Shown: positions 1 through 53,396 of the stretch, piece after piece
Layout: every line of letters begins with the position of its first letter
Position numbering within the stretch: the first letter of the stretch is position 1
Assembly (NCBI GenBank): GCA_964580765.1
Contig: CAZOKW010000003.1
Coordinates: 1-53,396, forward strand
Origin: an uncultured Candidatus Saccharibacteria bacterium
GTDB lineage: Bacteria > Patescibacteriota > Minisyncoccia > 2-02-FULL-40-12 > IGHO2-12-FULL-4
DNA length: 53,396 bases
Reading direction: 5' to 3'
Notes under the pieces: model-generated
Database searches by the model: none
What the model saw: the letters and a program-made list of their open reading frames with translations, nothing else
What the model was told of the DNA's origin: nothing
Position numbers and translations under genes: made by a program

Positions 1-61
1 GACATATGGAATCAGCTTACTTGGTTAAGTGATTCCAAGCTATTGGGATATTACGTTTTTA

Positions 62-90
62 TTGACTTATGTCATAAAACAGTTTATAGT
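62..90 (+). promoter_or_regulatory. sigma70-like promoter TTGACT-N17-TATAGT upstream of the moxR-like gene
   Basis: ttgact at 62-67, 17-nt spacer, tatagt at 85-90. SD aaaaggag lies 10 nt before ATGATG at 128. Confidence 0.4.
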
Positions 91-127
91 TGATAGCAGC
101 CATACTGAAGACAAAAAAGGAGAAGAG

Positions 128-838
128 ATGATGCAGACACAGTCCTTTGAAATTCCGTTAAGTCATACGGGCGAAGAGGTCAAAAAACGCATTGAGATTT
201 GCGTAGCGGAACAAATACCGGTCCTGCTGACAGGGGGAACCGGCTTGGGAAAAACCTACTTTCTTTCCCGTTTAGCCAGACAGCACAATCAGCATCTGAC
301 CAAAATAAACCAAGTGGGCTCTTCGGCCGATATGGTTTTAGGGATGCTGGTGGCCACAAATTTCACCACTCGTTGGCAGGATGGACTTTTAACTGACAAG
401 GTCCGGCACGGCGGATGGTTAAGTGTGGAGGAAATTGCCAGATTGGACCAAGAAATACAAGGAAGAATGTTCAGTTTGCTGGACACGGATGACCCGGTCC
501 TTTCTTTGGTAGAAATGGGCGAGAACTTAACTCCCCATCCTGATTTCAGGTTTTTTGCTACCACTAACGAAGGCAGCGAATATTTTGTGCGGGGCATTGA
601 TAAGGCCTTGCGCGACCGATTTTTTGTCCAAGAGTGGGGATTAGATTTCTGGAATCTGGATGTACTGGATGACCAAGTTGGTGTTGGCAAAAGTAATGGC
701 AACAAATTAAGGCAAATGCTAAGCCAAGGAGTGGTTACCCTACGAAAAGTGGTGATAGCCATCCATCTTATCCAAAAAGGATTAGAGCCCCGCCAAGCTT
801 GGACGATCTGCGGCATCAACGCCGCCATGGAGGCCTAG
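128..838 (+). CDS. MoxR/CbbQ/NorQ-like AAA+ ATPase (AAA_5 type)
   Basis: Walker A LLTGGTGLGKT, then FFATTNEG and ALRDRF sensor-like motifs. The ORF is open from 29, but the promoter at 62-90 and the SD before ATG 128 favour 128 as the start. Confidence 0.7.
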   Translation: MMQTQSFEIPLSHTGEEVKKRIEICVAEQIPVLLTGGTGLGKTYFLSRLARQHNQHLTKINQVGSSADMVLGMLVATNFTTRWQDGLLTDKVRHGGWLSVEEIARLDQEIQGRMFSLLDTDDPVLSLVEMGENLTPHPDFRFFATTNEGSEYFVRGIDKALRDRFFVQEWGLDFWNLDVLDDQVGVGKSNGNKLRQMLSQGVVTLRKVVIAIHLIQKGLEPRQAWTICGINAAMEA

Positions 839-839
839 A

Positions 840-2303
840 GTGGACCAAGCCACCCTTCAGAAAAATTTAGAATTTGTCCGGCCGGAAATTGAATGGAAAA
901 CCGTAGACAATCTGCCCCTAGCTGGCGCGCTGGCGGCTGTAAGCGTTGACCTGGGGGTTTGTTGTGTCATGATGGGGCGTATTTTCGGCGACAGCCATGT
1001 GGCTATCCATGAAATCCTGCACGCCAAAGGTTTACCCAAAGAAGACGCGCTGGAAGCGGTGGTTGGTAAATTTCCCCGGATATCCCCGGAAAAAGCCAGG
1101 GGCCTCATCTGGCTTTTGGAAGAACTGCGCGTAGAACGCCTGGTTAAAGAACGGGGCTATTTAATGCCACCAGATCGTTTTGAAAAGGCCAGCAATCTGC
1201 TTTCCGCGGCTATTGTAGAAATTTGGTCCTTGCCAATCCCCATATTATTTCCCTGGCCCGACCAAGCCAGACGTCTGGCCAAGGTGGTAATGTCTTACCA
1301 AGAACTGCCCACTACCCCTCAAAAGGTGGCGGAGTGGATGACAGACGCCCTGCCTAAAGCCTGGGAGGCCTTACAGTTAACCTCCTGGGAAAAATGGCTT
1401 TGGCGGATAACCAATCTATTCTTTAAAATTCTAAACCTTTTCCGACCAACGATTAATCCTTATGATCCTTTGTCGGAGACGGTCTTTAAGTCAAAATTTC
1501 TGGAAGAGGACCTGAAAAACGCTCTGGAAACGAAACAAAAAGAGCGCTCCGAAAGCCCTTTGGAGCAAAAAATCAAAAAACTTGATTTTTTGCCTGGCCA
1601 TTCTTATAAAAAATGGACCTCGTTTCTGTGGCCCGCTCATTCCCCCTGCCCGCCAGACACCCTTTCTATGGAAATTCCCGCTTATCTAACCAAGGCCTTA
1701 CAGGTGGGGCTTAAAAATAAGGAGCGCCGTTATTCTCGAAGCGGCCGGAAGTTAGCGGTCTCGCGCCTCCTCTCTCATGCCCCGCCTTTTGCCAAAGATT
1801 TTCTTCGCACCCAAAAAATTCTTATCTTGTTGGACTTTTCCAACAGTATGCAGAAATGGCTGGAACCAATGCTCCAGGTGGTGGCCGCCATGGCCGTTAG
1901 CACGGATTTTGAGGTGATGGCTTACAGCGCTGATGAGAAGCGATTTATTCTGCATTTAATCTACAGCGACGGGTATTTTTCTCATGCCGTTCACTACCAA
2001 GTTGGCAATGCCGATTGCGCCACGTTTTATCTGGCCAGGCATCTTCAGATAGATTACGATAAAATGATTATCATCGGCGATATGAGATTTAACGGCCCGT
2101 CTCCCTTTGACAAAAATCCTAGCAAACTTTTCTATCAATCCCTTAGTGAACTTAAAGAATTAGTTAAGGGTAAACGCGTTTCAGTAATTAGCCCTCAAAA
2201 AGTACCAGAAGGCATCCATTCTATTTTGGGAAATCGGTCAAGTGTATTTAAAAACAAAGAAGAACTCAAAAAAATACTAGAAACACAAATTCGCGCCTAT
2301 TAA
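840..2303 (+). CDS. VWA-domain protein, CoxE/NorD-like partner of the MoxR ATPase
   Basis: GTG start abuts the ATPase stop. C-terminal half carries ILILLDFSNSM (DxSxS MIDAS-like). The adjacent AAA_5 ATPase is the classical pairing. Confidence 0.6.
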   Translation: MDQATLQKNLEFVRPEIEWKTVDNLPLAGALAAVSVDLGVCCVMMGRIFGDSHVAIHEILHAKGLPKEDALEAVVGKFPRISPEKARGLIWLLEELRVERLVKERGYLMPPDRFEKASNLLSAAIVEIWSLPIPILFPWPDQARRLAKVVMSYQELPTTPQKVAEWMTDALPKAWEALQLTSWEKWLWRITNLFFKILNLFRPTINPYDPLSETVFKSKFLEEDLKNALETKQKERSESPLEQKIKKLDFLPGHSYKKWTSFLWPAHSPCPPDTLSMEIPAYLTKALQVGLKNKERRYSRSGRKLAVSRLLSHAPPFAKDFLRTQKILILLDFSNSMQKWLEPMLQVVAAMAVSTDFEVMAYSADEKRFILHLIYSDGYFSHAVHYQVGNADCATFYLARHLQIDYDKMIIIGDMRFNGPSPFDKNPSKLFYQSLSELKELVKGKRVSVISPQKVPEGIHSILGNRSSVFKNKEELKKILETQIRAY

Positions 2304-2314
2304 GAGAAGTCCTT

Positions 2315-2341
2315 AACCCGAGCTATCGGGTTTTCTTTTTG
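2315..2341 (+). terminator. rho-independent terminator after the VWA gene
   Basis: Hairpin aacccgagctatcgggtt followed by ttttcttttt. Confidence 0.6.
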
Positions 2342-2366
2342 TCCAAAAAATGTTAAATTTACTAGC

Positions 2367-2436
2367 CAGAGGCGTAGTGGGTACAGTTTTTGTTTTAAGA
2401 TATTAAAACGAAAACTATGTACCCCGAAAGCCTCTC
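2367..2436. repeat. family-1 covarying hairpin element, divergent copy, 7 nt upstream of the alaS start
   Basis: ggcgtagtGGGTACAGTTTT ... AAAACTATGTACCCC with an outer agaggc/gcctct stem. The arms match the other family-1 copies with compensatory substitutions. Confidence 0.55.
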
Positions 2437-2442
2437 GCGATT

Positions 2443-4095
2443 ATGACTCATCAAGAAATTAGAAAAAAGTTCATAAACTTCTTCAAAGAAAAAGGGCATG
2501 TGCTGGTGCCGTCTTCTTCGCTTGTTCCGGCTGATCCTTCGGTGCTTTTTACGACCGCCGGCATGCAGCAATTTAAACCATATTACACCGGTGAAGCCGA
2601 CCCGGAAAAAGATTTTGGCTCCAAAAATGTTATCTCAATTCAAAAATGCCTCCGCACCTCCGATATAGACGAGGTGGGGGATGAGTCCCACCTGACCTTT
2701 TTTGAAATGTTGGGAAATTTTTCTTTTGGCGGATACGGGAAAAAAGAAGCTATTCAATATGCTCACGAATTTATTACCAAGGAAATTGGACTGGAGATAG
2801 ATTATGTAACTGTTTTTGAGGGAGATACAGACATATCCGCCGACACAGAGTCAGAAGAAATATGGAAATCATTAGACCCTTCTCTGGAAATTAAAAAATC
2901 GGGCAAGAAAGATAATTTCTGGGGACCGACCGGAGATGCGGGCCCCTGCGGTCCCACTACCGAGATTTATGTGAACGGAGTGGAGGTTTGGAATCTCGTT
3001 TTTAACCAATACTATCAAAACAAAGATAAAACCCTGAACGAGCTCAAAATAAAAGGCATCGATACTGGCATGGGACTAGAGCGTCTGGCCATGGTCTCAC
3101 AAGGCGCACCGAATATCTTTGGATCCGATCTTTTTGCCTTTGGGAAAGAATTGCCAAGGATTATTGCTGATCACGCCAGGGCTATTGCATTTCTTATTTC
3201 TGATGGAGTATTGCCATCAAATAAAGAACAAGGCTACGTTTTACGACGCTTAATACGACGAATCATGGTTAAGAGTGGTGAACATACTGATCTTCGCGAT
3301 TTATTTAATTCAATCATTAGAGAATATAGACCTTTTTATGACAACTTGGATGAAAATAGAATATGGGAGGTATTTCAGACAGAAGCCGAAAAATTTTGGA
3401 AAACAATGGCCAAAGGACTTGGGGAACTCAATAAATTCGAATCCATTGATGCGCCAACTGCCTTTAAACTTTACGAGAGCTATGGTTTGCCCTATGAGAG
3501 CATTAAAGATTCCGGGAAGGCAAAAGATTTGACTCGCGAGAAATTCGACGAAGAATTTAAGAAGCATCAAGAAATTTCTAGAGCGGGAGCGGAAAAAAAA
3601 TTCGGAGGACACGGATTACTTCTAGATACAGGGGAAATTAAGGCGGTCACGGAAGAGGAAGTTAAGATTGTCACCCGCCTGCATACGGCTACCCACCTCT
3701 TGCATGCCTCGTTAAGAAAAATTCTCGGCGAAGAAGTTAAGCAAGCCGGTTCTGATATTACCGCCGAACGACTCCGATTTGATTTTACTTTTCCCAAAAA
3801 ATTAACCCCCGAAGAGCTGGAAAAAGTGGAAGATTTGGTAAACGAGGTGATTAAACAGGACTGGCCTGTTACCAAAGAAGAGATGCCTTATGAAGAAGCT
3901 ATAAAAACCGGGGCTTTGAGTTTTTTCAAACAGAAGTACCCCGAAGTCGTAAGTATTTACTCGGTGGGGGACTTTTCCAAAGAGCTTTGCGGCGGCCCTC
4001 ATGTTTCCCATACCGCCGTCATCGGCCGTTTTAAAATCATTAAGGAGGAAGCAGTTTCCGCCGGCACTCGAAGAATCAGAGCAGTAATATCCTAA
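2443..4095 (+). CDS. alaS: alanyl-tRNA synthetase, compact 550-aa form
   Basis: N-terminal FTTAGMQQFKPYY and GPCGPTTEIY catalytic motifs. Editing-domain HTATHLLH and CGGPHVSHT motifs lie at the C-terminus. No C-Ala domain. Confidence 0.85.
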   Translation: MTHQEIRKKFINFFKEKGHVLVPSSSLVPADPSVLFTTAGMQQFKPYYTGEADPEKDFGSKNVISIQKCLRTSDIDEVGDESHLTFFEMLGNFSFGGYGKKEAIQYAHEFITKEIGLEIDYVTVFEGDTDISADTESEEIWKSLDPSLEIKKSGKKDNFWGPTGDAGPCGPTTEIYVNGVEVWNLVFNQYYQNKDKTLNELKIKGIDTGMGLERLAMVSQGAPNIFGSDLFAFGKELPRIIADHARAIAFLISDGVLPSNKEQGYVLRRLIRRIMVKSGEHTDLRDLFNSIIREYRPFYDNLDENRIWEVFQTEAEKFWKTMAKGLGELNKFESIDAPTAFKLYESYGLPYESIKDSGKAKDLTREKFDEEFKKHQEISRAGAEKKFGGHGLLLDTGEIKAVTEEEVKIVTRLHTATHLLHASLRKILGEEVKQAGSDITAERLRFDFTFPKKLTPEELEKVEDLVNEVIKQDWPVTKEEMPYEEAIKTGALSFFKQKYPEVVSIYSVGDFSKELCGGPHVSHTAVIGRFKIIKEEAVSAGTRRIRAVIS

Positions 4096-4099
4096 TCTT

Positions 4100-4178
4100 G
4101 TTAGAGATCAGGCGGAGTGGGAACACTTTTGTGAGCGCCGTCGAATCAAAAGTATGTTCCCCGGAGCATGATCTCTAA
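4100..4178. repeat. family-1 hairpin element
   Basis: Perfect 12-bp outer inverted repeat tgttagagatca/tgatctctaaca enclosing ggcggagtgggaacactttt...aaaagtatgttccccggagc. Confidence 0.65.
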
Positions 4179-4254
4179 CATATTGTTGACATTTTGGCTT
4201 TGAATCTCTCTCAAAAAGCTATAAACTATAAACTAAGAACTATAAACTTCTTTT

Positions 4255-5868
4255 ATGGGGTCTACTAAGATTATCAATGTCCTCAAAAACGATAATTTCG
4301 AGGATGTTTTGGATGCCTTTCAAAAAACCGAAGCCGAGGAGGTCATCTTTATTTTCCCCAAAAATTCCTTATTGTCCAAGAAAGAACAACATTTCGCCCA
4401 ACTGGCCAGTGAGGCCGAAAAAACCAATAAACAAATCAGCGTCATAACGGCCGACCAAAACATCGAAAATTATGCCGAAAAATATGGCCTGCGGTTTATG
4501 GCCCAGCCGATTAAAAGTAAAAAGACCCCAGTTCTAGCCAAAATTGAGGCTAAGCCTCAATTAGAAGAAGTAGACAATGGACTTGGCGATGAGACAGAGA
4601 ACCACGAGGAACAATTAGCCGAATTGACCATGGCCAGCCCGAGGAAAACTTCCAAAACCGGAACGGCTAACAAGAAATTAGAAAAACTGGAAAGTTTTTG
4701 GGGAGGGTTTAATTTATCCTTGATTAAAAGAGGCGGGGGGCACCATAAATTAAATCTCCTTTTAATTTCTTCGGCTGTGGCCGCACTTCTTTTGACTTTG
4801 TTCATATTTTTAGGAAACGCCCAGATAATTATCAAACCGCAAAAACAAAAAATCCATTTTGAACTACCTGTATCTGTTTCGACCAACCTTGCTAAAACCG
4901 ATGCTATGGCAAACCAAATTCCCGGACAATTTCTGGCTTTTCGGGCCGATGTTTCCAAAGATTTTCCCTCCACCGGCGAAGAGGAGTTGGTCAGAAAAGC
5001 CAGAGGAGAACTTACCGTTTTTAATAATTTTAATTCCGATCCCCAAGGGTTAAGGGCCACCACCCGTTTTGAATCATCAAAAGGTTTAATTTTTAGAACG
5101 CCTCGGGCGATTATCGTCCCCGGAGCCAAACTGGTTAACGGCAAACTCGTTCCCGGCTCAATGACCGTCGAGGTGATTGCCGATAAACCTGGCCAGGAAT
5201 ACAATATTAATGCCGATCGTTTCACCATTCCCGGTTTTGCCGGTACGCCCAAATTTGAAGGTTTTTACGCCGAATCTTCCCAGCCAATGAGCGGGGGAAT
5301 GATTGGCCTCTCTAAAGTGGTAACCGAAAAGGACTTTAATTCGGCTAAGGACCTGGTAACCAAAGAATCCCTGGCCAAATCTCTGGAAAATTTAAAAACT
5401 AAAAAAGGGGAGCTGGAAATTGTTGAACCGATTACCAACAACATTATCTCCCTCAAATCTACGGCAGAAATAGACGATTCCGCCGATGGTTTTGCTATCG
5501 CCGCTACGGCCGAGGCGAAAACAATCGGTTTCTCCAAAGAAGATCTTCTCAAACTGATTGAGGCCTCCCTCAATAAAAACGGCCGTTGGATGCTTTTGGA
5601 AGAAGGTCTGCGGGTAGATTACACAAATATTAAATTTGATTTTGCCAAAAACACCCTAAACTTTACCGCTACGACTACCGGAACAGCGGTGGCCAGAATT
5701 GAAGAAGAAAAAATTATTGACGGCTTACCGGGCTTAAAACAAAACAAAATAGAAAATTACCTTTTAGGCTTTAAAGAAATTGAGTCGGCCCGGGTGATCC
5801 TTTCCCCTTTTTGGGTTAAAAGCATTCCCAAAGACAAACAAGATATACGAATAAAAATCGTCTATTAA
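4255..5868 (+). CDS. hypothetical single-pass membrane protein (537 aa)
   Basis: Long ORF preceded by tataaact repeats. One hydrophobic helix LLLISSAVAALLLTLFIFLG after a roughly 165-aa N-terminal region. No recognisable motifs. Confidence 0.5.
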   Translation: MGSTKIINVLKNDNFEDVLDAFQKTEAEEVIFIFPKNSLLSKKEQHFAQLASEAEKTNKQISVITADQNIENYAEKYGLRFMAQPIKSKKTPVLAKIEAKPQLEEVDNGLGDETENHEEQLAELTMASPRKTSKTGTANKKLEKLESFWGGFNLSLIKRGGGHHKLNLLLISSAVAALLLTLFIFLGNAQIIIKPQKQKIHFELPVSVSTNLAKTDAMANQIPGQFLAFRADVSKDFPSTGEEELVRKARGELTVFNNFNSDPQGLRATTRFESSKGLIFRTPRAIIVPGAKLVNGKLVPGSMTVEVIADKPGQEYNINADRFTIPGFAGTPKFEGFYAESSQPMSGGMIGLSKVVTEKDFNSAKDLVTKESLAKSLENLKTKKGELEIVEPITNNIISLKSTAEIDDSADGFAIAATAEAKTIGFSKEDLLKLIEASLNKNGRWMLLEEGLRVDYTNIKFDFAKNTLNFTATTTGTAVARIEEEKIIDGLPGLKQNKIENYLLGFKEIESARVILSPFWVKSIPKDKQDIRIKIVY

Positions 5869-5931
5869 CGGGGAATTTGACTTTTTATTGCTAATTTGAT
5901 AACATTTCCAAATCTATAGAAAAGCCCTTAT

Positions 5932-6147
5932 TTGCCAGAAAAAGATATAAAACCAAAAACAGGGGGGACGGTTATTGAGGCATTGCCTGATACCACCTTT
6001 AAAGTACGGCTGGAAGACGGTCGGGAGATTTTAGCGTATTTATCAGGAAAAATGCGGATGAATTACATAAAAGTAATGATGGGAGATAGGGTCACTTTAG
6101 AATTAAGTCCGGACGGAACAAGAGGTAGAATTATTTTTAGAGGATGA
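5932..6147 (+). CDS. infA: translation initiation factor IF-1
   Basis: TTG start. S1-like sequence [44 protein letters not shown]...GRIIFR. Confidence 0.85.
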
Positions 6148-6257
6148 AAGTTAGAGCTTCTGTTAAAAAAATCTGTCGAAATTGTAAAATTGTCCGAAGA
6201 AAGGGCAAAATTTTTTGTATTTGTAAGAATAAAAAACATAAACAAAGACAAGGATAA
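6144..6257 (+). CDS. rpmJ: 50S ribosomal protein L36
   Basis: Hand translation gives [37 protein letters not shown] (37 aa). ATGA overlap with the infA stop and TAATG overlap with the rpsM start. Absent from the ORF track because it is under 60 aa. Confidence 0.85.
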
Positions 6258-6643
6258 TGGCACGAATTTCCGGGATGGTCATCCCAGACCATAAAAAAAT
6301 AAATATCGCTCTAACCTACATTTACGGCATCGGGCCTGTTTCCAGCCAACTGATTCTAAAATCGGCTGGCATTAATTCAGATAAAAAGGCCGCCGAATTA
6401 ACGGCCGAAGAAATAAATAAAATCCAAAATATCATTGATAAAAATTTCCAGGTGGGAGGAGAATTAAAACGGGAAATCGCCAAAAATATTCAGCGGCTAA
6501 GAGAAATCGGCTCTTGGCGCGGGATGCGGCATAGCCGCCGGTTGCCGATTCACGGTCGAACCAAAACAAATTCCCGTACCACCAGAGGCAACGTCAGAAA
6601 GACCATGGGCTCCGGACGCAAATCCTCAACCGAAAAGACTTAA
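6257..6643 (+). CDS. rpsM: 30S ribosomal protein S13
   Basis: [26 protein letters not shown]. Confidence 0.9.
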   Translation: MARISGMVIPDHKKINIALTYIYGIGPVSSQLILKSAGINSDKKAAELTAEEINKIQNIIDKNFQVGGELKREIAKNIQRLREIGSWRGMRHSRRLPIHGRTKTNSRTTRGNVRKTMGSGRKSSTEKT

Positions 6644-6651
6644 TTTTATAT

Positions 6652-7098
6652 ATGGGCAAAAAGCGCATAATAACTAAAGCAGAAGTTAAGGAAGAAACTT
6701 CAGCCGAAAAAAGCGGTCCGGTTTCTACTTCCAAAAAAGTGCTGAAACGTCAGGTTCTTAAAGGAATCGCCGCCATTTTTTCTTCTTACAATAATACTAT
6801 TGTTTCCATCACTGATCAGAAAGGGGAAGTGTTGTCCTGGTCTTCGGCCGGCTCGCTGGGATTTAAAGGCGCCAGAAAATCAACCCCTTATGCCGCCACG
6901 ATGGTCGCTAAAGAGGCCTTGGAAAAAGCCAAGAAATTCAATCTGTCTGAATTGGGAATTTCCGTCAAAGGAATCGGACCGGGGCGGGAAGCCGCTATCA
7001 GAGCCCTCGCTGGAACAGGATTGAACATAAACTCTTTGGTAGACAATACGCCTATTCCCCATGGCGGAGTGAGACCGCCTAAGCCGAGGAGAGTTTAA
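6652..7098 (+). CDS. rpsK: 30S ribosomal protein S11
   Basis: GIAAIFSSYNNTIVSITDQKGEVLSWSSAG...TPYAA. Confidence 0.9.
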   Translation: MGKKRIITKAEVKEETSAEKSGPVSTSKKVLKRQVLKGIAAIFSSYNNTIVSITDQKGEVLSWSSAGSLGFKGARKSTPYAATMVAKEALEKAKKFNLSELGISVKGIGPGREAAIRALAGTGLNINSLVDNTPIPHGGVRPPKPRRV

Positions 7099-7182
7099 GA
7101 AAGTTTATAGTCTAGAGTCATTAGTCAATAGAAAGAAATCTTTAAACTATGGCCTCTTGATTATAAACTGTAAACTATTTGT

Positions 7183-7818
7183 ATGGCACGATATACCGGA
7201 CCAAAAGAAAAATTAGAGAGACGCATCGGCACCAAGCTTTTTTTAAAAGGAGAGCGTTCCCTTTCCCCAAAATCAGCGACAGTTAGAAAACCCTATCCGC
7301 CCGGTATGCATGGCAAGGCTAAGTTTAAAAAATTATCGGAATATGGTCTTCAACTGCAATCCAAACAAAAAATTAAATATATTTACCGTCTTTTAGAAAA
7401 GCAGTTTAAGCGTTATGTCAAAGAGGCGATGAAGTCAAAAAAAGAAACTACCGCCCTGCTGATTAAGAACCTAGAAGAACGGCTAGACAATACGGTTTAC
7501 CGTATGGGACTGGCTCAATCCCGGGACCAAGCCCGTCAACTGGTCAACCATGGCCACATTTTGGTGAACAAAGTCAAAACAAATATTCCATCATTTAGAG
7601 TAAAAAAGGGGGACCAGATCAGTATCAGAGAAGGAAGTAAAAATACCAAATATTTTTCCGTTCTTCTGCCGGAGTGGTTCGCCAAACACGAAAGTCCGGA
7701 CTGGATTAAAGTAGAAAAAAACATCATGACAGGAACTATTGAGAAATCACCGGACATCAACAACAGCGGATTGGAATTTAAAGATATTCGGTCAATTATT
7801 GAATATTATTCAAAATAA
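7183..7818 (+). CDS. rpsD: 30S ribosomal protein S4
   Basis: MARYTGPKEKLERRIG... and the S4 domain LVNHGHILVN. Confidence 0.9.
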   Translation: MARYTGPKEKLERRIGTKLFLKGERSLSPKSATVRKPYPPGMHGKAKFKKLSEYGLQLQSKQKIKYIYRLLEKQFKRYVKEAMKSKKETTALLIKNLEERLDNTVYRMGLAQSRDQARQLVNHGHILVNKVKTNIPSFRVKKGDQISIREGSKNTKYFSVLLPEWFAKHESPDWIKVEKNIMTGTIEKSPDINNSGLEFKDIRSIIEYYSK

Positions 7819-7907
7819 AAATAAGTTATAAAGTTCATAAAGTTCATAAAGTAAAAAATTTTGACTTGATGGACTTGATAAACTTTATAACTTGATAAAC
7901 TAATATC

Positions 7908-8804
7908 ATGATTCAACTACCGGAAAAGTTATTAATTTTAAACGAAAAAGGAGATAAAATGACCTTTGAACTCTTACCTTTATATCCCGGTTACGGCATA
8001 ACCGTCGGCAATACTTTAAGAAGAATCCTTTTATCTTCCATAGAAGGCGCGGCCATTACTACCATTAAAATAAAGGGGGTCAGCCACGAATTCGCTACCA
8101 TTGAAGGCGTCTTGGAGAATGTCATTGAGATTATCATGAATATCAAGAAAATCAGATTGAAATCTTTCAACGAAGAACCGATAACTATGGAACTCAAGGT
8201 AAGCGGAGAAAAAGAAGTACTGGCTAAGGACATTAAAACAGGTCCGGATGTGGAGATAACCAACAAGGAACAGCTGATTGCCACTTTGACCAATAAGAAA
8301 GCGGAGTTAGAAATAGAATTAACCGTTGAGAAAGGCATCGGTTATGTACCAATCGAGCAAAGACAAAAAGAAAAAATTTCCGTGGGGACAATTGCCATTG
8401 ACGCCCTTTTCTCCCCCGTTAAAAACGCTAATTTTACTGTGGAAAATATCCGAGTTGGCCAAAGAACCGATTATAATAAGCTGGTATTTGAAGTGGAGAC
8501 AGATGGAATTATTTCACCAAGACAAGCAGTTCGGCAAGGATTGGACATCCTGTTAAAACATCTGGAAGTCATTGCCCAGGGATTGGGCAATGACGGTCAG
8601 GAATTGGCCAATAACGGTCAGGAATTGGGCACTAACAGTAGAGAATTGACCAATAACAGTAGAGAATTGGGCACCCCCGTACTCGCCTCGCCGAAGCCTC
8701 CGGCGGAGCGCGGGCCGGCCTTGACTTCCGTTAAGACGAAGTCCCCGGAGCCAAAAGTGGAGAAAGAGGAAAAGAAAGCGAAAAGAAAATCAAAAGAGAA
8801 ATAA
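7908..8804 (+). CDS. rpoA: RNA polymerase alpha subunit, NTD only plus repeat/lysine-rich tail
   Basis: The NTD reads GYGITVGNTLRRILLSSIEGAAIT. After about residue 225 there is no recognisable alpha-CTD, only 4 x 21-nt tandem repeats and a K/E/P-rich tail. Confidence 0.85.
   Translation: MIQLPEKLLILNEKGDKMTFELLPLYPGYGITVGNTLRRILLSSIEGAAITTIKIKGVSHEFATIEGVLENVIEIIMNIKKIRLKSFNEEPITMELKVSGEKEVLAKDIKTGPDVEITNKEQLIATLTNKKAELEIELTVEKGIGYVPIEQRQKEKISVGTIAIDALFSPVKNANFTVENIRVGQRTDYNKLVFEVETDGIISPRQAVRQGLDILLKHLEVIAQGLGNDGQELANNGQELGTNSRELTNNSRELGTPVLASPKPPAERGPALTSVKTKSPEPKVEKEEKKAKRKSKEK
8590..8673 (+). repeat. 4 x 21-nt in-frame tandem repeat in the rpoA 3' region
   Basis: caatgacggtcaggaattggc / caataacggtcaggaattggg / cactaacagtagagaattgac / caataacagtagagaattggg, encoding NDGQELA, NNGQELG, TNSRELT, NNSRELG. 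Confidence 0.8.
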
Positions 8805-8815
8805 ATTAATAATAG

Positions 8816-8899
8816 CCCTCCTGCGCTAAAGCTTCGGAAGGGCACTTCTTCGCTCTATGAAGAAATGCCTGCCCTGCGAAGCTCCGAAGGAGCGAAGAA
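8816..8899. repeat. family-3 (CCGAAGC) palindromic element in the rpoA-rplQ spacer
   Basis: ccctcctgcgctaaagcttcggaaggg plus the perfect 11-bp inverted repeat cttcttcgctc/gagcgaagaag. Its end gaaggagcgaagaaGTG supplies the SD for the rplQ GTG start. Confidence 0.55.
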
Positions 8900-9250
8900 G
8901 TGAAACACCATAAAAAAGGAAAAACTTTTGGAAGAGTAAGAAAACTGCGTGTGGCTTTAGTGCGGGATTTAATGCGCGCTTTGATAGAAAAAGAAAAAAT
9001 TATCACCACCGAGGCAAAAGCCAAAGCGCTGCGGCCAAAAATCGAAAAAGTTATCACCAGAGGAAAGCAAAAAAATATTTCCAATATAAGATTCCTGTCT
9101 TCGGAACTGGGCATGGGATTGGCCAAAAAAGTTTATGACACCTTATCTCCACGTTATCAAAATAGGGCGGGGGGATATACGAGAATTTTAAAAATAGCTC
9201 CCAGAAAAAGCGATAATTCCCTAATGGCTCTCATTGAATTCGTGAAATAA
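8900..9250 (+). CDS. rplQ: 50S ribosomal protein L17
   Basis: GTG start. GGYTRILKIAPR motif near the C-terminus. Confidence 0.85.
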   Translation: MKHHKKGKTFGRVRKLRVALVRDLMRALIEKEKIITTEAKAKALRPKIEKVITRGKQKNISNIRFLSSELGMGLAKKVYDTLSPRYQNRAGGYTRILKIAPRKSDNSLMALIEFVK

Positions 9251-9262
9251 TAACTAGCACTT

Positions 9263-9601
9263 ATGGAACACCAGATTGACGCCGCCAACCAAATATTCGG
9301 GCGATTAGCCAGTAAAGTGGCCGTAGTTTTGCGCGGAAAAAACAAAGCGTCATTTGATCCCGCTGTGATGCCCAAAGAAAAAGTGACCGTTTTTAATATT
9401 AACAAATTACGCTTCAGCGGAAAAAAAATGGCCCAGAAAGAATATAACCACTACTCCGGATATCCCGGAGGAATAAGAACCCGCTTTCTGGAAGAGGAAT
9501 GGGTCAAAAATCCTTCCAAAATTTTTCAGATGACCGTTTACCAAATGTTGCCTAAAAATAGATTGCGCGATAAAATTATAAAAAACTTAATTGTAAAATA
9601 G
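9263..9601 (+). CDS. rplM: 50S ribosomal protein L13
   Basis: IFGRLASKVAVVLRGKNK... typical L13 N-terminus. Confidence 0.85.
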   Translation: MEHQIDAANQIFGRLASKVAVVLRGKNKASFDPAVMPKEKVTVFNINKLRFSGKKMAQKEYNHYSGYPGGIRTRFLEEEWVKNPSKIFQMTVYQMLPKNRLRDKIIKNLIVK

Positions 9602-9607
9602 TTCAAA

Positions 9608-10123
9608 ATGGTCACAAAAGCCGCTAAAAAAAAGGTAGCAAAAAAGCTGGAGCAAAATCAGATAGCAGCCACAACCAGTCAAAGCGAGAAATACTATGAA
9701 GCGGTCGGCCGCCGCAAAAGCGCTATGGCCAGAGTCAGAATTTACACTAAAAAATCATCTGATTTGTCATTGTCGGAAAGTGAAAATGGAACAGAGAGCA
9801 AAGCCATGATTATCATTAATGATCAAGACCATGCCGATTATTTTCACCATAACGAAGAATTGCAAAACATTGCCGGAGCGCCTCTCAAGAAACTAAAATC
9901 CGTCAACCGTTTCAAGACCACTGTAAAAGTATCCGGCGGCGGAATTCACGGACAAGCCGAAGCGATTCGTCACGGTTTAGCCAGGGCCTTAATACTATTT
10001 GATCCCAATTTTGCTAAAAAACTAAAAAAGTCCGGTTATCTTACCAGGGATTCGCGAGAAAAAGAACGCCGAAAGTATGGATTAAAAAAAGCCCGCAAAG
10101 CCCCGCAGTGGGCCAAACGTTAA
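9608..10123 (+). CDS. rpsI: 30S ribosomal protein S9 with lysine-rich N-terminal extension
   Basis: YYEAVGRRKSAMARVRI, GGGIHGQAEAIRHGLARAL and the C-terminal KKARKAPQWAKR. Confidence 0.85.
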   Translation: MVTKAAKKKVAKKLEQNQIAATTSQSEKYYEAVGRRKSAMARVRIYTKKSSDLSLSESENGTESKAMIIINDQDHADYFHHNEELQNIAGAPLKKLKSVNRFKTTVKVSGGGIHGQAEAIRHGLARALILFDPNFAKKLKKSGYLTRDSREKERRKYGLKKARKAPQWAKR

Positions 10124-10148
10124 AAAAATCCCTCTAGGGATTTTTTTA
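10123..10148. terminator. bidirectional rho-independent terminator between rpsI (+) and the PEGA gene (-)
   Basis: aaaaaaatccctctagggattttttt: a perfect hairpin flanked by an A-run and a T-run. Confidence 0.7.
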
Positions 10149-10228
10149 ACGTTCACATGTCGACATATCGAAATTTAGAAACACCAGCCACTACGGCATA
10201 TCAATTAAAGCCAGGCCGCTTAAATTAC

Positions 10229-11488
10229 TCATTTTATCGTGTAGCGATTGTGAGCATCGCGAGAATCAATTTCAATAACTTCTAACCCTTTTTCTAATTC
10301 CAAAAAGGCATAGTTGCTGTTCTTGTACCAACTTAATCCGCGAATATTTTCAGATACACTGGCCACCATTTCTCTTTCTCCGGCTTTTTTCAGAGGTTGA
10401 TATTCTGTATCTTTAAGCCACTCAATCCAAAACTCATGCCTATTGCGCCAGCCCAGAATAGAATTATCCGGCGAAACAGCAAATCCTTCAGCGTTATTGG
10501 AAAGCAAAATCAGTTCTCCATTTTTTAAAGAATAAAGATGGGAACCGATAAGCGCATAATAAGACCCGTTTTTACTCTCTATTTGTTTAATAACTGGCTT
10601 TACGAAAGAGCCCAGTTCAGCTAAAATCTGTCTATTTTCTCCGTTCCAACCCATTTTTAGTAATTGGCGGGGAGGGTTGGTAACGGCATATACTTCATTT
10701 CCGACAGCCAAAAAGGAGGCCAAATTTTTAGATAGAACAATACTTTTCAAATTATCCACCGAAAAACTGATAAGCTCATTCTTGCCACCGACTGACTGTT
10801 TGGGCGATGGTTTCAAAAAGTAAATCCGGCCGTTGTTTAATGCGGCAGTTCCCAGGTGATATGGCTTGGGAGAACCGATATCGCGAAAAGTTTTTTTATT
10901 CAAATCGAAATAAACAGTTCGGGATGTGTCAAAGGCCAAGGCCTCTTTTCCATTTAAACCCCAGATAATTCCCAAAGTGGCTGGGTCAAAAAGCAAGGAC
11001 TCGCTTTTATAAATAAGCTGGTTACTGTCCATTTCATAAAAACTAAGAGCGTCCTTTCCCAAGTAAGCGGTTTTATGCAATGCCCGGTTAACAAAAAGAA
11101 TATCCGCCTGATCATTCAGAGTCCGCTCAATTTGTCCTTGGCTGAATAAAACAATCCTGGAAAAATCACTGACCAAACCCTCTGCAACTTCAATCTCTTT
11201 TTGCCAAGAGAAATAACCCTCCCTCTGCACTCTGACAGTATAGATACCCGGCAAAAGCTGTTTTTTAGAAAAAGAACCACTCAAAAAAGAAGTATGGCCC
11301 TCCAGTTTATCATTAATAAAAACCTGCGCTTCCGTATTTGATTTTATCACCAAAGAACCAGTTTTAACCAAGCGGTTATTTTGAAAATCATACCGAAAGC
11401 CAAAAGCCAGAGTTAATACTAAAACGCTTAGGCAAATAAAAACAGCCACCGCCCATATAAACAAAATGCGTCTGCTTTGTCTGGTCAT
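10229..11488 (-). CDS. membrane-anchored PEGA-domain protein, probable beta-propeller C-terminal region
   Basis: N-terminal TM helix ILFIWAVAVFICLSVLVLTLAF. PEGA-like segment LVIKSNTEAQVFINDKLEGHTS. The remainder is hydrophilic and repeat-like. Confidence 0.5.
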   Translation of the reverse strand: MTRQSRRILFIWAVAVFICLSVLVLTLAFGFRYDFQNNRLVKTGSLVIKSNTEAQVFINDKLEGHTSFLSGSFSKKQLLPGIYTVRVQREGYFSWQKEIEVAEGLVSDFSRIVLFSQGQIERTLNDQADILFVNRALHKTAYLGKDALSFYEMDSNQLIYKSESLLFDPATLGIIWGLNGKEALAFDTSRTVYFDLNKKTFRDIGSPKPYHLGTAALNNGRIYFLKPSPKQSVGGKNELISFSVDNLKSIVLSKNLASFLAVGNEVYAVTNPPRQLLKMGWNGENRQILAELGSFVKPVIKQIESKNGSYYALIGSHLYSLKNGELILLSNNAEGFAVSPDNSILGWRNRHEFWIEWLKDTEYQPLKKAGEREMVASVSENIRGLSWYKNSNYAFLELEKGLEVIEIDSRDAHNRYTIK

Positions 11489-11490
11489 CT

Positions 11491-11656
11491 TATAGAGGTC
11501 ATCTCAAACCCTCTTTCATTACGAAATTTTAAAAACTTTAAGCGAAAATAATGAAGATTGAGGAAGGATACTAATAGTATTTTGACGAAATCTGAATTAT
11601 TTGTAGCTAAAGTTTTTAAATTGCAGTAGAATATGGGGTTTGAGATGACCTCTACA
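11491..11656. mobile_element. MITE-like element with 21-bp terminal inverted repeats (20/21 match)
   Basis: Left arm tatagaggtcatctcaaaccc at 11491-11511; right arm gggtttgagatgacctctaca at 11636-11656. The left arm starts 3 nt from the start codon of the minus-strand PEGA gene. The right arm is an inverted copy of that gene's 5' end. Confidence 0.45.
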
Positions 11657-11738
11657 CTATTATGCATAAAGTAGAAGTGATTGTAAATCTTGCTTAAACA
11701 CCTGATGGATTATAAACTAGGGACGATAACATCTTATT

Positions 11739-12746
11739 ATGTTTGTAAAAAAGATTGGAATAGATCTGGGCACTACTAATACTTTGGTGTTTGTGCCGAA
11801 AAAAGGAATCGTTATTAACGAACCGTCGGTGGTTTCGATTTCAATTTTAGACAACAAAATAATCGCCGTAGGGAATGAGGCCAAAGAAATGATCGGCCGG
11901 GCGCCGGATAGCATCATTGTTTCCCGTCCGCTTAAAGACGGAGCGATTGCCGACTATCGCGTAACCGAAGCCATGCTCCGGTATTTTATCAGAAAGGCGG
12001 TCGGCAAAATCGGCCTGGTCAAACCGGAAGTGCTTATCTCTGTACCGGCTGGAATTAACTCCACCGAAAGAAGAGCGGTCATTGAAGCCACCATGAACGC
12101 CGGGGCCAAGGCTGCTTATCTGGTCAAGGAACCTGTTTTGGCGGCCATCGGAGCCAAGATAGCCATCAACAGCGCTTCCGGCAACATGATCTTAAATATC
12201 GGCGGGGGAACCGTGGAAGTGGCCATCATCAGCTTGGGAGGGATAGTCAACGCTTCTTCAGCCCGGGTGGGCGGAAACAAAATAGATGAGGCCATCGTTG
12301 ATTACATTAAAAAAAAACACGGCTTGGCCATCGGGAACCGCACCGCCGAATTGATCAAGATCGCCATTGGCAGCGCTATTAAACAAAGTAATGAAGAAAA
12401 AATTAATGTGCGAGGAAGAGATCTGACTACCGGTTACCCCAAAACAGTGGAGATTGGTTCCAATGAAATCACCGAGGCCATGCAAGACCAACTGCGGGAA
12501 ATTATTCAGACCACCAAAAATGTTTTGCAAGATACGCCGCCGGAACTTTGTTCCGATATCATCGATAAAGGCATCGTCATTTCCGGCGGGGGAGCGCTGC
12601 TAAAAAATATCGACACCCTAGTAACTAAAATCACGGGGGTGCCATGCCGAATCGCCGACGACCCCCTTCTCTGTGTGGCCAAAGGCACCGGCGTAGTTTT
12701 AGAAAACTTGGAAGTCTACAAAAGAAATATAATGACGAAAAGATAG
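11739..12746 (+). CDS. mreB: rod-shape determining actin homologue MreB
   Basis: IGIDLGTTNTLVFV..., actin-fold phosphate motifs, ILNIGGGT. Confidence 0.85.
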   Translation: MFVKKIGIDLGTTNTLVFVPKKGIVINEPSVVSISILDNKIIAVGNEAKEMIGRAPDSIIVSRPLKDGAIADYRVTEAMLRYFIRKAVGKIGLVKPEVLISVPAGINSTERRAVIEATMNAGAKAAYLVKEPVLAAIGAKIAINSASGNMILNIGGGTVEVAIISLGGIVNASSARVGGNKIDEAIVDYIKKKHGLAIGNRTAELIKIAIGSAIKQSNEEKINVRGRDLTTGYPKTVEIGSNEITEAMQDQLREIIQTTKNVLQDTPPELCSDIIDKGIVISGGGALLKNIDTLVTKITGVPCRIADDPLLCVAKGTGVVLENLEVYKRNIMTKR

Positions 12747-12750
12747 AGTG

Positions 12751-12972
12751 GTCATAATGCCAAGTACTGCTTTTTCCGGACGCTCACTTTTTTCCGGCGA
12801 AAAAGCTCGCTCATTGTAAGCAGTGGATTCGGAAAGAATTAAAAGATTAATTATATTCTTTCCGTCCAGCTCGCTACTTTTTCCGCATAATTCTGCTGAA
12901 TAGATTGCAAAAGTAGCTCGCGAGCAATCCACCGCTTACAGAGCCTTCAAAAGCAATACTTGGCATTATGAC
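12751..12972. mobile_element. MITE-like element with 24-bp terminal inverted repeats and nested internal palindromes
   Basis: gtcataatgccaagtactgctttt at 12751 and aaaagcaatacttggcattatgac at 12949 (23/24 match). Internal partner pairs ctcattgtaagcagtggattc / gaatccaccgcttacagag. Confidence 0.5.
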
Positions 12973-12982
12973 TTTGATATTG

Positions 12983-13012
12983 CAAACAAAAAAGCGCGGG
13001 GAATCCCCACGC
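12983..13012 (-). terminator. rho-independent terminator after the small minus-strand ORF
   Basis: Minus strand reads gcgtggggattccccgcgc followed by tttttt. Confidence 0.5.
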
Positions 13013-13019
13013 CGCAGTA

Positions 13020-13139
13020 CTACTCTTCATCATCATTCGCCATTTTTTCGAGACTTTCATGGATCTTGGATAGTTTCCAACTGATCATGACAAGCATGTA
13101 AGCAATAAACACCACCAACCCAAAAAATACTGACTCCAT
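13020..13139 (-). CDS. small hydrophobic protein (39 aa)
   Basis: Hand translation MESVFFGLVVFIAYMLVMISWKLSKIHESLEKMANDDEE. Strong SD GGAGGTG 5 nt before the ATG. Terminator immediately downstream. Confidence 0.35.
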   Translation of the reverse strand: MESVFFGLVVFIAYMLVMISWKLSKIHESLEKMANDDEE

Positions 13140-13191
13140 AGGACACCTCCTTCTTTACTTTTAATCATAAACATACAGTTTAGTACTTAAA

Positions 13192-14445
13192 ATGTCAAGT
13201 AATCCCCTGAAAAAAATCGCCTTAGTTCATGACTGGCTTTTGGGATTGGGGGGGGCGGAGAGGACACTGAAGGTTCTGCATGAGATGTTTCCCCAAGCGC
13301 CAATTTATACTTTTTTTTACAACAAAAAATTTACCGATAAATTTTTACCGAACGCTCAAATTAGACCCTCCTTCATCCAGAAAATTTGTAAACTAAAAAC
13401 TATAAACTATAAACTATTCTTGCCCCTTCTGCCCATTGCCGCCGAGTCATTTGATTTAAGCCATTTTAATCTGGTCATCTCATCTTCCATCGCCTTTTCC
13501 AAGGGACTGATTTTGAAACCGAAAACAAAACATATCTGCTATTGCTACAGTCCCACTCGATTTTTGTGGGATTGGCACCAGGAATATTTACTTGGAAACG
13601 GGGTTTCCAAGTTAAATAAAGGATGGGGAGTTAAAATACTTCAACATTTTTTAAGAATCTGGGACCGGCAGTCCGCCAATCGGGTGGACCAGTTTGTGGC
13701 TATTTCCAAAACTGTTCAGCAACGCATTAAAAAATATTACGGACGAGATTCGATTGTAATTTATCCGCCAGTTACCAGAATTGAAAGCAGTGTACTCCCT
13801 CGGGACATTGATTTTCCCAGCGAGAAAATCAATTCACTGTCGGCTATGGATTTTGTCCGAAGTGAGGAAATTATACTTCGTCCAAACCATGCAATCCACA
13901 GCCGACAGTGCCCTCTGGAGTACACTGCTTCCAAATCTGATCTCATACCAAATTATTACTTAATCGTTTCCCGTTTATTCCCACACAAAAACATTGATAT
14001 CGCTATCAGGGCCTTTAACAAATTGGAACTGCCTCTGATAATTATCGGCGCTGGGCCGGAATATGGAAAATTAAAAAAAATAATTGAGAACAAGAATATG
14101 ATAAAATTACTGGGAGAGGTGCCGGATACAGAATTAGGAAACTATTACGCCGATACTAAGGCCTTTATCATGCCACAGGAAGAGGACTTTGGCATGACTC
14201 CATTGGAAGCCATGGCCTTTGGCAAACCGGTTCTGGCCTTGCGAAAAGGAGGGGCGCTGGAGTATGTTTTAGAAGGAATCAATGGAGAATTTTTTGACGA
14301 CCCTCATCCCGCCATTTTAGCCGACGGGGTCCGCCGTTTAAACGAAAATTATAAAAATTACAGCCCTTTAGTCATAAAAAAAACTGCGGAAAGATTTTCA
14401 CGCAGTCGGTTTGAAGAGGAGATAAAAAACATTATTTCAAAATGA
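13192..14445 (+). CDS. GT4-family glycosyltransferase with an in-frame palindromic-element insertion
   Basis: N-terminal ALVHDWLLGLGGAERT glycosyltransferase motif. The 141-bp family-4 element at 13788-13928 is a multiple of 3 and keeps the frame. Confidence 0.7.
   Translation: MSSNPLKKIALVHDWLLGLGGAERTLKVLHEMFPQAPIYTFFYNKKFTDKFLPNAQIRPSFIQKICKLKTINYKLFLPLLPIAAESFDLSHFNLVISSSIAFSKGLILKPKTKHICYCYSPTRFLWDWHQEYLLGNGVSKLNKGWGVKILQHFLRIWDRQSANRVDQFVAISKTVQQRIKKYYGRDSIVIYPPVTRIESSVLPRDIDFPSEKINSLSAMDFVRSEEIILRPNHAIHSRQCPLEYTASKSDLIPNYYLIVSRLFPHKNIDIAIRAFNKLELPLIIIGAGPEYGKLKKIIENKNMIKLLGEVPDTELGNYYADTKAFIMPQEEDFGMTPLEAMAFGKPVLALRKGGALEYVLEGINGEFFDDPHPAILADGVRRLNENYKNYSPLVIKKTAERFSRSRFEEEIKNIISK
13788..13928. 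mobile_element. family-4 palindromic element (TIR gcagNNtact...ccctc) inside the GT4 gene
   Basis: Outer inverted repeat gcagtgtactcc / ggagtacactgc. Inner pair cactgtcggctatggat / atccacagccgacagtg. Core ggattttgtccgaagtga...ttcgtccaaaccatgcaatcc is shared with the copy at 50689-50839. Confidence 0.6.
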
Positions 14446-14537
14446 CATCATTACTTTATTCTGAAACCTCTTTCCAGTACCACCTCAATACCAGTCACGC
14501 AAACAACAATCAAACAAAACCATAAAAAAGTTTCCAT

Positions 14538-15512
14538 ATGTCACCTCGTGTTTTTATAATCATTCTCCAGTACAACCATTCCCAAGACACTATTAAGTGC
14601 CTTGATTCGGTTGGGAAATTGACCTACCCCAACTTTCAAACAGTTGTCGTGGACAATGCTTCTCAAAGTTCTGAAAAAGATAATATCAAGAACTACATAA
14701 AAAGTCAAGGCAACATTGTTTTGCTCGAAAATGAAAAAAATTTGGGATACGCCGGAGGAAATAATACCGGAATAAAATACGCTTTAGCCCATGGCGCGGA
14801 TTATGTTTTCATTTTAAATAACGACACGACTGTTCCGCCGGACTTACTTGAGAAATTGGTAAACGAAGGGGAAAGTGACTCTAAAATTGGAATAGTGGGA
14901 CCGGCCATCAAAGAAGGGGATGGGCGAATCGCTTACTACGGAAAAATCTCCTGGCTCAAAGCAGAACTGAAACATGTCTATGGAAAATCAGCCATACACC
15001 TACTCGAAAATTCCCGAGCGACAAGTCGAGGGTCGAGAGTGGGTGGTATGGCTGATTTTCCCGATCGAGTACGAGTATTAGGGCCGAAAGAATATGTCAT
15101 CGGGGCGGGAATGCTTATCAAAAAAGAGGTACTGGAAAAGATAGATGGTTTTGATGAGGTTTACTTTCTATATTTTGAAGATGCCGACCTCTGTCTGCGC
15201 GCCCAATTAGCCGGTTATAAGCTCAAAATTGCCCCAGAAACAATGATTTATCACCAAGGAGCCGCCAGCACCTCTACTCTTGGCAAACCGCTACTTTTAC
15301 GGTACCATATGAGGAACGCTCTGATTTTTAACTCGCTCAACGCGCCTTGGCCAGTTAAGTTTAGTTTAATCTTCTGGTCCAGCTACATTTTACTGAAAAA
15401 CTTTTTGAAAGTTTTTCTTTTGCCATCCAAAGTAACGGCCGGAGAAGCCATCATTGACGGCGTGCTGGATTTTTATAAAAACAACTACGGAAAAATAAAT
15501 ACTCCCAATTAA
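14538..15512 (+). CDS. GT2-family glycosyltransferase with an in-frame family-2 element insertion
   Basis: VVDNASQ, GYAGGNNTG and EDADLCLRAQLAGYKL motifs. The frame is maintained across the 14985-15058 insert, which encodes KSAIHLLENSRATSRGSRVGGMADF. Confidence 0.75.
   Translation: MSPRVFIIILQYNHSQDTIKCLDSVGKLTYPNFQTVVVDNASQSSEKDNIKNYIKSQGNIVLLENEKNLGYAGGNNTGIKYALAHGADYVFILNNDTTVPPDLLEKLVNEGESDSKIGIVGPAIKEGDGRIAYYGKISWLKAELKHVYGKSAIHLLENSRATSRGSRVGGMADFPDRVRVLGPKEYVIGAGMLIKKEVLEKIDGFDEVYFLYFEDADLCLRAQLAGYKLKIAPETMIYHQGAASTSTLGKPLLLRYHMRNALIFNSLNAPWPVKFSLIFWSSYILLKNFLKVFLLPSKVTAGEAIIDGVLDFYKNNYGKINTPN
14985..15058. mobile_element. family-2 RPE-like palindromic element, copy 1, in-frame in the GT2 gene
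   Basis: aaatcagccatacacc...ctcgaaaattcccgagcgacaagtcgagggtcgagagtgggtgg...tatggctgattt with a terminal 16-bp imperfect inverted repeat. Confidence 0.7.
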
Positions 15513-15520
15513 TTAAATTG

Positions 15521-15691
15521 CTAGCTTTCGTTCAAATATGACCGATTGGCTGCAAATTACCGAAGCGGAGTGAAAATTTGGCCGGTAGATTAAAATTCGG
15601 TCCGACTCTTGGAGGGGTACTGAATTTTAGTCGGCAAATTGAGCAAAGCGAGGATAATTTGTCCAAGAGGACATCTTGAAAAGAGAGCTGG
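15521..15691 (+). ncRNA. candidate structured element SE, copy 1, upstream of the GT4 gene
   Basis: Near-identical to 34399-34589 over about 160 nt (ttcaaatatgNNcgattgg...ggaggggtactgaattttagtcggcaaattga...gcgaggataatttgtccaagagg.catcttgaaaagaga). It ends 17 nt before the ATG at 15709. Confidence 0.4.
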
Positions 15692-15708
15692 CAATTTAAT
15701 TAAAAAAT

Positions 15709-16875
15709 ATGTTAAGAATTGGTATAGAGTGCCATGCTCTAGAGGCAAATCGTTGGGGAGTGGGGCACCACTTAGCAAAACTGCTTGAAGAAATTTCTAT
15801 AAAATCTGAACTCGCCAACGAGTTCAGATTTTATCTTTACTTTAAAGGTCGTATTCCTGACGATTCTTACCTTAATAACCCCATCTTTGTAAAAAGAATT
15901 TTAAAACTACCCCTCATTAGTCCATCTTTTAACATTTTTTTTCATTTTCTTTTGCCCCTGGTCTACTTCAGAGACCATCTGCAAGCGGTCTTTTTTGCCG
16001 GTTTTATGTTGCCGGCATTTTTTCTGGGAAAATCATTGGTTCTTCTGACTAGCGACGTCTACTACGAATACACTCAAGGCCAATTGCCATTTCGCTACAA
16101 ATTGAGCTACGCCCTTTTCGCTAATTGGGCCGCTTGGCGCGCCACCAAAATTACCTCTCTATCAAACACGGACAAAGAGGAAATAGTAAAGATGTTTAAA
16201 ATTGCTCCTGAAAAAATCTCAGTCAATTATTTAGGGGTTGACCAAAAGCAGGTGGTTACCTCCCTTTTGCAGTTCGTCGGCGACGAGTCCGACGCAAAAA
16301 AGGGAGGTAACCACCTGCCTTTAAATTATCTTTTGTATGTTGGTCAAGCTTTTCCCCGAAGGAGAGCCAAGGAAACTATTCAATCCTTTGCTATTTTAGC
16401 TCCTAAGTATCCTGATTTAAAATTAATTCTGGTCGGCCAAGATAAATACAATCCGCCCGTTCTGCAAAATTTAGTTAAAGAAACAAACCAAAAACTCGGC
16501 GGGGAAAGAATAATTTATCATGGTTACATAGAAAACGACGATGAACTGCAAAAACTGATGGCCGGAGCAAAATTATTTATTTATCTATCGTCTTCCGAGG
16601 CCTTTGGTATTCCACCCCTGGAAGCACTAGCCGCCGGCGTTCCTCCGATAGTTAAAGACAACGACCTGAATCATGAACTTTATGAAGGCCATGCTTTTTA
16701 TGTGAAAGATGAAAAAGACCCGGTACAAATTGCCCTTGCTCTGGAAAAAGCTCTGACCGATATCGTCCGCCGTCAAGAAATTATTCAAAATTCAGAAAAA
16801 GTAATTTCAAAGTTCAACTGGAAAAATCACGCCGAAAAATTCCTTGAGACCATGAGAGAAATAGTAAAAAATTAA
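15709..16875 (+). CDS. GT4/GT1-family glycosyltransferase
   Basis: C-terminal EAFGIPPLEALAAGVPPIV retaining-GT motif. Confidence 0.7.
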   Translation: MLRIGIECHALEANRWGVGHHLAKLLEEISIKSELANEFRFYLYFKGRIPDDSYLNNPIFVKRILKLPLISPSFNIFFHFLLPLVYFRDHLQAVFFAGFMLPAFFLGKSLVLLTSDVYYEYTQGQLPFRYKLSYALFANWAAWRATKITSLSNTDKEEIVKMFKIAPEKISVNYLGVDQKQVVTSLLQFVGDESDAKKGGNHLPLNYLLYVGQAFPRRRAKETIQSFAILAPKYPDLKLILVGQDKYNPPVLQNLVKETNQKLGGERIIYHGYIENDDELQKLMAGAKLFIYLSSSEAFGIPPLEALAAGVPPIVKDNDLNHELYEGHAFYVKDEKDPVQIALALEKALTDIVRRQEIIQNSEKVISKFNWKNHAEKFLETMREIVKN

Positions 16876-18749
16876 TGCGAGAGGCTCCGGTGGACATACT
16901 TTTGTTCGACGGCGCTACAGGGATTCCGCAACGGGCCACTGCAGACATTGTGGCTACCGTTGCGGAACCTTCCATGCGACACAAAAGTGTCCCCACTCCG
17001 CCTCTGGTAAATATGTTTAAACACTTTGATACTCTTAAAAAACCAGTTAATGTCATCTTCCTAGTCCAAATTGTGGTCGTCTTTTTGGTGGCCTTCGGTG
17101 TCTGGCCAAGAACACTGATAATTCCTTTGACGGCCTTAATCGCCATTTTTATTTTACGAGCCGATTTGGAAACATCCGCTTCTTTTTTTATCCGCTCCAT
17201 ACCACTTTTCGTGGCCATTCCTTTTACCTCTTATTTTGATTCTTTCAATATCTGGCGAATCGCCGGGGGATTGATTTTTTTGAAATGGTTTTATCAATCG
17301 TACAAAGAAAGGATAAGAATAGCGGGCAAATCAGCCATACACCTACTCGAAAATTCCCGAGGAGATTCTATGGGCGGGCTAAAGCACCGCCCACCAGAAA
17401 CTTCTCCTGACAGCGACAGTCGAGGGTCGAGAGTGGGTGGTATGGCTGATTTGCTAGTCATAAAAATTAAAAAATATCCTTTAGCGTCTTTGTTAACGAC
17501 TTTTCTTTTACTTTCCACCCTATCCCTTCTAGCCGCCGAAGATATTTTTACTGGAATCAAAAGAATAATTTATTTAATCAATTTGAGTTTAGTTCCTCTA
17601 GTCGTTTACGACTTGATTAAAAAAAAACCCGCCCTCATCAAAAAGTTCTTAGATAGCATTTTGATTTCTGGAGTAATCGTGGCCGGAGTCGGCATCACCC
17701 AGTTAGTCAGCGCTTACTTAATGCCTTTGGGCGCTTTTCTGGATTTTTGGGGAGGTACGGTTCAGCTTGGCTTTTATGGCTCACAGTGGTCCAGTATCGC
17801 TTTAGAAGGGAACACTTGGTTTGCCTACTTCGGCGACCAACTATCTTTGCGAATTTTTTCAACTTTTACGGACTCTCACTCTTTTCCGGTTTACCTTTTA
17901 ATGACAATTCCAGCTCTCTTGGCTTTAGCTAAACTCACTTGGAAACGGGGTTTCCAAGTGAGTGGAATCGTTCTCCTTGTCTTGTATCTTCTGATTATCC
18001 TAAGCGGCACCCGAGGAATATGGTTAGCCGTTTTAGGACCTTTACTGGCTTGGCCGGTTTTAGTTAATTTTCTAAAAAGGGATGGGGGGAGTTTAGAAAA
18101 AAGTTTGTTAAAAAAACTCGGATTGCTCCTTTTGCCATTTTTTCTTCTTTTCGCCGCCGCTTTTCCTATTATGGGCTCGGACCAATTCTGGGTTGAAAAA
18201 GAAAATAATCAAATTCTGGCCAAACGGATTCGTTCCGTTCTCGATTTGAACGAGACATCAAATAGTGGACGGGTAGAAATCTGGAAAAAAACGGTCAAAT
18301 CAATTATTCACCGTCCGCTCCTGGGGGTGGGGATTGGTAACTTTCCAACTGTTCTTTCTCAGCATACTGACTTGGCCAAAGCCGGCTCTTCTGCGCATAA
18401 TCTCTATCTCCATATTGCCGCCGAAATCGGCCTAGTCGGGCTTTTAGCCGCTTTAGGTATTTTGTTCATAATTTTAAAAAGAAGTTGGGATGTTTTCCGA
18501 AGAGCCAATCAGCCACACCCCCACTCGAAAATTCCCGAGCGAGGAGTCGGGGGTCGAGAGTGGGTCGGTGTGGCTGATTGGCTCACTATTAAAACCTACG
18601 CTGCCGCTTTTGTCCTTTACAGTTTGTGGGTTTTGTTTTACTCTTTAACGGATGCGATAATGTTTGACGAGCGCGTTTTTCTCGTTTTTGCCATTAATTC
18701 AGCCGTTATTTTAGGTCTATATAAAACAAAATCCGCCTTAGCGGATTAA
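16875..18749 (+). CDS. O-antigen ligase (Wzy_C)-like polytopic membrane protein, with two in-frame family-2 element insertions
   Basis: Many TM helices. HNLYLHIAAEIGLVGLL Wzy_C-like motif. The start is uncertain because the first 40 codons overlap a family-1 remnant. Confidence 0.6.
   Translation: MREAPVDILLFDGATGIPQRATADIVATVAEPSMRHKSVPTPPLVNMFKHFDTLKKPVNVIFLVQIVVVFLVAFGVWPRTLIIPLTALIAIFILRADLETSASFFIRSIPLFVAIPFTSYFDSFNIWRIAGGLIFLKWFYQSYKERIRIAGKSAIHLLENSRGDSMGGLKHRPPETSPDSDSRGSRVGGMADLLVIKIKKYPLASLLTTFLLLSTLSLLAAEDIFTGIKRIIYLINLSLVPLVVYDLIKKKPALIKKFLDSILISGVIVAGVGITQLVSAYLMPLGAFLDFWGGTVQLGFYGSQWSSIALEGNTWFAYFGDQLSLRIFSTFTDSHSFPVYLLMTIPALLALAKLTWKRGFQVSGIVLLVLYLLIILSGTRGIWLAVLGPLLAWPVLVNFLKRDGGSLEKSLLKKLGLLLLPFFLLFAAAFPIMGSDQFWVEKENNQILAKRIRSVLDLNETSNSGRVEIWKKTVKSIIHRPLLGVGIGNFPTVLSQHTDLAKAGSSAHNLYLHIAAEIGLVGLLAALGILFIILKRSWDVFRRANQPHPHSKIPERGVGGREWVGVADWLTIKTYAAAFVLYSLWVLFYSLTDAIMFDERVFLVFAINSAVILGLYKTKSALAD
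16878..16918. repeat. truncated family-1 hairpin element (half copy, minus orientation)
   Basis: gaggctccggtggacatacttttgttcgacggcgct matches the left half of the reverse-oriented copy at 36301-36380. Confidence 0.4.
17328..17452. mobile_element. family-2 RPE-like element, copy 2, with a 50-nt internal insertion
   Basis: Same termini aaatcagccatacacc / ggtatggctgattt. The extra internal hairpin is gggcgggctaaagcaccgccc. It is in-frame in the ligase gene. Confidence 0.65.
18505..18581. mobile_element. family-2 RPE-like element, copy 3
   Basis: ccaatcagccacacc / ggtgtggctgattgg is a perfect 15-bp terminal stem with paired compensatory changes (atac to acac, gtat to gtgt). It is read in a different frame from copy 2 within the same ligase gene. 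Confidence 0.65.
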
Positions 18750-18764
18750 GCAAAACATATCAAA

Positions 18765-19022
18765 CTAGCAAGAACGAACAACATTTCTAAAATAACCGTA
18801 TTGACTAAAAGACGATTGCACTTTTGAAATCTTATTTTTCTTTACTAAATTGTCAAGCGCTAATTGTATTTCTTGATCATTTGCAAAGATCAATTTATCT
18901 CTCAATAACGCACCTATGAAATCCAAGGTGGGGTCGCCGCTAGTAGCCAATAGACCGAATATTTCTTCTTCCAGTTCCATCTTTCCAATATCCTTTTTTC
19001 CAACTATAACTTTCCAAGCCAT
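18765..19022 (-). CDS. hypothetical small protein (85 aa)
   Basis: Start assigned at the MAWKV ATG, which has AAGGAG 9 nt upstream. The ORF-track start at 19103 lacks an RBS. Confidence 0.35.
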   Translation of the reverse strand: MAWKVIVGKKDIGKMELEEEIFGLLATSGDPTLDFIGALLRDKLIFANDQEIQLALDNLVKKNKISKVQSSFSQYGYFRNVVRSC

Positions 19023-19090
19023 TAGCCATTTCTCCTTTTGACACAATATCTGTAAAGAACTTTCCCTAATAAAATCATTTAAAACCAAAA

Positions 19091-20143
19091 ATGTCAACTC
19101 CACTGGTTACAATTAATTTAGTCGTTCTCAACGGTAAAAAATATGTCCGCCATTGTTTGAAGGCGGTGCAAGAGCAAACTTATCAGAATCTGGAAGTAAA
19201 TGTTTTTGATAATGGTTCCACCGATGGCACCAAAGAGATAATCCAAAATTGGAAATTGGAAATTGGAAATTGGAAATTGATTAATTTTATAGAAAGTAAA
19301 ATTAATCTCGGCACTTGGCCAGGGCAGGAAAAAGCGATGGAATCCTCACGAGGAAAATATATCGTGGCCCTTTCGGTAGATGTCTTAATGGAACCCACCG
19401 CGATTGAGAAAGCAGTAGTGGTTTTGGAAAAAGACGAAAGCATTGGCGCTCTGGAAGCCAAAATTTTACAATACACAATTGAGGCTAAGCCTCAATTTGA
19501 AGAAGGGGAGATTGTCAAAACAAATCTCATTGACACAATCGGTTTTCAAATTTTCCGCTCCAGAAGGATAACTAATTTGGGCCATGGAGAAGAAGATAGA
19601 GGACAATACAACCAAGAAAAAGAAATTTTTGCTGTAGAAGGAGCAGCGCCCGTTTTGCGAAAATCCGCTCTGGAAGAAATGCGGGTCTTGGGGGAAATAG
19701 CCGACCGGGAAATGTTTTGGTATGGAGATGACTTGGACTTGGCCTGGCGGATGAGATTGTTTGGCTGGAAACAAGTTTACAGCCCGGAAGTGGTGATGTA
19801 TCATGACCGTTCTACCACTAAAGGGGTAAGCCGAGGATGGAAAGATTATCTCTTCAGAGTGGGAGATAGAAAGAAAATTCCTACTTTAAAAAAGCGCCTG
19901 GACTGGCGGAATAAACGGCTGGCCAGAATAAAAAATGACCATTGGCAAAACGCGCTGAAAGACCTTTGGCCTATCGCTTGGCGAGAGCTCCGCGAATTGG
20001 GATATATTGCTCTTTTTGAACCGGCGGTTTTGCTGGAAATCCCCAAACTAATTCGCCTCCTTCCGCGCACTCTTAAAAAAAGGAAGGTGATAATGGCCCG
20101 AGCCAAAGTCGGCCCTAAAGAAATGAGTAAATGGTTTTTATGA
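19091..20143 (+). CDS. GT2-family glycosyltransferase containing a heptanucleotide tandem repeat
   Basis: VFDNGSTDGT and YGDDLDLAWR motifs. (ggaaatt)n at 19233-19268 lies inside the coding region. Confidence 0.7.
   Translation: MSTPLVTINLVVLNGKKYVRHCLKAVQEQTYQNLEVNVFDNGSTDGTKEIIQNWKLEIGNWKLINFIESKINLGTWPGQEKAMESSRGKYIVALSVDVLMEPTAIEKAVVVLEKDESIGALEAKILQYTIEAKPQFEEGEIVKTNLIDTIGFQIFRSRRITNLGHGEEDRGQYNQEKEIFAVEGAAPVLRKSALEEMRVLGEIADREMFWYGDDLDLAWRMRLFGWKQVYSPEVVMYHDRSTTKGVSRGWKDYLFRVGDRKKIPTLKKRLDWRNKRLARIKNDHWQNALKDLWPIAWRELRELGYIALFEPAVLLEIPKLIRLLPRTLKKRKVIMARAKVGPKEMSKWFL
19233..19268 (+). repeat. heptanucleotide simple-sequence repeat, 4 perfect GGAAATT units (about 5 AAATTGG-like units)
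   Basis: aaaattggaaattggaaattggaaattggaaattga. The unit length is not a multiple of 3, so a one-unit change would shift the GT2 frame. Confidence 0.75.
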
Positions 20144-21138
20144 ACAGAAAAAAGAAAATTATATTAATAGCCGGTATGATGATTTTTCTTTACACTATTT
20201 CTACTCTCGGAAAAAGCTCCCGTGTCATCACGGCCGAAAATCCACCCTGGTGGCAAAAAGTCGGCTTATTTTTAAACTTCGGCCTACCCATCTCTTCTTC
20301 TCGGGAGCAAAAAGAAATCCTGGACAAAAACTTCCCCTTACCAACGGAAGAAGAAAATCGCTGGGATGTTTTGATCCTGGGCATTCGGGGATCTGAAGAT
20401 CCGGATGGCGGACTGTTAAGCGACAGTATCTTGCTTTTCAGTTTAAACAAAGAAACGGGAAAATCGGGTTTAACTTCCATCCCGCGAGATATTTACGCGG
20501 AAATGCCCGGATTAGCTAAAGGAAAAGTAAATGAAATTTACGAAAAGGGGATAGCCCGCCGAAAAGCACTTGATTTTTCTAAAGAAGCCTTTTCCCGTTT
20601 AACCGCAATCTACATAGACAATGTGATTATTTTTGATTTCAAGGCCTTTAGGGAAATTGTTGATGCTTTAGAAGGAATAGATCTCAATCTTAAAAAACCA
20701 TTTGAAGAAAAAAACCAATGGGGCTATGAATTTTCTTTGCCAGTCGGTCCAAACCATCTCAACGGCCAAGAAGCCCTTTACTTTGTCCGCTCCCGCTACA
20801 GCACCAGTGATTTTGACCGGTCTTTGCGCCAACAACAAGTTATTTTGGCCATAAAAAATAAAGCGTTCAGCGCCGGAATTTTAAGCAATCCGCTTAAACT
20901 CGGACCTCTTTTAAAAAGCGTCACTAAAAATATCATGACTGACCTGAATATTTTTGACACCGGCCATCTGATTAAATTAGCCAACTCTTTCAACCCCAAA
21001 GAAAATGAGCCGGCTCTCGGCCATCTTTCCACTAATAATATTCTTGACCAGACCTTTCAAGACGATATTTATATTCTCCGGCCGAAAAATAACGACTGGC
21101 AGTTATTCCGAAAGTATTTTAAGGATATATTAAATTAG
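20131..21138 (+). CDS. LytR-CpsA-Psr (LCP) family cell-envelope glycopolymer ligase
   Basis: N-terminal TM helix. DSILLFSLNKETGKSGLTSIPRDIY and NEIYEKG are LCP hallmarks. Confidence 0.7.
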   Translation: MVFMNRKKKIILIAGMMIFLYTISTLGKSSRVITAENPPWWQKVGLFLNFGLPISSSREQKEILDKNFPLPTEEENRWDVLILGIRGSEDPDGGLLSDSILLFSLNKETGKSGLTSIPRDIYAEMPGLAKGKVNEIYEKGIARRKALDFSKEAFSRLTAIYIDNVIIFDFKAFREIVDALEGIDLNLKKPFEEKNQWGYEFSLPVGPNHLNGQEALYFVRSRYSTSDFDRSLRQQQVILAIKNKAFSAGILSNPLKLGPLLKSVTKNIMTDLNIFDTGHLIKLANSFNPKENEPALGHLSTNNILDQTFQDDIYILRPKNNDWQLFRKYFKDILN

Positions 21139-21143
21139 CTATC

Positions 21144-21213
21144 AAGAGGCGGAGGGGAACACTTTTTTTGAGCGCCGTCGAATAAAAAAGTATGTTCACC
21201 AGAGCCTCTGGCG
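21144..21213. repeat. family-1 hairpin element
   Basis: aagaggcggaggggaacactttttttgagcgccgtcgaataaaaaagtatgttcaccagagcctctgg. It is the reverse complement of the copy at 36301-36380. Confidence 0.65.
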
Positions 21214-21218
21214 AGTAT

Positions 21219-22049
21219 ATGACTTTATCAATTATCATCGTTCACTATAAAAATCTTGAGCTTTTAAAATTGTGCCTCAAATCCATCCGAGAGACACTGC
21301 CACTGGAAAATTTAACCTATGAAACATTGGTGATTGATTCGTATGCCCAACCGGAAACCGGAGCGGTCTTATTCGAAAACTTTCCCGAAACAAAATATTT
21401 TCCTTTCAAAAAAAATATCGGCTATGCCGTTGGGGTCAACAGTGGGTTTAAAAATTCCTCCGGCCAATATTGTCTGATCTTAAACCCTGATATTGTTGTC
21501 ACTAAGGGGGCTATCTCTAAAATGCTTGAGCATCTGCAAAATCATCCGGAAGTGGGCCTGCTCGGGCCGCGCCTCCTTGGTTTCAACGGAGAAATCCAAA
21601 ATTCCCGCTTTCGGTTTTATCGCCCCTGGACCATCGCCTGCCGCCGGACATTTTTAGGAAAAAATATTTTAGGCCAAAAAGAACTAAGCCGTTTCAACTT
21701 GGCCAACCTCAATCCTTTAGATCAAATTTATCCCGATTGGATTATGGGTTCAGCCATACTGACTAGACGAGAAACCGTAGAGAAAGTAGGGCCAATGGAT
21801 GAAAGATTTTTTTTGTATTTTGAGGATGTTGACTGGGCCAGAAGATTTTGGGAAAATGGCTTTAAGGTGCTGTATTTTCCTGAAGCAGTCATGCTTCATT
21901 ATCACCAACGCAGTTCCCGAGCCGGATTTGATTTTTTAGATTTTTTCCTGCGCCGGGAAACTCGCTGGCACATTGCCAGTGGCCTAAAATATTTTCTAAA
22001 GCACGGCTGGCGCTATCGGTCAGGAGAAGAACTATATCATGCCAAATAA
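21219..22049 (+). CDS. GT2-family glycosyltransferase
   Basis: Start placed at ATG 21219 (MTLSIIIVHYKN...). The ORF-track start at 21192 lies inside the family-1 hairpin. DXD-type YFEDVDWARR motif. Confidence 0.7.
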   Translation: MTLSIIIVHYKNLELLKLCLKSIRETLPLENLTYETLVIDSYAQPETGAVLFENFPETKYFPFKKNIGYAVGVNSGFKNSSGQYCLILNPDIVVTKGAISKMLEHLQNHPEVGLLGPRLLGFNGEIQNSRFRFYRPWTIACRRTFLGKNILGQKELSRFNLANLNPLDQIYPDWIMGSAILTRRETVEKVGPMDERFFLYFEDVDWARRFWENGFKVLYFPEAVMLHYHQRSSRAGFDFLDFFLRRETRWHIASGLKYFLKHGWRYRSGEELYHAK

Positions 22050-23265
22050 TTTAACACGACGAATCTTGCTAGTAGTTTTAATTGCCGCTCTTTTGGGGAT
22101 TGGTTTTTACAGCGGGGCCAAATTTGAAAAATTTAAAATAAATCAGTCGGTCAACAATGTTGCTACTCAAATTATCAACAAAAACAATAGCCAACCATCC
22201 TCGATTGATTTTGGTCTGTTTTGGACGGTTTTACAAAAACTGGAAGAAAAATTTGTCGATCAAGACAAGCTTACCGACAAAAGTAAATTAGTTTATGGAG
22301 CCATTGCGGGAATGGTTGAGGCGGCTGGAGATCCCTACACCGTTTTTTTGGAGCCGGTGGAAAGCAAAAAGTTTGAAGAACAAATTAACGGTTCATTCGG
22401 CGGAATCGGCATAGAAATCGGCATGCGCAAAAATCTGCTGACCGTGATTACCCCCATCAAAAATACTCCAGCTGAAAAAGCCGGAATTTTGACGGGCGAC
22501 ATCATCATTAAGATTAACGACAAAGATGCCACCAACTTAAAAATAGACGAGGCCGTTACCCAAATCAGAGGCAAGAAAGGCACGGCCGTAAAATTAAGCA
22601 TCCAAAGAGCCGGTCTTAAGGAATCAAAGGACTTCTCCATTGTCCGGGATGAAATTAAAGTGCCCACTGTTGAATGGAAATTACTGGACGGAAACATCGC
22701 CCATCTGCAAATATTTAGTTTCAACCGTAACACCGAAAAGGATTTTAACGGAATCGCCAAAGAAATTCTGGCTTCCAAAGCTGATCGGATAATTTTAGAC
22801 CTCCGCAATAATCCGGGAGGAATTTTGGACTCCGCCATCAATATTGCCAGCTGGTTTCTAGATTCCAACCAAACCGTCGTCATTGAAAAATTTGCCGACG
22901 GCACGGAGACCGCCCTCCGCACCACCAAATCAGCTGAACTAAAAAAATACCCCATCGTCATCGTTACTAACAACGGCTCCGCTTCCGCCTCGGAAATTTT
23001 GGCCGGGGCTCTGCGCGACAACCGCGGCGCAAAAATAATCGGAGAAACTTCTTTTGGAAAAGGGTCGGTTCAGGAATTGGTAGAATTTCCCACCGCCTCC
23101 GGCAAAGCCACTCTGAAAGTAACCATCGCTAAATGGTTTACTCCCAGTGGTATTTCTATCAGCGACAACGGCATCAAACCGGACATTGAAGTCAAACGCA
23201 CTCCGGAAGATATAGAAAAAAATCTCGACCCGCAGTTAGACAAAGCCAAAGAAGTTATAAAATAA
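22039..23265 (+). CDS. ctpA: S41 family C-terminal processing peptidase
   Basis: PDZ segment GIGIEIG...GDIIIKIN. S41 catalytic region ILDLRNNPGG, NGSASASEILAGAL, GETSFGKG. Confidence 0.8.
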   Translation: MPNNLTRRILLVVLIAALLGIGFYSGAKFEKFKINQSVNNVATQIINKNNSQPSSIDFGLFWTVLQKLEEKFVDQDKLTDKSKLVYGAIAGMVEAAGDPYTVFLEPVESKKFEEQINGSFGGIGIEIGMRKNLLTVITPIKNTPAEKAGILTGDIIIKINDKDATNLKIDEAVTQIRGKKGTAVKLSIQRAGLKESKDFSIVRDEIKVPTVEWKLLDGNIAHLQIFSFNRNTEKDFNGIAKEILASKADRIILDLRNNPGGILDSAINIASWFLDSNQTVVIEKFADGTETALRTTKSAELKKYPIVIVTNNGSASASEILAGALRDNRGAKIIGETSFGKGSVQELVEFPTASGKATLKVTIAKWFTPSGISISDNGIKPDIEVKRTPEDIEKNLDPQLDKAKEVIK

Positions 23266-23353
23266 CAAGGGTAAGCGTTTTATTTGCCTTAAATACTAAA
23301 TCATGTTATGGTCTTGTTAAATTTGGATTCTTTAAAAACTTGGGGAAAGATTT

Positions 23354-23599
23354 ATGAAAGAACAAGAAAAACCAAAAATAAAGATGTTTTTGGATATCCC
23401 AAATGCCGCTGAATTGACAGGATTCTCTATTCGTCAATTCCAAAGAATTATTGAGGAAGACCATGTTCCCATTTTTCAAATCAAAAAAAAGTTTTTTATC
23501 CTCGGTCGAGATTTCGAGTTATGGAAGCAGTCTAAAAAACCCAGACATCTTGAAACCCTAAAAAAATTACGGAAATCGAGAAGACCGCGTCTTTACTAA
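23354..23599 (+). CDS. excisionase/AlpA-type HTH DNA-binding protein
   Basis: LDIPNAAELTGFSIRQFQRII...IPIFQIKKKFFILGRDFELW fits the HTH_17/Xis-like pattern. Basic C-terminal tail. Confidence 0.5.
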   Translation: MKEQEKPKIKMFLDIPNAAELTGFSIRQFQRIIEEDHVPIFQIKKKFFILGRDFELWKQSKKPRHLETLKKLRKSRRPRLY

Positions 23600-23602
23600 A
23601 AC

Positions 23603-23628
23603 TACCTGGATTTATCCGGGTTTTTTGT
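23603..23628 (+). terminator. rho-independent terminator
   Basis: Stem cctgga/tccggg, loop ttta, followed by tttttt. Confidence 0.45.
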
Positions 23629-23669
23629 TTTGACAGTATCGATTAGTTTTGTTATCATAATTAAACTTT

Positions 23670-24122
23670 ATGGCTAAGGTAATCTTTCTCCAAAACATCA
23701 GGAATGTGGCTCAAGTAGGGGATATTAAAAATGTGGCGGACGGATATGCCCGTAATTTTTTGTTACCAAGAAAGTTGGCGGTTTTGGCTACGAACAACTC
23801 TCTTAAAATGGCTGAACAGCTCAAACAAAAAAGAGCGCTGGAAACACAAAAAGAAGAAGGGGTGATTATAGAGTTGATTGAGAAACTAACTAACTACACT
23901 TTAAATATTGAAAGAGCAGCTAACGAGGACGGAACCCTCTACGACGGATTGGATTCAGCCGAAATATCCGGCTATTTAAAAAAAGAACATTTTCTGATAG
24001 AGCCCGAGCAAATCAATCTGGAAGCGTCTCTAAAAAAAGTGGGGGTTTACGAAATAGAAATTGAGTTCTCTAAAGATAAAAAAGTAACTCTGAAAATAGA
24101 AATTAAAAAACTGGCCGACTAG
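23670..24122 (+). CDS. rplI: 50S ribosomal protein L9
   Basis: MAKVIFLQNIRNVAQVGDIKNVADGYARNFLLPRKLA. Confidence 0.85.
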   Translation: MAKVIFLQNIRNVAQVGDIKNVADGYARNFLLPRKLAVLATNNSLKMAEQLKQKRALETQKEEGVIIELIEKLTNYTLNIERAANEDGTLYDGLDSAEISGYLKKEHFLIEPEQINLEASLKKVGVYEIEIEFSKDKKVTLKIEIKKLAD

Positions 24123-24135
24123 CCAGTTTTCTAAA

Positions 24136-24197
24136 GCCGACTCATAATACTCGTCGGCATCTCATCTTTTATTTTGCCCCTTCGGGGCTTTTTTTGT
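24136..24197 (+). terminator. tandem two-hairpin terminator module after rplI
   Basis: Hairpin gccgactcataatactcgtcggc, then atctcatcttttatttt, then hairpin gccccttcggggc followed by tttttttg. The same module is found inverted after ndh. Confidence 0.6.
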
Positions 24198-24238
24198 CGT
24201 AGCGCAGACAGCGGACTGTCTGCATCTCAACTTTCAAG

Positions 24239-24535
24239 TTACCCTTTCAGGGTTTTCTCGTTGTAGATAACACTGACAATTTTAACCAAACGGCGGTGGC
24301 CGTTAAATTTGAGCATCCTTTTGGTGGTAAATTTAATCTGGCCGTTTCGCACAGCATAAATAGTATCGTCCTTGCCAAGCCGCGCGCCTGTTCCTGGAAC
24401 AACTTTAGTACCCCGCTGGCGAATAATTATATTGCCGACTCTGGCCTTTTGTCCCCCGGACAATTTTACCCCCAAGTATTTGGGTCGGGAATCTTTACCG
24501 TATTTTCCGGCTCCTATTGCTTTTGTATGTGCCAT
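24239..24535 (-). CDS. rpmA: 50S ribosomal protein L27
   Basis: MAHTKAIGAGKYGKDSRPKYLGVK...GNIIIRQRGTK. Confidence 0.9.
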   Translation of the reverse strand: MAHTKAIGAGKYGKDSRPKYLGVKLSGGQKARVGNIIIRQRGTKVVPGTGARLGKDDTIYAVRNGQIKFTTKRMLKFNGHRRLVKIVSVIYNEKTLKG

Positions 24536-24549
24536 AGATAGGTTATAAC

Positions 24550-24993
24550 TTGAGTAAACTGGAAAGTTCTATTAGAATGTTGTTTATTAAAGACATGTTA
24601 TCAAAATTATTGGAATTTATCAAGTCCAAGCAGGCGGAGGTGGTTTTGGCCATAGGGGTTGTTTTAATAGCCATAATTGCCTTTGAAAGCGGGAAAATAT
24701 CGGCCCTGCGCCGATTCAACGATCCGTTGGAAATAAAATACGCTCCGGCCTCGCCGGCCGGCGGACCGGCCGCCATAACTAATCCGGATTCCGGCACAAA
24801 AACAAATCCCCAAACAAGCCAAAGCCCTCAAAAACTAGATCTGCGTGTCGTCGCCTCAAAAAATTCCACCTTATATCATTTTCTCTGGTGCTCCGGAGCG
24901 CAAAAAATAAAAGAAGAAAACAAAATAACTTTTGCCACCGAGCAGGAGGCGCAAAGCAGGGGATATGAGCTTGCTTCTAATTGCCGAAAATAG
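24550..24993 (+). CDS. hypothetical membrane-anchored protein with an Ada-Zn-like C-terminal motif
   Basis: TM helix VVLAIGVVLIAIIAF, a P/T/S-rich linker, then LYHFLWCSGAQKIKEENKITFATEQEAQSRGYELASNC. Confidence 0.4.
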   Translation: MSKLESSIRMLFIKDMLSKLLEFIKSKQAEVVLAIGVVLIAIIAFESGKISALRRFNDPLEIKYAPASPAGGPAAITNPDSGTKTNPQTSQSPQKLDLRVVASKNSTLYHFLWCSGAQKIKEENKITFATEQEAQSRGYELASNCRK

Positions 24994-25032
24994 TATCTTA
25001 AGTTCCAGAACATTAAATAAAGGAGAGAGCAA

Positions 25033-25518
25033 ATGAACGGAAGAGCCGTAATTAAAACAAACGATCCTAACCTGACAAAGTTAAGCGAGGAACTGATAAA
25101 CAGCGGGGTAATTCAAGTAGTGGGGCAAGTGGCACCTGATACCTGTTGGCTCGATAGCACTCGCTGTCCTTATGGCTACCCCGAAGGAACTTTTGAAAAA
25201 CGACCGGTATCCTGTTTTATGGGAGATGGCGGATGTGGAAAATTGAATGACCATAAATCGGACATAGTAAAATTCTCCGGCAACTTAATTGAAGCGGAGT
25301 CCGAGCCCAAACTTCGAGAAGTTTTTGATAGGTTTGGCATAACTTTATCTAGTGAACTTGTCATGCTGGCGGATGGAGGGGAATATGAAATATCAGAATT
25401 GGAAAAAACGATCTTGGTTGCCGCGGCGAATATTATTGAAAGAGAGGAAAAGAACGAAGACAGAGCGCCGATTGACAATAAAATTATCAGAAGAAAAGAT
25501 TTTGAAGCAGAGTTATAA
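25033..25518 (+). CDS. hypothetical Cys-rich protein
   Basis: 161-aa ORF with CWLDSTRCPYG and CFMGDGGCGK cysteine clusters. No recognisable family. Confidence 0.4.
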   Translation: MNGRAVIKTNDPNLTKLSEELINSGVIQVVGQVAPDTCWLDSTRCPYGYPEGTFEKRPVSCFMGDGGCGKLNDHKSDIVKFSGNLIEAESEPKLREVFDRFGITLSSELVMLADGGEYEISELEKTILVAAANIIEREEKNEDRAPIDNKIIRRKDFEAEL

Positions 25519-25546
25519 TTTGCCAAGCCCTGAAAGGGCTTTTTAT

Positions 25547-26344
25547 TTATCTTATCCGGCTCAACCAGAATTGGTTTTCCCACTCCCAAAGAGTTTTGCA
25601 AGCCAAAAAAGCGGAAAAATCATGATTCTGACCGGGCAATTCTTTCAGCTCCGCTTCTCCGACCATTTCACTCCATTGGTGTTGGCAATTTTTTCCTTTG
25701 CCCTCCGAAGCTTTACTGTGTCCGTCCGAAGCGCTTCGCGAAGGAGGAGCGTAGGAGGGGACTCTTATCTTAGGTGTACCGCCCTTCAAACGCAAAGTAG
25801 CCGGACAATTTAAGCATTTATGGTGCTGGTCCAAACGCAATATCCAGCGGGTCATAGAAGAGGGAAGGCCATTTTCTATCAAGGCCTCCACATAAGCAGC
25901 GGTCTGGATGCCATAATCCCTATAAATGGAATAGGAAGTTTTAATATCTAAAACTCCAAGTTGGCCGTTCACTTCCGCCAAGACATCCAAAGTGCCGGAG
26001 TAGCGGTGCTTTTTACTGACTAATCTTTCCTCGATCTGTTTGGCCGAGACCTGGTTGTGATTTAGAAAATTCATAAAAGCGTCAATAACCGGGCGGATGT
26101 TTTCCGGAATGACCGGCTGCCGGCCGCTTAAAATCGCCTCAACCGTTTCGTGAATTAAAGTTCCTTCTTCCGCCGATTTAGCCTTCATCGCTTCCCCGGC
26201 TTCAAAACTTTCCTGCTCCGCATAAAATTTATAAAGCCCCGGCTTAGCTTTCATGGAAACAATTTGAGTAACCCGCGGATACCAAAAACCATCAATGGTA
26301 TAACCGGAAGCCATCTTAAAATCTTCTAGAGTCCGATAAAACAT
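25547..26344 (-). CDS. PD-(D/E)XK nuclease, Cas4/RecB-exonuclease-like, with an embedded family-3 element
   Basis: GTLDVL...LGVLDIKTS...YGIQTAAY (D, EXK and QxxxY motifs). C-terminal Cys cluster HHKCLNCP...C, interrupted by the element at 25700-25760 that encodes APPSRSASDGHSKASEG. Confidence 0.55.
   Translation of the reverse strand: MFYRTLEDFKMASGYTIDGFWYPRVTQIVSMKAKPGLYKFYAEQESFEAGEAMKAKSAEEGTLIHETVEAILSGRQPVIPENIRPVIDAFMNFLNHNQVSAKQIEERLVSKKHRYSGTLDVLAEVNGQLGVLDIKTSYSIYRDYGIQTAAYVEALIENGLPSSMTRWILRLDQHHKCLNCPATLRLKGGTPKIRVPSYAPPSRSASDGHSKASEGKGKNCQHQWSEMVGEAELKELPGQNHDFSAFLACKTLWEWENQFWLSRIR
25700..25760. mobile_element. family-3 (CCGAAGC) palindromic element inside the Cas4-like gene
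   Basis: gccctccgaagctttactgtgtccgtccgaagcgcttcgcgaaggaggagcgtaggagggg. The central cgaagcgcttcg is a perfect palindrome. It matches 32380-32439. Confidence 0.65.
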
Positions 26345-26406
26345 AATTGAAAAAATTTTAACATAGTGTATAGTTTTTAAAAAGCACCTTAAAAATATGG
26401 GGGATA

Positions 26407-28077
26407 GTGATGATAAGTATTAGCCAGTTATTTTTGGAGAAATTGAGCTGGGGTGGGATGGCTTACCAATATCAACCGGCCATGGTCTTTTTAAAAAAAG
26501 ACGGAGTGGAAATTGAGTACACCTGGTTTGACTACAAAGAGAAAACTCTACAGGCAATGGAGGGCCTAAAAGGACGCGGCCTAAAAGCGGGGGAGTTTGT
26601 AGCCATAATTGCGTTGAATCTTCCCGAGTCATTTTTTGCCATGCTCGGCGCCATTCTAATGAGAGCAGTTCCCGTACCGATCAATGTGATGCTCCTGAAA
26701 GAAAAGGAACAAAAGGAATTAAAAAAGATTTTGGATGATTGTAAACCAGGATTAGTTTTAGGAAACGGATGTTTAAAAAAACTGCTGCCTGAATATTGCA
26801 TTCCCATTGAACAAATAATCTCGGAAGGAGTAGAAAAAATTGCCGGAAAACCTTATGGAAAAAATGTTAATCCGGCTCCCCGCCAAATAGCCATCCCCAT
26901 TGACGAACGAGATCCTCAAGAGATGCTCATCATGCCCTACACTTCGGGCACTTCCGGCCAGCCCAAAGGAGTAATGCTAAGCACTGAAGCCGTCCTTGAT
27001 CGAGTGGCTGCTATTAATGATGCATTAGAAACGATAAAAAACGGCAGGGTTTTGTCTTATCTGCCCCTAGGCCATATTTCCGAACTGGTAGCCACATTTT
27101 TCGGACAAATCTACAAAGGTTACACCATTTATTTCACCGAATACATTGAGGAAATGGTCCGGGATCGAGAAAAGTTTAGGAAAGCCTTTCCGGAAATTTT
27201 ACGACAGGTCCAGCCAACTACTTTTCTGGCCGTACCAAAGGTCTGGATCAATTTTCAAAAAGAAATCCAGAAAAAGATGAACGGGATTGTTCCGCGCGTC
27301 CTAAAACGACTCAAAACGGGTAGAAAACTCCTCATTAAACTGGTGAAGAAAGAACTGGGTTTCATCAACACTCGCATTTTCATCAGCGCCGGTGCGCCGA
27401 TCGATCAAAGCATCATAGAATTTTTCAAAAATCTGGAAATCAATATAGACGACATTTATGGCCAGACTGAAGCTAGTGGGCCGGTCTTAATTAACGGCCA
27501 ACCAATTGGCAATATCCGGGTAATGATCAACTACCACCAAGGCAAAGAAGAAATTTTAGTGCAAGGCAAAAGTTTAATGCTTGGCTACTATAACAATCTG
27601 GAAGCCACTCTCCAAGCCATCGAAAATCTTAATGGCAGTGGAGAACTGGTTTACCACACCGGAGACGCCGGAATCTGGGGAAAAGGACTGGCCCAATTAA
27701 TTTACGCTGGCCGACTGGATGATGGGTTTAAATTAGCCAACGGGGAATTTGTTTCCGCCCCCAAACTTTACGAACTGGAAAATAGACTTAAAAAAATAGA
27801 AGATGTAGAAGAAGCCATCATCTGTGGAGAGGGGAAACCCTTTTTGGTAGCTTTAATTTTCACTAATGGGGATTTTCTACAAAGTTGCACCTTATTTCGC
27901 ACCAAAATCATTAAAAATATCAAAGAACATCTTATTGAGAAAGGGGAGGGTATTTATAAAGTAAAATTTTTTGAACTTCTGGATAAAGATGGGCTGGAGC
28001 TTACCCCAACCATGAAAGTAAGAAGAAAACTAGTCATCAAAAAATTCCAAGAAGTTATTGACCGATTGACCACCTGA
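26407..28077 (+). CDS. AMP-dependent synthetase/ligase (acyl-CoA synthetase-like)
   Basis: YTSGTSGQPKGVMLS AMP-binding motif, then YGQTE, then a C-terminal lysine region. Confidence 0.75.
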   Translation: MMISISQLFLEKLSWGGMAYQYQPAMVFLKKDGVEIEYTWFDYKEKTLQAMEGLKGRGLKAGEFVAIIALNLPESFFAMLGAILMRAVPVPINVMLLKEKEQKELKKILDDCKPGLVLGNGCLKKLLPEYCIPIEQIISEGVEKIAGKPYGKNVNPAPRQIAIPIDERDPQEMLIMPYTSGTSGQPKGVMLSTEAVLDRVAAINDALETIKNGRVLSYLPLGHISELVATFFGQIYKGYTIYFTEYIEEMVRDREKFRKAFPEILRQVQPTTFLAVPKVWINFQKEIQKKMNGIVPRVLKRLKTGRKLLIKLVKKELGFINTRIFISAGAPIDQSIIEFFKNLEINIDDIYGQTEASGPVLINGQPIGNIRVMINYHQGKEEILVQGKSLMLGYYNNLEATLQAIENLNGSGELVYHTGDAGIWGKGLAQLIYAGRLDDGFKLANGEFVSAPKLYELENRLKKIEDVEEAIICGEGKPFLVALIFTNGDFLQSCTLFRTKIIKNIKEHLIEKGEGIYKVKFFELLDKDGLELTPTMKVRRKLVIKKFQEVIDRLTT

Positions 28078-28091
28078 CTTCAAGAAGCTTA

Positions 28092-28112
28092 AAGCCGAAA
28101 TTCGGCTTTTTT
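28092..28112 (+). terminator. rho-independent terminator
   Basis: aagccgaaattcggctttttt. Confidence 0.65.
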
Positions 28113-28187
28113 AGTTATAGGGGATAAAGGAGTTTAAAATATGGACTAGGACGCACAATATACATTTTACGACCTACTATCCTTTTA

Positions 28188-28577
28188 CTAAAACCGGCTG
28201 GTCAATATATCTAATAGAACTTTAAAGATGCCCAGGGTAGTATTTAGGGTGGTAATGATCAGCCGGATGAAAAGGGCCAGCACGGCTTTGGCGCTAGAAC
28301 CGATATCATTGGAAGAGAATCCCTCCGTATTGGTCAAATCGCTAAAAGACAGCCCCTTAGGGTCGCTCTTGATGAACTTGGTAACATCAATAGGACTAAA
28401 CTGAAGAGGATTTTGGTTGAAGATGGACTTTGTAGCTTTATCCAAAGGACCAGCTGGATCGTCAAGAGAGTAGGCCCCGGCCGGACCGGCCGGAGAAGAA
28501 AAAAAAGACAAAACAAAAAATAAAATATAAATTATAAAAAATATCCTTCTTCTCAAATATAACAAAATTATACTCAT
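28188..28577 (-). CDS. hypothetical secreted or membrane small protein (possible pilin-like)
   Basis: N-terminal signal-like hydrophobic stretch ending AGPAGA. C-terminal hydrophobic helix AVLALFIRLIITTLNTTLGIFKVLL. Confidence 0.4.
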   Translation of the reverse strand: MSIILLYLRRRIFFIIYILFFVLSFFSSPAGPAGAYSLDDPAGPLDKATKSIFNQNPLQFSPIDVTKFIKSDPKGLSFSDLTNTEGFSSNDIGSSAKAVLALFIRLIITTLNTTLGIFKVLLDILTSRF

Positions 28578-28635
28578 CCCTGTCTTAACTTGACAACATT
28601 AATAAACTTATGTCAAGTGAGTTATCCACAACTGG

Positions 28636-28697
28636 GAAGCCCCAACGGGGCGAAATTAAAAGGTGAGATGCCGACGAGTCTTACGAGCCGGCGCCGC
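28636..28697 (-). terminator. two-hairpin terminator module after ndh, the same family as 24136-24197
   Basis: Minus strand reads gccggctcgtaagactcgtcggc, atctcacctttt, aatttc, gccccgttggggc. Confidence 0.45.
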
Positions 28698-28736
28698 AGG
28701 CCAATTCATGAGACCTTTCTCCCCCGTTCCATGCCT

Positions 28737-29975
28737 CTAATCATTTTTACCAAACACTGAAATCTCCTCACTTAACAAAGAAACCGCTTTAGAGACCGGC
28801 AAAATCGACAAGAAATACCTAAAGTCAACCAACTCCCGCGCCACCCATCCCCAAAATCCGGAAATGGTCAGCCGTTTAGTCAAATGAGCGACGGCAAACT
28901 TCCCTCCCACTGGAGCGATCCAAACATTGTAAAACGGCTGATACGATTTAAGCTGTTTATTTTTAATCAAACGCTCAATATTTTCTGCCACGACCTTTCC
29001 TTCATCCACCGCCACATAAGCTAAGCCGGGAATGGGCTTTTTGGTGGCTTCATCAACAAAAACTGTATTATCCCCCAGGCCAAAAACATCAGCCCACCCC
29101 TCGGCTTGCAAAAAATTATTGACGAGCATTTTACCTTTCTCATCCAACCTTAGTCCAAAAATATTTTTCAAAAACGAAGAAGCGCGGATACCCGCCGCCC
29201 AGATGATAAAGTCCGCTTCATGTTTTTGTCCGCCATCAATTTGCACAAAATTAGAACCGACTTCGGTAATCTTACTGTTCTCCAAAATTTCTATTTTTAG
29301 ATTGGTCAATCTTTTTCGAATTATTCCTCTTTCTTTTTCCGAAATCATCGGCAAGATCTGTGGAGCGGCTTCAACTATTTTAATATTGTAGCCGACAGTC
29401 TTGGTTTTCTGTAAATTTCCGGCCAAAGAGGCCAGTTCCGCCGCCAATTCAATACCGTTAAATCCCCCGCCGGCCACTATAAACCCGACCGGTGAAGAAC
29501 GCCGTCCTTCCTTGGCCACTTGAAAAGCTTCGTTTACTTTTTGATTCAAAAAGAGCGCTTCGTCTAAGTTCTTAAACTTGTAGGCATATTCCGAAACGCC
29601 CGGAATACCGAAAGTGTCCGTCTCCGCTCCTAGACCCAAAACCAAATAGTCATAAGCGAAAATTCTCCCCCCTCCGGAAGCAGCTTCTTTTTTTTCTAAG
29701 TCAATCCCGGTAATGGCCGCCTGAACAAAATTGACTTTAGTCCCCTCAAAAATATCGGCATAGGGGATATTAACGGTTCGTCTCAATTCCACATGATAAC
29801 GGTCAGCCCACTTCCCCACCGCCGAACCGACTTCATAGAGAGCGGGCAAGAAAAGGTGGGAATTATTCTTATCCACCAAAACAATCTCCGCTTCCTTAGT
29901 GGAAAGTTTCTTGTCTAAATCCAAAGCCGTTCTGATTCCCCCAAAACCACCCCCTATTATAAGCACCTTTTTCAT
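28737..29975 (-). CDS. ndh: type II NADH dehydrogenase (NDH-2), FAD-dependent oxidoreductase
   Basis: N-terminal KKVLIIGGGFGG dinucleotide fold, plus a second GxGxxG at IVAGGGFNGIELAAEL. Confidence 0.8.
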   Translation of the reverse strand: MKKVLIIGGGFGGIRTALDLDKKLSTKEAEIVLVDKNNSHLFLPALYEVGSAVGKWADRYHVELRRTVNIPYADIFEGTKVNFVQAAITGIDLEKKEAASGGGRIFAYDYLVLGLGAETDTFGIPGVSEYAYKFKNLDEALFLNQKVNEAFQVAKEGRRSSPVGFIVAGGGFNGIELAAELASLAGNLQKTKTVGYNIKIVEAAPQILPMISEKERGIIRKRLTNLKIEILENSKITEVGSNFVQIDGGQKHEADFIIWAAGIRASSFLKNIFGLRLDEKGKMLVNNFLQAEGWADVFGLGDNTVFVDEATKKPIPGLAYVAVDEGKVVAENIERLIKNKQLKSYQPFYNVWIAPVGGKFAVAHLTKRLTISGFWGWVARELVDFRYFLSILPVSKAVSLLSEEISVFGKND

Positions 29976-30065
29976 AATATTTATTTTTATTCCCCTCCCC
30001 CGCCGATAATTAAAATTTGTTTCACAAATTTAGTTCATCAAGAACATTATAACCTTATAACTCTT

Positions 30066-31397
30066 TTATAGGTAATCTAATGGATTTATTGAACCTTCAA
30101 AATAGTTAAAATATAACTGGCCGTTTTTTTCGTTGATATAAGTAAAGAAATCTTTATAAACACTTAGATGTAAATGGGAGCCGGTGGAATTTCCGGTAGA
30201 CCCCTCATAACCGATAACATCACTGGCCGTAACCGCCAAACCATTAACCAAACCGGAAGGAGCGCGCAGATGAGCGTAAACACTGACCAATCCGCCATTG
30301 TGCCGCACAGCCACCCAATGGCCGAAACCATCGTTAAACCCGCTGGCCAAAATATTTCCGGCGGCCATCGGATGAATGGCCGTACCATAACCGCCCGCCA
30401 AATCAATCCCGTTATGAGGAGCGCCACCATAAGGTTTTCGTCTGGAACGGGCATAAGCGGTATATCCGTAACCTTGGGTAATGTGATATTCATCTTCCGG
30501 CCATTGAAAAATTTTAGTTCCCCGCGGAGGAACCGCATCAGCCGTCACATGTACGATAAAAGCCCCAGACTGCAAGGCCTGATCTTCCAAATTCTTTAAT
30601 TCCGCGAAAAACTCCGCTTCTTTCTTCTCCGTTTCCGCCAGTAATTTTTGATACTCCGCCTCCTGCCCCTTGGTCCTGACCAAAAGATTGTTCTTGTTCG
30701 ATTTGGTGCCGCTTAAAGCCACCTGCTGATTCTTCTGTGAATTATTCAACTTTTCCAAATCCTGTTTTTTTATTTCCAGTTCGGTCTTATTTTCTTCCAG
30801 TTCTTGGCGTTCGTTTTTTAAAACAGTAATGGCGGCCAACAAACTCTTGTTTAAATTATCGGCCTGCTTGGCTTGATCCAAAAAATCGGAAAGGTGGTTA
30901 TTTTTCAACAAAATAGCCAGCCAGTTTTCCCGGTCGTTTTGATACATCATTTTCAGTAAACTGCCCACCGTATCTTGACGATTTTTGATCTTTTCGTGCC
31001 GGTCAAAAATTTTATCGCGCAAATCCCCGATTACCAACTGTGTAGAGGAAATCTTATTTCCGGTTATTCTGACTTCCGTTTCCAACCGGCTGATCTGATT
31101 GGTCAAAACGCTTATTTCTTTTTGTAAACTAGTCGCCTCCTTTTGCTTGCCGGAAACAACTTTTTTATATTCATCTGATTTCTTTTGCAGTTCTTCCAAC
31201 TGTTTTCTCAAGTCCAATATTTTCTGATTGACATCTTCCGCCGCCAATCCAGATCCGGAATAAAAAAAGAAAGAGAAGAAAACGACCAGGCAAATCAGCC
31301 ATACACCTACCTGAAAACTCCCGAGCGACAAGTCGAGGGTCGAAGGTAGGTTGTATTGCTGATTTGCTAAAAATTTACTTTTGAATTGCTTTTTCAA
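30066..31397 (-). CDS. M23 family metallopeptidase with coiled-coil region (EnvC-like)
   Basis: Long coiled-coil. C-terminal HNGIDLA...GSTGNSTGSHLHLSV M23 motifs. The N-terminal 35 codons are encoded by the family-2 element copy at 31292-31365. Confidence 0.7.
   Translation of the reverse strand: MKKQFKSKFLANQQYNLPSTLDLSLGSFQVGVWLICLVVFFSFFFYSGSGLAAEDVNQKILDLRKQLEELQKKSDEYKKVVSGKQKEATSLQKEISVLTNQISRLETEVRITGNKISSTQLVIGDLRDKIFDRHEKIKNRQDTVGSLLKMMYQNDRENWLAILLKNNHLSDFLDQAKQADNLNKSLLAAITVLKNERQELEENKTELEIKKQDLEKLNNSQKNQQVALSGTKSNKNNLLVRTKGQEAEYQKLLAETEKKEAEFFAELKNLEDQALQSGAFIVHVTADAVPPRGTKIFQWPEDEYHITQGYGYTAYARSRRKPYGGAPHNGIDLAGGYGTAIHPMAAGNILASGFNDGFGHWVAVRHNGGLVSVYAHLRAPSGLVNGLAVTASDVIGYEGSTGNSTGSHLHLSVYKDFFTYINEKNGQLYFNYFEGSINPLDYL
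31292..31365. mobile_element. family-2 RPE-like element, copy 4, antisense within the 5' end of the M23 peptidase gene
   Basis: aaatcagccatacacctacc...cccgagcgacaagtcgagggtcgaaggtaggttgtattgctgattt. Confidence 0.6.
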
Positions 31398-32835
31398 TTC
31401 TAGTAAGTGTTTTATCTCGTCCTAATATACCCATAATCTGCACCGGATCGGGAGAAAACTTCTCTCCGCTTAAAGCCACCCGCAAAGGCCAATAAACCGC
31501 CCCTCTGTCTCCGCCGAATTCTTTTTCGGCCAATTGATCCAACTCGGAACGAATATATTTCTCATCAAAAATCTCCCACTCAGTTTTGCTTTCCAAAATT
31601 TCTTTAGCTAATTCTAGGGCCTTTTTTGCCCCCTCCTTATCCGATTTTTTCCAGACCAGTAAATCAGATTCGTACTCCGGCTCGACAAAGAAAAACTTAA
31701 ATTCTTTAACCTGCTCAAAATGTTCTAATCGCTCCCGCAACATCGGCGCTATTTTGATAATTTTTTCATTGGCCTGCTCTCCAAAATATTTTTCCACAAA
31801 GTGTTTGGCTGCTTCGGCCAGTCCCTCGTCGTTGAACATTTTAATATACTGCGAGTTAACCCAGTTTAATTTTTTGATATCAAAAATCGCTCCGCTTTGA
31901 TGAACTTTTTCTAAACTAAACTGCTCAATAATTTCATTCTTGGTTAGTATCTCTCTGTCTCCCTCCGAACTCCACCCCAACGCCGCCAAAAAATTCACCA
32001 TGGCCTCCGGCAGATAACCAGACTCTTTGTAAAAAGAAAAATCAGTTGATCCGTGTCGTTTGGAAAGCTTGGAACGGTCCGCCCCCAAAAGCAAAGGCAA
32101 ATGGGCAAATTGTGGGACCGGCGCTCCCAACGCTTCGAAAATTAGAATTTGTTTGGGAGTGTTGGAAATGTGGTCTTCGCCACGAATGACATGACTTATT
32201 TGCATTTCATAGTCGTCCACCGCCACGGCAAAATTGTAGAGCGGAGTTTGCAGGTTTTTCGCCAAACTCAAATCCCCCACCACTTTCTGCTCAAACTCAA
32301 TATGACCCCGAACCGCGTCTTCAAAATGAATAATTCTGGTCGAATTTTCATCTACCGCCAATCTAATGATCCCTGGCTTGCCCTCCGAAGCTTTACTGTG
32401 TCCGTCCGAAGCGCTTCGCGAAGGAGGAGCGAAGGAGGGATATTTATGTTCGCAAATATGGCGTGGCGCTTCTTTTTTGGTCATCTGCTCCTCTTTTTCT
32501 TTATTTAGTTCCTCAATGGAGTGATAGCACCAAAAGGCCTTTTTCTCTTCCAAAAGTTTTTGTAAATATTTTTCATAGAGGGCCGACCGTTCACTGGAAC
32601 GATAAAACTCATCCCATTTTAAACCCAGCCACTCCAAACCGGACATGATGCTTTTCTCAAATTCGGATCTTGATCTTTCCTTGTCGGTATCCTCAATTCG
32701 TAAAATAAATTCACCGCCATGGTGGCGGGCAAAAAGCCAATTATACAAAGCCGATTGAGCTGTGCCCACATGTAAATTCCCCGTCGGCGAAGGCGCCACC
32801 CTAGTCCGAATTTTTAGCTTTTGAACTTTAGTCAT
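31375..32835 (-). CDS. gltX: glutamyl-tRNA synthetase with an in-frame family-3 element insertion
   Basis: RVAPSPTGNLHVGTAQSALYNWLFARHHGG and KLSKRHG class-I motifs. The insert EHKYPSFAPPSRSASDGHSKASEGK precedes the conserved PGIIRLAV. Confidence 0.85.
   Translation of the reverse strand: MTKVQKLKIRTRVAPSPTGNLHVGTAQSALYNWLFARHHGGEFILRIEDTDKERSRSEFEKSIMSGLEWLGLKWDEFYRSSERSALYEKYLQKLLEEKKAFWCYHSIEELNKEKEEQMTKKEAPRHICEHKYPSFAPPSRSASDGHSKASEGKPGIIRLAVDENSTRIIHFEDAVRGHIEFEQKVVGDLSLAKNLQTPLYNFAVAVDDYEMQISHVIRGEDHISNTPKQILIFEALGAPVPQFAHLPLLLGADRSKLSKRHGSTDFSFYKESGYLPEAMVNFLAALGWSSEGDREILTKNEIIEQFSLEKVHQSGAIFDIKKLNWVNSQYIKMFNDEGLAEAAKHFVEKYFGEQANEKIIKIAPMLRERLEHFEQVKEFKFFFVEPEYESDLLVWKKSDKEGAKKALELAKEILESKTEWEIFDEKYIRSELDQLAEKEFGGDRGAVYWPLRVALSGEKFSPDPVQIMGILGRDKTLTRIEKAIQK
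32380..32439. mobile_element. family-3 (CCGAAGC) element inside gltX
   Basis: gccctccgaagctttactgtgtccgtccgaagcgcttcgcgaaggaggagcgaaggaggg, differing at 1 of 60 positions from 25700-25759. Confidence 0.7.
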
Positions 32836-32903
32836 ATTAAAATATTAACATATTTTTATGACTATCCTCAATACTTAATATTTGTGATAATTTAAAGGTA
32901 TAG

Positions 32904-33536
32904 ATGTATGTAATTGAGGTCATCCCCCTTGTCGCTATTCAGCGCAATCAAAAACGGATTTATAGCTTTTTCCATGCCGAAAACCTTCCGGCCGGAAGTT
33001 TGGTGGAGGTGCTTGTTAGTGGTAAAAAAACAAAAGCCGTTGCTATAAATTCCCAAAGTATAAAATACCTTAAAATCCGGCTCAAAAAAGAGGCCGATTT
33101 TGAATTAAAGCCGATTATTAAAGTTCTAAACAAAAACCCTGCTCCGAATTTTGACATCGCTCTTTGGTTTCCGGCCCCAAAAATTAAAGAGAAAAAAACA
33201 AAAGAACGACCGAGCGAAGAGCGAGGAAGTGGTGAGCCCAGCAGGGCGAATCCAGAGAAAGTTGAAAACTTGTTAAACGGTTACTTAGAAAAACTGGCCG
33301 AAAGAAAAGTGGCCAGCAAAGCTAAAAACTACATGCAGGAAACGGCCGAGGAATATCTTAAATATATTGATTGGGAGAATGATTCGTTTGAGGAAGACAT
33401 GCGCCTCTTCTGGATATCGGCCTCAAATTACTATAAAAGGCATACACATCACGATTTTGTAAAAATTTTGGAATGGGTAAAGAAAAAGGACTCCTTAAGC
33501 CCGAAACAAGTGGCTAAACTGTTCAACAAAGAATAA
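32904..33536 (+). CDS. hypothetical protein with a PriA N-terminal (3' DNA-binding)-like domain, no helicase domains
   Basis: VIEVIPLVAIQRNQKRIYSFFHAENLPAGSLVEVLVSGKKTKAVAI resembles the PriA N-terminus. It occupies the priA position upstream of def-fmt. Confidence 0.4.
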   Translation: MYVIEVIPLVAIQRNQKRIYSFFHAENLPAGSLVEVLVSGKKTKAVAINSQSIKYLKIRLKKEADFELKPIIKVLNKNPAPNFDIALWFPAPKIKEKKTKERPSEERGSGEPSRANPEKVENLLNGYLEKLAERKVASKAKNYMQETAEEYLKYIDWENDSFEEDMRLFWISASNYYKRHTHHDFVKILEWVKKKDSLSPKQVAKLFNKE

Positions 33537-33555
33537 AAAAGGTATATTAAGCGCG

Positions 33556-34002
33556 ATGGACATCATTAAAGAACCGAATCAAATACTGCATCAAAAACTG
33601 GCGGAAGTGCCGGAGATTTCGGCTGGAATAAAAGAACTTATTGCAGAAATGAGAATAAAAATGGTGGAAGCACAAGGAGTAGGACTGGCCGCTAATCAGG
33701 TTGGAGAAAATTTGCAGATTTTTGTGATTGATAAAAAACTAGCTGAAGAAAACAAAGTTCCCGATACCTTCATCAATCCGGAAGTCAGCGAATATTCCCG
33801 TGAACAAGAGGAAATGGAAGAAGGGTGTTTGTCGCTTCCCGAATATTTTATCTCCATATCTCGTTCTAAAAAGATAAAAATAAAAGCCATGGATGAGAAC
33901 GGTAAAAAGATCCGTTTTAAGGCCAAAGGATTTTTGGCCAGAGTTTTACAGCACGAAACCGATCATCTAAATGGTCTATTAATTAAAGATAGGGTGAGCT
34001 AG
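33556..34002 (+). CDS. def: peptide deformylase
   Basis: GVGLAANQVG, EGCLSLPE and QHETDHLNG motifs. Confidence 0.85.
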   Translation: MDIIKEPNQILHQKLAEVPEISAGIKELIAEMRIKMVEAQGVGLAANQVGENLQIFVIDKKLAEENKVPDTFINPEVSEYSREQEEMEEGCLSLPEYFISISRSKKIKIKAMDENGKKIRFKAKGFLARVLQHETDHLNGLLIKDRVS

Positions 34003-34014
34003 TGCCAACAAAAT

Positions 34015-34338
34015 ATGATTACTTATGAAGACTTCAAAAAATTAGAATTGCGTGTGGCCAAAATAATAGAAGCGGAAAGAGTAGAAGGATCGGAGAAACT
34101 TTTGAAATTAAAACTGGATTTAGGCGAGCCGGAACCCAGGCAAGTCATCGCCGGCATCGGCAAAAATTATGAGCCCGAAAAACTAATTGGCCAAGAAATT
34201 ATTATTGTGGCCAATTTGGAACCAAAACAATTAATAGGACTGGAAAGCAACGGCATGCTTTTGGCCGCCGACAGCATCAACGGCCCGGTAATTTTAATAC
34301 CGGAAAAAGAAGTCGAACCGGGCGCAATTATAAAGTAG
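34015..34338 (+). CDS. tRNA-binding (CsaA/EMAP/MetRS-C-like) domain protein
   Basis: LELRVAKIIEAERVEGSEKLLKLKLDLGE...RQVIAGIG is a typical OB-fold tRNA-binding domain. Confidence 0.7.
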   Translation: MITYEDFKKLELRVAKIIEAERVEGSEKLLKLKLDLGEPEPRQVIAGIGKNYEPEKLIGQEIIIVANLEPKQLIGLESNGMLLAADSINGPVILIPEKEVEPGAIIK

Positions 34339-34398
34339 AGGGGAAGAAATTGGCTGGCATTGCTTTTGAAAGTGCTGCGCTTTAATTATTTTAAGCAA

Positions 34399-34589
34399 AG
34401 TACCCACCCATCTTTTTTCAAATATGGTCGATTGGTTGCAAATTACCGAAGCGGAGTGAAAATTTGGCCGGTAGATTAAAATTCGGTCCGACTCTTGGAG
34501 GGGTACTGAATTTTAGTCGGCAAATTGAACGGAGCGAGGATAATTTGTCCAAGAGGGCATCTTGAAAAGAGAGGGGTGGGGACGGAGCT
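34399..34589 (+). ncRNA. candidate structured element SE, copy 2, upstream of fmt
   Basis: About 95% identical to copy 1. The 5' end gtacccacccatcttttttcaa is complementary to the 3' end cttgaaaagagaggggtggggac. It ends 9 nt before the fmt ATG. Confidence 0.4.
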
Positions 34590-34597
34590 GAAAACAA

Positions 34598-35488
34598 ATG
34601 AAAATTATTTTCTTTGGAACTTTTCAGTACGCCGTTCCGGCTTTGGAACGGTTAATTAAGGCCGGCTATGAGATTGTGGCCGTTGTCACTAACCCCGATT
34701 CTTTTCAGGGAAGAAAGAAAGAATTGGTGGCCAGTCCCGTCAAACTCGCCGCCCAGCAATACGGCTTAACTGTTTTTCAGCCTCCCAGTTTGAAAATTGG
34801 AAAATTAGAAAATTATTTGGAAATTGAAAATTTTAAATTGAAAATTAAATCCGCCGATCTGGGCATCGTCGTAGCCTACAGCAAAATAATCCCAAAAGAA
34901 ATTTTGGGATTATTTCCTAAAGGTGTTTTGAACATTCACCCCTCTCTCCTGCCCCTTTACCGGGGTCCCTCCCCTATTCAGTCGGCTATTTTAAACGGAG
35001 AAAAAGAAACGGGAGTAACCATTATGCAAATTGACGAAGAAGTGGATCACGGGGCCATTTTATCTCAAGCCAAATATGTAATTCCTCCCGAAGCGCTCCA
35101 CCCCCAAATTGCCATGGAAATTTTCCAGTTAGGAGCAGAACTTTTAATTAAAACTATCCCCGATTGGCTGGCTGGAAAAATCATCCCCCAGCCCCAAGAA
35201 CACACTTGTGCCACTTTTACTAAAAAATTCTCCTGGGAAAACGGGCGAATTGATTGGAATCAGCCGGCGGAAAAAATATATAACCAAATCCGCGCCCTCA
35301 ATCCTGAACCCGGCACCTGGACCACTTGGAAACGGGGTTTCCAAGTGAAAATCTTGAAAATATTAAAAGCCGAAATCGGAGAGGATGGAAAAGTACTTCC
35401 TCAAGAAGTCCAACCGGAAGGCAAAAAAGCCATGCCTTTCCAAGATTTCCTCCGTGGAGTTGGCCAAAAAGAACTGGATTTTAAATAG
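34598..35488 (+). CDS. fmt: methionyl-tRNA formyltransferase
   Basis: IIFFGT and HPSLLPLYRGPSPIQ SLLP-type motifs. There is a low-complexity AT-rich insertion LKIGKLENYLEIENFKLKIKS at 34795-34860. Confidence 0.85.
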   Translation: MKIIFFGTFQYAVPALERLIKAGYEIVAVVTNPDSFQGRKKELVASPVKLAAQQYGLTVFQPPSLKIGKLENYLEIENFKLKIKSADLGIVVAYSKIIPKEILGLFPKGVLNIHPSLLPLYRGPSPIQSAILNGEKETGVTIMQIDEEVDHGAILSQAKYVIPPEALHPQIAMEIFQLGAELLIKTIPDWLAGKIIPQPQEHTCATFTKKFSWENGRIDWNQPAEKIYNQIRALNPEPGTWTTWKRGFQVKILKILKAEIGEDGKVLPQEVQPEGKKAMPFQDFLRGVGQKELDFK

Positions 35489-35512
35489 AAAACTTGCTAT
35501 TGTAAAAATCTA

Positions 35513-36301
35513 ATGACTGAAAAATCACCGGACCTGCCCTTCCGAAGCTCCGATTTATCCTTCGAAACTTTAGTGAAGGAGGAAGGAGCGAAGGAGGGAA
35601 AAATATTGGAAGTTAAGGACTTGGCTGTCTCTTTTGACAGTTTTAATGTTTTTCATGACATCTCTTTTGAACTGGCCCGCGGAGAAGTGATGGCGGTAGT
35701 CGGACCGAACGGCTCCGGAAAGACGGTTTTATTCCGGGCGCTTTTGAAATTAATTCGTTATCAAGGCGCGGTAATCTGGAACAAGGACATCAAGATTGGC
35801 TATGTGCCCCAAAAACTTTTTGTGGATAGCCAATTCCCCGTCAGCGTCGGTGACTTTTTTAAATTCAAAACTAAATCCAAGGAAGCCATGACAGAGGCCC
35901 TAAATTCCGTTGGTTTCAGCGAAGATTTTGAACATCTCAAACATCATGTCTTAAACAAAAAGTTAGGAGCGCTTTCTGGAGGACAACTCCAAAGAGTCCT
36001 GATTGCCTGGAGCATCATCAACAAGCCGGACATCCTTCTTTTTGACGAACCGACTTCCGGTATCGATATCGGCGGAGAAGAAACTATTTACAACCTCCTG
36101 CACAAACTCCAAGCCAGTTCCCACTTAGCGCTCATTTTAATTTCGCACGACCTGAATATTGTTTACAAATATGCCGATAAGGTTTTATGCCTTAACAAAG
36201 AAGCAATTTGCTACGGCCCCCCGCATGAAGTATTAAATACTGCCAATTTAAGCCAGCTCTACGGAGGAGAAACAAAATTTTACGAACACAAACATGAGTA
36301 G
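35513..36301 (+). CDS. ABC transporter ATP-binding protein (ZnuC/MntB-like)
   Basis: Walker A GPNGSGKT, signature LSGGQLQRV, Walker B LLFDEPTSGID. The first 30 codons are a family-3 element. An alternative TTG start at 35606 has AGGAGG 8 nt upstream, supplied by the element. Confidence 0.75.
   Translation: MTEKSPDLPFRSSDLSFETLVKEEGAKEGKILEVKDLAVSFDSFNVFHDISFELARGEVMAVVGPNGSGKTVLFRALLKLIRYQGAVIWNKDIKIGYVPQKLFVDSQFPVSVGDFFKFKTKSKEAMTEALNSVGFSEDFEHLKHHVLNKKLGALSGGQLQRVLIAWSIINKPDILLFDEPTSGIDIGGEETIYNLLHKLQASSHLALILISHDLNIVYKYADKVLCLNKEAICYGPPHEVLNTANLSQLYGGETKFYEHKHE
35535..35598. mobile_element. family-3 (CCGAAGC) element at the 5' end of the ABC ATPase gene
   Basis: gcccttccgaagctccgatttatccttcgaaactttagtgaaggaggaaggagcgaaggaggg. 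Confidence 0.55.
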
Positions 36302-36380
36302 ATTGGATTGTAGGCTCCGGTGAACATACTTTTTTATTCGACGGTGCTCAAAAAAAAGTGTTCCCCTCCGCCTCCAATCC
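36301..36380. repeat. family-1 hairpin element (reverse orientation) between the ABC ATPase and permease genes
   Basis: gattggattgtaggctccggtgaacatacttttttattcgacggtgctcaaaaaaaagtgttcccctccgcctccaatcc. It is the reverse complement of 21144-21213, with a copy-specific outer stem. Confidence 0.65.
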
Positions 36381-36394
36381 ATCTTTAAATTTTT

Positions 36395-37159
36395 ATGCCC
36401 CCCTTAATTTTATCTTTAATCGTCGGTGGATTTGTCGGATTGGCCTCCGGCTATTTGGGTTCTCTGATGGTCCTAAGAAGAATGTCGCTGGTGGGCGATG
36501 CTCTCTCTCATGTCGCTCTGCCGGGTTTGGCTCTCGGCCTTTTGTGGAATTTTAATCCTTTTTTTGGGGCCTTCGGCGCCTTGGTTTTGGCCATAACTTT
36601 GATTTGGCTGATAGAAAACCGTACTAAACTTTCCACTGAAACACTGGTCGGTATCTTTTTTACCCTAAGCTTGGCCATCGGTTTAATTATCACTCCCGAA
36701 CCAGAATTGCTGGAGGCCCTTTTTGGAAATATTTCCCAAACCGCTTTACGGGAAACCATTTTAGCTGTTATTTTTTCACTAATCGCCATTGTGGCCGTCC
36801 ACAAAATTTACCATCGCCTGGTTCTGGGAACTATTTCTAACGATTTGGCCAGTTCAGTCGGCATCCGTACTAAAAAAATTGATTTTATTTTCCTCTTGAT
36901 TGTCGCTTTGATCGTCGCTCTGGGAATTAAAATAGTCGGCACCCTTTTAATGGGCGCCCTGGTGATTATCCCCGCCGCTTCTGCCAAAAACCTAGCCCAT
37001 AATCTTTCCGCTTATGGCGGACTAAGCGCCTTATTCGGCCTCATTAGCGCCGCTGGAGGGGTTTATCTTGCCTCTCTCCTTCACTTCTCCCCCGGCCCCA
37101 TCGTCGTCCTCGCCAGCGCCGCTATCTTTTTCGTTTCATTGATTTTTAGAAAGAGTTAG
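36395..37159 (+). CDS. ABC-3 family metal transporter permease (ZnuB-like)
   Basis: Eight or so TM helices. MSLVGDALSHVALPGLALG is the typical ZnuB/MntC motif. Confidence 0.75.
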   Translation: MPPLILSLIVGGFVGLASGYLGSLMVLRRMSLVGDALSHVALPGLALGLLWNFNPFFGAFGALVLAITLIWLIENRTKLSTETLVGIFFTLSLAIGLIITPEPELLEALFGNISQTALRETILAVIFSLIAIVAVHKIYHRLVLGTISNDLASSVGIRTKKIDFIFLLIVALIVALGIKIVGTLLMGALVIIPAASAKNLAHNLSAYGGLSALFGLISAAGGVYLASLLHFSPGPIVVLASAAIFFVSLIFRKS

Positions 37160-37177
37160 ATATAATAGTTCTTGCTT

Positions 37178-37750
37178 ATGGCCTTAGGAATGAATGACTT
37201 AAAAGCGGGGGTTTTTTTTATTTACGAGGGACAGCCCTATGTGGTTTTGGAAACCCATCATTTAAAAATGCAACAGCGCCGGCCGACTTTGCAGACCAAG
37301 TTTAAAAACATGCTCAATGGAAAAACATATGAACGGAACTTTCAGCAGTCCGATGTTTTTGAAGAAGCTGATATTGTCCGCCAAAATGTAAAGTTTTTGT
37401 ACAGCCACCGGGAAGAATACTGGTTCTCTTACGAAAAAGATCCCGGCCAGCGGTTTAAACTAGATCGAGGAATGATCGGCGAAGTGGTTAAGTATTTAAA
37501 AGCCAACACCATCTTAAGCGCTGTTTTGTTTAATCAAAAAATTATCAATGTGGAACTGCCGGTTAAAATGGATTTTAAAGTAATCGAGGCCCCTCCGGCC
37601 ATCCGCGGAGACACCGCCCAAGGCGGAGTAAAACAGGTCAAAATAGAGACCGGCACCCTCGTCAATGTCCCCCTCTTTATCAACGAAGGCGATGTGATTC
37701 GCTTAAACACCCAAAGCGGGGATTATGTCGAAAGAGTAGATAAGAAGTGA
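37178..37750 (+). CDS. efp: elongation factor P
   Basis: Start taken at the ATG of MALGMNDLKAGVFF. KOW-like N-terminus, then OB domains. Confidence 0.85.
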   Translation: MALGMNDLKAGVFFIYEGQPYVVLETHHLKMQQRRPTLQTKFKNMLNGKTYERNFQQSDVFEEADIVRQNVKFLYSHREEYWFSYEKDPGQRFKLDRGMIGEVVKYLKANTILSAVLFNQKIINVELPVKMDFKVIEAPPAIRGDTAQGGVKQVKIETGTLVNVPLFINEGDVIRLNTQSGDYVERVDKK

Positions 37751-37824
37751 TACCCTCTCGAGAGCTTGTCTGCTGGGAGCAGACAAGCGGTGAACATCCC
37801 CGCTCGGCCTCTGGCCAATTATTG

Positions 37825-38409
37825 TTAGATTACTTTTTTGCGTCTAAGAAATAACAAAGACAAAAGCGGGACAAAAGACCAGATAAAAGAGGCCGGCGGC
37901 CAAGCTAAATATTTCCTTATTACGGGATAGGAATTAAAAATAGAGTTATCAAAAGGAGGCGCATAAGAAATAATAATTGACAGCCAAAAGATTCCTTGCA
38001 GAATACTTAAGAAGAGAATAGTCATCGGCGGGGATTCTTGTAAAGACATCTTCGGTCTTAAAATCGAGCGGTTCAAGATCAAAACGGAAATGATGAAGAA
38101 AATTACAAAAATCAGGAGACGGGCCCAAAATATGGCCGGCAGGTTTAGAAAATCGCCAAAAAATTTAGCCAGTTCCAGCCGATAAATAAAGGTTGATTCC
38201 AGAAAAGCGGAAATATAAGTGGCCAATAGAGCCAGAACGATCTTGGTTTTACCAAAACTCAAAGCAATCAAAAAGATCACCAAAAGAAAAAACAAGAAAA
38301 ACAAACTGCCGCCACTGGTGACAGTTGAACTCATCAGGCCGTCCAGCCCGCTGAAATTTTTAGAAAAACTTCCGACAGAAGATAGGATTTTGATTAAAAA
38401 TTCCTGCAT
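37825..38409 (-). CDS. hypothetical polytopic membrane protein (CvpA-like topology)
   Basis: Four or more hydrophobic helices. Last gene of the minus-strand heat-shock operon. Confidence 0.45.
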   Translation of the reverse strand: MQEFLIKILSSVGSFSKNFSGLDGLMSSTVTSGGSLFFLFFLLVIFLIALSFGKTKIVLALLATYISAFLESTFIYRLELAKFFGDFLNLPAIFWARLLIFVIFFIISVLILNRSILRPKMSLQESPPMTILFLSILQGIFWLSIIISYAPPFDNSIFNSYPVIRKYLAWPPASFIWSFVPLLSLLFLRRKKVI

Positions 38410-38411
38410 TT

Positions 38412-38945
38412 TTAAACTTCGTCGTGAAAAACAACTTTAACAAATAAATCTCCGCCGGGAGCATGACCCTCGTTGTTTATCTGCAAAACAGCGCCGGCGA
38501 CAGTATCTTTGGGAATTTTTATTTCCACTCGCCGAGAAGCCGGTACCCTCCCCGCCCCGTTACATTTTAAACAATTAGGCGTCCGGAGAGTATTTTTATC
38601 CCGGCATTGCGAGCAAAAAATATACCGCTGATACTCCAAATAAACATACCCGCCTTGCCGGGCCTTTTGAGTACTGACCGGTAAATCCAAAAAAATGTCC
38701 CTCCCCTCTTTAAGGTCCTCTGGATTTTGGGATAGTTTTATCTGGCCGGTCGCACTGATAATATTTTTAAGGGCCGTTTGAAAAATTTCCGTGAAATTTT
38801 CCGGCAGCAGGCCTTCGGAATCATCAAAATCCAAATCTAAACCTTCAAGATTTTTTTCCGGAGTGACCGCCGTGCCAATCAAACTTCCCTGCCCTATTTT
38901 AGAAATGTCCAGTCCGTCAAAACTTTTGTCGTCTTTATTTGTCAT
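38412..38945 (-). CDS. DnaJ C-terminal-like protein (Cys-rich zinc-finger plus CTD, no J domain)
   Basis: CSQC...CLKCNGAG CxxCxG repeats and VEIKIPKDTVAGAVLQINNEGHAPGGDLFVKV match the DnaJ zinc-finger and CTD. No HPD-bearing J domain was seen. Confidence 0.55.
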   Translation of the reverse strand: MTNKDDKSFDGLDISKIGQGSLIGTAVTPEKNLEGLDLDFDDSEGLLPENFTEIFQTALKNIISATGQIKLSQNPEDLKEGRDIFLDLPVSTQKARQGGYVYLEYQRYIFCSQCRDKNTLRTPNCLKCNGAGRVPASRRVEIKIPKDTVAGAVLQINNEGHAPGGDLFVKVVFHDEV

Positions 38946-38956
38946 CTTGCTGTTGG

Positions 38957-39790
38957 TTAAAAATTAATTACATCCGCCTCTTTAGAGGCCTTTTCTATTT
39001 TTATGACTTTCAAGACCTTTAAGAACCAGAATAGGAACAAAGTCATCGCTACGGCCAGCCAGATAAATATCGTGCTTAATCCTTGCAGGATCAAAAACAA
39101 GCTAAAAGCGAAAATGGGGGGTAAGAAAACAAAATAAGGATTCAGAAAATTGGTAATCTGGCTAAGCACTGTTTCGGTGGCTTGGGCTCTTAAACTCGGA
39201 TTGGCTATCTCCAGATTTTCACTGACATAACTGCCCACCACCACTTGCACCGTTTTACGGACCGCGCCAGGCAATTCTTTTTTTTGGGCCGCCGCCTGCA
39301 CACCGCTGCTCAAAAAATATCCAAAGGAAATCAAAATTAAAACAGAGGTAATCAACCGCCGCAATCCCGGATCAACGGTTAATTTCAGATTGATTCGCAA
39401 ATGATTATTTTTTTCTCCCTGAATAATCTTGCGGGCGTAGAGTTGAAAGAAAAGAGCAATGGCCACTCCTCCCCAAGTAATAATATTGGTCGGATTAAAC
39501 AAAAGGGCAAAGATAATCAAATTCAAACCCATCACCAACCAAGTCGCCCATTGATCCAGCAATAGAAAAGAAAGCGCCAACAGGCCAGCCAACAGACAAA
39601 GCAACACCAACGGCCACAGCCATGTCTCCACGGCTTGAATCCGCCAGCCGGCGGACATCGGCCCTTCAATTAATGGCTTGGTCACCAACCAAAAAACCAG
39701 AGCCGCCACCGTCGTCACCGCCAAGAGAATTATTTGTTTGAGCATGCTAGATTTTCTTACTGAACAAAGTGAAGTTAGAAACATCTGCAC
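38957..39790 (-). CDS. hypothetical polytopic membrane protein
   Basis: Six or more TM helices. Located between the DnaJ-CTD-like gene and clpB. Confidence 0.45.
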   Translation of the reverse strand: MQMFLTSLCSVRKSSMLKQIILLAVTTVAALVFWLVTKPLIEGPMSAGWRIQAVETWLWPLVLLCLLAGLLALSFLLLDQWATWLVMGLNLIIFALLFNPTNIITWGGVAIALFFQLYARKIIQGEKNNHLRINLKLTVDPGLRRLITSVLILISFGYFLSSGVQAAAQKKELPGAVRKTVQVVVGSYVSENLEIANPSLRAQATETVLSQITNFLNPYFVFLPPIFAFSLFLILQGLSTIFIWLAVAMTLFLFWFLKVLKVIKIEKASKEADVINF

Positions 39791-39884
39791 CCAGCTCTTT
39801 CTAAGCTACCCACGACTAATAACTTGGACAGATTAATTCTGTTACATATTCTTCTTTTTGTGGATACTTTAGAAAGAGCTGGGT
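39789..39884. mobile_element. MITE-like element with 17-bp inverted repeats
   Basis: acccagctctttctaag at 39789 and ttagaaagagctgggt at 39869 (16/17 match), about 60 bp apart. Confidence 0.4.
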
Positions 39885-39939
39885 AACTATTTGTTATCGT
39901 ACTCGTCTCGCTAAGCTCGACTGCGTACGGACAAATAAG

Positions 39940-42624
39940 TTACTTAAATACTACAATAAATATCCCATCTTTGAAATCCACATTTATCACCGTTCCCCGC
40001 GCCGGCTTCTCCCGCAAGATCTCATCGGAGATGCGGTTCTCAATTTGTTTTTGGATTATCCTGCGCAACTCCCGCGCTCCAAAATGAGGGTCATATCCTT
40101 CTTCGGCAATTTTAGCGACGGCCTCCGGACTGATCTTTAAATCATAACCGGATTTATTTAAGCGGGATTGCAAAAATCCTAATTGCAATTTTACTATTTC
40201 GGCGATCTGTTCTCTGGGTAAACCGTGGAAAACAATAATTTCATCCAAACGGTTTAAAAACTCCGGCCGGAAATACTTTTTAAGCTCATCTTTAAGTTTG
40301 ACCCGCAAGTCCTCGTAAGCCATCTGTTTCTTTTCTTCTTTGTCCAGTTCGTGCTGAATAATATCAGAACCGACATTACTGGTGGCGATAATAATAGTAT
40401 TGGTAAAATCAACTACCCGGCCCTGCCCGTCGGTCAGTCGTCCGTCCTCCAAAACCTGCAAAAGGACATTAAAAATATCCGGATGGGCTTTTTCAATTTC
40501 ATCCAACAGAACGATAGAGTGGGGACGGCGGCGGACCGCTTCGGTCAACTGTCCCCCTTCTTCAAACCCCACATAGCCTGGAGGAGCGCCGATCAACCGC
40601 GCCACATTGTGCCTCTCCATATATTCCGACATATCCAGCCGAATCATGGCCTCCTGATTTCCGAACATCACCTGCGCTAAAGAACGGGATAATTCCGTCT
40701 TGCCCACTCCGGTCGGACCTAAAAATATAAAAGAAGCGATGGGACGATGCGGATCGCCCAAGCCCGCCCGGGACCGACGAATAGCGCTGGCCACCGCTTT
40801 GATGGCCTCTTCTTGTCCGATCACCCGCAAAGACAACTTTTTCTCCAGATTCAAAAGTTTTTCCCGCTCTTCTTCGGTTAGTTCACTGACCGGAATGCCA
40901 GTTAATTTGGAAACAACCTCCGCAATGGCATGCTCGTTCACCACCGGAATACTTCGGCCGATTGATTCCTGCCATTGGTCAAAAAGCTGTTCCCTCTTTT
41001 TTTCCAATTCACCAATCTCTTTTTTAATTTTATCCGCTTCTTTTATTTTCTTGGCTCGCTGGGCCGCTTCTAACTCTTTTTTAAGAGAATGGATATTTTC
41101 ATCCAATTCCCGTACCTCCTGCGGTTCGGAGGTAGATTGAATCCGCACCCGCGCCGCCGCCTGATCCATCAGGTCAATGGCTTTATCCGGCAAAAAACGA
41201 GAAGTAATATAACGATCGGAAAGCTCCGCCGCCGCCGCCAGCGCTTCGTCTAAAATCTTGATCCGGTGATGTGATTCATAACGATCCCGCAAACCGCGCA
41301 AAATTTCAACGGCCTGTCCTACGGTCGGTTCTGGTATGACAATCGGCTGGAATCTTCTTTCCAGCGCCTGGTCTTTCTCAATGTATTTTTTGTATTCTTT
41401 TAAAGTAGTAGCCCCCACCACATGCAGTTCACCTCGGGCCAAAGATGGTTTGAAAATATTAGCCGCGTCCATCCCCGATTCCCCGCCGGAACCGGTGCCG
41501 ACTAAAAGATGCAATTCATCTATAAAAATTATTAAGTTATCCCGATTAGCTTTTATTTCTTCAATGATAACCTTGAGCCGTTCTTCCAAATCACCCCGAA
41601 AACGGGTACCGGACATAATGGCCGCCAAATCCAGTTCCGCTAATCTTTTTCCAAACAATGACTCCGGCACACTGCCGGAAACAATGCGTTGCGCTAATCC
41701 CTCCACGATAGCGGTCTTACCAACCCCCGGCTCCCCGATTAGCACCGGATTGTTTTTGGTGCGGCGGGACAAAATTTCCACCGCCGTTTCAATTTCTTTA
41801 GACCGGCCAATAACCGGGTCCAGTTTCCCTTCCCTAGCCAACTGGGTCAGATCGCGGGAAAATTTGTCTAAAGTAGGCGTATTCATTTTAATAACACTCT
41901 CCGCTTTGCCCATCCCCACTTTTTTGATGATTTTCTGGCGCAAAGGGCCGGCATCGGCCAGACCATATCTTTTCAAAAGCTGACTGGCCAATCCCTCGCC
42001 TTCTTTAATCAAGGCCAGAACTAAATGTTCCGGGCCGATGTAATTGTGATTCAAAGCGCGAGCTTCGTCCAAAGACAGATCAAAAACCCTTTTCAAGCGG
42101 GGAGAATATTCTAATTCCTGTGGCACAGTTGTGCCCTTGATCATATTATCTTTGATCTCTTTTTCCAGTGATTTAACATCAATTTTTAACTGCTTCAGAA
42201 CGCCGGCCACGATCTCGTTTTGCAACAAACTAAACAAAAGATGCTCCGTATCGATCATGGCATGCCTGCTATCTTGGGCGAACTCCGCCGCCCGGTCTAA
42301 AATACCGTTGGCCTCATCGGAAAGATAATCTGTGAAATCCACTCTTTCTTCCGAGGGAGCGCGCATTTGGCCGGGCAAACCAAGTCCCTCCAATCCACTA
42401 CCACCCAGACCACCGCCCTGACCGCTTCCGCCACCTCCAAAAATATCTCCAAAAAGACCGCCAAAGATGTCATTTAAATTGCCGAACTCCCGGCCACTGG
42501 AACGACCCTGGGTCTTATTGGCGCACTGCTGGCAAATATCCTTAACCTGTTTGACGCCATTTTTTATAATGCTGATTTTGCCGCTCGCCCTATTCTTCTT
42601 ACAAATATCGCAAATATTATTCAT
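39940..42624 (-). CDS. clpB: ClpB/ClpC-type Hsp100 chaperone ATPase with an N-terminal ClpX-like C4 zinc ribbon and a Gly/Phe-rich linker
   Basis: Two AAA+ modules (GEPGVGKTAIVEGLA and FLGPTGVGKTELSRSLA), a coiled-coil M-domain, a Clp_N-like segment and GAPPGYVGFEEGG. The N-terminus CDICKK-x21-CQQC followed by DIFGGLFGDIFGGGGSGQGGG is unusual. Confidence 0.85.
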   Translation of the reverse strand: MNNICDICKKNRASGKISIIKNGVKQVKDICQQCANKTQGRSSGREFGNLNDIFGGLFGDIFGGGGSGQGGGLGGSGLEGLGLPGQMRAPSEERVDFTDYLSDEANGILDRAAEFAQDSRHAMIDTEHLLFSLLQNEIVAGVLKQLKIDVKSLEKEIKDNMIKGTTVPQELEYSPRLKRVFDLSLDEARALNHNYIGPEHLVLALIKEGEGLASQLLKRYGLADAGPLRQKIIKKVGMGKAESVIKMNTPTLDKFSRDLTQLAREGKLDPVIGRSKEIETAVEILSRRTKNNPVLIGEPGVGKTAIVEGLAQRIVSGSVPESLFGKRLAELDLAAIMSGTRFRGDLEERLKVIIEEIKANRDNLIIFIDELHLLVGTGSGGESGMDAANIFKPSLARGELHVVGATTLKEYKKYIEKDQALERRFQPIVIPEPTVGQAVEILRGLRDRYESHHRIKILDEALAAAAELSDRYITSRFLPDKAIDLMDQAAARVRIQSTSEPQEVRELDENIHSLKKELEAAQRAKKIKEADKIKKEIGELEKKREQLFDQWQESIGRSIPVVNEHAIAEVVSKLTGIPVSELTEEEREKLLNLEKKLSLRVIGQEEAIKAVASAIRRSRAGLGDPHRPIASFIFLGPTGVGKTELSRSLAQVMFGNQEAMIRLDMSEYMERHNVARLIGAPPGYVGFEEGGQLTEAVRRRPHSIVLLDEIEKAHPDIFNVLLQVLEDGRLTDGQGRVVDFTNTIIIATSNVGSDIIQHELDKEEKKQMAYEDLRVKLKDELKKYFRPEFLNRLDEIIVFHGLPREQIAEIVKLQLGFLQSRLNKSGYDLKISPEAVAKIAEEGYDPHFGARELRRIIQKQIENRISDEILREKPARGTVINVDFKDGIFIVVFK

Positions 42625-42737
42625 GTTTGCTTCGCAAACTAGTTTATAAAGTTCGTAAAGTTCTTCAAGTTTATCAAGTAAGATTCTTTTTCAACTTCTT
42701 TACTTTATAAACTTGATGGACTTTATAACTTGATAAA

Positions 42738-43493
42738 CTAATTTAACTCGTTCATTTTTTTTGTTATGTATTTTAACAAAGATAGATTTCTGTGATAAGC
42801 CATGCGCATCGGCCCAATGACGGCCGAGACACCTTCATGCCCCTCCGGCAACGGATAGCGGGCAATAATTATGGCCTCTTTTTGAGTATGCTTATGGGGA
42901 TTTTCCCGGCCAATATAGACCACTAATTCTTTGGGGCCTTGTCCCAAAAACTGACTGAAATAATTTTCAAATTCATCAAAGATATTTCCAAAACCGAAAA
43001 AGTCATCCCTCTCCCTCGCCTCGCTGGAGCTCCGGCGAAGCGGGTCGAACTCCGGCGATTCCAAAATATTGGAAAACCCCATGCGATAAAATTCGTTGGT
43101 GTCGGCAAGACCGCTAATCACAAAATCATCCACCAGGTTAGACATGGTTTTGGCCAAACCGGAACTGATGGCATGCGCTTCACGGGGAGAATGCTCAATG
43201 GCCCGGTCAATCGCTCGGCGGTCCTGCGCCGGCAAGTCGCCGGTTTTTTCTTTTTCCTGAAGCAATTTATCCACAAAAAAACGGTAGGCCTTGTCGGTTG
43301 GCACCCGCCCGGCGGAAGTATGGGGCTGGCGAAGATAACCATCCTTTTCCAATCCCATCATCTCCGCCCGCAAAGTGGCCGGACTGCAGTCAAACCCGCA
43401 TTTTTCCGCCAAAAAACTTGAGCTGATTGGTTCGGCCTTTTTGACATATTCTTTAATTAAGACCTGGAGTATTTCCTCCTGCCTGGAAGTCAT
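42738..43493 (-). CDS. hrcA: heat-inducible transcription repressor HrcA
   Basis: N-terminal winged-helix ILQVLIKEYVKKAEPISSSFLAEKCGFDCSPATLRAEMMGLEKDGYL. Sits directly upstream of clpB. Confidence 0.85.
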   Translation of the reverse strand: MTSRQEEILQVLIKEYVKKAEPISSSFLAEKCGFDCSPATLRAEMMGLEKDGYLRQPHTSAGRVPTDKAYRFFVDKLLQEKEKTGDLPAQDRRAIDRAIEHSPREAHAISSGLAKTMSNLVDDFVISGLADTNEFYRMGFSNILESPEFDPLRRSSSEARERDDFFGFGNIFDEFENYFSQFLGQGPKELVVYIGRENPHKHTQKEAIIIARYPLPEGHEGVSAVIGPMRMAYHRNLSLLKYITKKMNELN

Positions 43494-43517
43494 TTTACTC
43501 TCATTATATCCCTATGA

Positions 43518-43544
43518 TTAGCAGTGTCAAGCCGAGAGTGCTAA
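43518..43544. promoter_or_regulatory. CIRCE-like operator (HrcA site) upstream of hrcA
   Basis: TTAGCAGTG-N9-GAGTGCTAA against the consensus TTAGCACTC-N9-GAGTGCTAA (2 mismatches in the left arm). A second TAGCACTC ... GAGTGCCAA pair with a 45-nt hairpin-forming spacer lies at 43564-43627. Confidence 0.6.
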
Positions 43545-43694
43545 TCATAAAACTAGCACTCTCAAGCCTGCCCCGTAGGGTCGCGAAAGCGACTCCTTCG
43601 GGGTCAAGAGTGCCAACATTTTAATTCCTCTTGACTCAAGTGTTAGAAGATGGTATCGTTGTCCAAAGTTTGTTTTCTTTTAAAAGGAGCTGTC

Positions 43695-43988
43695 ATGCGA
43701 CCTAAAATCATTGAAACTGATAGCCGAGTTTACAGCAAGCCCACTATGTGTTTGGATTGTCATCTGGTTGTGAATATGTCTCACGAACAAAACACTGATC
43801 CAGTTAAAGGGGCCTGGCAGTGTCCTAAATGTGGACATCAATATAAATTTGCTCACTGGAAGATTAAGAATAGAAAAGGAAAAAATGAACCGACACCGGA
43901 ACCAGAGACAGAAAATAAAAAAGGGGCGACATTCTTACCAAACTGGTCGGACGCACTCTCCCAAAGTCAAAATTATAAAAGAAAATAG
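43695..43988 (+). CDS. hypothetical zinc-ribbon protein
   Basis: Start at the MRPKIIE ATG, which has AAGGAG upstream. CLDCH...CPKCGH is a C4 zinc ribbon. Basic C-terminal tail. Confidence 0.4.
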   Translation: MRPKIIETDSRVYSKPTMCLDCHLVVNMSHEQNTDPVKGAWQCPKCGHQYKFAHWKIKNRKGKNEPTPEPETENKKGATFLPNWSDALSQSQNYKRK

Positions 43989-43992
43989 AACG

Positions 43993-44021
43993 AAATCCCG
44001 GGATAACCCTAGGATTTTTTT
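43993..44021 (+). terminator. rho-independent terminator
   Basis: aaatcccgggataaccctaggattttttt. Confidence 0.45.
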
Positions 44022-44049
44022 ATTAATAAGAAAGTGTTAAAATTTTAGG

Positions 44050-45303
44050 GTGGGCAAACTCAAAAAATTTTGGCGGTGGATGGGGCCTGGCCTGATCACC
44101 GGCGCGGTGGACGATGACCCCTCCGGTATCGCCACTTACTCCATCGCCGGAGCTAAAGCCGGTTTTTCTGTTTTGTGGACCATGCTTTATAGTTTGCCGA
44201 TGATGATTGCTCTGCAAGAAATGAGCGGGCGCATCGGACTGACTTCCCGTTGCGGTTTGGCCGGCAACCTCAAGCGCTACTATCCTAAACAGCTTTTGGT
44301 TATTTTCGCGGCCTTAATCGTCGTAGCTAATGTCTTTAACATCGGCGCTGATATCTCCGGCATGGCCGCCGCGATTAATCTTCTTTTGCCTAATTCTCAT
44401 CAACTAATTTCCATAATTTTGGTCACCGGAGTTATTTTTCTGACGGTAGTCATGCCTTATCGCAAAATGGTTCTGATTTTTAAGTGGCTCTCGCTTTCTT
44501 TGGGAGCATACATCATCGCCGGACTAATCGCCGTTAACAACTGGCCAGTCGTATTTTTAAAAACCCTTGTCCCCCACCTGGAATTTAATAAGGACTTTTT
44601 TATCCTGCTTCTGGCCATTCTTGGCACAACCATCTCTCCCTATCTTCCGGTCTGGCAGGCCAACGAAGAAGCGGAAGAAAAAAAGCTTGACGGCCAAGTC
44701 ACTCGCATCTGCAAATTCAGAACGGTAGCCGGCAAAGAACTTTCCCATGCGAATAAAGAAGACATTTTTGGCATGTTTTTCTCCAACCTCATCGGATTTT
44801 TTATCATCGCCCTGACCGGTTCGGTGATTTTCGGCGCCGGATTGCAAAACATCGAGACAATCAAAGAAGCCGCCGAAGCGCTCCGCCCTTTAGCCGGGCC
44901 TTACGCCTACTGGTTATTTGCTTTTGGCTTGATTAGCGCCGGCTTGTTGGCCATCCCCATTTTGGCCGGCTCAGCCGCCTATGTTATATCCGAGGCCTTT
45001 GGCTGGGAAGCCAGTTTGGACAAGCCATTCAATAAAGCGAAAGGGTTTTATTTAGTAATAATTATTGCTACCGTTTTGGGACTGGGAATCACCTATTTAG
45101 GCATCAGCCCCATCAAGGCCTTGTTTTATACGGCTATTCTTCACGGATTGGTGGGACCGGTGCTGATTGGCGCCCTTATTCACATGTCCAACAATCCCAA
45201 AATTGTCGGCCCAAATAAAAGTAGCCACCTGAATAATTTCTTCGCTTATACTGCTATGGTTCTGCTAACAGTCGGAGCGGTATTTTTCTTTACTACTTTG
45301 TGA
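44050..45303 (+). CDS. mntH: NRAMP-family divalent cation transporter (MntH-like, variant DPSG motif)
   Basis: GPGLITGAVDDDPSGIATYS stands where the canonical motif is DPGN. Eleven or so TM helices. Confidence 0.7.
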   Translation: MGKLKKFWRWMGPGLITGAVDDDPSGIATYSIAGAKAGFSVLWTMLYSLPMMIALQEMSGRIGLTSRCGLAGNLKRYYPKQLLVIFAALIVVANVFNIGADISGMAAAINLLLPNSHQLISIILVTGVIFLTVVMPYRKMVLIFKWLSLSLGAYIIAGLIAVNNWPVVFLKTLVPHLEFNKDFFILLLAILGTTISPYLPVWQANEEAEEKKLDGQVTRICKFRTVAGKELSHANKEDIFGMFFSNLIGFFIIALTGSVIFGAGLQNIETIKEAAEALRPLAGPYAYWLFAFGLISAGLLAIPILAGSAAYVISEAFGWEASLDKPFNKAKGFYLVIIIATVLGLGITYLGISPIKALFYTAILHGLVGPVLIGALIHMSNNPKIVGPNKSSHLNNFFAYTAMVLLTVGAVFFFTTL

Positions 45304-46739
45304 TGAAAATCTACAACACTCTAACCAAACAAAAAGAAGAGTTCATTCCGCGAGAAGGCAAAAAAATTAAAATGTTTGTCTGCGGACCGACCGTTTATGA
45401 TTACATCCACATCGGCAACGCCCGCTCGTTTGTTTTTTTTGATGTGGTGGCTAAATACCTCCGCCACAGCGGATACGAGGTGGAATACATCCAAAATATC
45501 ACGGATATTGATAACAAGATTATTGAGCGCGCCCAAGAAGAAAACATCAATCCGTTGGAATATGCCAAGAAATACAGCGAAATTTTCCAAGAAGATATGC
45601 GGTCTTTGGGAGTTACTTCTCCGGAATATAAAAACGCCACTGACCATATTCCGGAAGTTATAAAACAGGTCCAAACTTTGCTGGACAAAGGCAACGCCTA
45701 TATAATTGATAACGACCCCGAACCACAACAAGTTGGCTACGGGGCAGGCGGTATATATTTTGATTTATCAACTTTCCCCGACTATGGAAAACTTTCCGGC
45801 CGAACTGCCAAGATGGCCGACGACGCCGTCAGCCGGATAGATGAAAATGACCAAAAAAGAAATAAAGGTGACTTTTGCTTATGGAAAATATCCAAACCTG
45901 GAGAACCATCCTGGGAAACTGAACTTGGGAAAGGCAGACCGGGATGGCATATCGAAGACACCGCCATTACCGAAAAATATTTCGGTCCGCAATATGACCT
46001 GCACGGCGGAGGGCAGGATTTAATCTTCCCCCACCACGAAGCGGAAATCGCTCAACAAGAATCCGCCTCCGGCCTAAAACCTTTTGTAAAATACTGGATG
46101 CACAGCGGATTTCTGGTTAATAAAGAAAAAAAAATGTCCAAGTCGTTGGGAAATTTTTTGACTCTGAACGAAGCCCTAAAAAATTATTCCCCTGAAACCC
46201 TCCGCTTTTATTTCCTAAGTGCCCACTACCGCTCCCCGCTTGATTTCAGCGAAGAAATTCTCAAACAAGCCGAAGCGGCGGTAGCTAGGCTCGGAGAATT
46301 TAAATATAAAATAAAAATCATAGCCGAAACAGAAGAGAAAGGTGGAATTATTTCGGATGATACTTTCAATAAATTTTTCAACGATTTAACAAAAAACTTT
46401 CAAGAAGGAATGAACGATGATTTCAATACACCCAAAGCTTTGGCTAGTTTATTTCAAGCTGTTAAGAACTGGCATCTTATTTCAAGCGGCGGGGTTATAT
46501 CAAAAGACAGAGCCAAGGAAATAATAACCATTCTTGCAGAAATAAACCAAATTCTTGGAGTAATCCCAGAGAAAGTTATTAAAATCAGCAAAAAGATGGA
46601 GAACTTAATCGAAGAAAGAGAAAAAGCCCGGGAAACAAAGGACTTCGCCGTCGCCGACCAACTCCGTTCCCAAATTGAATCTCTCGGCTATCAAATCGAC
46701 GACACGATTTATGGGCCTTTGGTGAAGAAAAAGGGATAA
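45300..46739 (+). CDS. cysS: cysteinyl-tRNA synthetase
   Basis: CGPTVYDYIHIGNAR (HIGN) and KMSKSLGN (KMSKS) motifs. Confidence 0.9.
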   Translation: MMKIYNTLTKQKEEFIPREGKKIKMFVCGPTVYDYIHIGNARSFVFFDVVAKYLRHSGYEVEYIQNITDIDNKIIERAQEENINPLEYAKKYSEIFQEDMRSLGVTSPEYKNATDHIPEVIKQVQTLLDKGNAYIIDNDPEPQQVGYGAGGIYFDLSTFPDYGKLSGRTAKMADDAVSRIDENDQKRNKGDFCLWKISKPGEPSWETELGKGRPGWHIEDTAITEKYFGPQYDLHGGGQDLIFPHHEAEIAQQESASGLKPFVKYWMHSGFLVNKEKKMSKSLGNFLTLNEALKNYSPETLRFYFLSAHYRSPLDFSEEILKQAEAAVARLGEFKYKIKIIAETEEKGGIISDDTFNKFFNDLTKNFQEGMNDDFNTPKALASLFQAVKNWHLISSGGVISKDRAKEIITILAEINQILGVIPEKVIKISKKMENLIEEREKARETKDFAVADQLRSQIESLGYQIDDTIYGPLVKKKG

Positions 46740-46751
46740 AAAAGCCCAGGA

Positions 46752-46782
46752 GGTCATGAGTGAAATGTTTCACCTCACGACC
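46752..46782. terminator. hairpin between the convergent cysS and flotillin genes
   Basis: ggtcatgagtgaaatgtttcacctcacgacc, about a 14-bp stem with one mismatch. Confidence 0.4.
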
Positions 46783-46802
46783 CCCATGGGTTAGGACTAC
46801 GA

Positions 46803-48812
46803 CTAGGTGTCTGTGGAAACAACAACCTCGCCGTTAGTTGGTTGCCCCGGAATCACGGCAGGAACCGTGGACTCTGGAATTGAAGCCGGCTTCATGTGTT
46901 TCAGAAAGCCGAACATCCCAGCACTGATGGCCGCCATTGGATCTGTTCCGCCGGCTCCACCTTGAACAAGAATGTCGGGAACGAATCGTGTCGCACTTCT
47001 TACGAGCGCGTTCACAACGTTCACTATCGCCGTCCCTTCGGCACCAAGAGCAGCAACCTGCTCCTTGTATCCCAGGGCCTGAGCTAGACCAGTGGCCTCG
47101 ATTTCGACGGCCTTGGCACGGCCGACCTCTCTGAGATAAGTGGCTTCGCCCCTGGCCGTCTCAACCCTGGCATTGGCCTTATTCTTTTCGATTGTGATCT
47201 CGACCTCTGAAGTGGCCAGATCTTTCTGCTTGTCGGCGAGACCCGTCGCTTTCTCCATATCAAGACGCTTTTCCTGAGATTCCTTCTGCTTTTCGAAGGT
47301 CTTGATCTCCTGATTTGCAATCTCACGTTCCTGGAGAACAACGACGATATCCGGAGGGAGGACGACATCCTGAATGTAGACACCGCGCGTCTCCACATTG
47401 TATTTTTGAATCTGCTCAGCAATGTACGCCTGAGCCGTTACCTGAACTTCAGCACGCTTCTCGATGAAATCGATTGCTCCCATGCCCTGGAGCTGGTCGC
47501 GGAAGTAGTTGCCGACGACCGCCTGCAGAACTTCGTTGACAAGGTTCTGCATTGTGCCAACCATGGAGATGACTTTGGGAGCCATCTTGTCGGCCACATG
47601 GATCTGAACCTGAAGGTCGATCTTGAAGACGAACCCTTCCTTCGATTTGGCTTCAATCTGGCTCAAACCCTTGTCCAGGTTATGTGCCTGGGAAGTGGCC
47701 GCAGCCCAATTGAGAGTCAAGATCGCCGTAGGAACGACCTCCGCAGAGTAGATCCGCGGATTGATGGCGTACTTGCCTGTGCGCAAAGGTTCCTGCCAGA
47801 TACCGCGATGACCCGGCTTAACGATCGAACCAAATTTGAACTCTGCGCCGGATGTGTCCTCGGTGGGCAGACCGACCGCGGCCTTGATAACCGCCACTTC
47901 GCCCTGCTTCACGACGAGCATCGGCACGGTCTCTACCCTAACGAGGTAAGGATTGACTGTGTACGCGCCGTAGAGAAGCGGGTCGTGCTGAAGACCGATC
48001 TTGCCGCCGTTGTCCAGAAAGGCCTGGAAGTCCTGGTAGTTGTTGTGGAGGTTGTTCTTATTACCGATGAGCACATCGGCAATATCCGAATCGCTCTTGT
48101 GCTCATCCTCCATCTTTTTTACATCATCAAAACGGCCAAGACGCCCGGCCATATCACCAGATGCGAGTGGGTCACCCTCGTTGGTGGTCACAATCCCCAC
48201 CATATCGATGGTCTTTCCGTCATCGCGTCTCGGCTCAATCAATGTCAGCTTCAGGTCTTCCGACTTGACACCAAAGTGTTCGGGACCGAACCTCCCATCA
48301 CGATATTGCTCGTTCACAGGCAACCCGAATTGCTTGCTTTTGGTCATGACGAGAAATGCGATGGGGTGAAGAGGCAGAAGTGCACCAGGAGGTAGCACGG
48401 GACGCTGAACGCCCTGCTGACCACCGTTTTCGAGAAATATCCGTAGGTCGGTGAATTGACCAAATTCAGATTTGTAGATGGCGGACTTGGCCCCTGTCGG
48501 TAACGGGCCGCCAATCTGCGACACAACGAGGCCAATCTCTCCCGGGGGAATCTGTACCCAAGGATGCCTTTCTACTTTGTAAAGGGGCCAAAGTTTGAAC
48601 GGAATGCCTGACATGAGCAGGTCGGCTTGGTAGCCGGACTCGCCGGTCAGGGAAATAGGCCCCGAGGATGTCTTCGTCTTGCCAAAACGCTTGGTAACAA
48701 GACCGACCTGGTCGGGGCCTATCTTGTGAAATGACATTGCAACGGTAAAAATGACCGCCACTGCCACCACAAGAAATGGTGAGTACCAAATCCACGAAAT
48801 CAAAGTTTCCAT
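46803..48812 (-). CDS. flotillin/SPFH-domain protein with EA-repeat coiled-coil; GC-rich (about 60%) gene
   Basis: N-terminal TM helix, SPFH domain, long E/A/Q-rich coiled-coil (EVQVTAQAYIAEQIQKYN...). A 60-nt sample at 47041-47100 is 62% GC against about 40% for the window. Confidence 0.75.
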   Translation of the reverse strand: METLISWIWYSPFLVVAVAVIFTVAMSFHKIGPDQVGLVTKRFGKTKTSSGPISLTGESGYQADLLMSGIPFKLWPLYKVERHPWVQIPPGEIGLVVSQIGGPLPTGAKSAIYKSEFGQFTDLRIFLENGGQQGVQRPVLPPGALLPLHPIAFLVMTKSKQFGLPVNEQYRDGRFGPEHFGVKSEDLKLTLIEPRRDDGKTIDMVGIVTTNEGDPLASGDMAGRLGRFDDVKKMEDEHKSDSDIADVLIGNKNNLHNNYQDFQAFLDNGGKIGLQHDPLLYGAYTVNPYLVRVETVPMLVVKQGEVAVIKAAVGLPTEDTSGAEFKFGSIVKPGHRGIWQEPLRTGKYAINPRIYSAEVVPTAILTLNWAAATSQAHNLDKGLSQIEAKSKEGFVFKIDLQVQIHVADKMAPKVISMVGTMQNLVNEVLQAVVGNYFRDQLQGMGAIDFIEKRAEVQVTAQAYIAEQIQKYNVETRGVYIQDVVLPPDIVVVLQEREIANQEIKTFEKQKESQEKRLDMEKATGLADKQKDLATSEVEITIEKNKANARVETARGEATYLREVGRAKAVEIEATGLAQALGYKEQVAALGAEGTAIVNVVNALVRSATRFVPDILVQGGAGGTDPMAAISAGMFGFLKHMKPASIPESTVPAVIPGQPTNGEVVVSTDT

Positions 48813-48887
48813 ACACTTCTCTTTCTACTATTTAAGGCATAGCTGCCATTTGAATTGTTTACGAACTAGGACCAATTGATGTTGAAT

Positions 48888-48918
48888 AGTATACTATATT
48901 ACTAATAAACTTGTCAAG
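48888..48918 (-). promoter_or_regulatory. sigma70-like promoter TTGACA-N19-TATACT for the flotillin gene
   Basis: Minus strand reads ttgacaagtttattagtaatatagtatact, about 75 nt upstream of the start at 48812. Confidence 0.4.
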
Positions 48919-48961
48919 ACCAGGTAGAAAATCGTCATTACTCCACATCTTATCCCCTTTT

Positions 48962-48985
48962 AAATTCCGTTGTGCGGAATTTTTT
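48962..48985 (+). terminator. rho-independent terminator-like hairpin
   Basis: aattccgttgtgcggaatt followed by ttttt. Confidence 0.4.
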
Positions 48986-49032
48986 ATTATAATGAGGCGA
49001 CCCATTAGAGTGCTTAAAGAATTTCAAGCGCA

Positions 49033-49291
49033 GTCCCACCCACCTTCTTTTCAAATATGAGCTCGCCGGCATAAATAAACGAAGATTTCTGAAATCAAGC
49101 CGGTAATAAAAATTGGGTCCGATGGTTTCGAGGGGTACTGAATTTTTGTCGGCTTGATGCGGTTAAAGTGAATTGTTTCACTTTAACCCCGAATTTTAGT
49201 CCGAGCTCCTGCGAGGACGTTAGGAAATTCGGAAAACCTTTTTATTGGCACGGCGAGTGATTCTTGAAAAGAGGTGGGTGGGGACGGAGCG
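49033..49291 (+). ncRNA. candidate structured element SE, copy 3 (divergent, with an extra internal hairpin), upstream of dnaB
   Basis: Shares ttcaaatatg, gccgg, ggtccga...gaggggtactgaatttt.gtcggc, gcgagga and cttgaaaagagg with copies 1 and 2. The 5' end gtcccacccaccttcttttcaa pairs with the 3' end cttgaaaagaggtgggtggggac. The inserted perfect hairpin is gttaaagtga/tcactttaac. Confidence 0.4.
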
Positions 49292-49318
49292 ATTTAGTTT
49301 CAATACTATCCAAACAAC

Positions 49319-50683
49319 ATGCCACAAAAGACCTCACAAATTTTTAATAACAGCCAGCTACCTCCGCAGAACATTGAAGCCGAGAAATCCACTCTCGGAG
49401 CTATTTTGTTGGATAAAGAAGCCCTCAACCAAGTGGTTGACTTTCTCCGTCCGGAAGATTTCTATAATCGCGCCCACCAGTTGATTTTCGGCGGCATGGC
49501 CGCGCTTTTCGAAAAAAGAGAGCCGATTGACCTTTTAAGTTTATCCAACAAACTGGACGAAATGGGGCAGTTAGAAGCCATCGGGGGAACCGGCTATCTC
49601 ACCTCGCTAATCAATACCGTTCCGAGTTCCTCTCACATCCTTCACTACGCCAAAATAGTGGAAAGAAAAAAGATTCTGCGGGACTTGATTGACTCGGCCC
49701 ATCACATTATCGGCCTAAGCAATCAAGAGGAAGAAGAAATTGATATTATTTTAGACCAGGCCGAACAAAAGTTATTTTCCATTTCCCAAAAATCAACCCC
49801 CTCAACTTTTGCCCACATCGGCGGCCCGATCATCAAAGAGGCCTTTGAACGCATTGATCGCCTGCACAAAGGCGACGGCAAACTACGCGGACATTCTACC
49901 GGTTTTTACGATCTGGATGGCTATTTGGGCGGCCTGCAAAAGTCCGACTTAATCGTTTTAGCCGCTCGTCCCTCTTTGGGTAAAACCAGTTTGGCTTTAG
50001 ATATTGCCAAACATGTTGCCCAGCACGAAAAAGTACCGGTTGGCATTTTCAGCATAGAAATGGCCAAAGAACAGATCGTGGACCGTTTGATCTGCGCCGA
50101 AGCCAACATCAATTTATGGAAACTGCGCACCGGCCGTTTGTCTTCGGAGGGAGACGGTAATGATTTTGAAAAAGTGGCCGTCGCCCTGGACCGCCTCGCT
50201 CAAGCCCCCATTTTCATTGATGATGTCCCCTCGCCCACTATTTTACAGATGCGCACCATGGCCCGCCGTTTACAAGCCGAACACGGTCTGGGTTTGCTGG
50301 TGGTTGATTACTTGCAGCTCATCCGGCCCACCAGAGCATCCGACAGCGAGGTCCAACAGGTGACGGAAATTTCCCGCAATCTTAAAGCCCTGGCCAAAGA
50401 GTTGAATATACCCATTCTGGCCGTTTCCCAGCTTTCCCGTAATTCCGAAATGCGCACTGACCAGCGGCCGAAGTTATCTGACCTGCGTTCTTCCGGCAGT
50501 ATTGAACAGGACGCCGATGTGGTGCTCTTGATCTACCGCGAGGATAAAGTTAAAAAAGATACCGAAAAAAAAGGGATTGCCGAAATTATGATTGAAAAAC
50601 ATCGCAACGGCCCTACCGGTAAAGTAGAGTTGTTTTTCGACGAAGAGAGCGTCTCGTTTAAAAATCTGGCTAAAGGGATATAA
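49319..50683 (+). CDS. dnaB: replicative DNA helicase
   Basis: N-terminal NIEAEKSTLGAILLD, Walker A AARPSLGKTSLALDIA, and the RecA-like C-terminal domain. Confidence 0.9.
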   Translation: MPQKTSQIFNNSQLPPQNIEAEKSTLGAILLDKEALNQVVDFLRPEDFYNRAHQLIFGGMAALFEKREPIDLLSLSNKLDEMGQLEAIGGTGYLTSLINTVPSSSHILHYAKIVERKKILRDLIDSAHHIIGLSNQEEEEIDIILDQAEQKLFSISQKSTPSTFAHIGGPIIKEAFERIDRLHKGDGKLRGHSTGFYDLDGYLGGLQKSDLIVLAARPSLGKTSLALDIAKHVAQHEKVPVGIFSIEMAKEQIVDRLICAEANINLWKLRTGRLSSEGDGNDFEKVAVALDRLAQAPIFIDDVPSPTILQMRTMARRLQAEHGLGLLVVDYLQLIRPTRASDSEVQQVTEISRNLKALAKELNIPILAVSQLSRNSEMRTDQRPKLSDLRSSGSIEQDADVVLLIYREDKVKKDTEKKGIAEIMIEKHRNGPTGKVELFFDEESVSFKNLAKGI

Positions 50684-50688
50684 GTTTC

Positions 50689-50839
50689 GCAGATACTGCC
50701 CTCTTCAGTACGCTCACTCCGCCAGCGTCTCCGTTCGCTCGCGGCGTCTGGGGATTTTGTCCGAATTGAAAGAGATTAATTATAATTCGTCCAAACCATG
50801 CAATCCCCATCCTTAGCGACTTCAGAGGGCAGTATCTGC
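50689..50839. mobile_element. family-4 palindromic element (TIR gcagatactgccctcttcag / cttcagagggcagtatctgc) in the dnaB-recR spacer
   Basis: 16-20-bp terminal inverted repeats. Core ggattttgtccgaattga...ttcgtccaaaccatgcaatcc is shared with 13788-13928. Confidence 0.6.
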
Positions 50840-50855
50840 TACGCTATAAATAACT

Positions 50856-51467
50856 ATGTCATCCAAATTTAAAAAGGCCGTCGAATATATCGCCAAACTG
50901 CAAGGCATCGGGCCGCGGCAAGCCACCCGCATCGCTCTGGCGGTTTTGAACTGGCCCAAAGAGGAAATCGCCAGATTTTCCGAAGTAATCTTTAACCTTT
51001 CCGAAGGAGTGAGCCTTTGCCAAGAATGCTTCAACTTCAGTGAGGACAAAACCTGCCGTCTCTGCTCCGATCCCAAAAGAGAACATGGTAAAATCTGCGT
51101 GGTGGAGAAAATCACCGACTTGGAAGCCATTGAAAAAACTGGCTTGTATCGGGGAGTTTACCATGTCTTGGGTGGAGCGATTAATCCTTTGGAAGGTTCT
51201 TTGCCGCAAAATTTGAAAATCAAAGAGTTGGAAAACAGAATTAAAAATCGGCTAGCCGACTACACCAACGGCTCTAAAGAGGAGTTGGAAATTATTATCG
51301 CCACCAATCCCCAGACCACCGGAGAAACTACGGCTTTGTACTTGGAAGAAGTTTTGAAGCCAATAGGGATAAAAATAACCCGCCTGGCCAAAGGTCTGGC
51401 CAGCGGGTCCACTCTAGAATACGCCGATGCGGCTACTCTGCATCATGCTTTTAAGAACCGGAAGTAA
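50856..51467 (+). CDS. recR: recombination protein RecR
   Basis: LQGIGPRQATRIA HhH, C4 zinc finger CQECFNFSEDKTCRLC, Toprim domain. Confidence 0.9.
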   Translation: MSSKFKKAVEYIAKLQGIGPRQATRIALAVLNWPKEEIARFSEVIFNLSEGVSLCQECFNFSEDKTCRLCSDPKREHGKICVVEKITDLEAIEKTGLYRGVYHVLGGAINPLEGSLPQNLKIKELENRIKNRLADYTNGSKEELEIIIATNPQTTGETTALYLEEVLKPIGIKITRLAKGLASGSTLEYADAATLHHAFKNRK

Positions 51468-51564
51468 TAGCTATATCCCCATTTGCCTCTTTTCAAGATT
51501 CCCTCGAGAGTAAATCCTAGTTTGATTTCGTCATAAAGCCTTATAAAAATCAGGTACCTGGAGG

Positions 51565-51727
51565 GCTTACTGATATTACACTCCTTCGGGACGCTGTGAG
51601 CTTGTGGATTGCTCGGTTGGTTGGAGTATAATTTTCTTACTCCAGCCAAATCCACAGGCGAACGGCGAGTGGGGGCCGCTCGCTGGAAAGCGGCATAACG
51701 ACCCGAGGGAGTGTAATATCAGTAAGC
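51565..51727. ncRNA. candidate structured ncRNA or MITE with a 26-bp closing stem
   Basis: gcttactgatattacactccttcggg pairs with cccgagggagtgtaatatcagtaagc (one U-G). Internal stems gcttgtggatt/aatccacaggc, ttggagta/tactccag and gcgag/ctcgc, plus cgctGGAAagcg. It lies in the convergent recR/rplU spacer. Confidence 0.35.
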
Positions 51728-51745
51728 TCAATTAAAAATCACCCT

Positions 51746-52066
51746 TTAAACGGTGATTTTTAGTATTTCTACTTTAGTTTCTGGCTGGCGATGGCCCTTC
51801 TTCTTTTTGTATCTGGTTTTAGAGTGGTACTTAAAAACAATCTTTTTATCGGCTCTCTGATGAGCTAATACTTTAGCCCTGACTTTGGCTCCTTCCACTA
51901 AGGGCTGGCCAATTTGGGCATTTTCCGGCGAAGCATTCCCCACTAGTAAAACCTCCGCAAAATCAAACTCCTCCCCCTCTGGAGTAGTTATTTTTTCAAT
52001 CAAAAGCTTGTCCCCCTCCGAGACCCTGTACTGTTTGCCCCCTGTTTTAATAACGGCAAAAGACAT
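51746..52066 (-). CDS. rplU: 50S ribosomal protein L21
   Basis: MSFAVIKTGGKQYRVSEGDKLLIEKI. Confidence 0.85.
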   Translation of the reverse strand: MSFAVIKTGGKQYRVSEGDKLLIEKITTPEGEEFDFAEVLLVGNASPENAQIGQPLVEGAKVRAKVLAHQRADKKIVFKYHSKTRYKKKKGHRQPETKVEILKITV

Positions 52067-52117
52067 GATTTAGAGATGATATCAAAATAAATGGAAAATG
52101 TCCAATTTCTAAGACGC

Positions 52118-52181
52118 AAAAAAAAAGACCCCCGAACGAAGTTGCGAGGGCACACAGCGTGCCTCTACTTCGTACGGGGTC
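52118..52181 (-). terminator. rho-independent terminator after the Clp-D2-like gene
   Basis: Minus strand reads gaccccgtacgaagtagaggcacgctgtgtgccctcgcaacttcgttcggggg followed by tctttttttttgcg. Confidence 0.6.
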
Positions 52182-52198
52182 AATCACGGAAACGGTCG

Positions 52199-53314
52199 CT
52201 ATCTCCCTGGTGCCGCAGAAAAGGTCTGCGACTCCTGTTCCTTCGAGAAAGTGAGCTTATCGCTCGACGGAGCCAGGTCGATCTTGATCACATCACCCAG
52301 GCCGATCTGACCTGTCGCGATCAGATTCGACAACGGATAGACGAAGTGCCGTTCGATGGCGCGTTTTAAATGACGCGCACCATACTTCAGGTCGGTACCT
52401 TCGCGAAGGAGAAATTCTTTCGCCTCAGCCATGCATCGGAAATAAAACCTAATGTCCAACGAAGACGCCATGATGCGGTTCTGAACTTCATTCAGCTCGA
52501 TGTCCAGCACCTGCCTCAGGTCTTGATGGTTGAGCGTTCGGAAAACAACTACCTTATCGAGTCTGTTCATGAACTCGGGCGAGAACTTGCGTTTCGCCAC
52601 CTCGAGAGCGGTATGGTACATCTTCCGGTCAATCGATTCGAGGTTCGATGCGTCGGTGCGCACACCGGAAGTAAAGCCGATTCCTCCGCTGAGCATTTCG
52701 CTCATCTCGACGGCTCCGAGATTCGAGGTCATGAACACAACGCATCGCGACAGATCGACTTTGCGATTATCGCCCAGCGTCAATGTCGCCTTATCGAGGA
52801 TGCCCAGCAGGAGCTGCCACAGGGCCTCGTTTGCCTTCTCGATCTCGTCAAACAGGACGAAGGTCATTCGGCAACGATCGGTTTGATGCTGGTCGATCGC
52901 CTCCTGCGTCAGCAAAGGCGGAGTCTCACGGTGTCCGAGATAGCCCGGAGGGGAGCCGATCAATTTTGCGATTTCGTGGCTGTGCTGGAATTCGGCACAG
53001 TCAAGTTTTACAAAAGCCCGGGGGCTGCCGAAGAGAATCTCTGCAGAGGCCTCTACCACTCTTGTTTTACCTGAACCCGTTGGACCCAGAAAAAGCAGGT
53101 TACCGATCGGACGGCCCGGTACCGCCATGCCGGCCAGATAGATTTGATACATGTTCACAATTCTGCGAACCGCTCGATCCTGGCCGACGATCTTGCCCGA
53201 AAGACGGCGTTCGAAGTCGAGAACTTCCGAACTTCTTATTTCAGGATCGAGGAGTACCTCTTTTTGCGTTTGGGGCTTCATAAGCCCTCCTTTCTTAGTT
53301 ATTTGGGGCTTCAT
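52199..53314 (-). CDS. stand-alone Hsp100 D2-like AAA+ ATPase (ClpB C-terminal module homologue); GC-rich gene
   Basis: VGQDRAVRRIVN, FLGPTGSGKT and LIGSPPGYLGH...VLFDEIEKA...VFMTSNLG match the ClpA/B D2 module. Visibly GC-rich by eye (not counted). Two tandem start sites. Confidence 0.7.
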   Translation of the reverse strand: MKPQITKKGGLMKPQTQKEVLLDPEIRSSEVLDFERRLSGKIVGQDRAVRRIVNMYQIYLAGMAVPGRPIGNLLFLGPTGSGKTRVVEASAEILFGSPRAFVKLDCAEFQHSHEIAKLIGSPPGYLGHRETPPLLTQEAIDQHQTDRCRMTFVLFDEIEKANEALWQLLLGILDKATLTLGDNRKVDLSRCVVFMTSNLGAVEMSEMLSGGIGFTSGVRTDASNLESIDRKMYHTALEVAKRKFSPEFMNRLDKVVVFRTLNHQDLRQVLDIELNEVQNRIMASSLDIRFYFRCMAEAKEFLLREGTDLKYGARHLKRAIERHFVYPLSNLIATGQIGLGDVIKIDLAPSSDKLTFSKEQESQTFSAAPGR

Positions 53315-53336
53315 AAGCCCTCCTTTCTTAGTTATT
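53271..53336. repeat. perfect 2 x 33-bp tandem duplication covering the RBS and start codon of the Clp-D2-like gene
   Basis: tggggcttcataagccctcctttcttagttatt occurs twice. On the minus strand each unit carries AAGGAGGG followed by ATG, giving in-frame starts at 53314 and 53281. Confidence 0.8.
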
Positions 53337-53396
53337 TGAAGTTAATTGTTAAAAGGGTTTTTAAACCCTGACTTTCTTACTTATATTATACTAAAT

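Follow-up and report, generated by a model that had tools for sequence, protein, structure and literature searches.

Copies A and B, the two instances of a palindromic element noted in a preliminary description of this DNA, belong to a previously undescribed hairpin-forming repeat of ~150–220 bp. It occurs four times in the window (the whole 53,396-nucleotide stretch that was analyzed, part of a Parcubacteria/Yanofskybacteria-like metagenome-assembled genome). In genomic and metagenomic sequence from Patescibacteria, some 680 kb in all, a covariance model finds 124 copies of 146–222 bp, which bears out the claim that A and B are part of a dispersed family. The hallmark of the family is a conserved three-way junction, composed of a variable outer stem (P1), a P2 hairpin with the loop CCAGCGA, and a P3 branch that is the hairpin GGATT..ATTATA..ACC..GCAATCC. 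The best explanation, to which we give a probability of roughly 0.6, is a palindromic repeat that is non-autonomous and operates at the level of DNA, resembles Rickettsia palindromic elements (RPEs) and MITEs, is specific to the Patescibacteria, and falls outside the classical definition of a MITE. The preliminary label "MITE-like" is thus apt in the loose sense (small, multi-copy, palindromic) but not in the classical one (the termini are variable, no target-site duplication exceeds chance, and no transposase-like gene recurs near copies).

Copies in the window and the GT4 insert

The relevant features of the window are as follows:

12751–12972, + strand: copy D, between MreB and GT4, an extended variant with a four-way junction
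12751–12774 and 12949–12972: outer arms of copy D, 24 nt, complementarity 96%
13192–14445, + strand: GT4-family glycosyltransferase gene, host of copy A (417 aa; Pfam Glycos_transf_1, Glyco_trans_1_4, Glyco_transf_4)
13776–13939, + strand: copy A, full palindrome in the GT4 gene (covariance-model match 128 bits, E 1e-35)
13776–13798 and 13917–13939: arms of copy A, 23 nt, complementarity 91%
13810–13830, + strand: copy A P2 hairpin GATTTTC-CCAGCGA-GAAAATC, with the CCAGCGA loop at 13817–13823
13835–13910, + strand: copy A P3 stem, in which 13835–13852 pairs with 13893–13910 and encloses the inner hairpin
50682–50844, + strand: copy B, in the dnaB-recR spacer (covariance-model match 105 bits, E 8e-29)
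50689–50709 and 50819–50839: arms of copy B, 16–21 bp
51565–51728, − strand: copy C, in the recR-rplU spacer, 18 nt downstream of rplU, with 34-nt arms

Copies A and B are real and lie where they had been placed, and their shared core strings GGATTTTGTCCGAANTGA and TTCGTCCAAACCATGCAATCC are present exactly at both (chance expectation 0.31 and 0.00), but copies C and D had been missed. The site given for copy A was correct; its range, 13788–13928, is the inner part of the full palindrome and should start at 13787, where the first of two perfect 12-bp arms begins (GCAGTGTACTCC at 13787–13798, GGAGTACACTGC at 13917–13928). The inner hairpin of its P3 branch reads GGATTTTG-UC-CGAAG...ATTATA...CTTCG-UC-CAAA, with a 3′ bulge ACCATGC followed by AATCC. 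Copy B fills the whole of the 172-nt dnaB-recR spacer, as had been stated. The inner stem of copy C (76.7 bits, E 2e-20) is divergent and shows compensatory changes, and in copy D (48.8–59.1 bits, E 3e-12 to 2e-14) an additional hairpin of ~58 nt (about 12868–12925) sits ahead of GCAATCC. Copies A and B fold much better than shuffled sequence (RNA z −9.3 to −9.7; DNA z −9.8 and −13.2), and DNA folding is similar on either strand. Several additional palindromic families besides that of copies A–D are present in the window, in agreement with the preliminary description.

Copy A keeps the reading frame of its host gene, being stop-free inside the 417-aa open reading frame, and comparison with GT4 orthologues, which are syntenic (MreB-GT4-GT2), identifies it as an insertion relative to them with the frame preserved. 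The insert, which corresponds to roughly residues 199–247, is common to orthologues P0002 and P0003 and has suffered an in-frame internal 105-nt deletion in P0004; it is absent from the other GT4 orthologues, some of which carry unrelated inserts at the same linker. This conservation of frame indicates that the insert is most likely translated. In an AlphaFold (AF2) model residues 199–247 have pLDDT <50 and no secondary structure and lie between two Rossmann-like domains, while the remainder of the protein is confidently folded, so the insertion site is compatible with the host protein fold and copy A probably encodes a floppy, disordered surface loop of ~49 aa. An exhaustive search of 1.84 billion representatives found no protein similar to the 49-aa insert at E≤0.001, a result that is uninformative for weak matches. 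In-frame insertion is exceptional and no trait of the family: among 109 evaluable copies only two are intragenic and both represent one orthologous event, that in GT4, and only 7–24% of copies are stop-free in any given frame. As part of the favored explanation, the GT4 copy would be a rare case of a gene insertion that survived, having entered a permissive interdomain linker in frame and stop-free by chance.

A conserved core within variable arms

Every helix of the predicted structure covaries. Pairing is 88.8% and 93.9% in two alignments, as against 65–67% in shuffles and 33–47% with slid partners, and double changes are seen in 29/36 and 34/36 pairs. Almost all pairs are Watson-Crick, 1774 in alignment A7 and 2048 in A6; G.U pairs (37 and 61) and A.C pairs (49 and 55) are similarly rare, and there is therefore no strand asymmetry. 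The unpaired CCAGCGA loop is the most conserved family motif that does not depend on the search patterns, and it is also kept in the only 19 matches that are independent of the first such pattern. The motifs in loops and bulges do not vary between CPR classes, but in the case of GGATTT, ATTATA and ACC..GCAATCC this invariance is partly imposed by the search patterns. The extended variant includes an optional extra domain with a conserved loop of its own.

The terminal inverted repeat, on the other hand, is the element's least conserved part. All copies have paired termini of 12–35 bp, whose sequence differs among copies, and the terminus GCAG..TACT..CCCTC, by which the family was first described, is confined to a subfamily and is not diagnostic of the family as a whole. 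Within subfamilies, arms are common to several loci (copy B and L021; L008, L036, L037 and L048). The orthologous copies in the window and L001 illustrate the difference in rate: their cores are 88.5% identical, while their P1 arms, at about 31% identity, are unalignable and yet paired within each lineage; the surrounding GT4 coding DNA is 74–80% identical (54–63% at third codon positions). Pure junk would not show a core conserved above the host coding sequence, and selection at the level of the element, gene conversion or some host function must be invoked. That orthologous arms are unalignable while the core is 88.5% identical disfavors a transposase that binds terminal inverted repeats. 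The 3′ arm in L001 is an inverted copy of the host Pro-Pro-Val codons CCGCCAGTC, and thus palindrome arms can extend by inverted copying of host flanking sequence.

Such covariation in all helices, together with the conserved loops and bulges, the optional domain with its own loop and an RNA-fold z of about −9.5, might be expected if the copies were genes for structured noncoding RNAs or represented a motif akin to a ribozyme, built on a three- or four-way junction in which unpaired nucleotides are conserved. We regard this as very improbable, however, since the two strands are equivalent and G.U pairs and A.C mismatches are equally rare, the copies show no orientation bias with respect to transcription (see below), and the perfect 20–35-bp outer helices and gaps of 0–20 nt to the neighboring open reading frames are too tight for a promoter or terminator. 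Nor is sigma70-like spacing seen on inspection around the complement of TATAAT; an outward promoter (ATTATA is TATAAT on the opposite strand) was rejected by inspection, there being no −35-like hexamer at 16–18 nt. A known RNA family was likewise rejected: in a search of the window and 12 copy-bearing loci against Rfam 15 there was no match at gathering score, and E≤10 gave chance-level matches only.

Distribution and mobility

The hosts are tiny groundwater candidate phyla radiation (CPR) bacteria, through whose genomes the copies are dispersed. CPR genome loci (383–385 kb) contain 69 covariance-model matches at E≤1e-3 and 66 at E≤1e-5, and metagenome loci (295 kb) contain 58. Many copies thus exist beyond A and B, and the combination that was to refute the preliminary view (no further copies genome-wide, together with the same 47-aa segment in an orthologous GT4) was not observed. 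The copies lie among housekeeping genes, in spacer types like those of the background, and the gap to the neighboring open reading frame has a median of 17.5 nt, with gaps of 0–20 nt occurring. Between co-directional genes 45 copies are sense and 35 antisense, so their orientation is unbiased. IMG/VR viral contigs gave 0 matches to the family pattern, and phages were accordingly rejected as the vehicle.

Comparison of spacers shows that copies are gained and lost between related species. Copy D is missing from the same MreB-GT4 spacer in L001, L002 and L003, copy B from the relatives L060, L061 and L062, and copy C from L059 (RecR 89% identical), L060 and L061. A copy in L021 is 91% identical to copy B and has identical arms, but orthology was rejected and it is treated as non-orthologous because tblastn of that locus with the window DnaB and RecR gave no match. 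In one metagenome-assembled genome, contigs terminate within the element with overlaps identical over 141 nt, which suggests that identical copies are present at several loci of a single genome.

A border check of the kind proposed for target-site duplications found none of at least 3 nt above chance. In 112 copies the observed counts of direct repeats for k = 3 to 8 are near those expected, and the recurrent internal loop TC..TC accounts for the excess at k = 2; a duplicated TA or CTAT target appeared plausible by eye in the main subfamily and found no support in systematic counts. Comparison of filled and empty sites for copy D showed no duplication. No target motif was identified at the flanks of the copies; a weak preference for (C/T)TC apparently belongs to the element's internal loop. 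All-against-all clustering of the 463 open reading frames that flank copies found no recurrent transposase-like family, only housekeeping ones, and tblastn and blastp searches of copy-bearing loci with an IS200 TnpA query gave no match; on the evidence of these loci an IS200/RAYT partner was rejected. The idea that P1 was a pre-existing hairpin, the target of a smaller core, was rejected for the inner P1 because there are no solo P1-like hairpins in 517 kb and subfamilies share P1 across loci. A mobilizing enzyme, a target motif and a target-site duplication were all looked for and not found, so that transposition is deduced from the distribution of the copies alone.

MITEs are defined as interspersed, non-coding, multi-copy elements of <500 bp with terminal inverted repeats of ~4–30 bp and flanking direct repeats, which a related autonomous IS or transposase mobilizes in trans (PMC10969869). 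The family has this size and copy number, its copies are mostly intergenic, stable hairpins with inverted termini, and its arms are common to loci within subfamilies; moreover, the direct repeats of old MITEs decay, and some bacterial MITEs are likewise without a known parent IS (PMC10969869). A classical MITE, however, would be an internally deleted IS that duplicates its target on insertion and whose inverted termini are recognized by a DDE transposase from another part of the genome. This seems quite improbable given that conservation is lowest at the termini and that it is internal loops and bulges which are invariant, that neither the copies as a whole (for direct repeats of at least 3 nt, relative to chance) nor the clean site of copy D show a duplication, and that no transposase-like family recurs among the flanking genes. 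A structure selected at each locus for its benefit to the host, such as a cruciform or other site bound by a protein of the nucleoid or of DNA topology, a stabilizer of mRNA ends, or a bidirectional terminator or insulator in these very compact genomes, would fit the conservation of the core above that of coding DNA at an orthologous locus, the invariance of loop and bulge motifs across CPR classes and the proximity of copies to gene ends, and function in either orientation would suit a symmetric hairpin. This we also consider improbable, since the corresponding spacers of close relatives lack copies B, C and D, one copy is inside a coding region, flank composition shows no T-run after the stem, and the contig breaks with identical overlaps suggest recent copying.

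Under the favored explanation of a DNA-level palindromic repeat, each copy, 150–220 bp in length, can fold from either strand into the same junction of a long outer P1, a short P2 with its invariant CCAGCGA loop and a P3 with an inner hairpin. Copies are found in almost every kind of intergenic spacer and in both orientations, and their core is held near-constant while the stems, P1 above all, change quickly yet stay Watson-Crick complementary. A trans-acting activity that recognizes the folded core, as single-stranded or cruciform DNA, may be responsible for spread, rather than a transposase that binds conserved termini, and the complementarity of the arms may be restored by template switching or by arm-to-arm copying at the hairpin. 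It is conceivable, if on the whole unlikely, that the three- or four-way-junction core is the recognition module of a structure-guided DNA mobility or maintenance system specific to the CPR, or else that selection maintains it as DNA or RNA for some role in the cell, and that in both cases template switching continually rewrites the arms, even to the capture of inverted host coding sequence; if this is true, the family would represent a class of bacterial repeat with a new mechanism rather than a decayed MITE.

Relationship to known repeats and significance

To our knowledge, a conserved three-way-junction core with variable termini has not been described for RPEs, which the family otherwise resembles in several respects. 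RPEs are palindromic repeats of about 100–150 bp for which neither a transposase nor a target duplication is known, and they include in-frame copies in housekeeping genes at fold-compatible positions (PMC10969869). Like them, the CPR family is spread through a genome that is small and reduced and shows conservation between orthologous loci (PMC10969869), and its GT4 copy is in frame at a fold-compatible site. It differs in that insertion into genes is frequent in RPEs and here amounts to one event, in that the RPE frame encodes a conserved peptide while few of the present copies are open in any frame, and in that the host phylum is another and no sequence relation was seen. The Correia, ERIC, RUP, BOX and QMITE elements are similarly small, non-coding, multi-copy and mostly intergenic, with inverted termini and stable predicted hairpins, but in the CPR family the termini diverge fastest, no target-site duplication was found, and it is inside a branched structure, in its loops and bulges, that the conserved parts lie.

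HUH Y1 transposases (IS200/IS605, RAYT) recognize folded single-stranded DNA hairpins and make no target-site duplication. In hairpin recognition, lack of duplication and structure-preserving evolution, REP/REPIN-RAYT systems and IS200/IS605-derived PATEs are thus like the favored model; however, the CPR family has no GTAG/CGTC-tagged 20–40-nt REP unit, the copy-bearing loci examined have no Y1- or IS200-like open reading frame, and REPINs have conserved ends and a variable center, the reverse of the CPR family. Integron attC sites, too, have conserved ends around a variable center, and they adjoin gene cassettes rather than housekeeping genes. Selfish palindromes of organelles (in Volvox and other green-algal mitochondrial and plastid DNA, and the GC clusters of yeast mitochondria) spread without a dedicated transposase. 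They too are hairpins in the intergenic DNA, and occasionally the coding regions, of compact genomes, but they are short and simple and lack a branched conserved core and a bacterial host.

The genomes of CPR/Patescibacteria, about 1 Mb in size, are generally called streamlined; in the window and its relatives several families of hairpin repeats nonetheless fill spacers and even enter housekeeping genes. With more than 100 diverse copies, the combination of an invariant branched core, fast-changing arms that remain strictly Watson-Crick paired and no target-site duplication is an unusually clear signature, and the family is a tractable case of RPE-like palindromes that spread and persist without a visible transposase. 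Such repeats apparently break metagenomic assemblies, whose contigs end inside them; owing to their covariation they could be mistaken for structured RNAs, and they may add disordered loops to annotated proteins.

Copies in the window and the fold of the element

Reading of the sequence bore out both sites of the preliminary description (copies A and B); the strings of their common cores are exact at both sites (chance expectation 0.31 and 0.00), and on either strand both copies fold much more stably than shuffled sequence (RNA z of -9.3 to -9.7). As had been stated, copy A lies in frame and stop-free within a GT4-type glycosyltransferase gene (ORF 13192-14445), and copy B lies between dnaB (end 50683) and recR (start 50856). 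The inner arms of copy A are perfect over 12 bp, but its palindrome is longer than was first thought, and the initial count of two missed copies C and D, so that the window holds four. R1, a covariance model of the family built from 45 copies, gives these four scores of 128, 105, 77 and 49-59 bits.

Copies of the family in the window
13787-13798 and 13917-13928, plus strand: inner arms of copy A, GCAGTGTACTCC and GGAGTACACTGC, perfect 12 bp
13776-13939, plus strand: full palindrome of copy A, 23-nt arms, 91% complementary
50689-50709 and 50819-50839, plus strand: arms of copy B, 16-21 bp
51565-51728, minus strand: copy C, 18 nt downstream of rplU
12751-12972: copy D, MreB-GT4 spacer, identified by R1 match and arm complementarity

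All copies have a common branched fold. The outer stem P1 (12-35 bp) often carries a symmetric internal loop with (C/T)TC opposite T(A/C)C, hairpin P2 has a 5-7 bp stem and the loop CCAGCGA, and stem P3 leads into an inner hairpin that reads GGATT, UUG, a 2x2 mismatch and a stem-loop ending in ATTATA, with a 3' bulge ACC..GC before AATCC. The invariance of GGATTT, ATTATA and ACC..GCAATCC in the MAFFT alignment A5 is partly by construction, since the first search pattern required them; the 19 R1 matches outside that pattern retain the loop CCAGCGA together with GGATT and GCAATCC, and in most cases ATTATAC as well. The terminus GCAG..TACT..CCCTC, formerly taken to mark the family, is confined to the B-type subfamily, with a loose version in A.

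One subfamily, which includes copy D, has an extra hairpin (∼60 nt) before GCAATCC with its own conserved loop. Either an added domain or a small nested element could account for this hairpin. In copy D it occupies 12868-12925, and it converts the junction from three-way to four-way. A loop of type ATCTTATTCGAAACGAATGGGCT is conserved in most members (L016, L045, L049 and L013) and is not found in copy D or L060. Nested insertions are seen in loci L043 and L030.

Extra-hairpin subfamily at other loci
L016: 2206-2410
L045: 2046-2243 and 4340-4546
L049: 3929-4147
L013: 1736-1987
L060: 1353-1566

Other palindromic families occur in the window. Hairpins with arms GCAAATCAGCCATAC and GTATGGCTGATTTGC are present in four copies, all inside long ORFs, and this family is far closer to the Rickettsia palindromic elements (RPEs) than is the A-D family. 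A perfect 23-nt palindrome, ACTTGGAAACGGGGTTTCCAAGT, has three copies, each within an ORF; the one in GT4 corresponds to a second low-confidence loop (residues ∼130-140) of the structure model. Another long intergenic palindromic family carries the motif CTTGAAAAGAGGTGGGTGGGGAC; identity between two of these copies reaches 96% over 157 nt. Two intergenic regions contain palindromes built from arrays of AAGTTCATA-like units (9-nt period), and these arrays are mutually related on both strands.

Other palindromic sequences in the window
14982-15061: GCAAATCAGCCATAC/GTATGGCTGATTTGC hairpin, in ORF 14538..15512
17326-17454 and 18502-18584: GCAAATCAGCCATAC/GTATGGCTGATTTGC hairpins, in ORF 16875..18749
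31290-31367: GCAAATCAGCCATAC/GTATGGCTGATTTGC hairpin, in ORF 30066..31397 (minus strand)
13590-13612, 17937-17959 and 35324-35346: ACTTGGAAACGGGGTTTCCAAGT palindrome
15509-15703, 34417-34589, 49012-49294 and 51466-51506: CTTGAAAAGAGGTGGGTGGGGAC family
7818-7904 and 42636-42751: AAGTTCATA-like arrays

Distribution, gain and loss

By its protein names the contig belongs to 'Parcubacteria group bacterium Gr01-1014_44', and its nearest relatives are labelled Candidatus Yanofskybacteria. A search of the genome collection with a degenerate core pattern yielded 53 loci, of which ∼47 are true matches, all in Patescibacteria MAGs (Yanofskybacteria, Paceibacteria, Buchananbacteria, Minisyncoccia and some labelled Saccharibacteria), with at least 10 in one MAG and 8 in another; the same pattern had no match in viral contigs. 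Another pattern, distinct from the first, gave 61 loci in metagenomes. In 383-385 kb of genome loci R1 matched 69 times at E<=1e-3, 66 of these also at E<=1e-5, and a single 5-8-kb locus held as many as three copies; 295 kb of metagenome loci gave 58 matches. No Rfam 15 family matches the repeat, and a literature search found no description of such repeats in CPR bacteria.

Copy C is absent from the recR-rplU spacer of relatives whose RecR is 89%, 78% and 75% identical, and copy B from the dnaB-recR spacer of those at 78% and 75%. Loci L001, L002 and L003 have no copy D between MreB and GT4. At this last site the window reads ...AAGATAG[D]AAAAAGCGCGGGG and L002 reads ...GAGATAA|AAAAGCGCGGGG, with no clear duplication. 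As to target-site duplications more generally, flanking direct repeats of at least 3 nt were no commoner than chance in the 112 copies tested. The spacers that lack B or C hold another small hairpin family. In the relatives' dnaB-recR and recR-rplU spacers this is the short hairpin AAGG(C/T)TCGACC...GGTCGA(A/G)CCTTGAA (L060 2940-3000 and 3615-3700; L061 2925-3000 and 3630-3680), which also occurs in frame in the GT4 linker of relatives (peptide KRFD...SNLE); in the L003 GT4 gene (∼10590-10640) it is a perfect palindrome with 21-bp arms. In L055, from a distant Minisyncoccia MAG, a copy of a different subfamily (944-1104) lies just downstream of rplU (1147-1461), in the position and orientation of window copy C; closer relatives are without it, which suggests recurrent insertion in this spacer.

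A B-type copy with the same arms and 91% identity is present at a locus of another MAG (L021), and tblastn with the window's DnaB or RecR gave no match at this locus. The contigs L021 (element at 4338-4471) and L049 (5190-5323) of this MAG, and metagenome contigs L080, L082 and L113, end within the element with identical 141-nt overlaps. The length 141 is the k-mer size given in the contig names, and such overlaps are the mark of an assembly-graph branch at a repeat of k = 141, which suggests identical copies at several loci. The repeat thus seems to break up metagenome assemblies, and more copies probably exist than were counted.

The GT4 copy and the proposed rewriting of the arms

The GT4 orthologues are syntenic (MreB-GT4-GT2); some share the insert, one has it in part and others lack it. 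P0002 (locus L001, 80% identical) and P0003 have the same insert in the same place; P0004 (L002) has lost 105 nt (35 codons) from within the insert and retains only the left arm and the P2 hairpin; P0005, P0008, P0012, P0015, P0024, P0037 and others are without it. The interdomain linker (columns ∼270-370 of the orthologue alignment A3) is an insertion hot spot, with unrelated inserts of 30-70 aa in at least seven other orthologues (P0011, P0013, P0014, P0016-P0019). In an AlphaFold model (26-sequence alignment, mean pLDDT 75.5) both Rossmann-like domains are confidently folded, and residues 199-247 (nt 13786-13932) are without secondary structure at pLDDT <50. A search of 1.84 billion representative proteins with the insert peptide detected no relatives. 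The frame is kept in all lineages, which suggests translation of the insert and not its removal. Location inside a gene sets this event apart from the rest of the family: of 109 evaluable copies only 2 lie within genes, both representing one event, and only 7-24% of copies are stop-free in any given frame.

Conservation along the element can be compared between the GT4 copy of the window and its orthologue in L001. The core is 88.5% identical (113 nt), compared with 74-80% for the flanking GT4 coding DNA and 54-63% for GT4 third codon positions. The P1 arms (∼31%) are unalignable between the two, and in each lineage they pair with each other. In L001 the outer arms (10566-10590 and 10694-10718) reach the Pro-Pro-Val codons of the host's conserved Tyr-Pro-Pro-Val. 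The palindrome there runs CCGCCAGTCGGCGAGTATAT... (5' side) and ...ATATACTCGCCGACTGGCGG (3' side), so that the 3' arm includes host coding sequence copied in inverted orientation. This inverted duplicate of host codons now encodes ..ADWRP.. in the downstream arm. Main-subfamily cores are nearly identical within one genome, P2 stems fall into a small set of discrete paired variants (GAATTC, GCAACC, GTCCGC, GTCAGC and so on), and P1 varies more than P2 between copies. Template switching at the hairpin, or copying of one arm onto the other, may rewrite the arms together, and the core could be kept constant through element-level selection, gene conversion or a host function.

Level of pairing and comparison with known repeats

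Standard pairs fill 88.8% of paired cells in A5 (67% in shuffles) and 93.9% in A7 (65%), an alignment which was fitted to R1 and so leans towards structure; slid partners pair in 33-47% of cells. Both sides have changed in 29 of 36 pairs in A5 and 34 of 36 in A7. Almost all pairs are Watson-Crick, and wobble pairs are no more frequent than the mismatch they would become on the opposite strand.

Pair counts in three alignments of copies
A5: Watson-Crick 1375; G.U + U.G 54; A.C + C.A 46
A6: Watson-Crick 2048; G.U + U.G 61; A.C + C.A 55
A7: Watson-Crick 1774; G.U + U.G 37; A.C + C.A 49

Folded as DNA, copy A forms a mirror-image junction on both strands (z -9.8 and -13.2). Orientation relative to flanking genes is unbiased (45 copies sense and 35 antisense in co-directional spacers); 14 copies lie in convergent and 7 in divergent spacers, the background numbers being 418 co-directional, 70 convergent and 69 divergent spacers. 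The median distance to the neighbouring ORF is 17.5 nt, and flank composition shows no T-run after the stem. The Watson-Crick purity, folding on both strands, unbiased orientation and lack of a T-run argue for complementarity that acts at the DNA level and against selection on a strand-specific RNA.

The earlier MITE-like reading holds in part. By the criteria set out in PMC10969869 the element is MITE-like in its size, its copy number, its inverted termini and the stability of its hairpin, but it departs from a MITE in showing no target duplication above chance and in its poorly conserved termini. No parent insertion sequence was found among the ORFs flanking the copies; 463 such ORFs clustered into housekeeping families only, with no IS200-like ORF. 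Like the RPEs, it is a palindromic repeat for which no transposase is known, and it can sit within a gene, the frame staying open through it, where the protein structure is permissive; unlike them, it is overwhelmingly intergenic and carries no open frame. REPINs and integron attC sites have the opposite pattern, since here the core is conserved and the ends are variable. On these comparisons the element is filed as a non-autonomous palindromic interspersed repeat. It constitutes a solid and apparently undescribed repeat family of CPR bacteria; on present evidence a categorically new system is not supported, and the interest of the family lies in its evolutionary behaviour. Our working model of its spread is that the fold, rather than the termini, would be recognised.

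Follow-up and report, generated by a model that had tools for sequence, protein, structure and literature searches.

Three host genes were recognised in the window, by which is meant the whole 53,396-nt stretch of DNA that was analysed. A GT2 glycosyltransferase gene encoding 324 aa (14538-15512, + strand) contains copy 1 of a palindromic element, a gene for an O-antigen-ligase family (Wzy_C) membrane protein (17013-18749, + strand) contains copies 2 and 3, and a gene for an M23 peptidase with a coiled-coil N-terminal part (30066-31397, - strand) contains copy 4. The ligase gene lies in a single mechanical ORF (16875-18749) and the deposited protein of 578 aa covers both copies. The deposited M23 CDS (TSC75034.1, 443 aa) starts at a TTG at 31397, and copy 4, which begins 8 nt past the gltX stop (31375-31377), counts as internal to the M23 gene only if this annotated TTG is the true start. 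A preliminary description of this DNA had placed the element in the GT2 gene, twice in the ligase gene in two different frames, and antisense in the M23 gene, with the ORFs remaining open; these hosts were confirmed. The possibility that the elements are intergenic and the hosts split into separate genes was tested against the gene models, which are single ORFs with deposited proteins running across the elements.

The four palindromic copies lie where they had been described; a 33-nt left-half pattern gave four matches (≤3 mismatches) with 0 expected in shuffles. Copy limits were refined from alignment and an inverted-repeat scan, and all four copies are on the + strand of the window. Copy 1 (14983-15060, 78 nt) is sense in the GT2 gene, is read as KSAIHLLENSRATSRGSRVGGMADF at about residues 150-174 and has a covariance-model score of 104 bits. 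Copy 2 (17326-17454, 129 nt) is a long form, sense, contributing 43 residues to the first variable loop of the ligase. Copy 3 (18503-18583) lies in the C-terminal loop of the ligase and has one extra base in the right arm; its palindrome reaches 18502-18584, with alignment columns 10-90 corresponding to 79 nt. It was entered in a different frame from copies 1 and 2, which share one frame, and is read as NQPHPHSKIPERGVGGREWVGVADW. Copy 4 (31290-31367, 78 nt) is antisense to the M23 peptidase gene, and in the annotated CDS reads ANQQYNLPSTLDLSLGSFQVGVWLIC at about residues 11-36, between the charged N-terminus and a hydrophobic stretch.

An asymmetric conserved core of 31 nt, GAAAATTCCCGAGCGACAAGTCGAGGGTCGA, was located on the + strand at 15006-15036 in copy 1 and recurs at 18527-18557 in copy 3 and 31313-31343 in copy 4. 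The core of copy 2 is split (17349-17361 and 17414-17430, + strand) by an extra internal hairpin segment (17362-17413, + strand), a hairpin already noted in the preliminary description; the segment follows CCCGAG of the core and adds a net 51 bases, and is either a nested small palindrome or the mark of a long subfamily. The long form was also found in the NifS-like gene of L056/L061 and at the GT2 site of the relative P0002, where the peptide is GDSMGGLKHRPPETSPDSD. A GLKHR..ETSP motif is present in P0010 without the family-2 core. Terminal inverted repeats are present as first described, although they measure ~26 bp with one bulge and not 15-20 bp. The compensatory change in copy 3 from atac/gtat to acac/gtgt was also verified, and family-wide this pair likewise covaries (UA 79, CG 4).

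The element unit is 78 nt, or 26 codons, with a 26-bp stem around the near-invariant asymmetric 31-nt core. All four window copies fold far more stably than shuffles (z -6 to -9). Covariation of the stem was tested over the family and changes on both sides were found in 25 of 29 pairs; 89% of stem cells were paired, compared with 32-39% in slid controls, and none of 500 shuffles matched the observed values. Stem mismatches of G:T type and A:C type showed no asymmetry (45 vs 32, p=0.17). The termini are variable and covarying and the centre is conserved, together with an arm motif AAATCAG.CATAC. Among the seven core positions left free in the search pattern, five are ≥99% conserved over 86 copies and two are hypervariable, the apparent conservation of the core being inflated by the gathering of copies with an exact core pattern. 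No direct repeat indicating a target-site duplication was found at any tested boundary, where the sole signal was a self-complementary GC dinucleotide. An Rfam scan of the window gave no match at the gathering threshold, and at E values up to 10 just generic hairpin (miRNA precursor) matches.

Related genomes were searched for the core, as had been suggested, and 88 distinct copies were obtained from scans of public contigs comprising Parcubacteria-type MAGs and groundwater metagenomes. The copy set was drawn from 4 GTDB species genomes and 75 groundwater metagenome stretches, with Yanofsky-, Giovannoni- and 'Saccharibacteria'-labelled as well as unclassified CPR MAGs among the genome labels. 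Independent assemblies from NCBI, JGI, ENA and Logan carry the element. Scans of viral, phage and plasmid collections returned 0 copies, and no intermediate-score copies were seen in 543 kb. Widely spaced arm pairs, as expected of a parent IS with matching ends, were absent from the 543 kb of loci around the copies, and no transposase or autonomous parent was found for the element. In the literature searched, elements of this kind are not described for CPR/Patescibacteria.

Deep within ORFs (≥40 open codons on each side) lie 53 of the 88 copies (60%), every one in frame and free of stops; 35 of these are sense and 18 antisense to the host. The remaining 35 lie between genes or at gene ends. 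When the element was deleted in silico, open frames were joined in 8 of them, and the 6 that were inspected were all gaps between co-directional genes, with polA- and secA-like genes starting directly after the element. No frame-broken or interrupted host gene was seen among the copies inspected. Open frames were counted in 85 copies (A1 80, S0 79, A0 64, S2 55, S1 16, A2 11). Phase S0/A1, both orientations of which are open in ~93% of copies, is used by 48 of the 53 ORF-internal copies, and across hosts the one DNA element is read in at least four frame and orientation combinations. Host sites number at least 24. Beyond the window hosts, at least 21 further unrelated host-gene families were found, always with the ORF open, and the Pfam-type hosts (RecG, TsaD, LepA, SpoU methylase, PMT-type GT, class-V aminotransferase, UvrC and GT4) are unrelated to one another. 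Conservation of frame suggests that the insert may be translated.

Comparison of the host proteins with orthologues agreed with insertion. At the GT2 site a short loop was found in P0006, P0015, P0017-P0020 and others (59-75% identity), and an insert of roughly 26 residues (43 in P0002) was carried by P0001-P0005 and P0013; among the GT2 carriers of the insert, the peptide ENSRA.SRGS does not vary. Most ligase orthologues have neither insert. The AlphaFold model of the GT2 protein has a mean pLDDT of 85.5, with residues 156-177 (the insert) below 50, and the insert is accordingly predicted to form a disordered loop in a structurally permissive place. The same loops seem to accommodate several other families of palindromes as well.

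Fourteen orthologous pairs of copies, distributed over nine host sites, were found in opposite orientation with identical junctions. Their ungapped, junction-anchored flank identity is 0.59-0.94. In the closest opposite pair, L021/L040 in LepA, the flanks are 94.2% identical over 364 nt, the junctions are identical, and the core and arm bulge are inverted. Exact inverted stretches are ≤18 bp, which is under the usual assembler k-mers. Flipping was not seen among near-identical contigs, 10 of 10 pairs with ≥97.5% flank identity sharing one orientation, and both orientations were observed between related genomes only. Both orientations at nine orthologous sites with identical junctions imply repeated in-situ inversion, by which, on the sequence evidence, the inserted peptide would be recoded.

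Orthologous copies are conserved at synonymous positions far above their host genes. Copy 3 has orthologous copies in L005 and L087. At the GT2 site the third codon positions of the core are 90% identical, compared with 48% in adjoining conserved coding sequence. This is unlike the neutral decay of a dead selfish insert; to explain it, the host must constrain the sequence, copies must exchange with one another or the element must insert again and again. Decay products were also found, namely a 54-nt in-frame internal deletion (L093), half copies (L010, L051 and L066) and a copy with a rebuilt core (L082).

These copies probably represent a family of small, non-autonomous MITE/RPE-like palindromes that multiplied in Parcubacteria-type CPR genomes, are compatible with coding and have a core that flips in place. 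The RPE-like reading first proposed for the window is supported by the in-frame positions, the unrelated hosts, the insert-free orthologues and the dispersed family; that the element is mobile we infer. Copies compatible with coding would persist, the unit being a multiple of three and four of the six frames usually being stop-free. Gene-internal survivors would sit in permissive variable or disordered loops and would be read through as an extra peptide of 26 (or 43) residues. Since a 26-bp inverted repeat surrounds the asymmetric 31-nt core, the core could flip repeatedly in situ, probably through template switching at the hairpin or through recombination of one arm with the other. The dominant phase S0/A1 would be the phase that is open both ways, so that a flip would leave the host gene unbroken and replace ...PLENSRAKSRGSRVG... 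by ...PTLDPRLFAREFSSG.... A putative trans-acting enzyme most likely recognises the near-invariant core, and exchange among copies may also keep the core uniform.

Neither recurrent in-situ inversion nor the strong nucleotide conservation of orthologous copies is expected under a purely selfish model. The copies might instead be dispersed gene-internal invertible cassettes under nucleotide-level selection, with core and arm motif recognised by a CPR-specific enzyme or a hairpin-dependent process and a peptide of roughly 17 residues toggled within the population in dozens of housekeeping and cell-envelope proteins; we regard this as unlikely. A programmed intragenic inversion switch, in which the arms would be recombinase sites or a core-recognising enzyme would process the hairpin and the peptides of many proteins would be toggled at once for the host, is quite unlikely. 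It would accommodate the opposite orientations with identical junctions at nine host sites, the dominant phase open both ways in about 93% of copies, the conserved core and arm motif, and the constraint suggested by synonymous-site conservation of orthologous copies, and has a precedent in short recoding intragenic invertons, e.g. of 57 bp in Bacteroides (bioRxiv 10.1101/2023.03.11.532203). However, the ~47 bp between the outer arms would, judging from DNA stiffness, not be long enough for duplex DNA to loop into a recombinase synapse, and no recombinase is linked to the element. The uniform orientation in the ten near-identical contig pairs, the intergenic and decayed copies, and the placement of inserts in loops that vary or are disordered, and in which the peptide probably has little effect, also speak against a switch.

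The hairpin is very stable thermodynamically and covaries very strongly, its apical core is conserved with two hypervariable positions in the loop, many copies lie precisely in gaps between co-directional genes, where a hairpin can act on the transcript, and orthologous copies are highly conserved. All of this would suit a host-useful cis-acting structured RNA or single-stranded DNA motif that might, for example, stabilise mRNA, mark a processing site, terminate transcription or bind a protein, gene-internal copies being tolerated by-products. Against this, copies lie either way round with respect to their hosts (35 sense and 18 antisense in ORFs), and flipping at a given site means that no one RNA strand is kept; the lack of asymmetry between the two mismatch types and of any Rfam family match beyond generic hairpins points the same way, and such a role appears distinctly improbable. 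An intron-like or intervening sequence, cut from transcript or protein and absent from the mature protein, is very unlikely: the long perfect hairpin would presumably suit RNase III-type cleavage, and CPR rRNA genes carry many insertions, but in-frame, stop-free reading of all 53 internal copies would be needless if they were removed before translation, no ribozyme or intron model matched, and an intein was ruled out by a length of 26 residues and the absence of intein motifs. Least credible of all are the readings that the insert is a protein segment, ancestral or functional, or that it is an artefact of assembly. The invariance of ENSRA.SRGS in insert-carrying GT2 orthologues would fit an ancestral segment; the many orthologues without the insert and the reading of the same DNA in at least four frame and orientation combinations in different hosts already contradict this pair of explanations, predicted disorder argues against such a segment, and the occurrence of the element in independent assemblies argues against an artefact.

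The genomes of CPR/Patescibacteria are small and streamlined, and mobile DNA is thought to be scarce in them; the element is nonetheless found within essential genes (tsaD, lepA, uvrC, recG and nifS-like). As a family of coding-compatible palindromes it would be a second, independent case of selfish DNA in protein-coding genes after Rickettsia, again in a reduced, host-dependent lineage, which suggests that where intergenic space is almost absent, repeats compatible with coding are favoured. Recurrent inversion would provide a natural series of protein pairs differing just in a flipped peptide, and would connect mobile palindromes to the inversions inside genes that were described recently. 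The inserts also inflate and distort CPR protein alignments, loop lengths and gene calls.

Rickettsia palindromic elements (RPEs) are ~150 bp long (Ogata et al. 2000, as summarised in PMC10969869). Like them, the CPR element is a dispersed palindromic repeat in many unrelated housekeeping genes, always in frame and with the peptide tolerated, with no known transposase and in a reduced-genome, host-dependent lineage. By description it is set apart by its size (~78 nt, about half that of RPEs), by its CPR/Parcubacteria lineage, which is unrelated to Rickettsia, and by a near-invariant apical core with termini that vary and covary. We know of no report for RPEs of both orientations at one site or of unusual conservation of orthologous copies. 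Small size, inverted-repeat ends, hairpin formation, high copy number, positions in intergenic gaps and occasionally in genes, and nested and truncated copies are shared with bacterial MITEs (Correia, ERIC, BOX, RUP, Nezha and others; PMC10969869), from which the CPR element differs in having no target-site duplication and 60% of copies in ORFs; unlike in ordinary TIR transposons and MITEs, the centre is conserved and not the termini. REPINs and REP sequences, mobilised by RAYT, likewise consist of hairpin-forming inverted pairs of similar total length without target duplication and are probably also handled as single-stranded hairpins, but they are extragenic with conserved arms, whereas 60% of the CPR copies are inside ORFs. 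In recoding intragenic invertons, of which one of 57 bp has been reported, inverted repeats similarly flank a gene-internal segment that is open in either orientation and encodes different peptides (Chanin et al., bioRxiv 10.1101/2023.03.11.532203). The CPR unit differs in being a dispersed repeat family in dozens of genes, with inversion seen between related genomes only and no invertase implicated. In plant systematics, hairpin-associated minute inversions of plastid non-coding DNA are known to recur homoplasiously without a dedicated enzyme. There too a loop between short inverted repeats flips recurrently; those hairpins are unique and non-coding, whereas the CPR element is a probably mobile repeat family in coding sequence.

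All four copies of the palindromic element claimed in the preliminary description were present at their places in the window, each on the + strand (4/4; p=0.125, not significant). Limits were set by alignment of the family together with an inverted-repeat scan. Copy 1 occupies 14983-15060 (78 nt), copy 2 17326-17454 (129 nt) and copy 4 31290-31367 (78 nt); the palindrome of copy 3 spans 18502-18584, with about 81 nt inserted. The 33-nt left half of the element gave 4 matches in the window at ≤3 mismatches and 0 in 100 shuffles. The right halves of copies 1 and 2 were identical, and every copy folded as one long hairpin with z values of −6 to −9 against dinucleotide shuffles. With 100% identity to P0001, the window was assigned to 'Parcubacteria group bacterium Gr01-1014_44'. 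The proposed hosts were confirmed as a GT2 glycosyltransferase (14538-15512), a Wzy_C O-antigen-ligase family member and an M23 peptidase. The ligase is not split into separate genes, as it is a single ORF and a deposited 578-aa protein covers copies 2 and 3. Copy 4 begins 8 nt past the stop codon of gltX. With the deposited M23 CDS (TSC75034.1, 443 aa) starting at a TTG at 31397, copy 4 codes for M23 residues ∼11-36. From this annotated start, the CDS shares 23 nt (31375-31397) with the end of gltX (GluRS); alternative M23 starts at internal TTG codons were absent from the protein collection. When the element residues are left out, MKKQFKSKFL abuts LVVFFSFFFYSGSGLAAED, and judged from sequence the joined stretch looks like an ordinary signal/anchor sequence.

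A core-based pattern located 16 stretches in one-genome-per-species contigs, from Yanofskybacteria, Giovannonibacteria, a Saccharibacteria-labelled MAG and the unclassified CPR MAG JAUYPS01, which carries at least 15 copies. A further 75 stretches were located in groundwater-type metagenome contigs, and a scan of viral contigs gave no match. After removal of duplicates 88 distinct copies were obtained. The aligned unit reads R-[3 variable paired bases]-AAATCAG-CCATAC-ACCYACYY-GAAAAYTCCCGAGCGAnnAGTCGAGGGTCGA and continues -RRGTRGGT-(bulge)-GTATGG-CTGATTT-[3 variable]-Y. The stem of ∼26 bp showed changes on both sides in 25/29 tested pairs, and 89% of stem cells were paired, compared with 32-39% when the partner column was slid by 1-3; the observed pairing measures were reached by 0/500 shuffles. 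The three outermost pairs vary freely with complementarity kept. The core is non-palindromic, and its invariance is partly ascertainment because 24 of its positions were fixed by the search pattern; of the seven left free, five were ≥99% conserved and two hypervariable.

Searching 543 kb of fetched loci with a covariance model returned only known copies and long variants, with no intermediate scores; in the window its only matches were the four copies and, at 16238-16328, an unrelated palindrome. No target-site duplication was found in a scan over many boundaries. Rfam gave no match to the window at gathering thresholds and only generic hairpin matches to copy 1 in a permissive scan; blastn of the element consensus against phage and plasmid collections gave none. 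An autonomous parent would be marked by arm pairs lying far apart; in the fetched loci a search for these gave only half copies.

In 53/88 copies a reading frame runs through the element with at least 40 open codons on either side; the remaining 35 comprise 15 close to an ORF end and 20 within short open stretches. Sense phase 0 (S0, ...KSAIHPLENSRAKSRGSRVGGMADL) is used in 30/53 copies and antisense phase 1 (A1, ...KSAIRPTLDPRLFAREFSSGCMADL) in 18/53. Sense phase 2 (S2) accounts for 5/53, usually with one extra base that returns the reading to the S0 exit frame. Stop-free frames across 85 copies numbered 80 for A1, 79 for S0, 64 for A0, 55 for S2, 16 for S1 and 11 for A2. Use of S0/A1 (48/53) lies above the prediction from openness alone; by our own tally per host site, S0/A1 stand at about 19-20 versus 3-4. 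S0 and A1 have the same phase relative to the arms. The hosts outside the window belong to 21 families and include RecG, TsaD, LepA, SpoU methylase, PMT-type glycosyltransferase, class-V aminotransferase, UvrC and GT4. A NifS-like class-V aminotransferase gene (locus L056) holds two copies, a short one directly after the start codon and, mid-domain, a long one that includes the extra 51-nt hairpin; the Pfam alignment of the domain falls into two parts. As a query, a 50-aa concatenated S0+A1 consensus peptide matched one 44-aa protein, and an exhaustive phmmer search with a 30-aa window peptide gave no match at E up to 0.001.

The element was claimed to be inserted into its hosts, and orthologues with and without it bear this out. 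Among GT2 proteins P0001-P0005 and P0013 contain the segment, and P0006, P0015, P0017-P0020 and others do not; P0006 is 75% identical and its DNA has no trace of the element. P0014 (locus L093:1440-1490) keeps AAAAAT joined to GGGCGTATTTCTGATTTT, an element with a 54-nt in-frame internal deletion. The deletion takes out the core together with most of the left arm and the inner part of the right one, and the remnant is read as KNGRISDF. Among ligase orthologues insert 1 is confined to P0121 and P0122, and insert 2 is present in P0121, P0123, P0125 and P0126; at these sites the loops of more distant orthologues are short. An AlphaFold model of the GT2 protein (mean pLDDT 85.5, pTM 0.84) has one long low-confidence stretch, residues 156-177, which lies within the insert between well-folded GT-A parts. 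Half copies broken at the core were found in L010, L051 and L066, and in L082, at an orthologous ligase site, the arms are intact and the core is rebuilt. The 51 additional bases seen in copy 2 are also found in the NifS-like gene (L056/L061) and at the P0002 GT2 site, and the GLKHR..ETSP motif is present in P0010 in the absence of the family-2 core. From this recurrence we take the extra hairpin to be, probably, either an independent small palindrome that sits within the core or the mark of a long subfamily exchanged between copies. At L030:3264-3370 the right arm of a copy is broken after GGGTCGAAGGT by ∼26 nt of unrelated sequence and resumes with ...AGGTAGTATC, possibly a nested insertion or rearrangement.

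Other palindromes were observed in the same material. A 79-nt palindrome at 16244-16322, with arms AAAAGCAGGTGGTTACCTCCCTTTT / AAAAGGGAGGTAACCACCTGCCTTT that are 96% complementary, lies inside ORF 15709-16875, which stays open across it; the covariance model reported it as a generic long hairpin (33.6 bits). In appearance it belongs to a second palindrome family located within genes. Hairpin palindromes of 70-100 nt and unrelated sequence occur at 4932-5004, 13835-13910, 39789-39884, 48655-48722 and 49094-49158, the first two inside long + strand ORFs (4255-5868 and 13192-14445, respectively). AT-rich near-palindromes at 7823-7893 and 42644-42728, built of repeated AAGTTCATAAAGT-like units, are alike and unrelated to the family studied. 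Another family (with peptides such as QGSTFF..QGRTF and LQGRTLD/LQGSPL; DNA ...caaggtcgaaccttg...) occupies the same variable loops in ligase orthologues P0122, P0124 and P0128 and GT2 orthologues P0009-P0013, and is also found at L030:3205-3235. It seems that a small number of permissive loops are used by several palindrome families.

Clustering of host ORFs showed homologous genes with the element at the same place in opposite orientations. Using ungapped comparisons anchored at the junctions, 14 opposite-orientation orthologous pairs were identified at 9 host sites, with flank identity of 0.59-0.94 over 340-600 nt; non-identical orthologous pairs sharing orientation were about as numerous. 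The closest opposite pair, L021 and L040, has its element in the LepA GTPase domain, bracketed by the RGITI and DTPGH motifs. Flank identity in this pair is 94.2% over 364 nt and the junctions are identical; the core and arm bulge are inverted, changing the peptide from NQSAIRPLENSRAKSRGSRMGDTADW to NQSAISPTLDPRLFAREFSSRHMADW. Site-specific arm variants (CGCC.../GGGCGAT) are common to orthologues of either orientation, which favours inversion of a resident copy over re-insertion from elsewhere. The exact inverted stretches are ≤18 bp, under usual assembly k-mers, so we regard an assembly artefact as unlikely. Inversion also explains the dominance of S0/A1, since theirs is the phase that a flip leaves open.

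That the element is an ancestral segment or an artefact is scarcely credible, given the many orthologues that lack it. Excision as an intron-like sequence is very improbable. The element was deleted in silico from the 35 non-ORF copies as a test for hidden interrupted genes, and long open frames were joined in 8/35. Six joined cases were inspected and proved to be gaps between adjacent co-directional genes, and split or spliced genes were rejected; the downstream gene (polA-like, secA-like or another) starts within a few bases of the element's end, and the upstream gene often terminates within the element. None of the copies examined revealed a host gene with a broken frame. Intergenic copies in such tiny gaps were observed at L062:∼1840-1930, L039, L010, L014:5428 and L059, where the upstream gene often extends into the element and stops at the right-arm TGA, and the gene that follows starts 5-20 nt beyond the element.

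Nucleotide identity was compared in five orthologous GT2-site copies, three of them found via the core pattern. Identity was 95% in the core (90% at third codon positions) and 85-91% in the arms, compared with 80% (48% at third positions) in adjacent well-conserved coding sequence. The protein-based set (P0002-P0005, P0013) likewise retains ENSR[AG].. and RGS[RK]VG. Decay comparable to that of synonymous sites would be expected of a dead insert; these copies do not show it, which points to constraint, exchange between copies or re-use of the site. Constraint would suit a structured RNA or DNA motif useful to the host, a reading that we consider improbable. A strand-specific RNA structure was unsupported, as G:T and A:C mismatches were similarly frequent (45 vs 32, p=0.17), with no sign of one transcribed strand being the functional one. 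A programmed, inverton-like switch would accommodate the two orientations, and is held to be just as improbable; pairs with ≥97.5% identical flanks were co-oriented in 10/10 cases, so flipping is shown on an evolutionary scale only. We favour, as the probable explanation, a non-autonomous mobile palindrome whose copies are filtered by selection for coding compatibility and whose core would invert in situ, either by hairpin-mediated template switching or by recombination between the arms. The core probably acts as the recognition site of an enzyme. As the arms provide homology in either orientation, exchange between copies would also randomise orientation.

The literature was searched for palindromic elements, MITEs or in-frame insertions in CPR, Patescibacteria or Parcubacteria, and nothing relevant was returned; palindromic in-frame elements of CPR bacteria thus have no description in the literature searched, which is not proof of absence. 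Target duplication, a criterion for MITEs, does not accompany the element, and REPINs are extragenic whereas the element is not. Its behaviour matches that of the Rickettsia palindromic elements (summarised in PMC10969869), although it is a different and much shorter element in an unrelated lineage. The flip is similar to that of recoding intragenic invertons (Chanin et al.), except that what inverts here is a dispersed repeat.

Follow-up and report, generated by a model that had tools for sequence, protein, structure and literature searches.

Why should closely similar structured elements stand immediately upstream of three functionally unrelated genes, and are they regulatory RNAs, promoter cassettes or something that moves? 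The question is raised by the window, i.e., the whole 53,396-nucleotide stretch of DNA analysed here, in which an earlier note had described three copies of such an element. We consider it reasonably probable, with moderate confidence, that the element is a mobile palindromic repeat of REPIN/RPE/MITE-like character (RPE, Rickettsia palindromic element), present in transcripts of neighbouring genes as an RNA rod.

Copies in the window

The three copies lie where they had been placed: the apical 24-nt motif GAGGGGTACTGAATTTTNGTCGGC occurs exactly three times in the window, always on the + strand, with 0 occurrences expected, and the downstream genes carry the Pfam domains that their names imply (Glycos_transf_1 for GT4, Formyl_trans_N/C for fmt, and DnaB/DnaB_C for dnaB). 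Copy 1 (15509..15703, + strand; type I core 15527-15690) occupies the entire spacer between the GT2 and GT4 genes, and its closing helix (TTAATTAAATTGCTAGC.. / ..GCTGGCAATTTAATTAA), unique to this copy, has the GT2 stop codon inside its 5′ arm. Copy 2 (34395..34589, + strand; type I core 34413-34576) is located between a tRNA-binding-domain gene and fmt; its closing helix (GTACCCACCCATC.. / ..GAGGGGTGGGGAC), with the outer segment GCAAAGT/ACGGAGC, is a pyrimidine-rich/purine-rich 'class a' base. Copy 3 (49028..49290, + strand; type II core 49046-49278), which precedes dnaB, was rightly described as collinear with an extra perfect hairpin: on its 3′ side it bears a nested insert of ~70 nt (roughly 49159-49240), in which a perfect 12-bp hairpin (49161-49188) is accompanied by another that partly duplicates the apical motif. 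From the hairpin end to the start codon, the gap measures 6, 9, and 29 nt in copies 1, 2, and 3, respectively; that the element is tied to the start codon after it is not supported, as elsewhere copies are located between convergent genes or run antisense to the genes on both sides.

In copies 2 and 3, the 5′ and 3′ ends are indeed complementary. The same pairing had been called weak in copy 1, where the ends do differ in sequence (TTAATTAAATTGCTAGCTTTCGTTCAA / TTGAAAAGAGAGCTGGCAATTTAATTAA) but form an equally long helix, and this copy folds at -78.3 kcal/mol (z -7.96). The close likeness of copies 1 and 2 stands, although their core identity is 93.3% (153/164) rather than the claimed ~95%; copy 3 shares ~81% core identity with either of them. 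An identity of 93% could in itself mean that a single intergenic or promoter segment of this genome was recently duplicated, yet it stops abruptly and symmetrically at the core edges, the flanks are unrelated, and at least five other genomes or metagenomes carry the family at different, non-orthologous loci, so this origin is refuted.

Besides the three full copies, the 53 kb contain one half copy (51483..51559, - strand), the reversed 3′ half of a type II element, which was recovered by nhmmer (E=2e-4, model positions 95-161) and carries TCTTGAAAAGAG on the - strand. It ends at the apical GGTACC, the exact start of an 'X' element. This X module (51565..51727, + strand), a distinct rod-like element with a closing helix of 20-34 bp and no Rfam match at E<=10, occupies the spacer between recR and rplU, two genes that just 9 nt separate in L005.

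A modular rod

Every window copy forms one long rod, an imperfect inverted repeat of 190-260 nt (z -7 to -9). In a fold alignment of 12 full copies from at least five related Parcubacteria genomes or metagenomes, paired cells reached 91.6% (slid controls, 39-48%), and both sides had changed in 27 of 65 pairs; the covariation score was 0.328 versus at most 0.09, and none of 500 shuffles attained 0.328. Compensatory changes keep pairing in these elements, and the notion of a conserved, structured, multi-copy module is upheld. The accompanying idea of a large RNA in which a closing helix surrounds a complex core is not supported: the element is an imperfect palindrome, a single rod in which the tip and interior can be replaced.

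The rod is modular, with a conserved middle that ends in the apical motif or in another tip, and with a base that is either of the family-typical pyrimidine/purine kind or unique to the copy. Closing helices are near-perfect duplexes of 20-35 bp and largely copy-specific, the outer helices being wholly different among copies. The more stable strand is the + strand in all 12 copies, and closing-helix mismatches are G.U more often than A.C (23 versus 8, p=0.011). The apical domain is replaced in L023, L008 has a nested insert as copy 3 does, and in L018 (5766-6020) the interior of a focal-family base has given way to a homologue of the X module, so that the two families form composites. The apical 24-nt motif is unvarying in all retrieved copies, a conservation that is partly circular because part of the motif served as a collection query. 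No conserved ORF is shared across the copies.

A rod of ~190 nt with a conserved apical sequence recalls 6S RNA, and a variable helix could in principle carry specificity, as would suit a family of trans-acting structured non-coding RNA genes, whether 6S-like rods, ribozymes, or guide RNAs with a targeting stem. We regard such a family as very improbable. As the earlier note had anticipated, the whole window gave 0 Rfam matches at gathering thresholds, and no family emerges even at E<=10, where copies 2 and 3 yielded in Rfam 15 chance-level miRNA, CRISPR-repeat, and sRNA matches far under the cut-offs. Moreover, no copy has a terminator of its own, the copy number per 53 kb would be unusual, the apical domain can be dispensed with in L023, and the variable arms pair mutually; 11-mers of six focal-family arms (four loci) recur in ~330 kb at chance level.

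Occupied and empty sites among relatives

The family consists of non-coding, non-autonomous palindromic repeats of ~190 nt, with variants to ~260 nt, and occurs only within a narrow clade of ultra-small Parcubacteria (CPR/Patescibacteria). The sampled part of the MAG GCA_030695705 gave five matches and at least four copies, metagenomes gave seven more matches, and nhmmer added one divergent copy; L001 and L004 are two halves of a single copy, with contigs breaking within the repeat. Core likeness across genomes at non-orthologous sites is 90-98%, which would fit recent spread as well as constraint. All 14 copies of the focal family are intergenic, and none is inserted in-frame in a gene. The genes downstream of the copies are GT4, fmt, dnaB, proS, pilB, efp, and another GT. 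All three window copies, as well as copies at four of five informative loci between co-directional genes, are co-oriented with those genes; three loci lie between convergent genes, and the L015 copy is antisense to both neighbours. The earlier argument against a metabolite riboswitch is borne out by the lack of functional relation among downstream genes and of a fixed orientation, which likewise sets the element apart from a gene-specific leader.

Comparison of orthologous junctions shows that the element is insertion-polymorphic: close relatives differ by gain, loss, or replacement of copies between genes. Six relatives sampled (L018-L026) have nothing inserted at the fmt site, and in relatives whose fmt is 62-72% identical the gene before it abuts fmt or overlaps it by 0-8 nt. 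No element separates GT2 from GT4 in L033, where the genes overlap by ATGA, while L027, L028, L029, and L031 hold other, unrelated hairpin elements there, each different. L002 has a copy upstream of pilB that the syntenic L015 does not have; in the ruvB-comEA spacer, L015 carries the focal element and L002 another family; and a copy upstream of efp occurs in L012 and L023, but not in the window, where efp starts 12 nt after a permease gene. Upstream of dnaB, the orthologous copy in L005 is without the insert and shows compensated changes in the closing helix, and L006, a near-identical strain, is missing 25 nt of the 5′ arm. With empty orthologous sites, and with one junction holding different hairpin elements in different genomes, the mobile module becomes the best-backed part of the earlier reading.

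The boundaries of the mobile unit are poorly defined. No target-site duplication was detected: the longest word shared by the two boundaries averages 3.25 nt versus 3.75 nt in mismatched controls, and no copy shares a 6-nt word at its outer boundaries. AAAAATA, a possible repeat around copy 1 and the unrelated L029 element, is A-rich and was left out of the count, and no conserved flanking tetranucleotide or pentanucleotide was seen by eye.

The same junctions bear on the proposal that the element is a cassette whose promoter drives the downstream gene, which now appears highly unlikely. A conserved -10-like hexamer is found in the 3′ half (GATAAT in type I, TATTAT in type II), accompanied in copies 1 and 2 by a weak -35 (9/12 matches). 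However, a 9/12 sigma-70-like match is no better than dinucleotide shuffles (mean 0.6-0.9 per region), the hexamer lies within a covarying helix, several copies are without a co-oriented downstream gene, and at dnaB, in the window as in L005, a better TATAAT precedes the element. Copies 1 and 2 need no promoter, since they lie within operons whose genes are contiguous in relatives.

A more substantial alternative, although still an unlikely one, is that the host maintains the rod as a cis-acting RNA module, either an RNase III processing site or an mRNA-end protection in polycistronic transcripts, with mobility secondary or ancient. The prevalent co-orientation with neighbouring genes agrees with such a role, as do the closing duplex of 20-35 bp, which is of the RNase III substrate class, the preference of the + strand for G.U over A.C, and the compensated helix changes between orthologues (copy 3 and L005; L003 and L011). 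The L003/L011 pair is 95.6% identical over 206 nt, including a unique 34-bp helix, whereas beside these copies the four-fold sites of ligA are 47% identical and the neighbouring spacer 58%. Being unlike neutral decay, this conservation points to purifying selection (a possible host function) or recent exchange, and it counts against the reading that we favour. Against a maintained module, however, stand the junctions that are empty in close relatives with no substitute seen, the L015 copy in antisense and the three convergent loci, the replacement of tip or interior by unrelated sequence, and the near-identical strain deprived of 25 nt of one arm. Furthermore, the hairpin families of the window taken together show no sense preference (10 sense, 7 antisense), and related families are inserted in-frame in coding regions, where a processing site would do harm.

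Mode of spread and likeness to known repeats

For the mobile palindromic repeat that we favour, spread as DNA via a single-stranded hairpin intermediate may be envisaged, which would explain the missing target-site duplication, the strand-specific tolerance of G.T/G.U, and the insertions at tips. The most plausible enzyme would be a Y1 transposase of the RAYT/IS200 type acting in trans. No transposase is found within the window; a gene of this type, however, is present in relatives: in L034 and L035, a Y1_Tnp gene has the REP-associated tyrosine transposase as its top NCBIfam match (58.6 bits versus a family cut-off of 80) and stands at a syntenic position with an identical 30-nt palindrome on each side. 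The gene is missing at the same site in L003 and L011, the palindromes beside it differ from the focal element, and the sampled DNA of L034 and L035 is without a focal copy.

Two routes to a copy-specific helix can be proposed, both drawn from other hairpin families of the same genomes and not from the focal family: the core may land at the tip of a pre-existing local palindrome, or the stem may be extended by intrastrand template switching that makes an inverted copy of one flank. The window holds 26 clusters of perfect inverted repeats of at least 12 nt versus 1.9 in shuffles, and close relatives have 4-8 per 10 kb. Several hairpin elements lie in-frame within window genes (13776-13939, 14982-15061, 16244-16322, and 18502-18584), and orthologues have bare perfect palindromes without a core at these linkers. 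A flank duplicated in inverted orientation is seen directly in L028, where the 3′ arm of an in-gene X element matches, as an exact reverse complement, a 20-nt coding stretch starting at PPV codons that are conserved in the protein alignment.

Most copies are situated inside co-oriented genes or directly ahead of them and would for that reason be co-transcribed, forming a double-stranded RNA rod with a base of 20-35 bp or more. The rod would act as an RNase III site or as a stabiliser of mRNA ends, an effect that the host might exploit and that we would regard as a side effect, not as a gene-specific regulatory switch. A broader conception, which we put forward as a tentative and rather doubtful one, is that the rods, beyond being selfish DNA, are part of an undescribed hairpin-based system in one clade of CPR bacteria, in which conserved modules would be inserted or excised at the tips of local palindromes, stems would arise by inverted copying of a flank, and resident copies with their unique stems, at gene junctions and even coding linkers, would be under purifying selection as host RNA or single-stranded DNA structures.

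Among known systems, the mobile repeat shares several traits with REPs and REPINs, being extragenic, multi-copy, and non-coding, with two inverted arms in one long hairpin, compensatory changes, strand specificity of the hairpin, and no target-site duplication; the RAYT-like Y1 transposase flanked by palindromes at a syntenic site in two relatives would be a candidate counterpart of the RAYT gene. REPs of E. coli carry a GTAG motif. Most focal copies have a similar G(C/T)AG just 5′ of the helix: class-a copies begin with GCGCAGT or GCGTAGT, and the helices of L003, L011, and L010 have GTAG, GCAG, and CGTAG at their 5′ foot, although the motif is short and the sample small. Unlike REPINs, the focal element is about twice the typical length, its apical domain is conserved and partly unpaired, and its closing helices are copy-specific, with swappable modules. 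It may also depart from the REP-RAYT arrangement, in that the candidate RAYT-like gene is found only in L034/L035 and is flanked by palindromes of other sequence.

The palindromic elements of Rickettsia (RPEs), by their description, are similar in comprising several palindromic families of ~80-200 nt in a small, reduced genome. To our knowledge, neither copy-specific stems nor nested composites have been described for RPEs, which also belong to a different phylum. RPEs insert in-frame in protein-coding genes (PMC10969869), as do the sister families studied here (X-like, Y, and others) at permissive linkers, whereas the focal family is found only between genes. The Correia/NEMIS elements of Neisseria and the ERIC sequences of enterobacteria are likewise small, non-autonomous, intergenic, and co-transcribed as long hairpins; RNase III cuts Correia transcripts at the inverted repeats, and ERIC insertions change mRNA decay (PMC10969869). 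By analogy, RNase III cleavage or a change in mRNA decay is a likely downstream effect here too.

With MITEs, the element has in common its terminal inverted repeats, small size, and absence of coding capacity. It differs from them in lacking a target-site duplication and termini common to the copies and an autonomous insertion sequence: focal termini are not conserved between copies, and no insertion sequence is known whose ends would match those of the element and mark it as the parent. Quasipalindrome-associated template switching is a mutational mechanism of E. coli (Ripley, Lovett). It would explain, without selection, the perfect arms, the compensated coding changes, the stems entering one flank, and the bare perfect palindromes at the same sites of orthologues. 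Nevertheless, it is a mutational process and not an element, and it leaves the shared cores and the above-neutral conservation unexplained. The element most resembles the palindromic "selfish" repeats of other bacteria rather than a gene-specific regulatory RNA.

Copies of the palindromic repeat and their rod fold

The source organism belongs to the Parcubacteria (CPR/Patescibacteria), and homologues of the window proteins bear the names Yanofskybacteria or Parcubacteria. The window contains three full hairpins of the focal family, all on the forward strand: copy 1 (15509-15703) in the GT2-GT4 spacer, copy 2 (34395-34589) upstream of fmt, and copy 3 (49028-49290) upstream of dnaB, gene annotation thus bearing out the neighbours GT4, fmt, and dnaB named in the earlier note. 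A 24-nt motif, GAGGGGTACTGAATTTTNGTCGGC, likewise occurs three times in the window, always on the forward strand, with none expected by chance; the rod apex sequence of the family is GGAGGGGTAC. Copies 1 and 2 share 93.3% identity over a 164-nt core alignment, either of them is ~81% identical to copy 3, and the similarity ends abruptly and symmetrically on both sides of the core. Additionally, nhmmer detected a focal half copy, cut at the apex, on the reverse strand (51483-51559). The absence of any RNA family match holds for the whole window against Rfam 15 at gathering thresholds, for copies 2 and 3 at E ≤ 10, and for the four regions or loci searched at E ≤ 5-10, while a tRNA/tmRNA scan of the window found no genes. 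In L006 (2729-2960), a near-identical strain and second assembly of the same population (GCA_007376105.1) whose DnaB is identical to that of the window, the 5′ arm of copy 3 (window 49028-49290) is missing 25 nt (CCACCCACCTTCTTTTCAAATATGA), either as true strain variation or as a hairpin assembly artefact.

Every window copy folds into a single long imperfect hairpin, or rod, with free energies of -78 to -114 kcal/mol and z scores of -7 to -9 relative to dinucleotide shuffles, rather than into a multi-domain RNA. Nor is end-pairing weak in copy 1, as had been thought: its terminal sequence is different and pairs over ~21-27 bp. Structure counts were made on a MAFFT alignment of 12 full copies, which fall into two core subtypes, type I (the copy in L015, a locus of a relative, together with window copies 1 and 2) and type II (the remainder). 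Folding more copies in an alignment, a check that the earlier note had proposed, revealed a conserved structure with compensatory changes: RNAalifold gave 58 pairs with compensatory change in 22, and a 65-pair rod shows both-sided change at 27 pairs, although independent events are fewer than these counts would imply, since the 12 copies come from few lineages. Standard pairs occupy 91.6% of the cells of the 65-pair rod, compared with 39-48% in controls whose partners were shifted by 1-3 columns, and the covariation score is 0.328 versus at most 0.09 in controls, a value reached by none of 500 shuffles. On these alignments, the predicted rod structure of the focal family is not in doubt.

The closing helix at the outer base of the rod is largely copy-specific. 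Approximately half of the copies have a common pyrimidine-rich/purine-rich base, GCG(C/T)AGT-CCCAYCC..CTTTTCAA / TTGAAAAG..GGRTGGG-ACG(G/A)AGC, in which differences are compensated, whereas the remaining copies carry unrelated closing-helix sequences that are nevertheless paired over 21-34 bp, including a perfect 34-mer in the related locus L003. When, to probe the idea of nested insertion, 11-mers of the copy-specific arms were sought across ~330 kb, a small sample, recurrence was near the chance rate. Closing-helix mismatches comprise 23 G.U pairs on the plus strand versus 8 on the minus strand (p = 0.011), and every one of the 12 focal copies folds more stably on the plus strand; together, these asymmetries indicate that only one strand of the hairpin is read, whether as RNA or as single-stranded DNA.

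Distribution and gene context

A scan of one genome per species returned five matches, all from the MAG GCA_030695705.1, two of which are halves of one copy that broke the assembly. The metagenome scan yielded seven further real focal loci, three of its 11 matches (L007, L009, and L016) being discarded as chance matches to the 20-nt pattern with 19 specified bases, and nhmmer on the relatives' loci added one divergent copy, so that this search recovered all copies with shared sequence. The apical 17-mer had no match in a viral-contig scan, blastn against phage and plasmid collections found no relative of the element, and no account of such elements emerged from literature searches in which Patescibacteria or Parcubacteria was combined with MITE, palindromic, hairpin, or structured RNA.

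Comparison of syntenic sites reveals presence and absence of the element. Copy 2 sits between a tRNA-binding-domain gene and fmt, while in six relatives (fmt 62-72% identical) the upstream gene abuts or overlaps fmt. Copy 1 fills the GT2-GT4 spacer; the two genes overlap by ATGA in L033, and the same junction holds an element of a distinct rod family, X, in L028, one of another family, Z, in L029, and still other inserts in L027 and L031, each insert with its own closing helix. The loci L002 and L015 are syntenic, with a focal copy upstream of pilB in L002 and none in L015, whereas the ruvB-comEA spacer is occupied by a Z-type rod in L002 and, in L015, by a focal copy that runs antisense to the genes on either side. 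An ORF of 118 residues without a Pfam match (L002, reverse strand, 3468-3824) adjoins the focal copy upstream of pilB; since both ORF and element are missing in L015, the insert is larger than the element alone. A focal copy also lies upstream of efp in L012 and L023, but not in the window, whose efp starts 12 nt after a permease gene. At the dnaB-upstream site, an orthologue of copy 3 is present in L005, which makes copy 3 older. Between co-directional genes the focal copy is in sense orientation at four of five loci, and three focal loci lie between convergent genes. Examination of metagenomic relatives, also suggested in the earlier note, thus found the element beside other genes (pilB, efp, ruvB-comEA), and this variable context rules out a gene-specific leader.

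Other rods and modular composition

The focal family is accompanied by a general excess of inverted repeats. With arms of at least 12 nt no more than 300 nt apart, the window has 26 clusters of perfect inverted repeats versus 1.9 in dinucleotide shuffles, a roughly 13-fold excess, and about half of these clusters lie within genes, including fmt (34884-34915), dnaB (49405-49552), and clpB (40727-41046). Long inverted repeats number 4-8 per 10 kb in close relatives and ~2 in more distant ones; the excess was also seen in L028, L029, L011, L010, and L015. Among all window hairpins there is no stability bias to the sense strand (10 sense, 7 antisense, and 4 equal).

The X rod (51565-51727, plus strand) takes up the recR-rplU spacer, a gap of 9 nt in L005, and has a 20-34 bp closing helix around the conserved core GTGGATTGC..GGTTGG-hairpin-CCAAATCCACAGGC, with no Rfam match; a terminator-like hairpin lies beside it at 51735-51760. 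Homologues occur in L028, at the GT2-GT4 junction, and in L018, within a focal-type base. Two further intergenic rods, at 12751-12972, where the mreB-GT spacer is only 9 nt in L028, and at 50689-50839, each combine an X-like core with an individual closing helix of 16-24 bp and fold more stably on the minus strand. Another X-like rod (13776-13939) is in-frame inside a gene for a GT4-family glycosyltransferase (13192-14445), adding 55 residues at a hypervariable inter-domain linker; the two closest homologues also have it, and L027 has it with a partial deletion. Its tip is ~97% identical in the window and L028, while the outer helices of the two differ entirely. In the L028 in-gene rod, the 3′ arm exactly matches the reverse complement of a 20-nt coding stretch starting at conserved Pro-Pro-Val codons, which is direct evidence that inverted copying of the flank can make one arm.

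The Y family, an 80-nt palindrome (AATCAGCCATACACCCACTCGAAAATTCCCGAGCGA..GTCGAGGGTCGAGAGTGGGTGGTATGGCTGATT), is in-frame in two window genes, GT2 (14982-15061) and the Wzy-type gene (Wzy_C; 18502-18584), and intergenic in L034 (4527-4605). Its stem in GT2 differs between the window and L028 by four compensated pair changes within coding sequence, while L027 lacks the Wzy-gene copy and has a nested insert within the GT2 copy. A further hairpin lies within GT4 (window 16244-16322 in GT4 15709-16875), and orthologues carry three entirely different perfect hairpins at the same linker (L028:13010-13100; L027:4039-4135; L031:6589-6690). Some of these are bare palindromes that lack a conserved core, with stems of 19-22 bp and loops of 2-3 nt, that of L031 being a perfect 22-bp stem. 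Such hairpins suggest de novo inverted duplication or excision footprints. The Z family, a fourth rod with the core GGACGCTCAAAGCTGCGAGCGGCATGGTTTGTCAA.., is found at an intergenic junction (L029:8255-8385), in-frame in a glycosyltransferase linker (L029:6600-6790), and in reverse orientation downstream of ruvB (L002, reverse strand, 7135-7305).

Further palindromes were noted. Two intergenic ones in the window (7823-7893 and 42641-42739) are built from one short word (ATAAAGTTCATAAAGT-like) and may represent bidirectional terminators or another small family of repeats. An AT-rich 160-nt palindrome with 19-nt perfect outer arms (11493-11654) lies between the divergent genes 10229-11488 (minus strand) and mreB, a spacer of only 87 nt in L028. 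In L011 (reverse strand), the ~420 nt separating the focal copy from tgt contain a ~215-nt structured stretch enclosed by a perfect 25-bp helix (TTCCGTACCCATCTAATTTTTACAC / GTGTAAAAATTAGATGGGTACGGAA), after which comes a short element in reverse orientation that combines a focal-type base with an X-like fragment.

Focal copies are themselves modular. The apical domain, otherwise invariant, is swapped for unrelated sequence in L023, and copy 3 and the L008 copy have extra nested hairpins. In L018 (5766-6020), a module homologous to the window X rod is enclosed by a family-typical focal base, and the window X rod abuts the focal half copy at the apex of the latter. The motif GGAGGG(G/C)T(T)AC, shared by the focal apex and the 5′ edge of X in the window as well as in L018, may mark a junction or target.

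Nature of the element

Several readings were weighed against these features. The idea of a promoter-carrying cassette was not upheld, the sole internal sigma-70-like match (9/12) being at shuffle level, and no convincing promoter or terminator was found within focal copies. A small-protein reading was dropped: the ATG of AAATATG is conserved, but the frames that follow have only 5-11 codons and depend on subtype. No ORF of at least 20 residues is common to all focal copies, and the type I toxin or hok-like reading was dropped for the same lack. A retron ncRNA was rejected; the ends pair like a1/a2, but no neighbouring gene encodes a reverse transcriptase. Neither target-site duplications at focal copies nor a transposase or integrase within the window was found.

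A candidate enzyme emerged during a search for empty ligA-tgt junctions: two relatives encode a Y1_Tnp protein of 224-229 residues on the minus strand (L034:1724-2398; L035:1541-2230), with the HUH motif HFHLL and the tyrosine in YIHLNP. In NCBIfam it matches only the REP-associated tyrosine transposase, with a score of 58.6 bits that falls short of the cut-off of 80. In both relatives the RAYT-like gene occupies one position upstream of ligA, between it and a pilin-like gene, and is absent there in L003 and L011; one 30-nt palindrome occurs on both sides of it (ATTGTCAAGGTT.AACCTTGACAAT in L034; CCATTTCAAGGCC..GGCCTTGAAATGG in L035). These loci contain no focal copy, and the flanking palindromes differ from the focal element. 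Y1 transposases act on single-stranded hairpins and leave no target duplication. This mode of action would fit the focal features, and the gene represents a lead.

The conservation of some copies is puzzling. Orthologous copies downstream of ligA in L003 and L011 are 95.6% identical over 206 nt, their unique helix included, while four-fold sites of ligA are 47% identical and the adjoining spacer is 58% identical and essentially unalignable; the helix proper has two differences, both C-G to G-C double changes. Between genomes, focal cores at sites that are not orthologous share 90-98% identity. A resident selfish copy would be expected to decay neutrally, and arm-to-arm correction preserves pairing but would not retard divergence, so that such copies are either under purifying selection or exchanged or renewed between lineages far faster than nearby genes. 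The pattern is not uniform, since the dnaB-upstream pair of the window and L005 is much more diverged, with compensation.

The focal family is real and belongs to no known RNA family. The best-supported reading makes it a new, mobile family of rod-forming palindromic repeats that is of the REPIN/RPE/MITE kind and occurs in a Parcubacteria clade. Focal copies would be co-transcribed as long RNA hairpins, which RNase III may process. Unusually, its stems are specific to individual copies, its modules can be swapped, and one orthologue is strongly conserved; together, these traits leave room for a host function.

CPR/Patescibacteria genomes are small and are regarded as streamlined and poor in mobile DNA. 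In contrast, this clade has several rod-forming repeat families and 4-8 long inverted repeats per 10 kb, occupying gene junctions and in-frame sites in glycosyltransferase and O-antigen-ligase genes. For annotation, such elements yield false structured RNA candidates, longer proteins, and broken assemblies. They also offer a system outside proteobacteria for asking how palindromic repeats move, possibly via a RAYT-like Y1 enzyme, and pose the question of whether long RNA hairpins between cistrons are used for mRNA processing where regulators are few. Current models of MITE/REPIN insertion account for neither the copy-specific stems nor the conserved L003/L011 orthologue. The window hairpins that lie in-frame in genes resemble the palindromic elements of Rickettsia, which likewise insert in-frame in genes (PMC10969869).

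Follow-up and report, generated by a model that had tools for sequence, protein, structure and literature searches.

Does a short, perfect tandem repeat of seven bases inside a glycosyltransferase gene of an uncultivated groundwater bacterium of the Candidate Phyla Radiation (CPR) work as a genetic switch, and if so, of what kind? The locus that raises this question lies in a 53,396-nt stretch of DNA (hereafter, the window), for which an earlier note had proposed a (GGAAATT)n repeat at positions 19233–19268 as a candidate for phase variation. The repeat itself is real; its true span is displaced by about 12 nt to the right, and the interval first given for it overlaps only its first 23 nt. We found a perfect (AAATTGG)x4.86 tract of 34 nt at positions 19246–19279 of the + strand, AAATTGG being a rotation of GGAAATT. 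It is the sole perfect repeat in the window with a unit of 4–9 nt and at least four copies, and simulation rules out chance as its source: none of 300 order-2 Markov runs of the window gave a perfect period-7 tract above 21 nt, against the 34 nt observed. The description of four to five perfect units within the coding region of a GT2 glycosyltransferase holds good, the 4.86 copies being in frame, as does the expectation that three units (21 nt) give a protein repeat, the tract coding for residues 53–63 as NWKLEIGNWKL (N53-WKLEIGNWK-L63).

The gene that bears the tract near its 5′ end (19091–20143, + strand) codes for a protein of 350 aa, which belongs to the GT2 family on two grounds: it matches the Pfam Glycos_transf_2 family (PF00535) well above the curated threshold (1.9e-17; 64.1 bits, cut-off 23.3), and its AlphaFold model (mean pLDDT 89.1; 36 homologues) adopts a GT-A fold, with the GT-A enzymes GalNAc-T and PcManGT (6yv7) as its best fold matches (Foldseek E ~1e-13). 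A specific equivalog for it was not found in NCBIfam, and Rfam, searched at its gathering threshold, yielded no RNA family anywhere in the window. From the secondary structure of the model and the alignment, the codons at 19229–19297 (+ strand) are assigned to helix α2 (residues 47–58), a short loop and strand β3 (residues 63–69) of the Rossmann-like domain, and the tract maps in the model to the C-terminal half of α2 and the turn before β3. Relative to short-linker orthologues, the extra 21 nt (7 aa) of tract are predicted by the model to lengthen α2, a peripheral helix, by about two turns.

The genes around it form an envelope-glycan cluster with the order GT4, GT2, GT4, Wzy_C, GT2, LytR_cpsA_psr, GT2. 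Upstream of the tract-bearing gene lies one for an O-antigen-ligase-like Wzy_C membrane protein (16875–18749, + strand; PF04932), whose orthologues rank second in our set for richness in tracts; downstream, on the same strand, are a LytR_cpsA_psr gene (20131/20179–21138) and a second GT2 gene (21192–22049), both recognized by domain annotation and together spanning 20131–22049. This context, at the level of domain annotation, points to a surface structure as the probable target of the GT2. An identical protein is encoded in the MAG “Parcubacteria group bacterium Gr01-1014_44” (GCA_007376105.1) and in the ENA assembly ERZ27284378, and the relatives are annotated as Candidatus Yanofskybacteria.

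The tract thus lies as a perfect array within the ORF 19091–20143, and its unit length is not divisible by three, so that a change of one or two units shifts the frame. This consequence, which had been foreseen in the earlier note, was borne out in silico: variants with −2, −1, +1 and +2 units yield products of 59, 60, 66 and 67 aa, respectively, and those with −3 or +3 units keep the frame and yield 343 or 357 aa. The sequence downstream of the tract, TTG ATT AAT TTT ATA G, offers stops in both of the other frames; these out-of-frame stops (TGA at 19278–19280, TAA at 19282–19284 and TAG at 19290–19292; overall 19278–19292, + strand) end all the ±1 and ±2 unit variants and halt translation at most two codons from the tract. 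In silico, then, a change of a single unit is enough to remove the full-length product.

We fetched 162 orthologous loci by similarity, including 80 species-representative loci on genome contigs and 80 on metagenome contigs, and searched the equivalent site between the conserved motifs DNGSxDxT and NLGxWPG. A perfect period-7 tract of 26–35 nt is present there in 23 of the 162 loci (about 20 distinct orthologues after accounting for duplicate deposits), with decayed tracts of 13–21 nt in many other loci and a short linker in about 20. The tract-bearing orthologues use at least 11 different 7-nt units at this one site: AAATTGG in the window, L016, L098 and L094; AAATGGC in L005 and L089; ATTTCGG in L022, L110 and L041; AAGCTAC in L017 and L120; and AAAATCG, AAGTTAC, AATTTAC, ACAGTGG, AAGCTTC, AAGTTTC and ACTATGG in one lineage each. 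The peptides encoded at the site are likewise unrelated (NWKLEIG, WQMANGK, DFGFRIS, SYKLQAT, LQFTIYN and SGQWTVD). Moreover, the closest relatives of tract-bearing genes often have another unit or none: L016, with AAATTGG, is nearest to L022, with ATTTCGG, and the window gene is nearest to short-linker genes. Orthologues that are 82–85% identical have a repeat-free linker of 18 aa (xEFPQFNLIES); hence, the fold does not require the insertion, which agrees with the earlier supposition that the repeat is unlikely to be structurally required. The combination of different units, unrelated peptides and tract-free close relatives places the periodicity at the level of DNA rather than of a protein requirement. 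Thus, judging from these sequences, the conserved feature of the site is its 7-nt periodicity and not a peptide. The same units, AAATTGG above all, reappear in lineages unrelated to one another and also at other loci.

These comparisons bear directly on a role at the protein level, whereby the NWKLEIG heptad would extend an amphipathic helix for folding, membrane association or partner binding, the DNA periodicity being incidental. Several observations fit such a role: seven residues amount to two helical turns, the tract falls in the C-terminal half of the helix 47–58 of the model, degenerate forms of some of the peptides (D-L/F-G-F-R-I-S-D-L-G-F, for instance) are kept in many species, and NWKLEIGNWKL recurs in a protein of 56% identity. 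However, the absence of the insertion from the 82–85% identical orthologues and the unrelated peptides at one and the same site run counter to it, and protein-level selection leaves unexplained why synonymous positions within the tracts are identical both between units and between diverged species. Indeed, genes with a common perfect unit have nucleotide identities of only 61–77%, with 0.23–0.56 at 4-fold sites, and the window gene and its 56% identical homologue (L169) agree, in register, at 27 bases of the tract between flanks that differ. We accordingly consider the protein-level role quite improbable. In the comparison of the window gene with its closest tract-bearing relative (L168, 78% aa identity), there are three differences in the tract against eight in 54 flanking nt, which is not significant either way.

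Some candidates at the level of motifs and signals were set aside in the course of this comparison. The conserved 7-aa-periodic peptides KRLDWRNKRL and ILKDLPxILK have codons incompatible with a heptanucleotide repeat and are ordinary motifs; one locus (L096), which begins immediately past the site and might pass for an assembly break at the tract, is a short-linker allele ended by the contig edge; and a ribosomal-frameshift signal, a protein-binding iteron or an RNA hairpin were rejected as roles for the tract, its units being unrelated between species and not self-complementary.

A wider survey changes the setting in which the tract is to be read. When perfect tandem repeats with three or more copies are counted over some 0.85 Mb of related loci, 58 have a period of 7 (3.x copies in 18 of them, 4.x in 37, 5.x in 3), against 13 of period 4, which never reach four copies, one each of periods 5 and 6, three of period 8, and none of period 3 or of periods 9–14. 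The heptanucleotide class comprises more than 30 different units, and nearly all of its tracts are deep within long ORFs and in frame. The tract is one member of a lineage-wide class with a period almost exclusively of seven, a point absent from the earlier note, and for this class a mutational reading is possible as well as an adaptive one. With duplicates removed, the density per 10 kb is 1.84 tracts in the focal GT2, 0.66 in Wzy_C, 0.24 in LytR, 0.20 in the second GT2 and 0 in the S41 peptidase, and the focal GT2 itself has two more hot spots, at codons 135–150 (the tip of a β-hairpin) and at about codons 205–225.

The window holds further arrays of this kind. A second array, (TAAACTA)x4.1 with a 90% match (13389–13417, + strand), has a perfect core of AAACTATx3 at 13397–13417 and lies in frame in a GT4 gene (13192–14445). 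A decayed 7/8-nt array of TTGAAAA-like units (34790–34846, + strand; about 8 copies, 70% match) is in frame in fmt (34598–35488; TIGR00460, 264.9 bits), where it codes for LKIGKLENYLEIENFKLKI. An intergenic array, (CTATAAA)x4.3 with an 82% match, is found at 4219–4248, with no strand assigned, just upstream of an ORF at 4255–5868. In four longer stretches (the window, L169, L170 and L171; 116 kb in all), the perfect tracts are without exception in glycosyltransferase genes, four in the focal GT2 and three in a GT4; the arrays in fmt and in the genes for GluRS and an M23 peptidase have decayed to a 70–74% match. The presence of such decayed arrays in housekeeping genes indicates that the class has a mutational origin, which is not specific to switches. 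The decayed arrays also have about 4.4–4.9 copies, suggesting from their sequences that arrays may arise as 21-nt in-frame insertions. Arrays keep to about 4.5 units even in genes in which intermediates with a shifted frame would be expected to be lethal.

This is the evidence from which the most serious alternative to a switch draws its force. On that account, a quirk of replication or repair particular to the lineage makes 7-nt arrays, which become fixed as 21-nt in-frame insertions at permissive loops and helix ends; they would have no role in switching, and unit losses would be deleterious nulls that are purged. In keeping with it, heptamers are nearly the sole repeat class and occur in many genes, fmt, GluRS and the M23 peptidase among them; almost all arrays, the decayed ones included, have about 4.4–4.9 copies, a length that fits 1.x copies plus three units; the L016-type “IIGNWKLEIGNSSF” and the L129-type “IIGNSSF” are exactly 21 nt, or three units, apart; the tracts of the GT2 occupy three permissive sites (the end of α2, the β-hairpin tip and about aa 205–225); and intact, or ON, alleles are overwhelmingly dominant. 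Against it, perfect tracts cluster in the GT2, GT4 and Wzy_C genes, whereas the housekeeping arrays have decayed, and one and the same perfect unit is retained by genes that have diverged to saturation at synonymous sites. We hold this non-adaptive account to be possible, though on balance unlikely, and the distribution of the frameshifted alleles described below counts against it further.

A check of repeat number among related genomes had been suggested for this locus, and its outcome differs between the window species and its orthologues. In the window species the tract has 4.86 units on all three contigs available (the window, GCA_007376105.1 and ERZ27284378), which perhaps do not represent independent populations; a search through the neighbouring LytR gene for OFF alleles in this species led back to these three contigs, each of them ON. 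A tblastn search of the 162 loci likewise found no frameshifted orthologue, the loci that did not match the motif pattern being failures of the pattern and not frameshifts. By listing the protein clusters at 90% identity, we found two truncated members, both on long contigs. One (P0122 on L163; ENA ERZ27254845, a 78 kb contig) has lost one unit at the focal site: compared with the same-species loci L017 and L105, it has no mismatches over 5820 nt and a single 7-nt gap, which takes AGCTACA from 4.43 to 3.43 copies. The other (P0213 and P0212 on L167; ERZ27254767, a 59 kb contig) has lost two units at the second site of the GT2: compared with L051, it has no mismatches over 6464 nt and a single 14-nt gap, which takes ACCTACA from 5.14 to 3.14 copies and splits the gene into ORFs of 149 and 199 aa. 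With the repeat indel as the sole difference in both pairs, such indels arise far faster than point substitutions. Tracts of the heptanucleotide class in GT2 orthologues are thus seen, in assembled sequences, to lose units in nature, giving genes that are predicted to be truncated.

The frequency of these alleles is low. In the first species (the P0059 cluster) there is one OFF contig against 22 ON contigs (20 of P0059, plus P0121 and P0123), and in the second (the P0193 cluster) one against 14; OFF alleles therefore make up about 5% of contigs (about 1 in 15–23) in the two species that have them. The ON copy number ranges from 4.0 to 5.3 units, the overall range with the OFF alleles being 3.1–5.3, and alleles with 7–8 units were not found among more than 200 proteins. 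Within each of two strain pairs (L022/L160, with 6 SNPs, and L120/L123, with 68 SNPs) the tract length is equal. For each OFF sample (ERZ27254845 and ERZ27254767) one contig was retrieved, and each carries the frameshifted allele. The OFF state is hence the only allele seen on the single contig from each of two samples, in a clonal background, which is unexpected of a deleterious mutant that is being purged.

Both OFF alleles are contractions, known here from short-read MEGAHIT k141 assemblies alone, and this is the observation that would favour an artefact, with the tract or its variants in orthologues arising as assembly errors or as low-complexity sequence by chance. Yet sibling assemblies from the same pipeline keep the full tract, the tract of the window is identical on three contigs from at least two assemblies, and equivalent tracts recur in dozens of MAGs that come from separate studies and were built with different assemblers. 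The tracts, at 31–36 nt, are also far below the read length and the k-mer of 141, and chance is excluded by the simulation. We therefore regard an artefact as very improbable indeed, the least probable of the explanations weighed here.

Other variants show that the gene is subject to change by routes apart from the repeat. It has other natural null or deletion alleles (P0014, P0074 and L164), so that it is at times dispensable, and mosaic alleles in which the tract-bearing segment is the sole difference (P0048 versus P0132, and P0049 versus P0124) indicate that the variable segments of the gene recombine. Two candidates for changes in repeat number were discarded: the 272-aa product P0131 of L164 owes its length to a deletion of about 90 nt upstream of the tract, unrelated to repeat number, and the 7-aa disparity between P0160 and P0215, which resembles a change of three units, is a difference in start codon.

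Taken together, we favour the reading, with a probability of roughly 0.55, that the tract is a slippage-prone simple sequence repeat (SSR) that serves as a low-frequency, contingency-type on/off switch of an envelope glycosyltransferase. Under this proposal, replication slippage would add or drop one or two 7-nt units and so shift the frame, and the immediate stops would leave a product of about 60 aa without most of the catalytic domain. A change of three units would instead lengthen or shorten the peripheral helix α2 by 7 aa (about two turns), giving an in-frame length that is found in intact genes. The tract presumably slips in the window species too, and on this reading a change in unit number would be reversible. 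The OFF state would turn off a surface glycan, and the perfect repeat may persist in glycan genes because this state is sometimes advantageous, as in encounters with phage or in host attachment, or is at least tolerated. The case for a phase-variation switch, as first put forward, stands in part: it is strengthened by a frameshift-capable SSR in an envelope GT2 and by orthologous tracts that change in copy number; it is weakened by invariance in the window species, the absence of frameshifts in 162 loci, an OFF frequency of about 5%, and tracts that are short and near-fixed, as well as by the MEGAHIT provenance of the two contracted alleles and the strain pairs with equal tracts.

A broader form of the same idea may be entertained more tentatively, and we rate it as clearly less probable than the switch itself. 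Here, Yanofskybacteria-like CPR would have a repeat system made only of heptanucleotides, stemming from a lineage-specific property of replication or repair and from single-step 21-nt in-frame insertions, with the perfect arrays being kept by selection in envelope-glycan genes (the focal GT2, the GT4s and Wzy_C) as a “phasome” that stochastically varies the surface glycans of an episymbiotic groundwater bacterium.

How does such a locus compare with known systems? To our knowledge, nearly all cases of phase variation through repeats come from host-adapted pathogens. Glycosyltransferases under SSR control in Neisseria, Haemophilus and Campylobacter have long, highly polymorphic tracts with measured switching rates, Neisseria pglE carrying a CAAACAA coding repeat, and classical contingency tracts are in general long and widely variable. 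Genes of the pglE type are like the window GT2 in having an intragenic SSR, with a unit that is not a multiple of three, in a surface-glycan glycosyltransferase; in those genes slipped-strand mispairing at the repeat turns the enzyme on and off, and the units can differ between orthologues of different species. They are unlike it in that their tracts are long and polymorphic among isolates, whereas window-type tracts are short and near-fixed. At the sequence level, the GT2 locus has the marks of an SSR contingency gene. In its alleles it does not: OFF alleles are not common (none frameshifted among 162 loci; about 5% in the species that have them), and length is not broadly polymorphic (4.0–5.3 ON units). 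A different parallel is offered by the cyanobacterial STRR sequences, which are dispersed tandem heptanucleotide arrays with a few fixed units in many copies, mostly intergenic; we know of no accepted reason for their period of seven. Dispersed heptanucleotide arrays dominate in the window lineage as well (58 period-7 tracts against 0–13 for each other period), but this class has more than 30 units, and nearly all of its arrays are in frame in ORFs, in contrast to the few units and mostly intergenic arrays of the STRR sequences.

The closest analogue is neuO, the capsule O-acetyltransferase gene of Escherichia coli K1 borne by the CUS-3 prophage, which has an AAGACTC VNTR in its 5′ coding region and yields the full-length protein only when the unit number fits the frame, strand slippage giving ON and OFF states (PMC13001214). 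It has 3–53 units, and 65.6% of complete genomes are OFF (PMC13001214). The two share a heptanucleotide repeat in the 5′ part of the ORF of a surface-polysaccharide-modifying enzyme, with three units making one 7-aa heptad. They differ in the enzyme (an acetyltransferase as opposed to a GT2, without homology to NeuO), in the unit (AAGACTC versus AAATTGG), in the copy range (3–53 versus 4.0–5.3 ON units) and in the OFF frequency (65.6% versus about 5%); furthermore, the host of neuO is a pathogen, which the window organism is not.

A preference for one unit length also has a precedent. The SSRs of Haemophilus influenzae are dominated by tetranucleotides, with a few heptanucleotide loci (such as the hmw1A/2A promoters and an AACAACC tract), and it has been proposed that differences in DNA metabolism set the class of SSR unit that is used (PMC2651432). 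The likeness lies in the preference of a species for one unit length over surface-related loci; the unit there has 4 nt and is present in 6–40 copies, as against 7 nt and about 4.5 copies in the window lineage of uncultivated CPR. Within the CPR, a hypervariable gene of a Gracilibacterium (BD1-5) has perfect repeat arrays for which slipped-strand mispairing was proposed as the means of expansion and contraction (PMC6851277). Those arrays encode tripeptides, so that their length changes without a frameshift; they are not heptanucleotides and do not form an on/off switch (PMC6851277). This was the sole relevant paper in our search of the literature on repeats and slippage in the CPR; a full-text search found no paper combining “heptanucleotide repeat” with “Candidate Phyla Radiation”, and the papers found on simple sequence repeats and Patescibacteria included none on repeat-based switches.

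If the tracts are switches, uncultivated ultra-small bacteria would diversify their envelope glycans stochastically, with a bearing on host attachment and on the evasion of phages. Should the broader notion of a surface-glycan “phasome” be true as well, it would place SSR phase variation outside host-adapted pathogens, with a step of seven bases. The almost exclusive seven-base period, together with the fixed array length of about 4.5 units, also points to a hitherto unknown feature of how this lineage replicates or repairs its DNA.

Among orthologues of the focal GT2 gene, the AAATTGG-type tract at site 1, near the 5′ end of the gene, is broken by insertions of 11–14 amino acids in three related loci (L032, L128 and L158) and in the orthologue protein P0158, as exemplified by GNWKL-ARPRQAFGEAGE-IGDS and KLEIEN-CLPASRCEARRAG-KLEI. 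We also recovered mosaic GT2 proteins (P0048/P0133 vs P0132/P0134, and P0049/P0125 vs P0124/P0126), whose sole difference is the segment bearing the tract site, the rest being identical. These mosaic alleles suggest, from the sequence comparison, that the variable GT2 segments have been recombined between lineages. Further natural disrupted alleles of this gene are P0014, in which an in-frame deletion takes out the stretch that contains the SVDV motif; P0074, with a large deletion inside the protein; and the GT2 of L164 (GCA_000997305.1), which combines a deletion of about 90 nt with a frameshift.

A 157-nt dispersed repeat occurs at 15531–15687 and 34417–34573 (95.5% identity between the copies), directly upstream of two gene starts, those of the GT4 gene at 15709 and of fmt at 34598, with a partial copy at 49099–49153. 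It has no match in Rfam at the gathering threshold, and might serve as a leader, small RNA or promoter module. Its edge is the site of one of the two differences between the window and the NCBI MAG contig L001: a 13-nt tandem duplication (GATTGGCTGCAAA) in L001 at 15543. The other is a 156-nt in-frame deletion in L001 (16754–16909), which reaches from the 3′ part of the GT4 gene into the beginning of Wzy_C.

The window carries other repeats as well. The 3′ end of rpoA (7908–8804) has 21-nt repeats at 8577–8674 (4.6 copies, 83% match), encoding GQELANN/GQELGTN/SRELTNN/SRELGT. Two intergenic regions, 7823–7901, directly upstream of rpoA, and 42641–42739, share similar 9-nt repeat blocks in the same order, AAGTTCATA and then ACTTGATAA. 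Close to the end of the window, at 53269–53338, lies a perfect 33-nt tandem duplication (2.1 copies; TTTGGGGCTTCATAAGCCCTCCTTTCTTAGTTA), every copy of which contains a short hairpin-like palindrome (GGGCTTCATAAGCCC).

Across the related loci L003–L162 (about 0.85 Mb), 7 is nearly the sole tandem-repeat period, with 58 perfect tracts of at least three copies against 0–13 for each other period; the modal tract length in this class is 31–32 nt, or about 4.5 units. Perfect octanucleotide arrays are few: CAGCTTAC x4.6 in L110 (2654–2690), AACTTACC x4.1 in L100 (1190–1222) and AGATGCTT x3.6 in L044 (6019–6047), two of them inside intact GT2 genes, even though a length of 8 x 4.x does not match a simple three-unit insertion. 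The period-7 arrays of the window itself lie at 4219–4248 (intergenic), 13389–13417 (GT4), 19246–19279 (GT2) and 34790–34846. The last is a decayed, in-frame 7/8-nt array of about eight TTGAAAA-like units (70% match) in fmt, the gene for methionyl-tRNA formyltransferase; thus, the heptanucleotide repeat class has also entered housekeeping genes.
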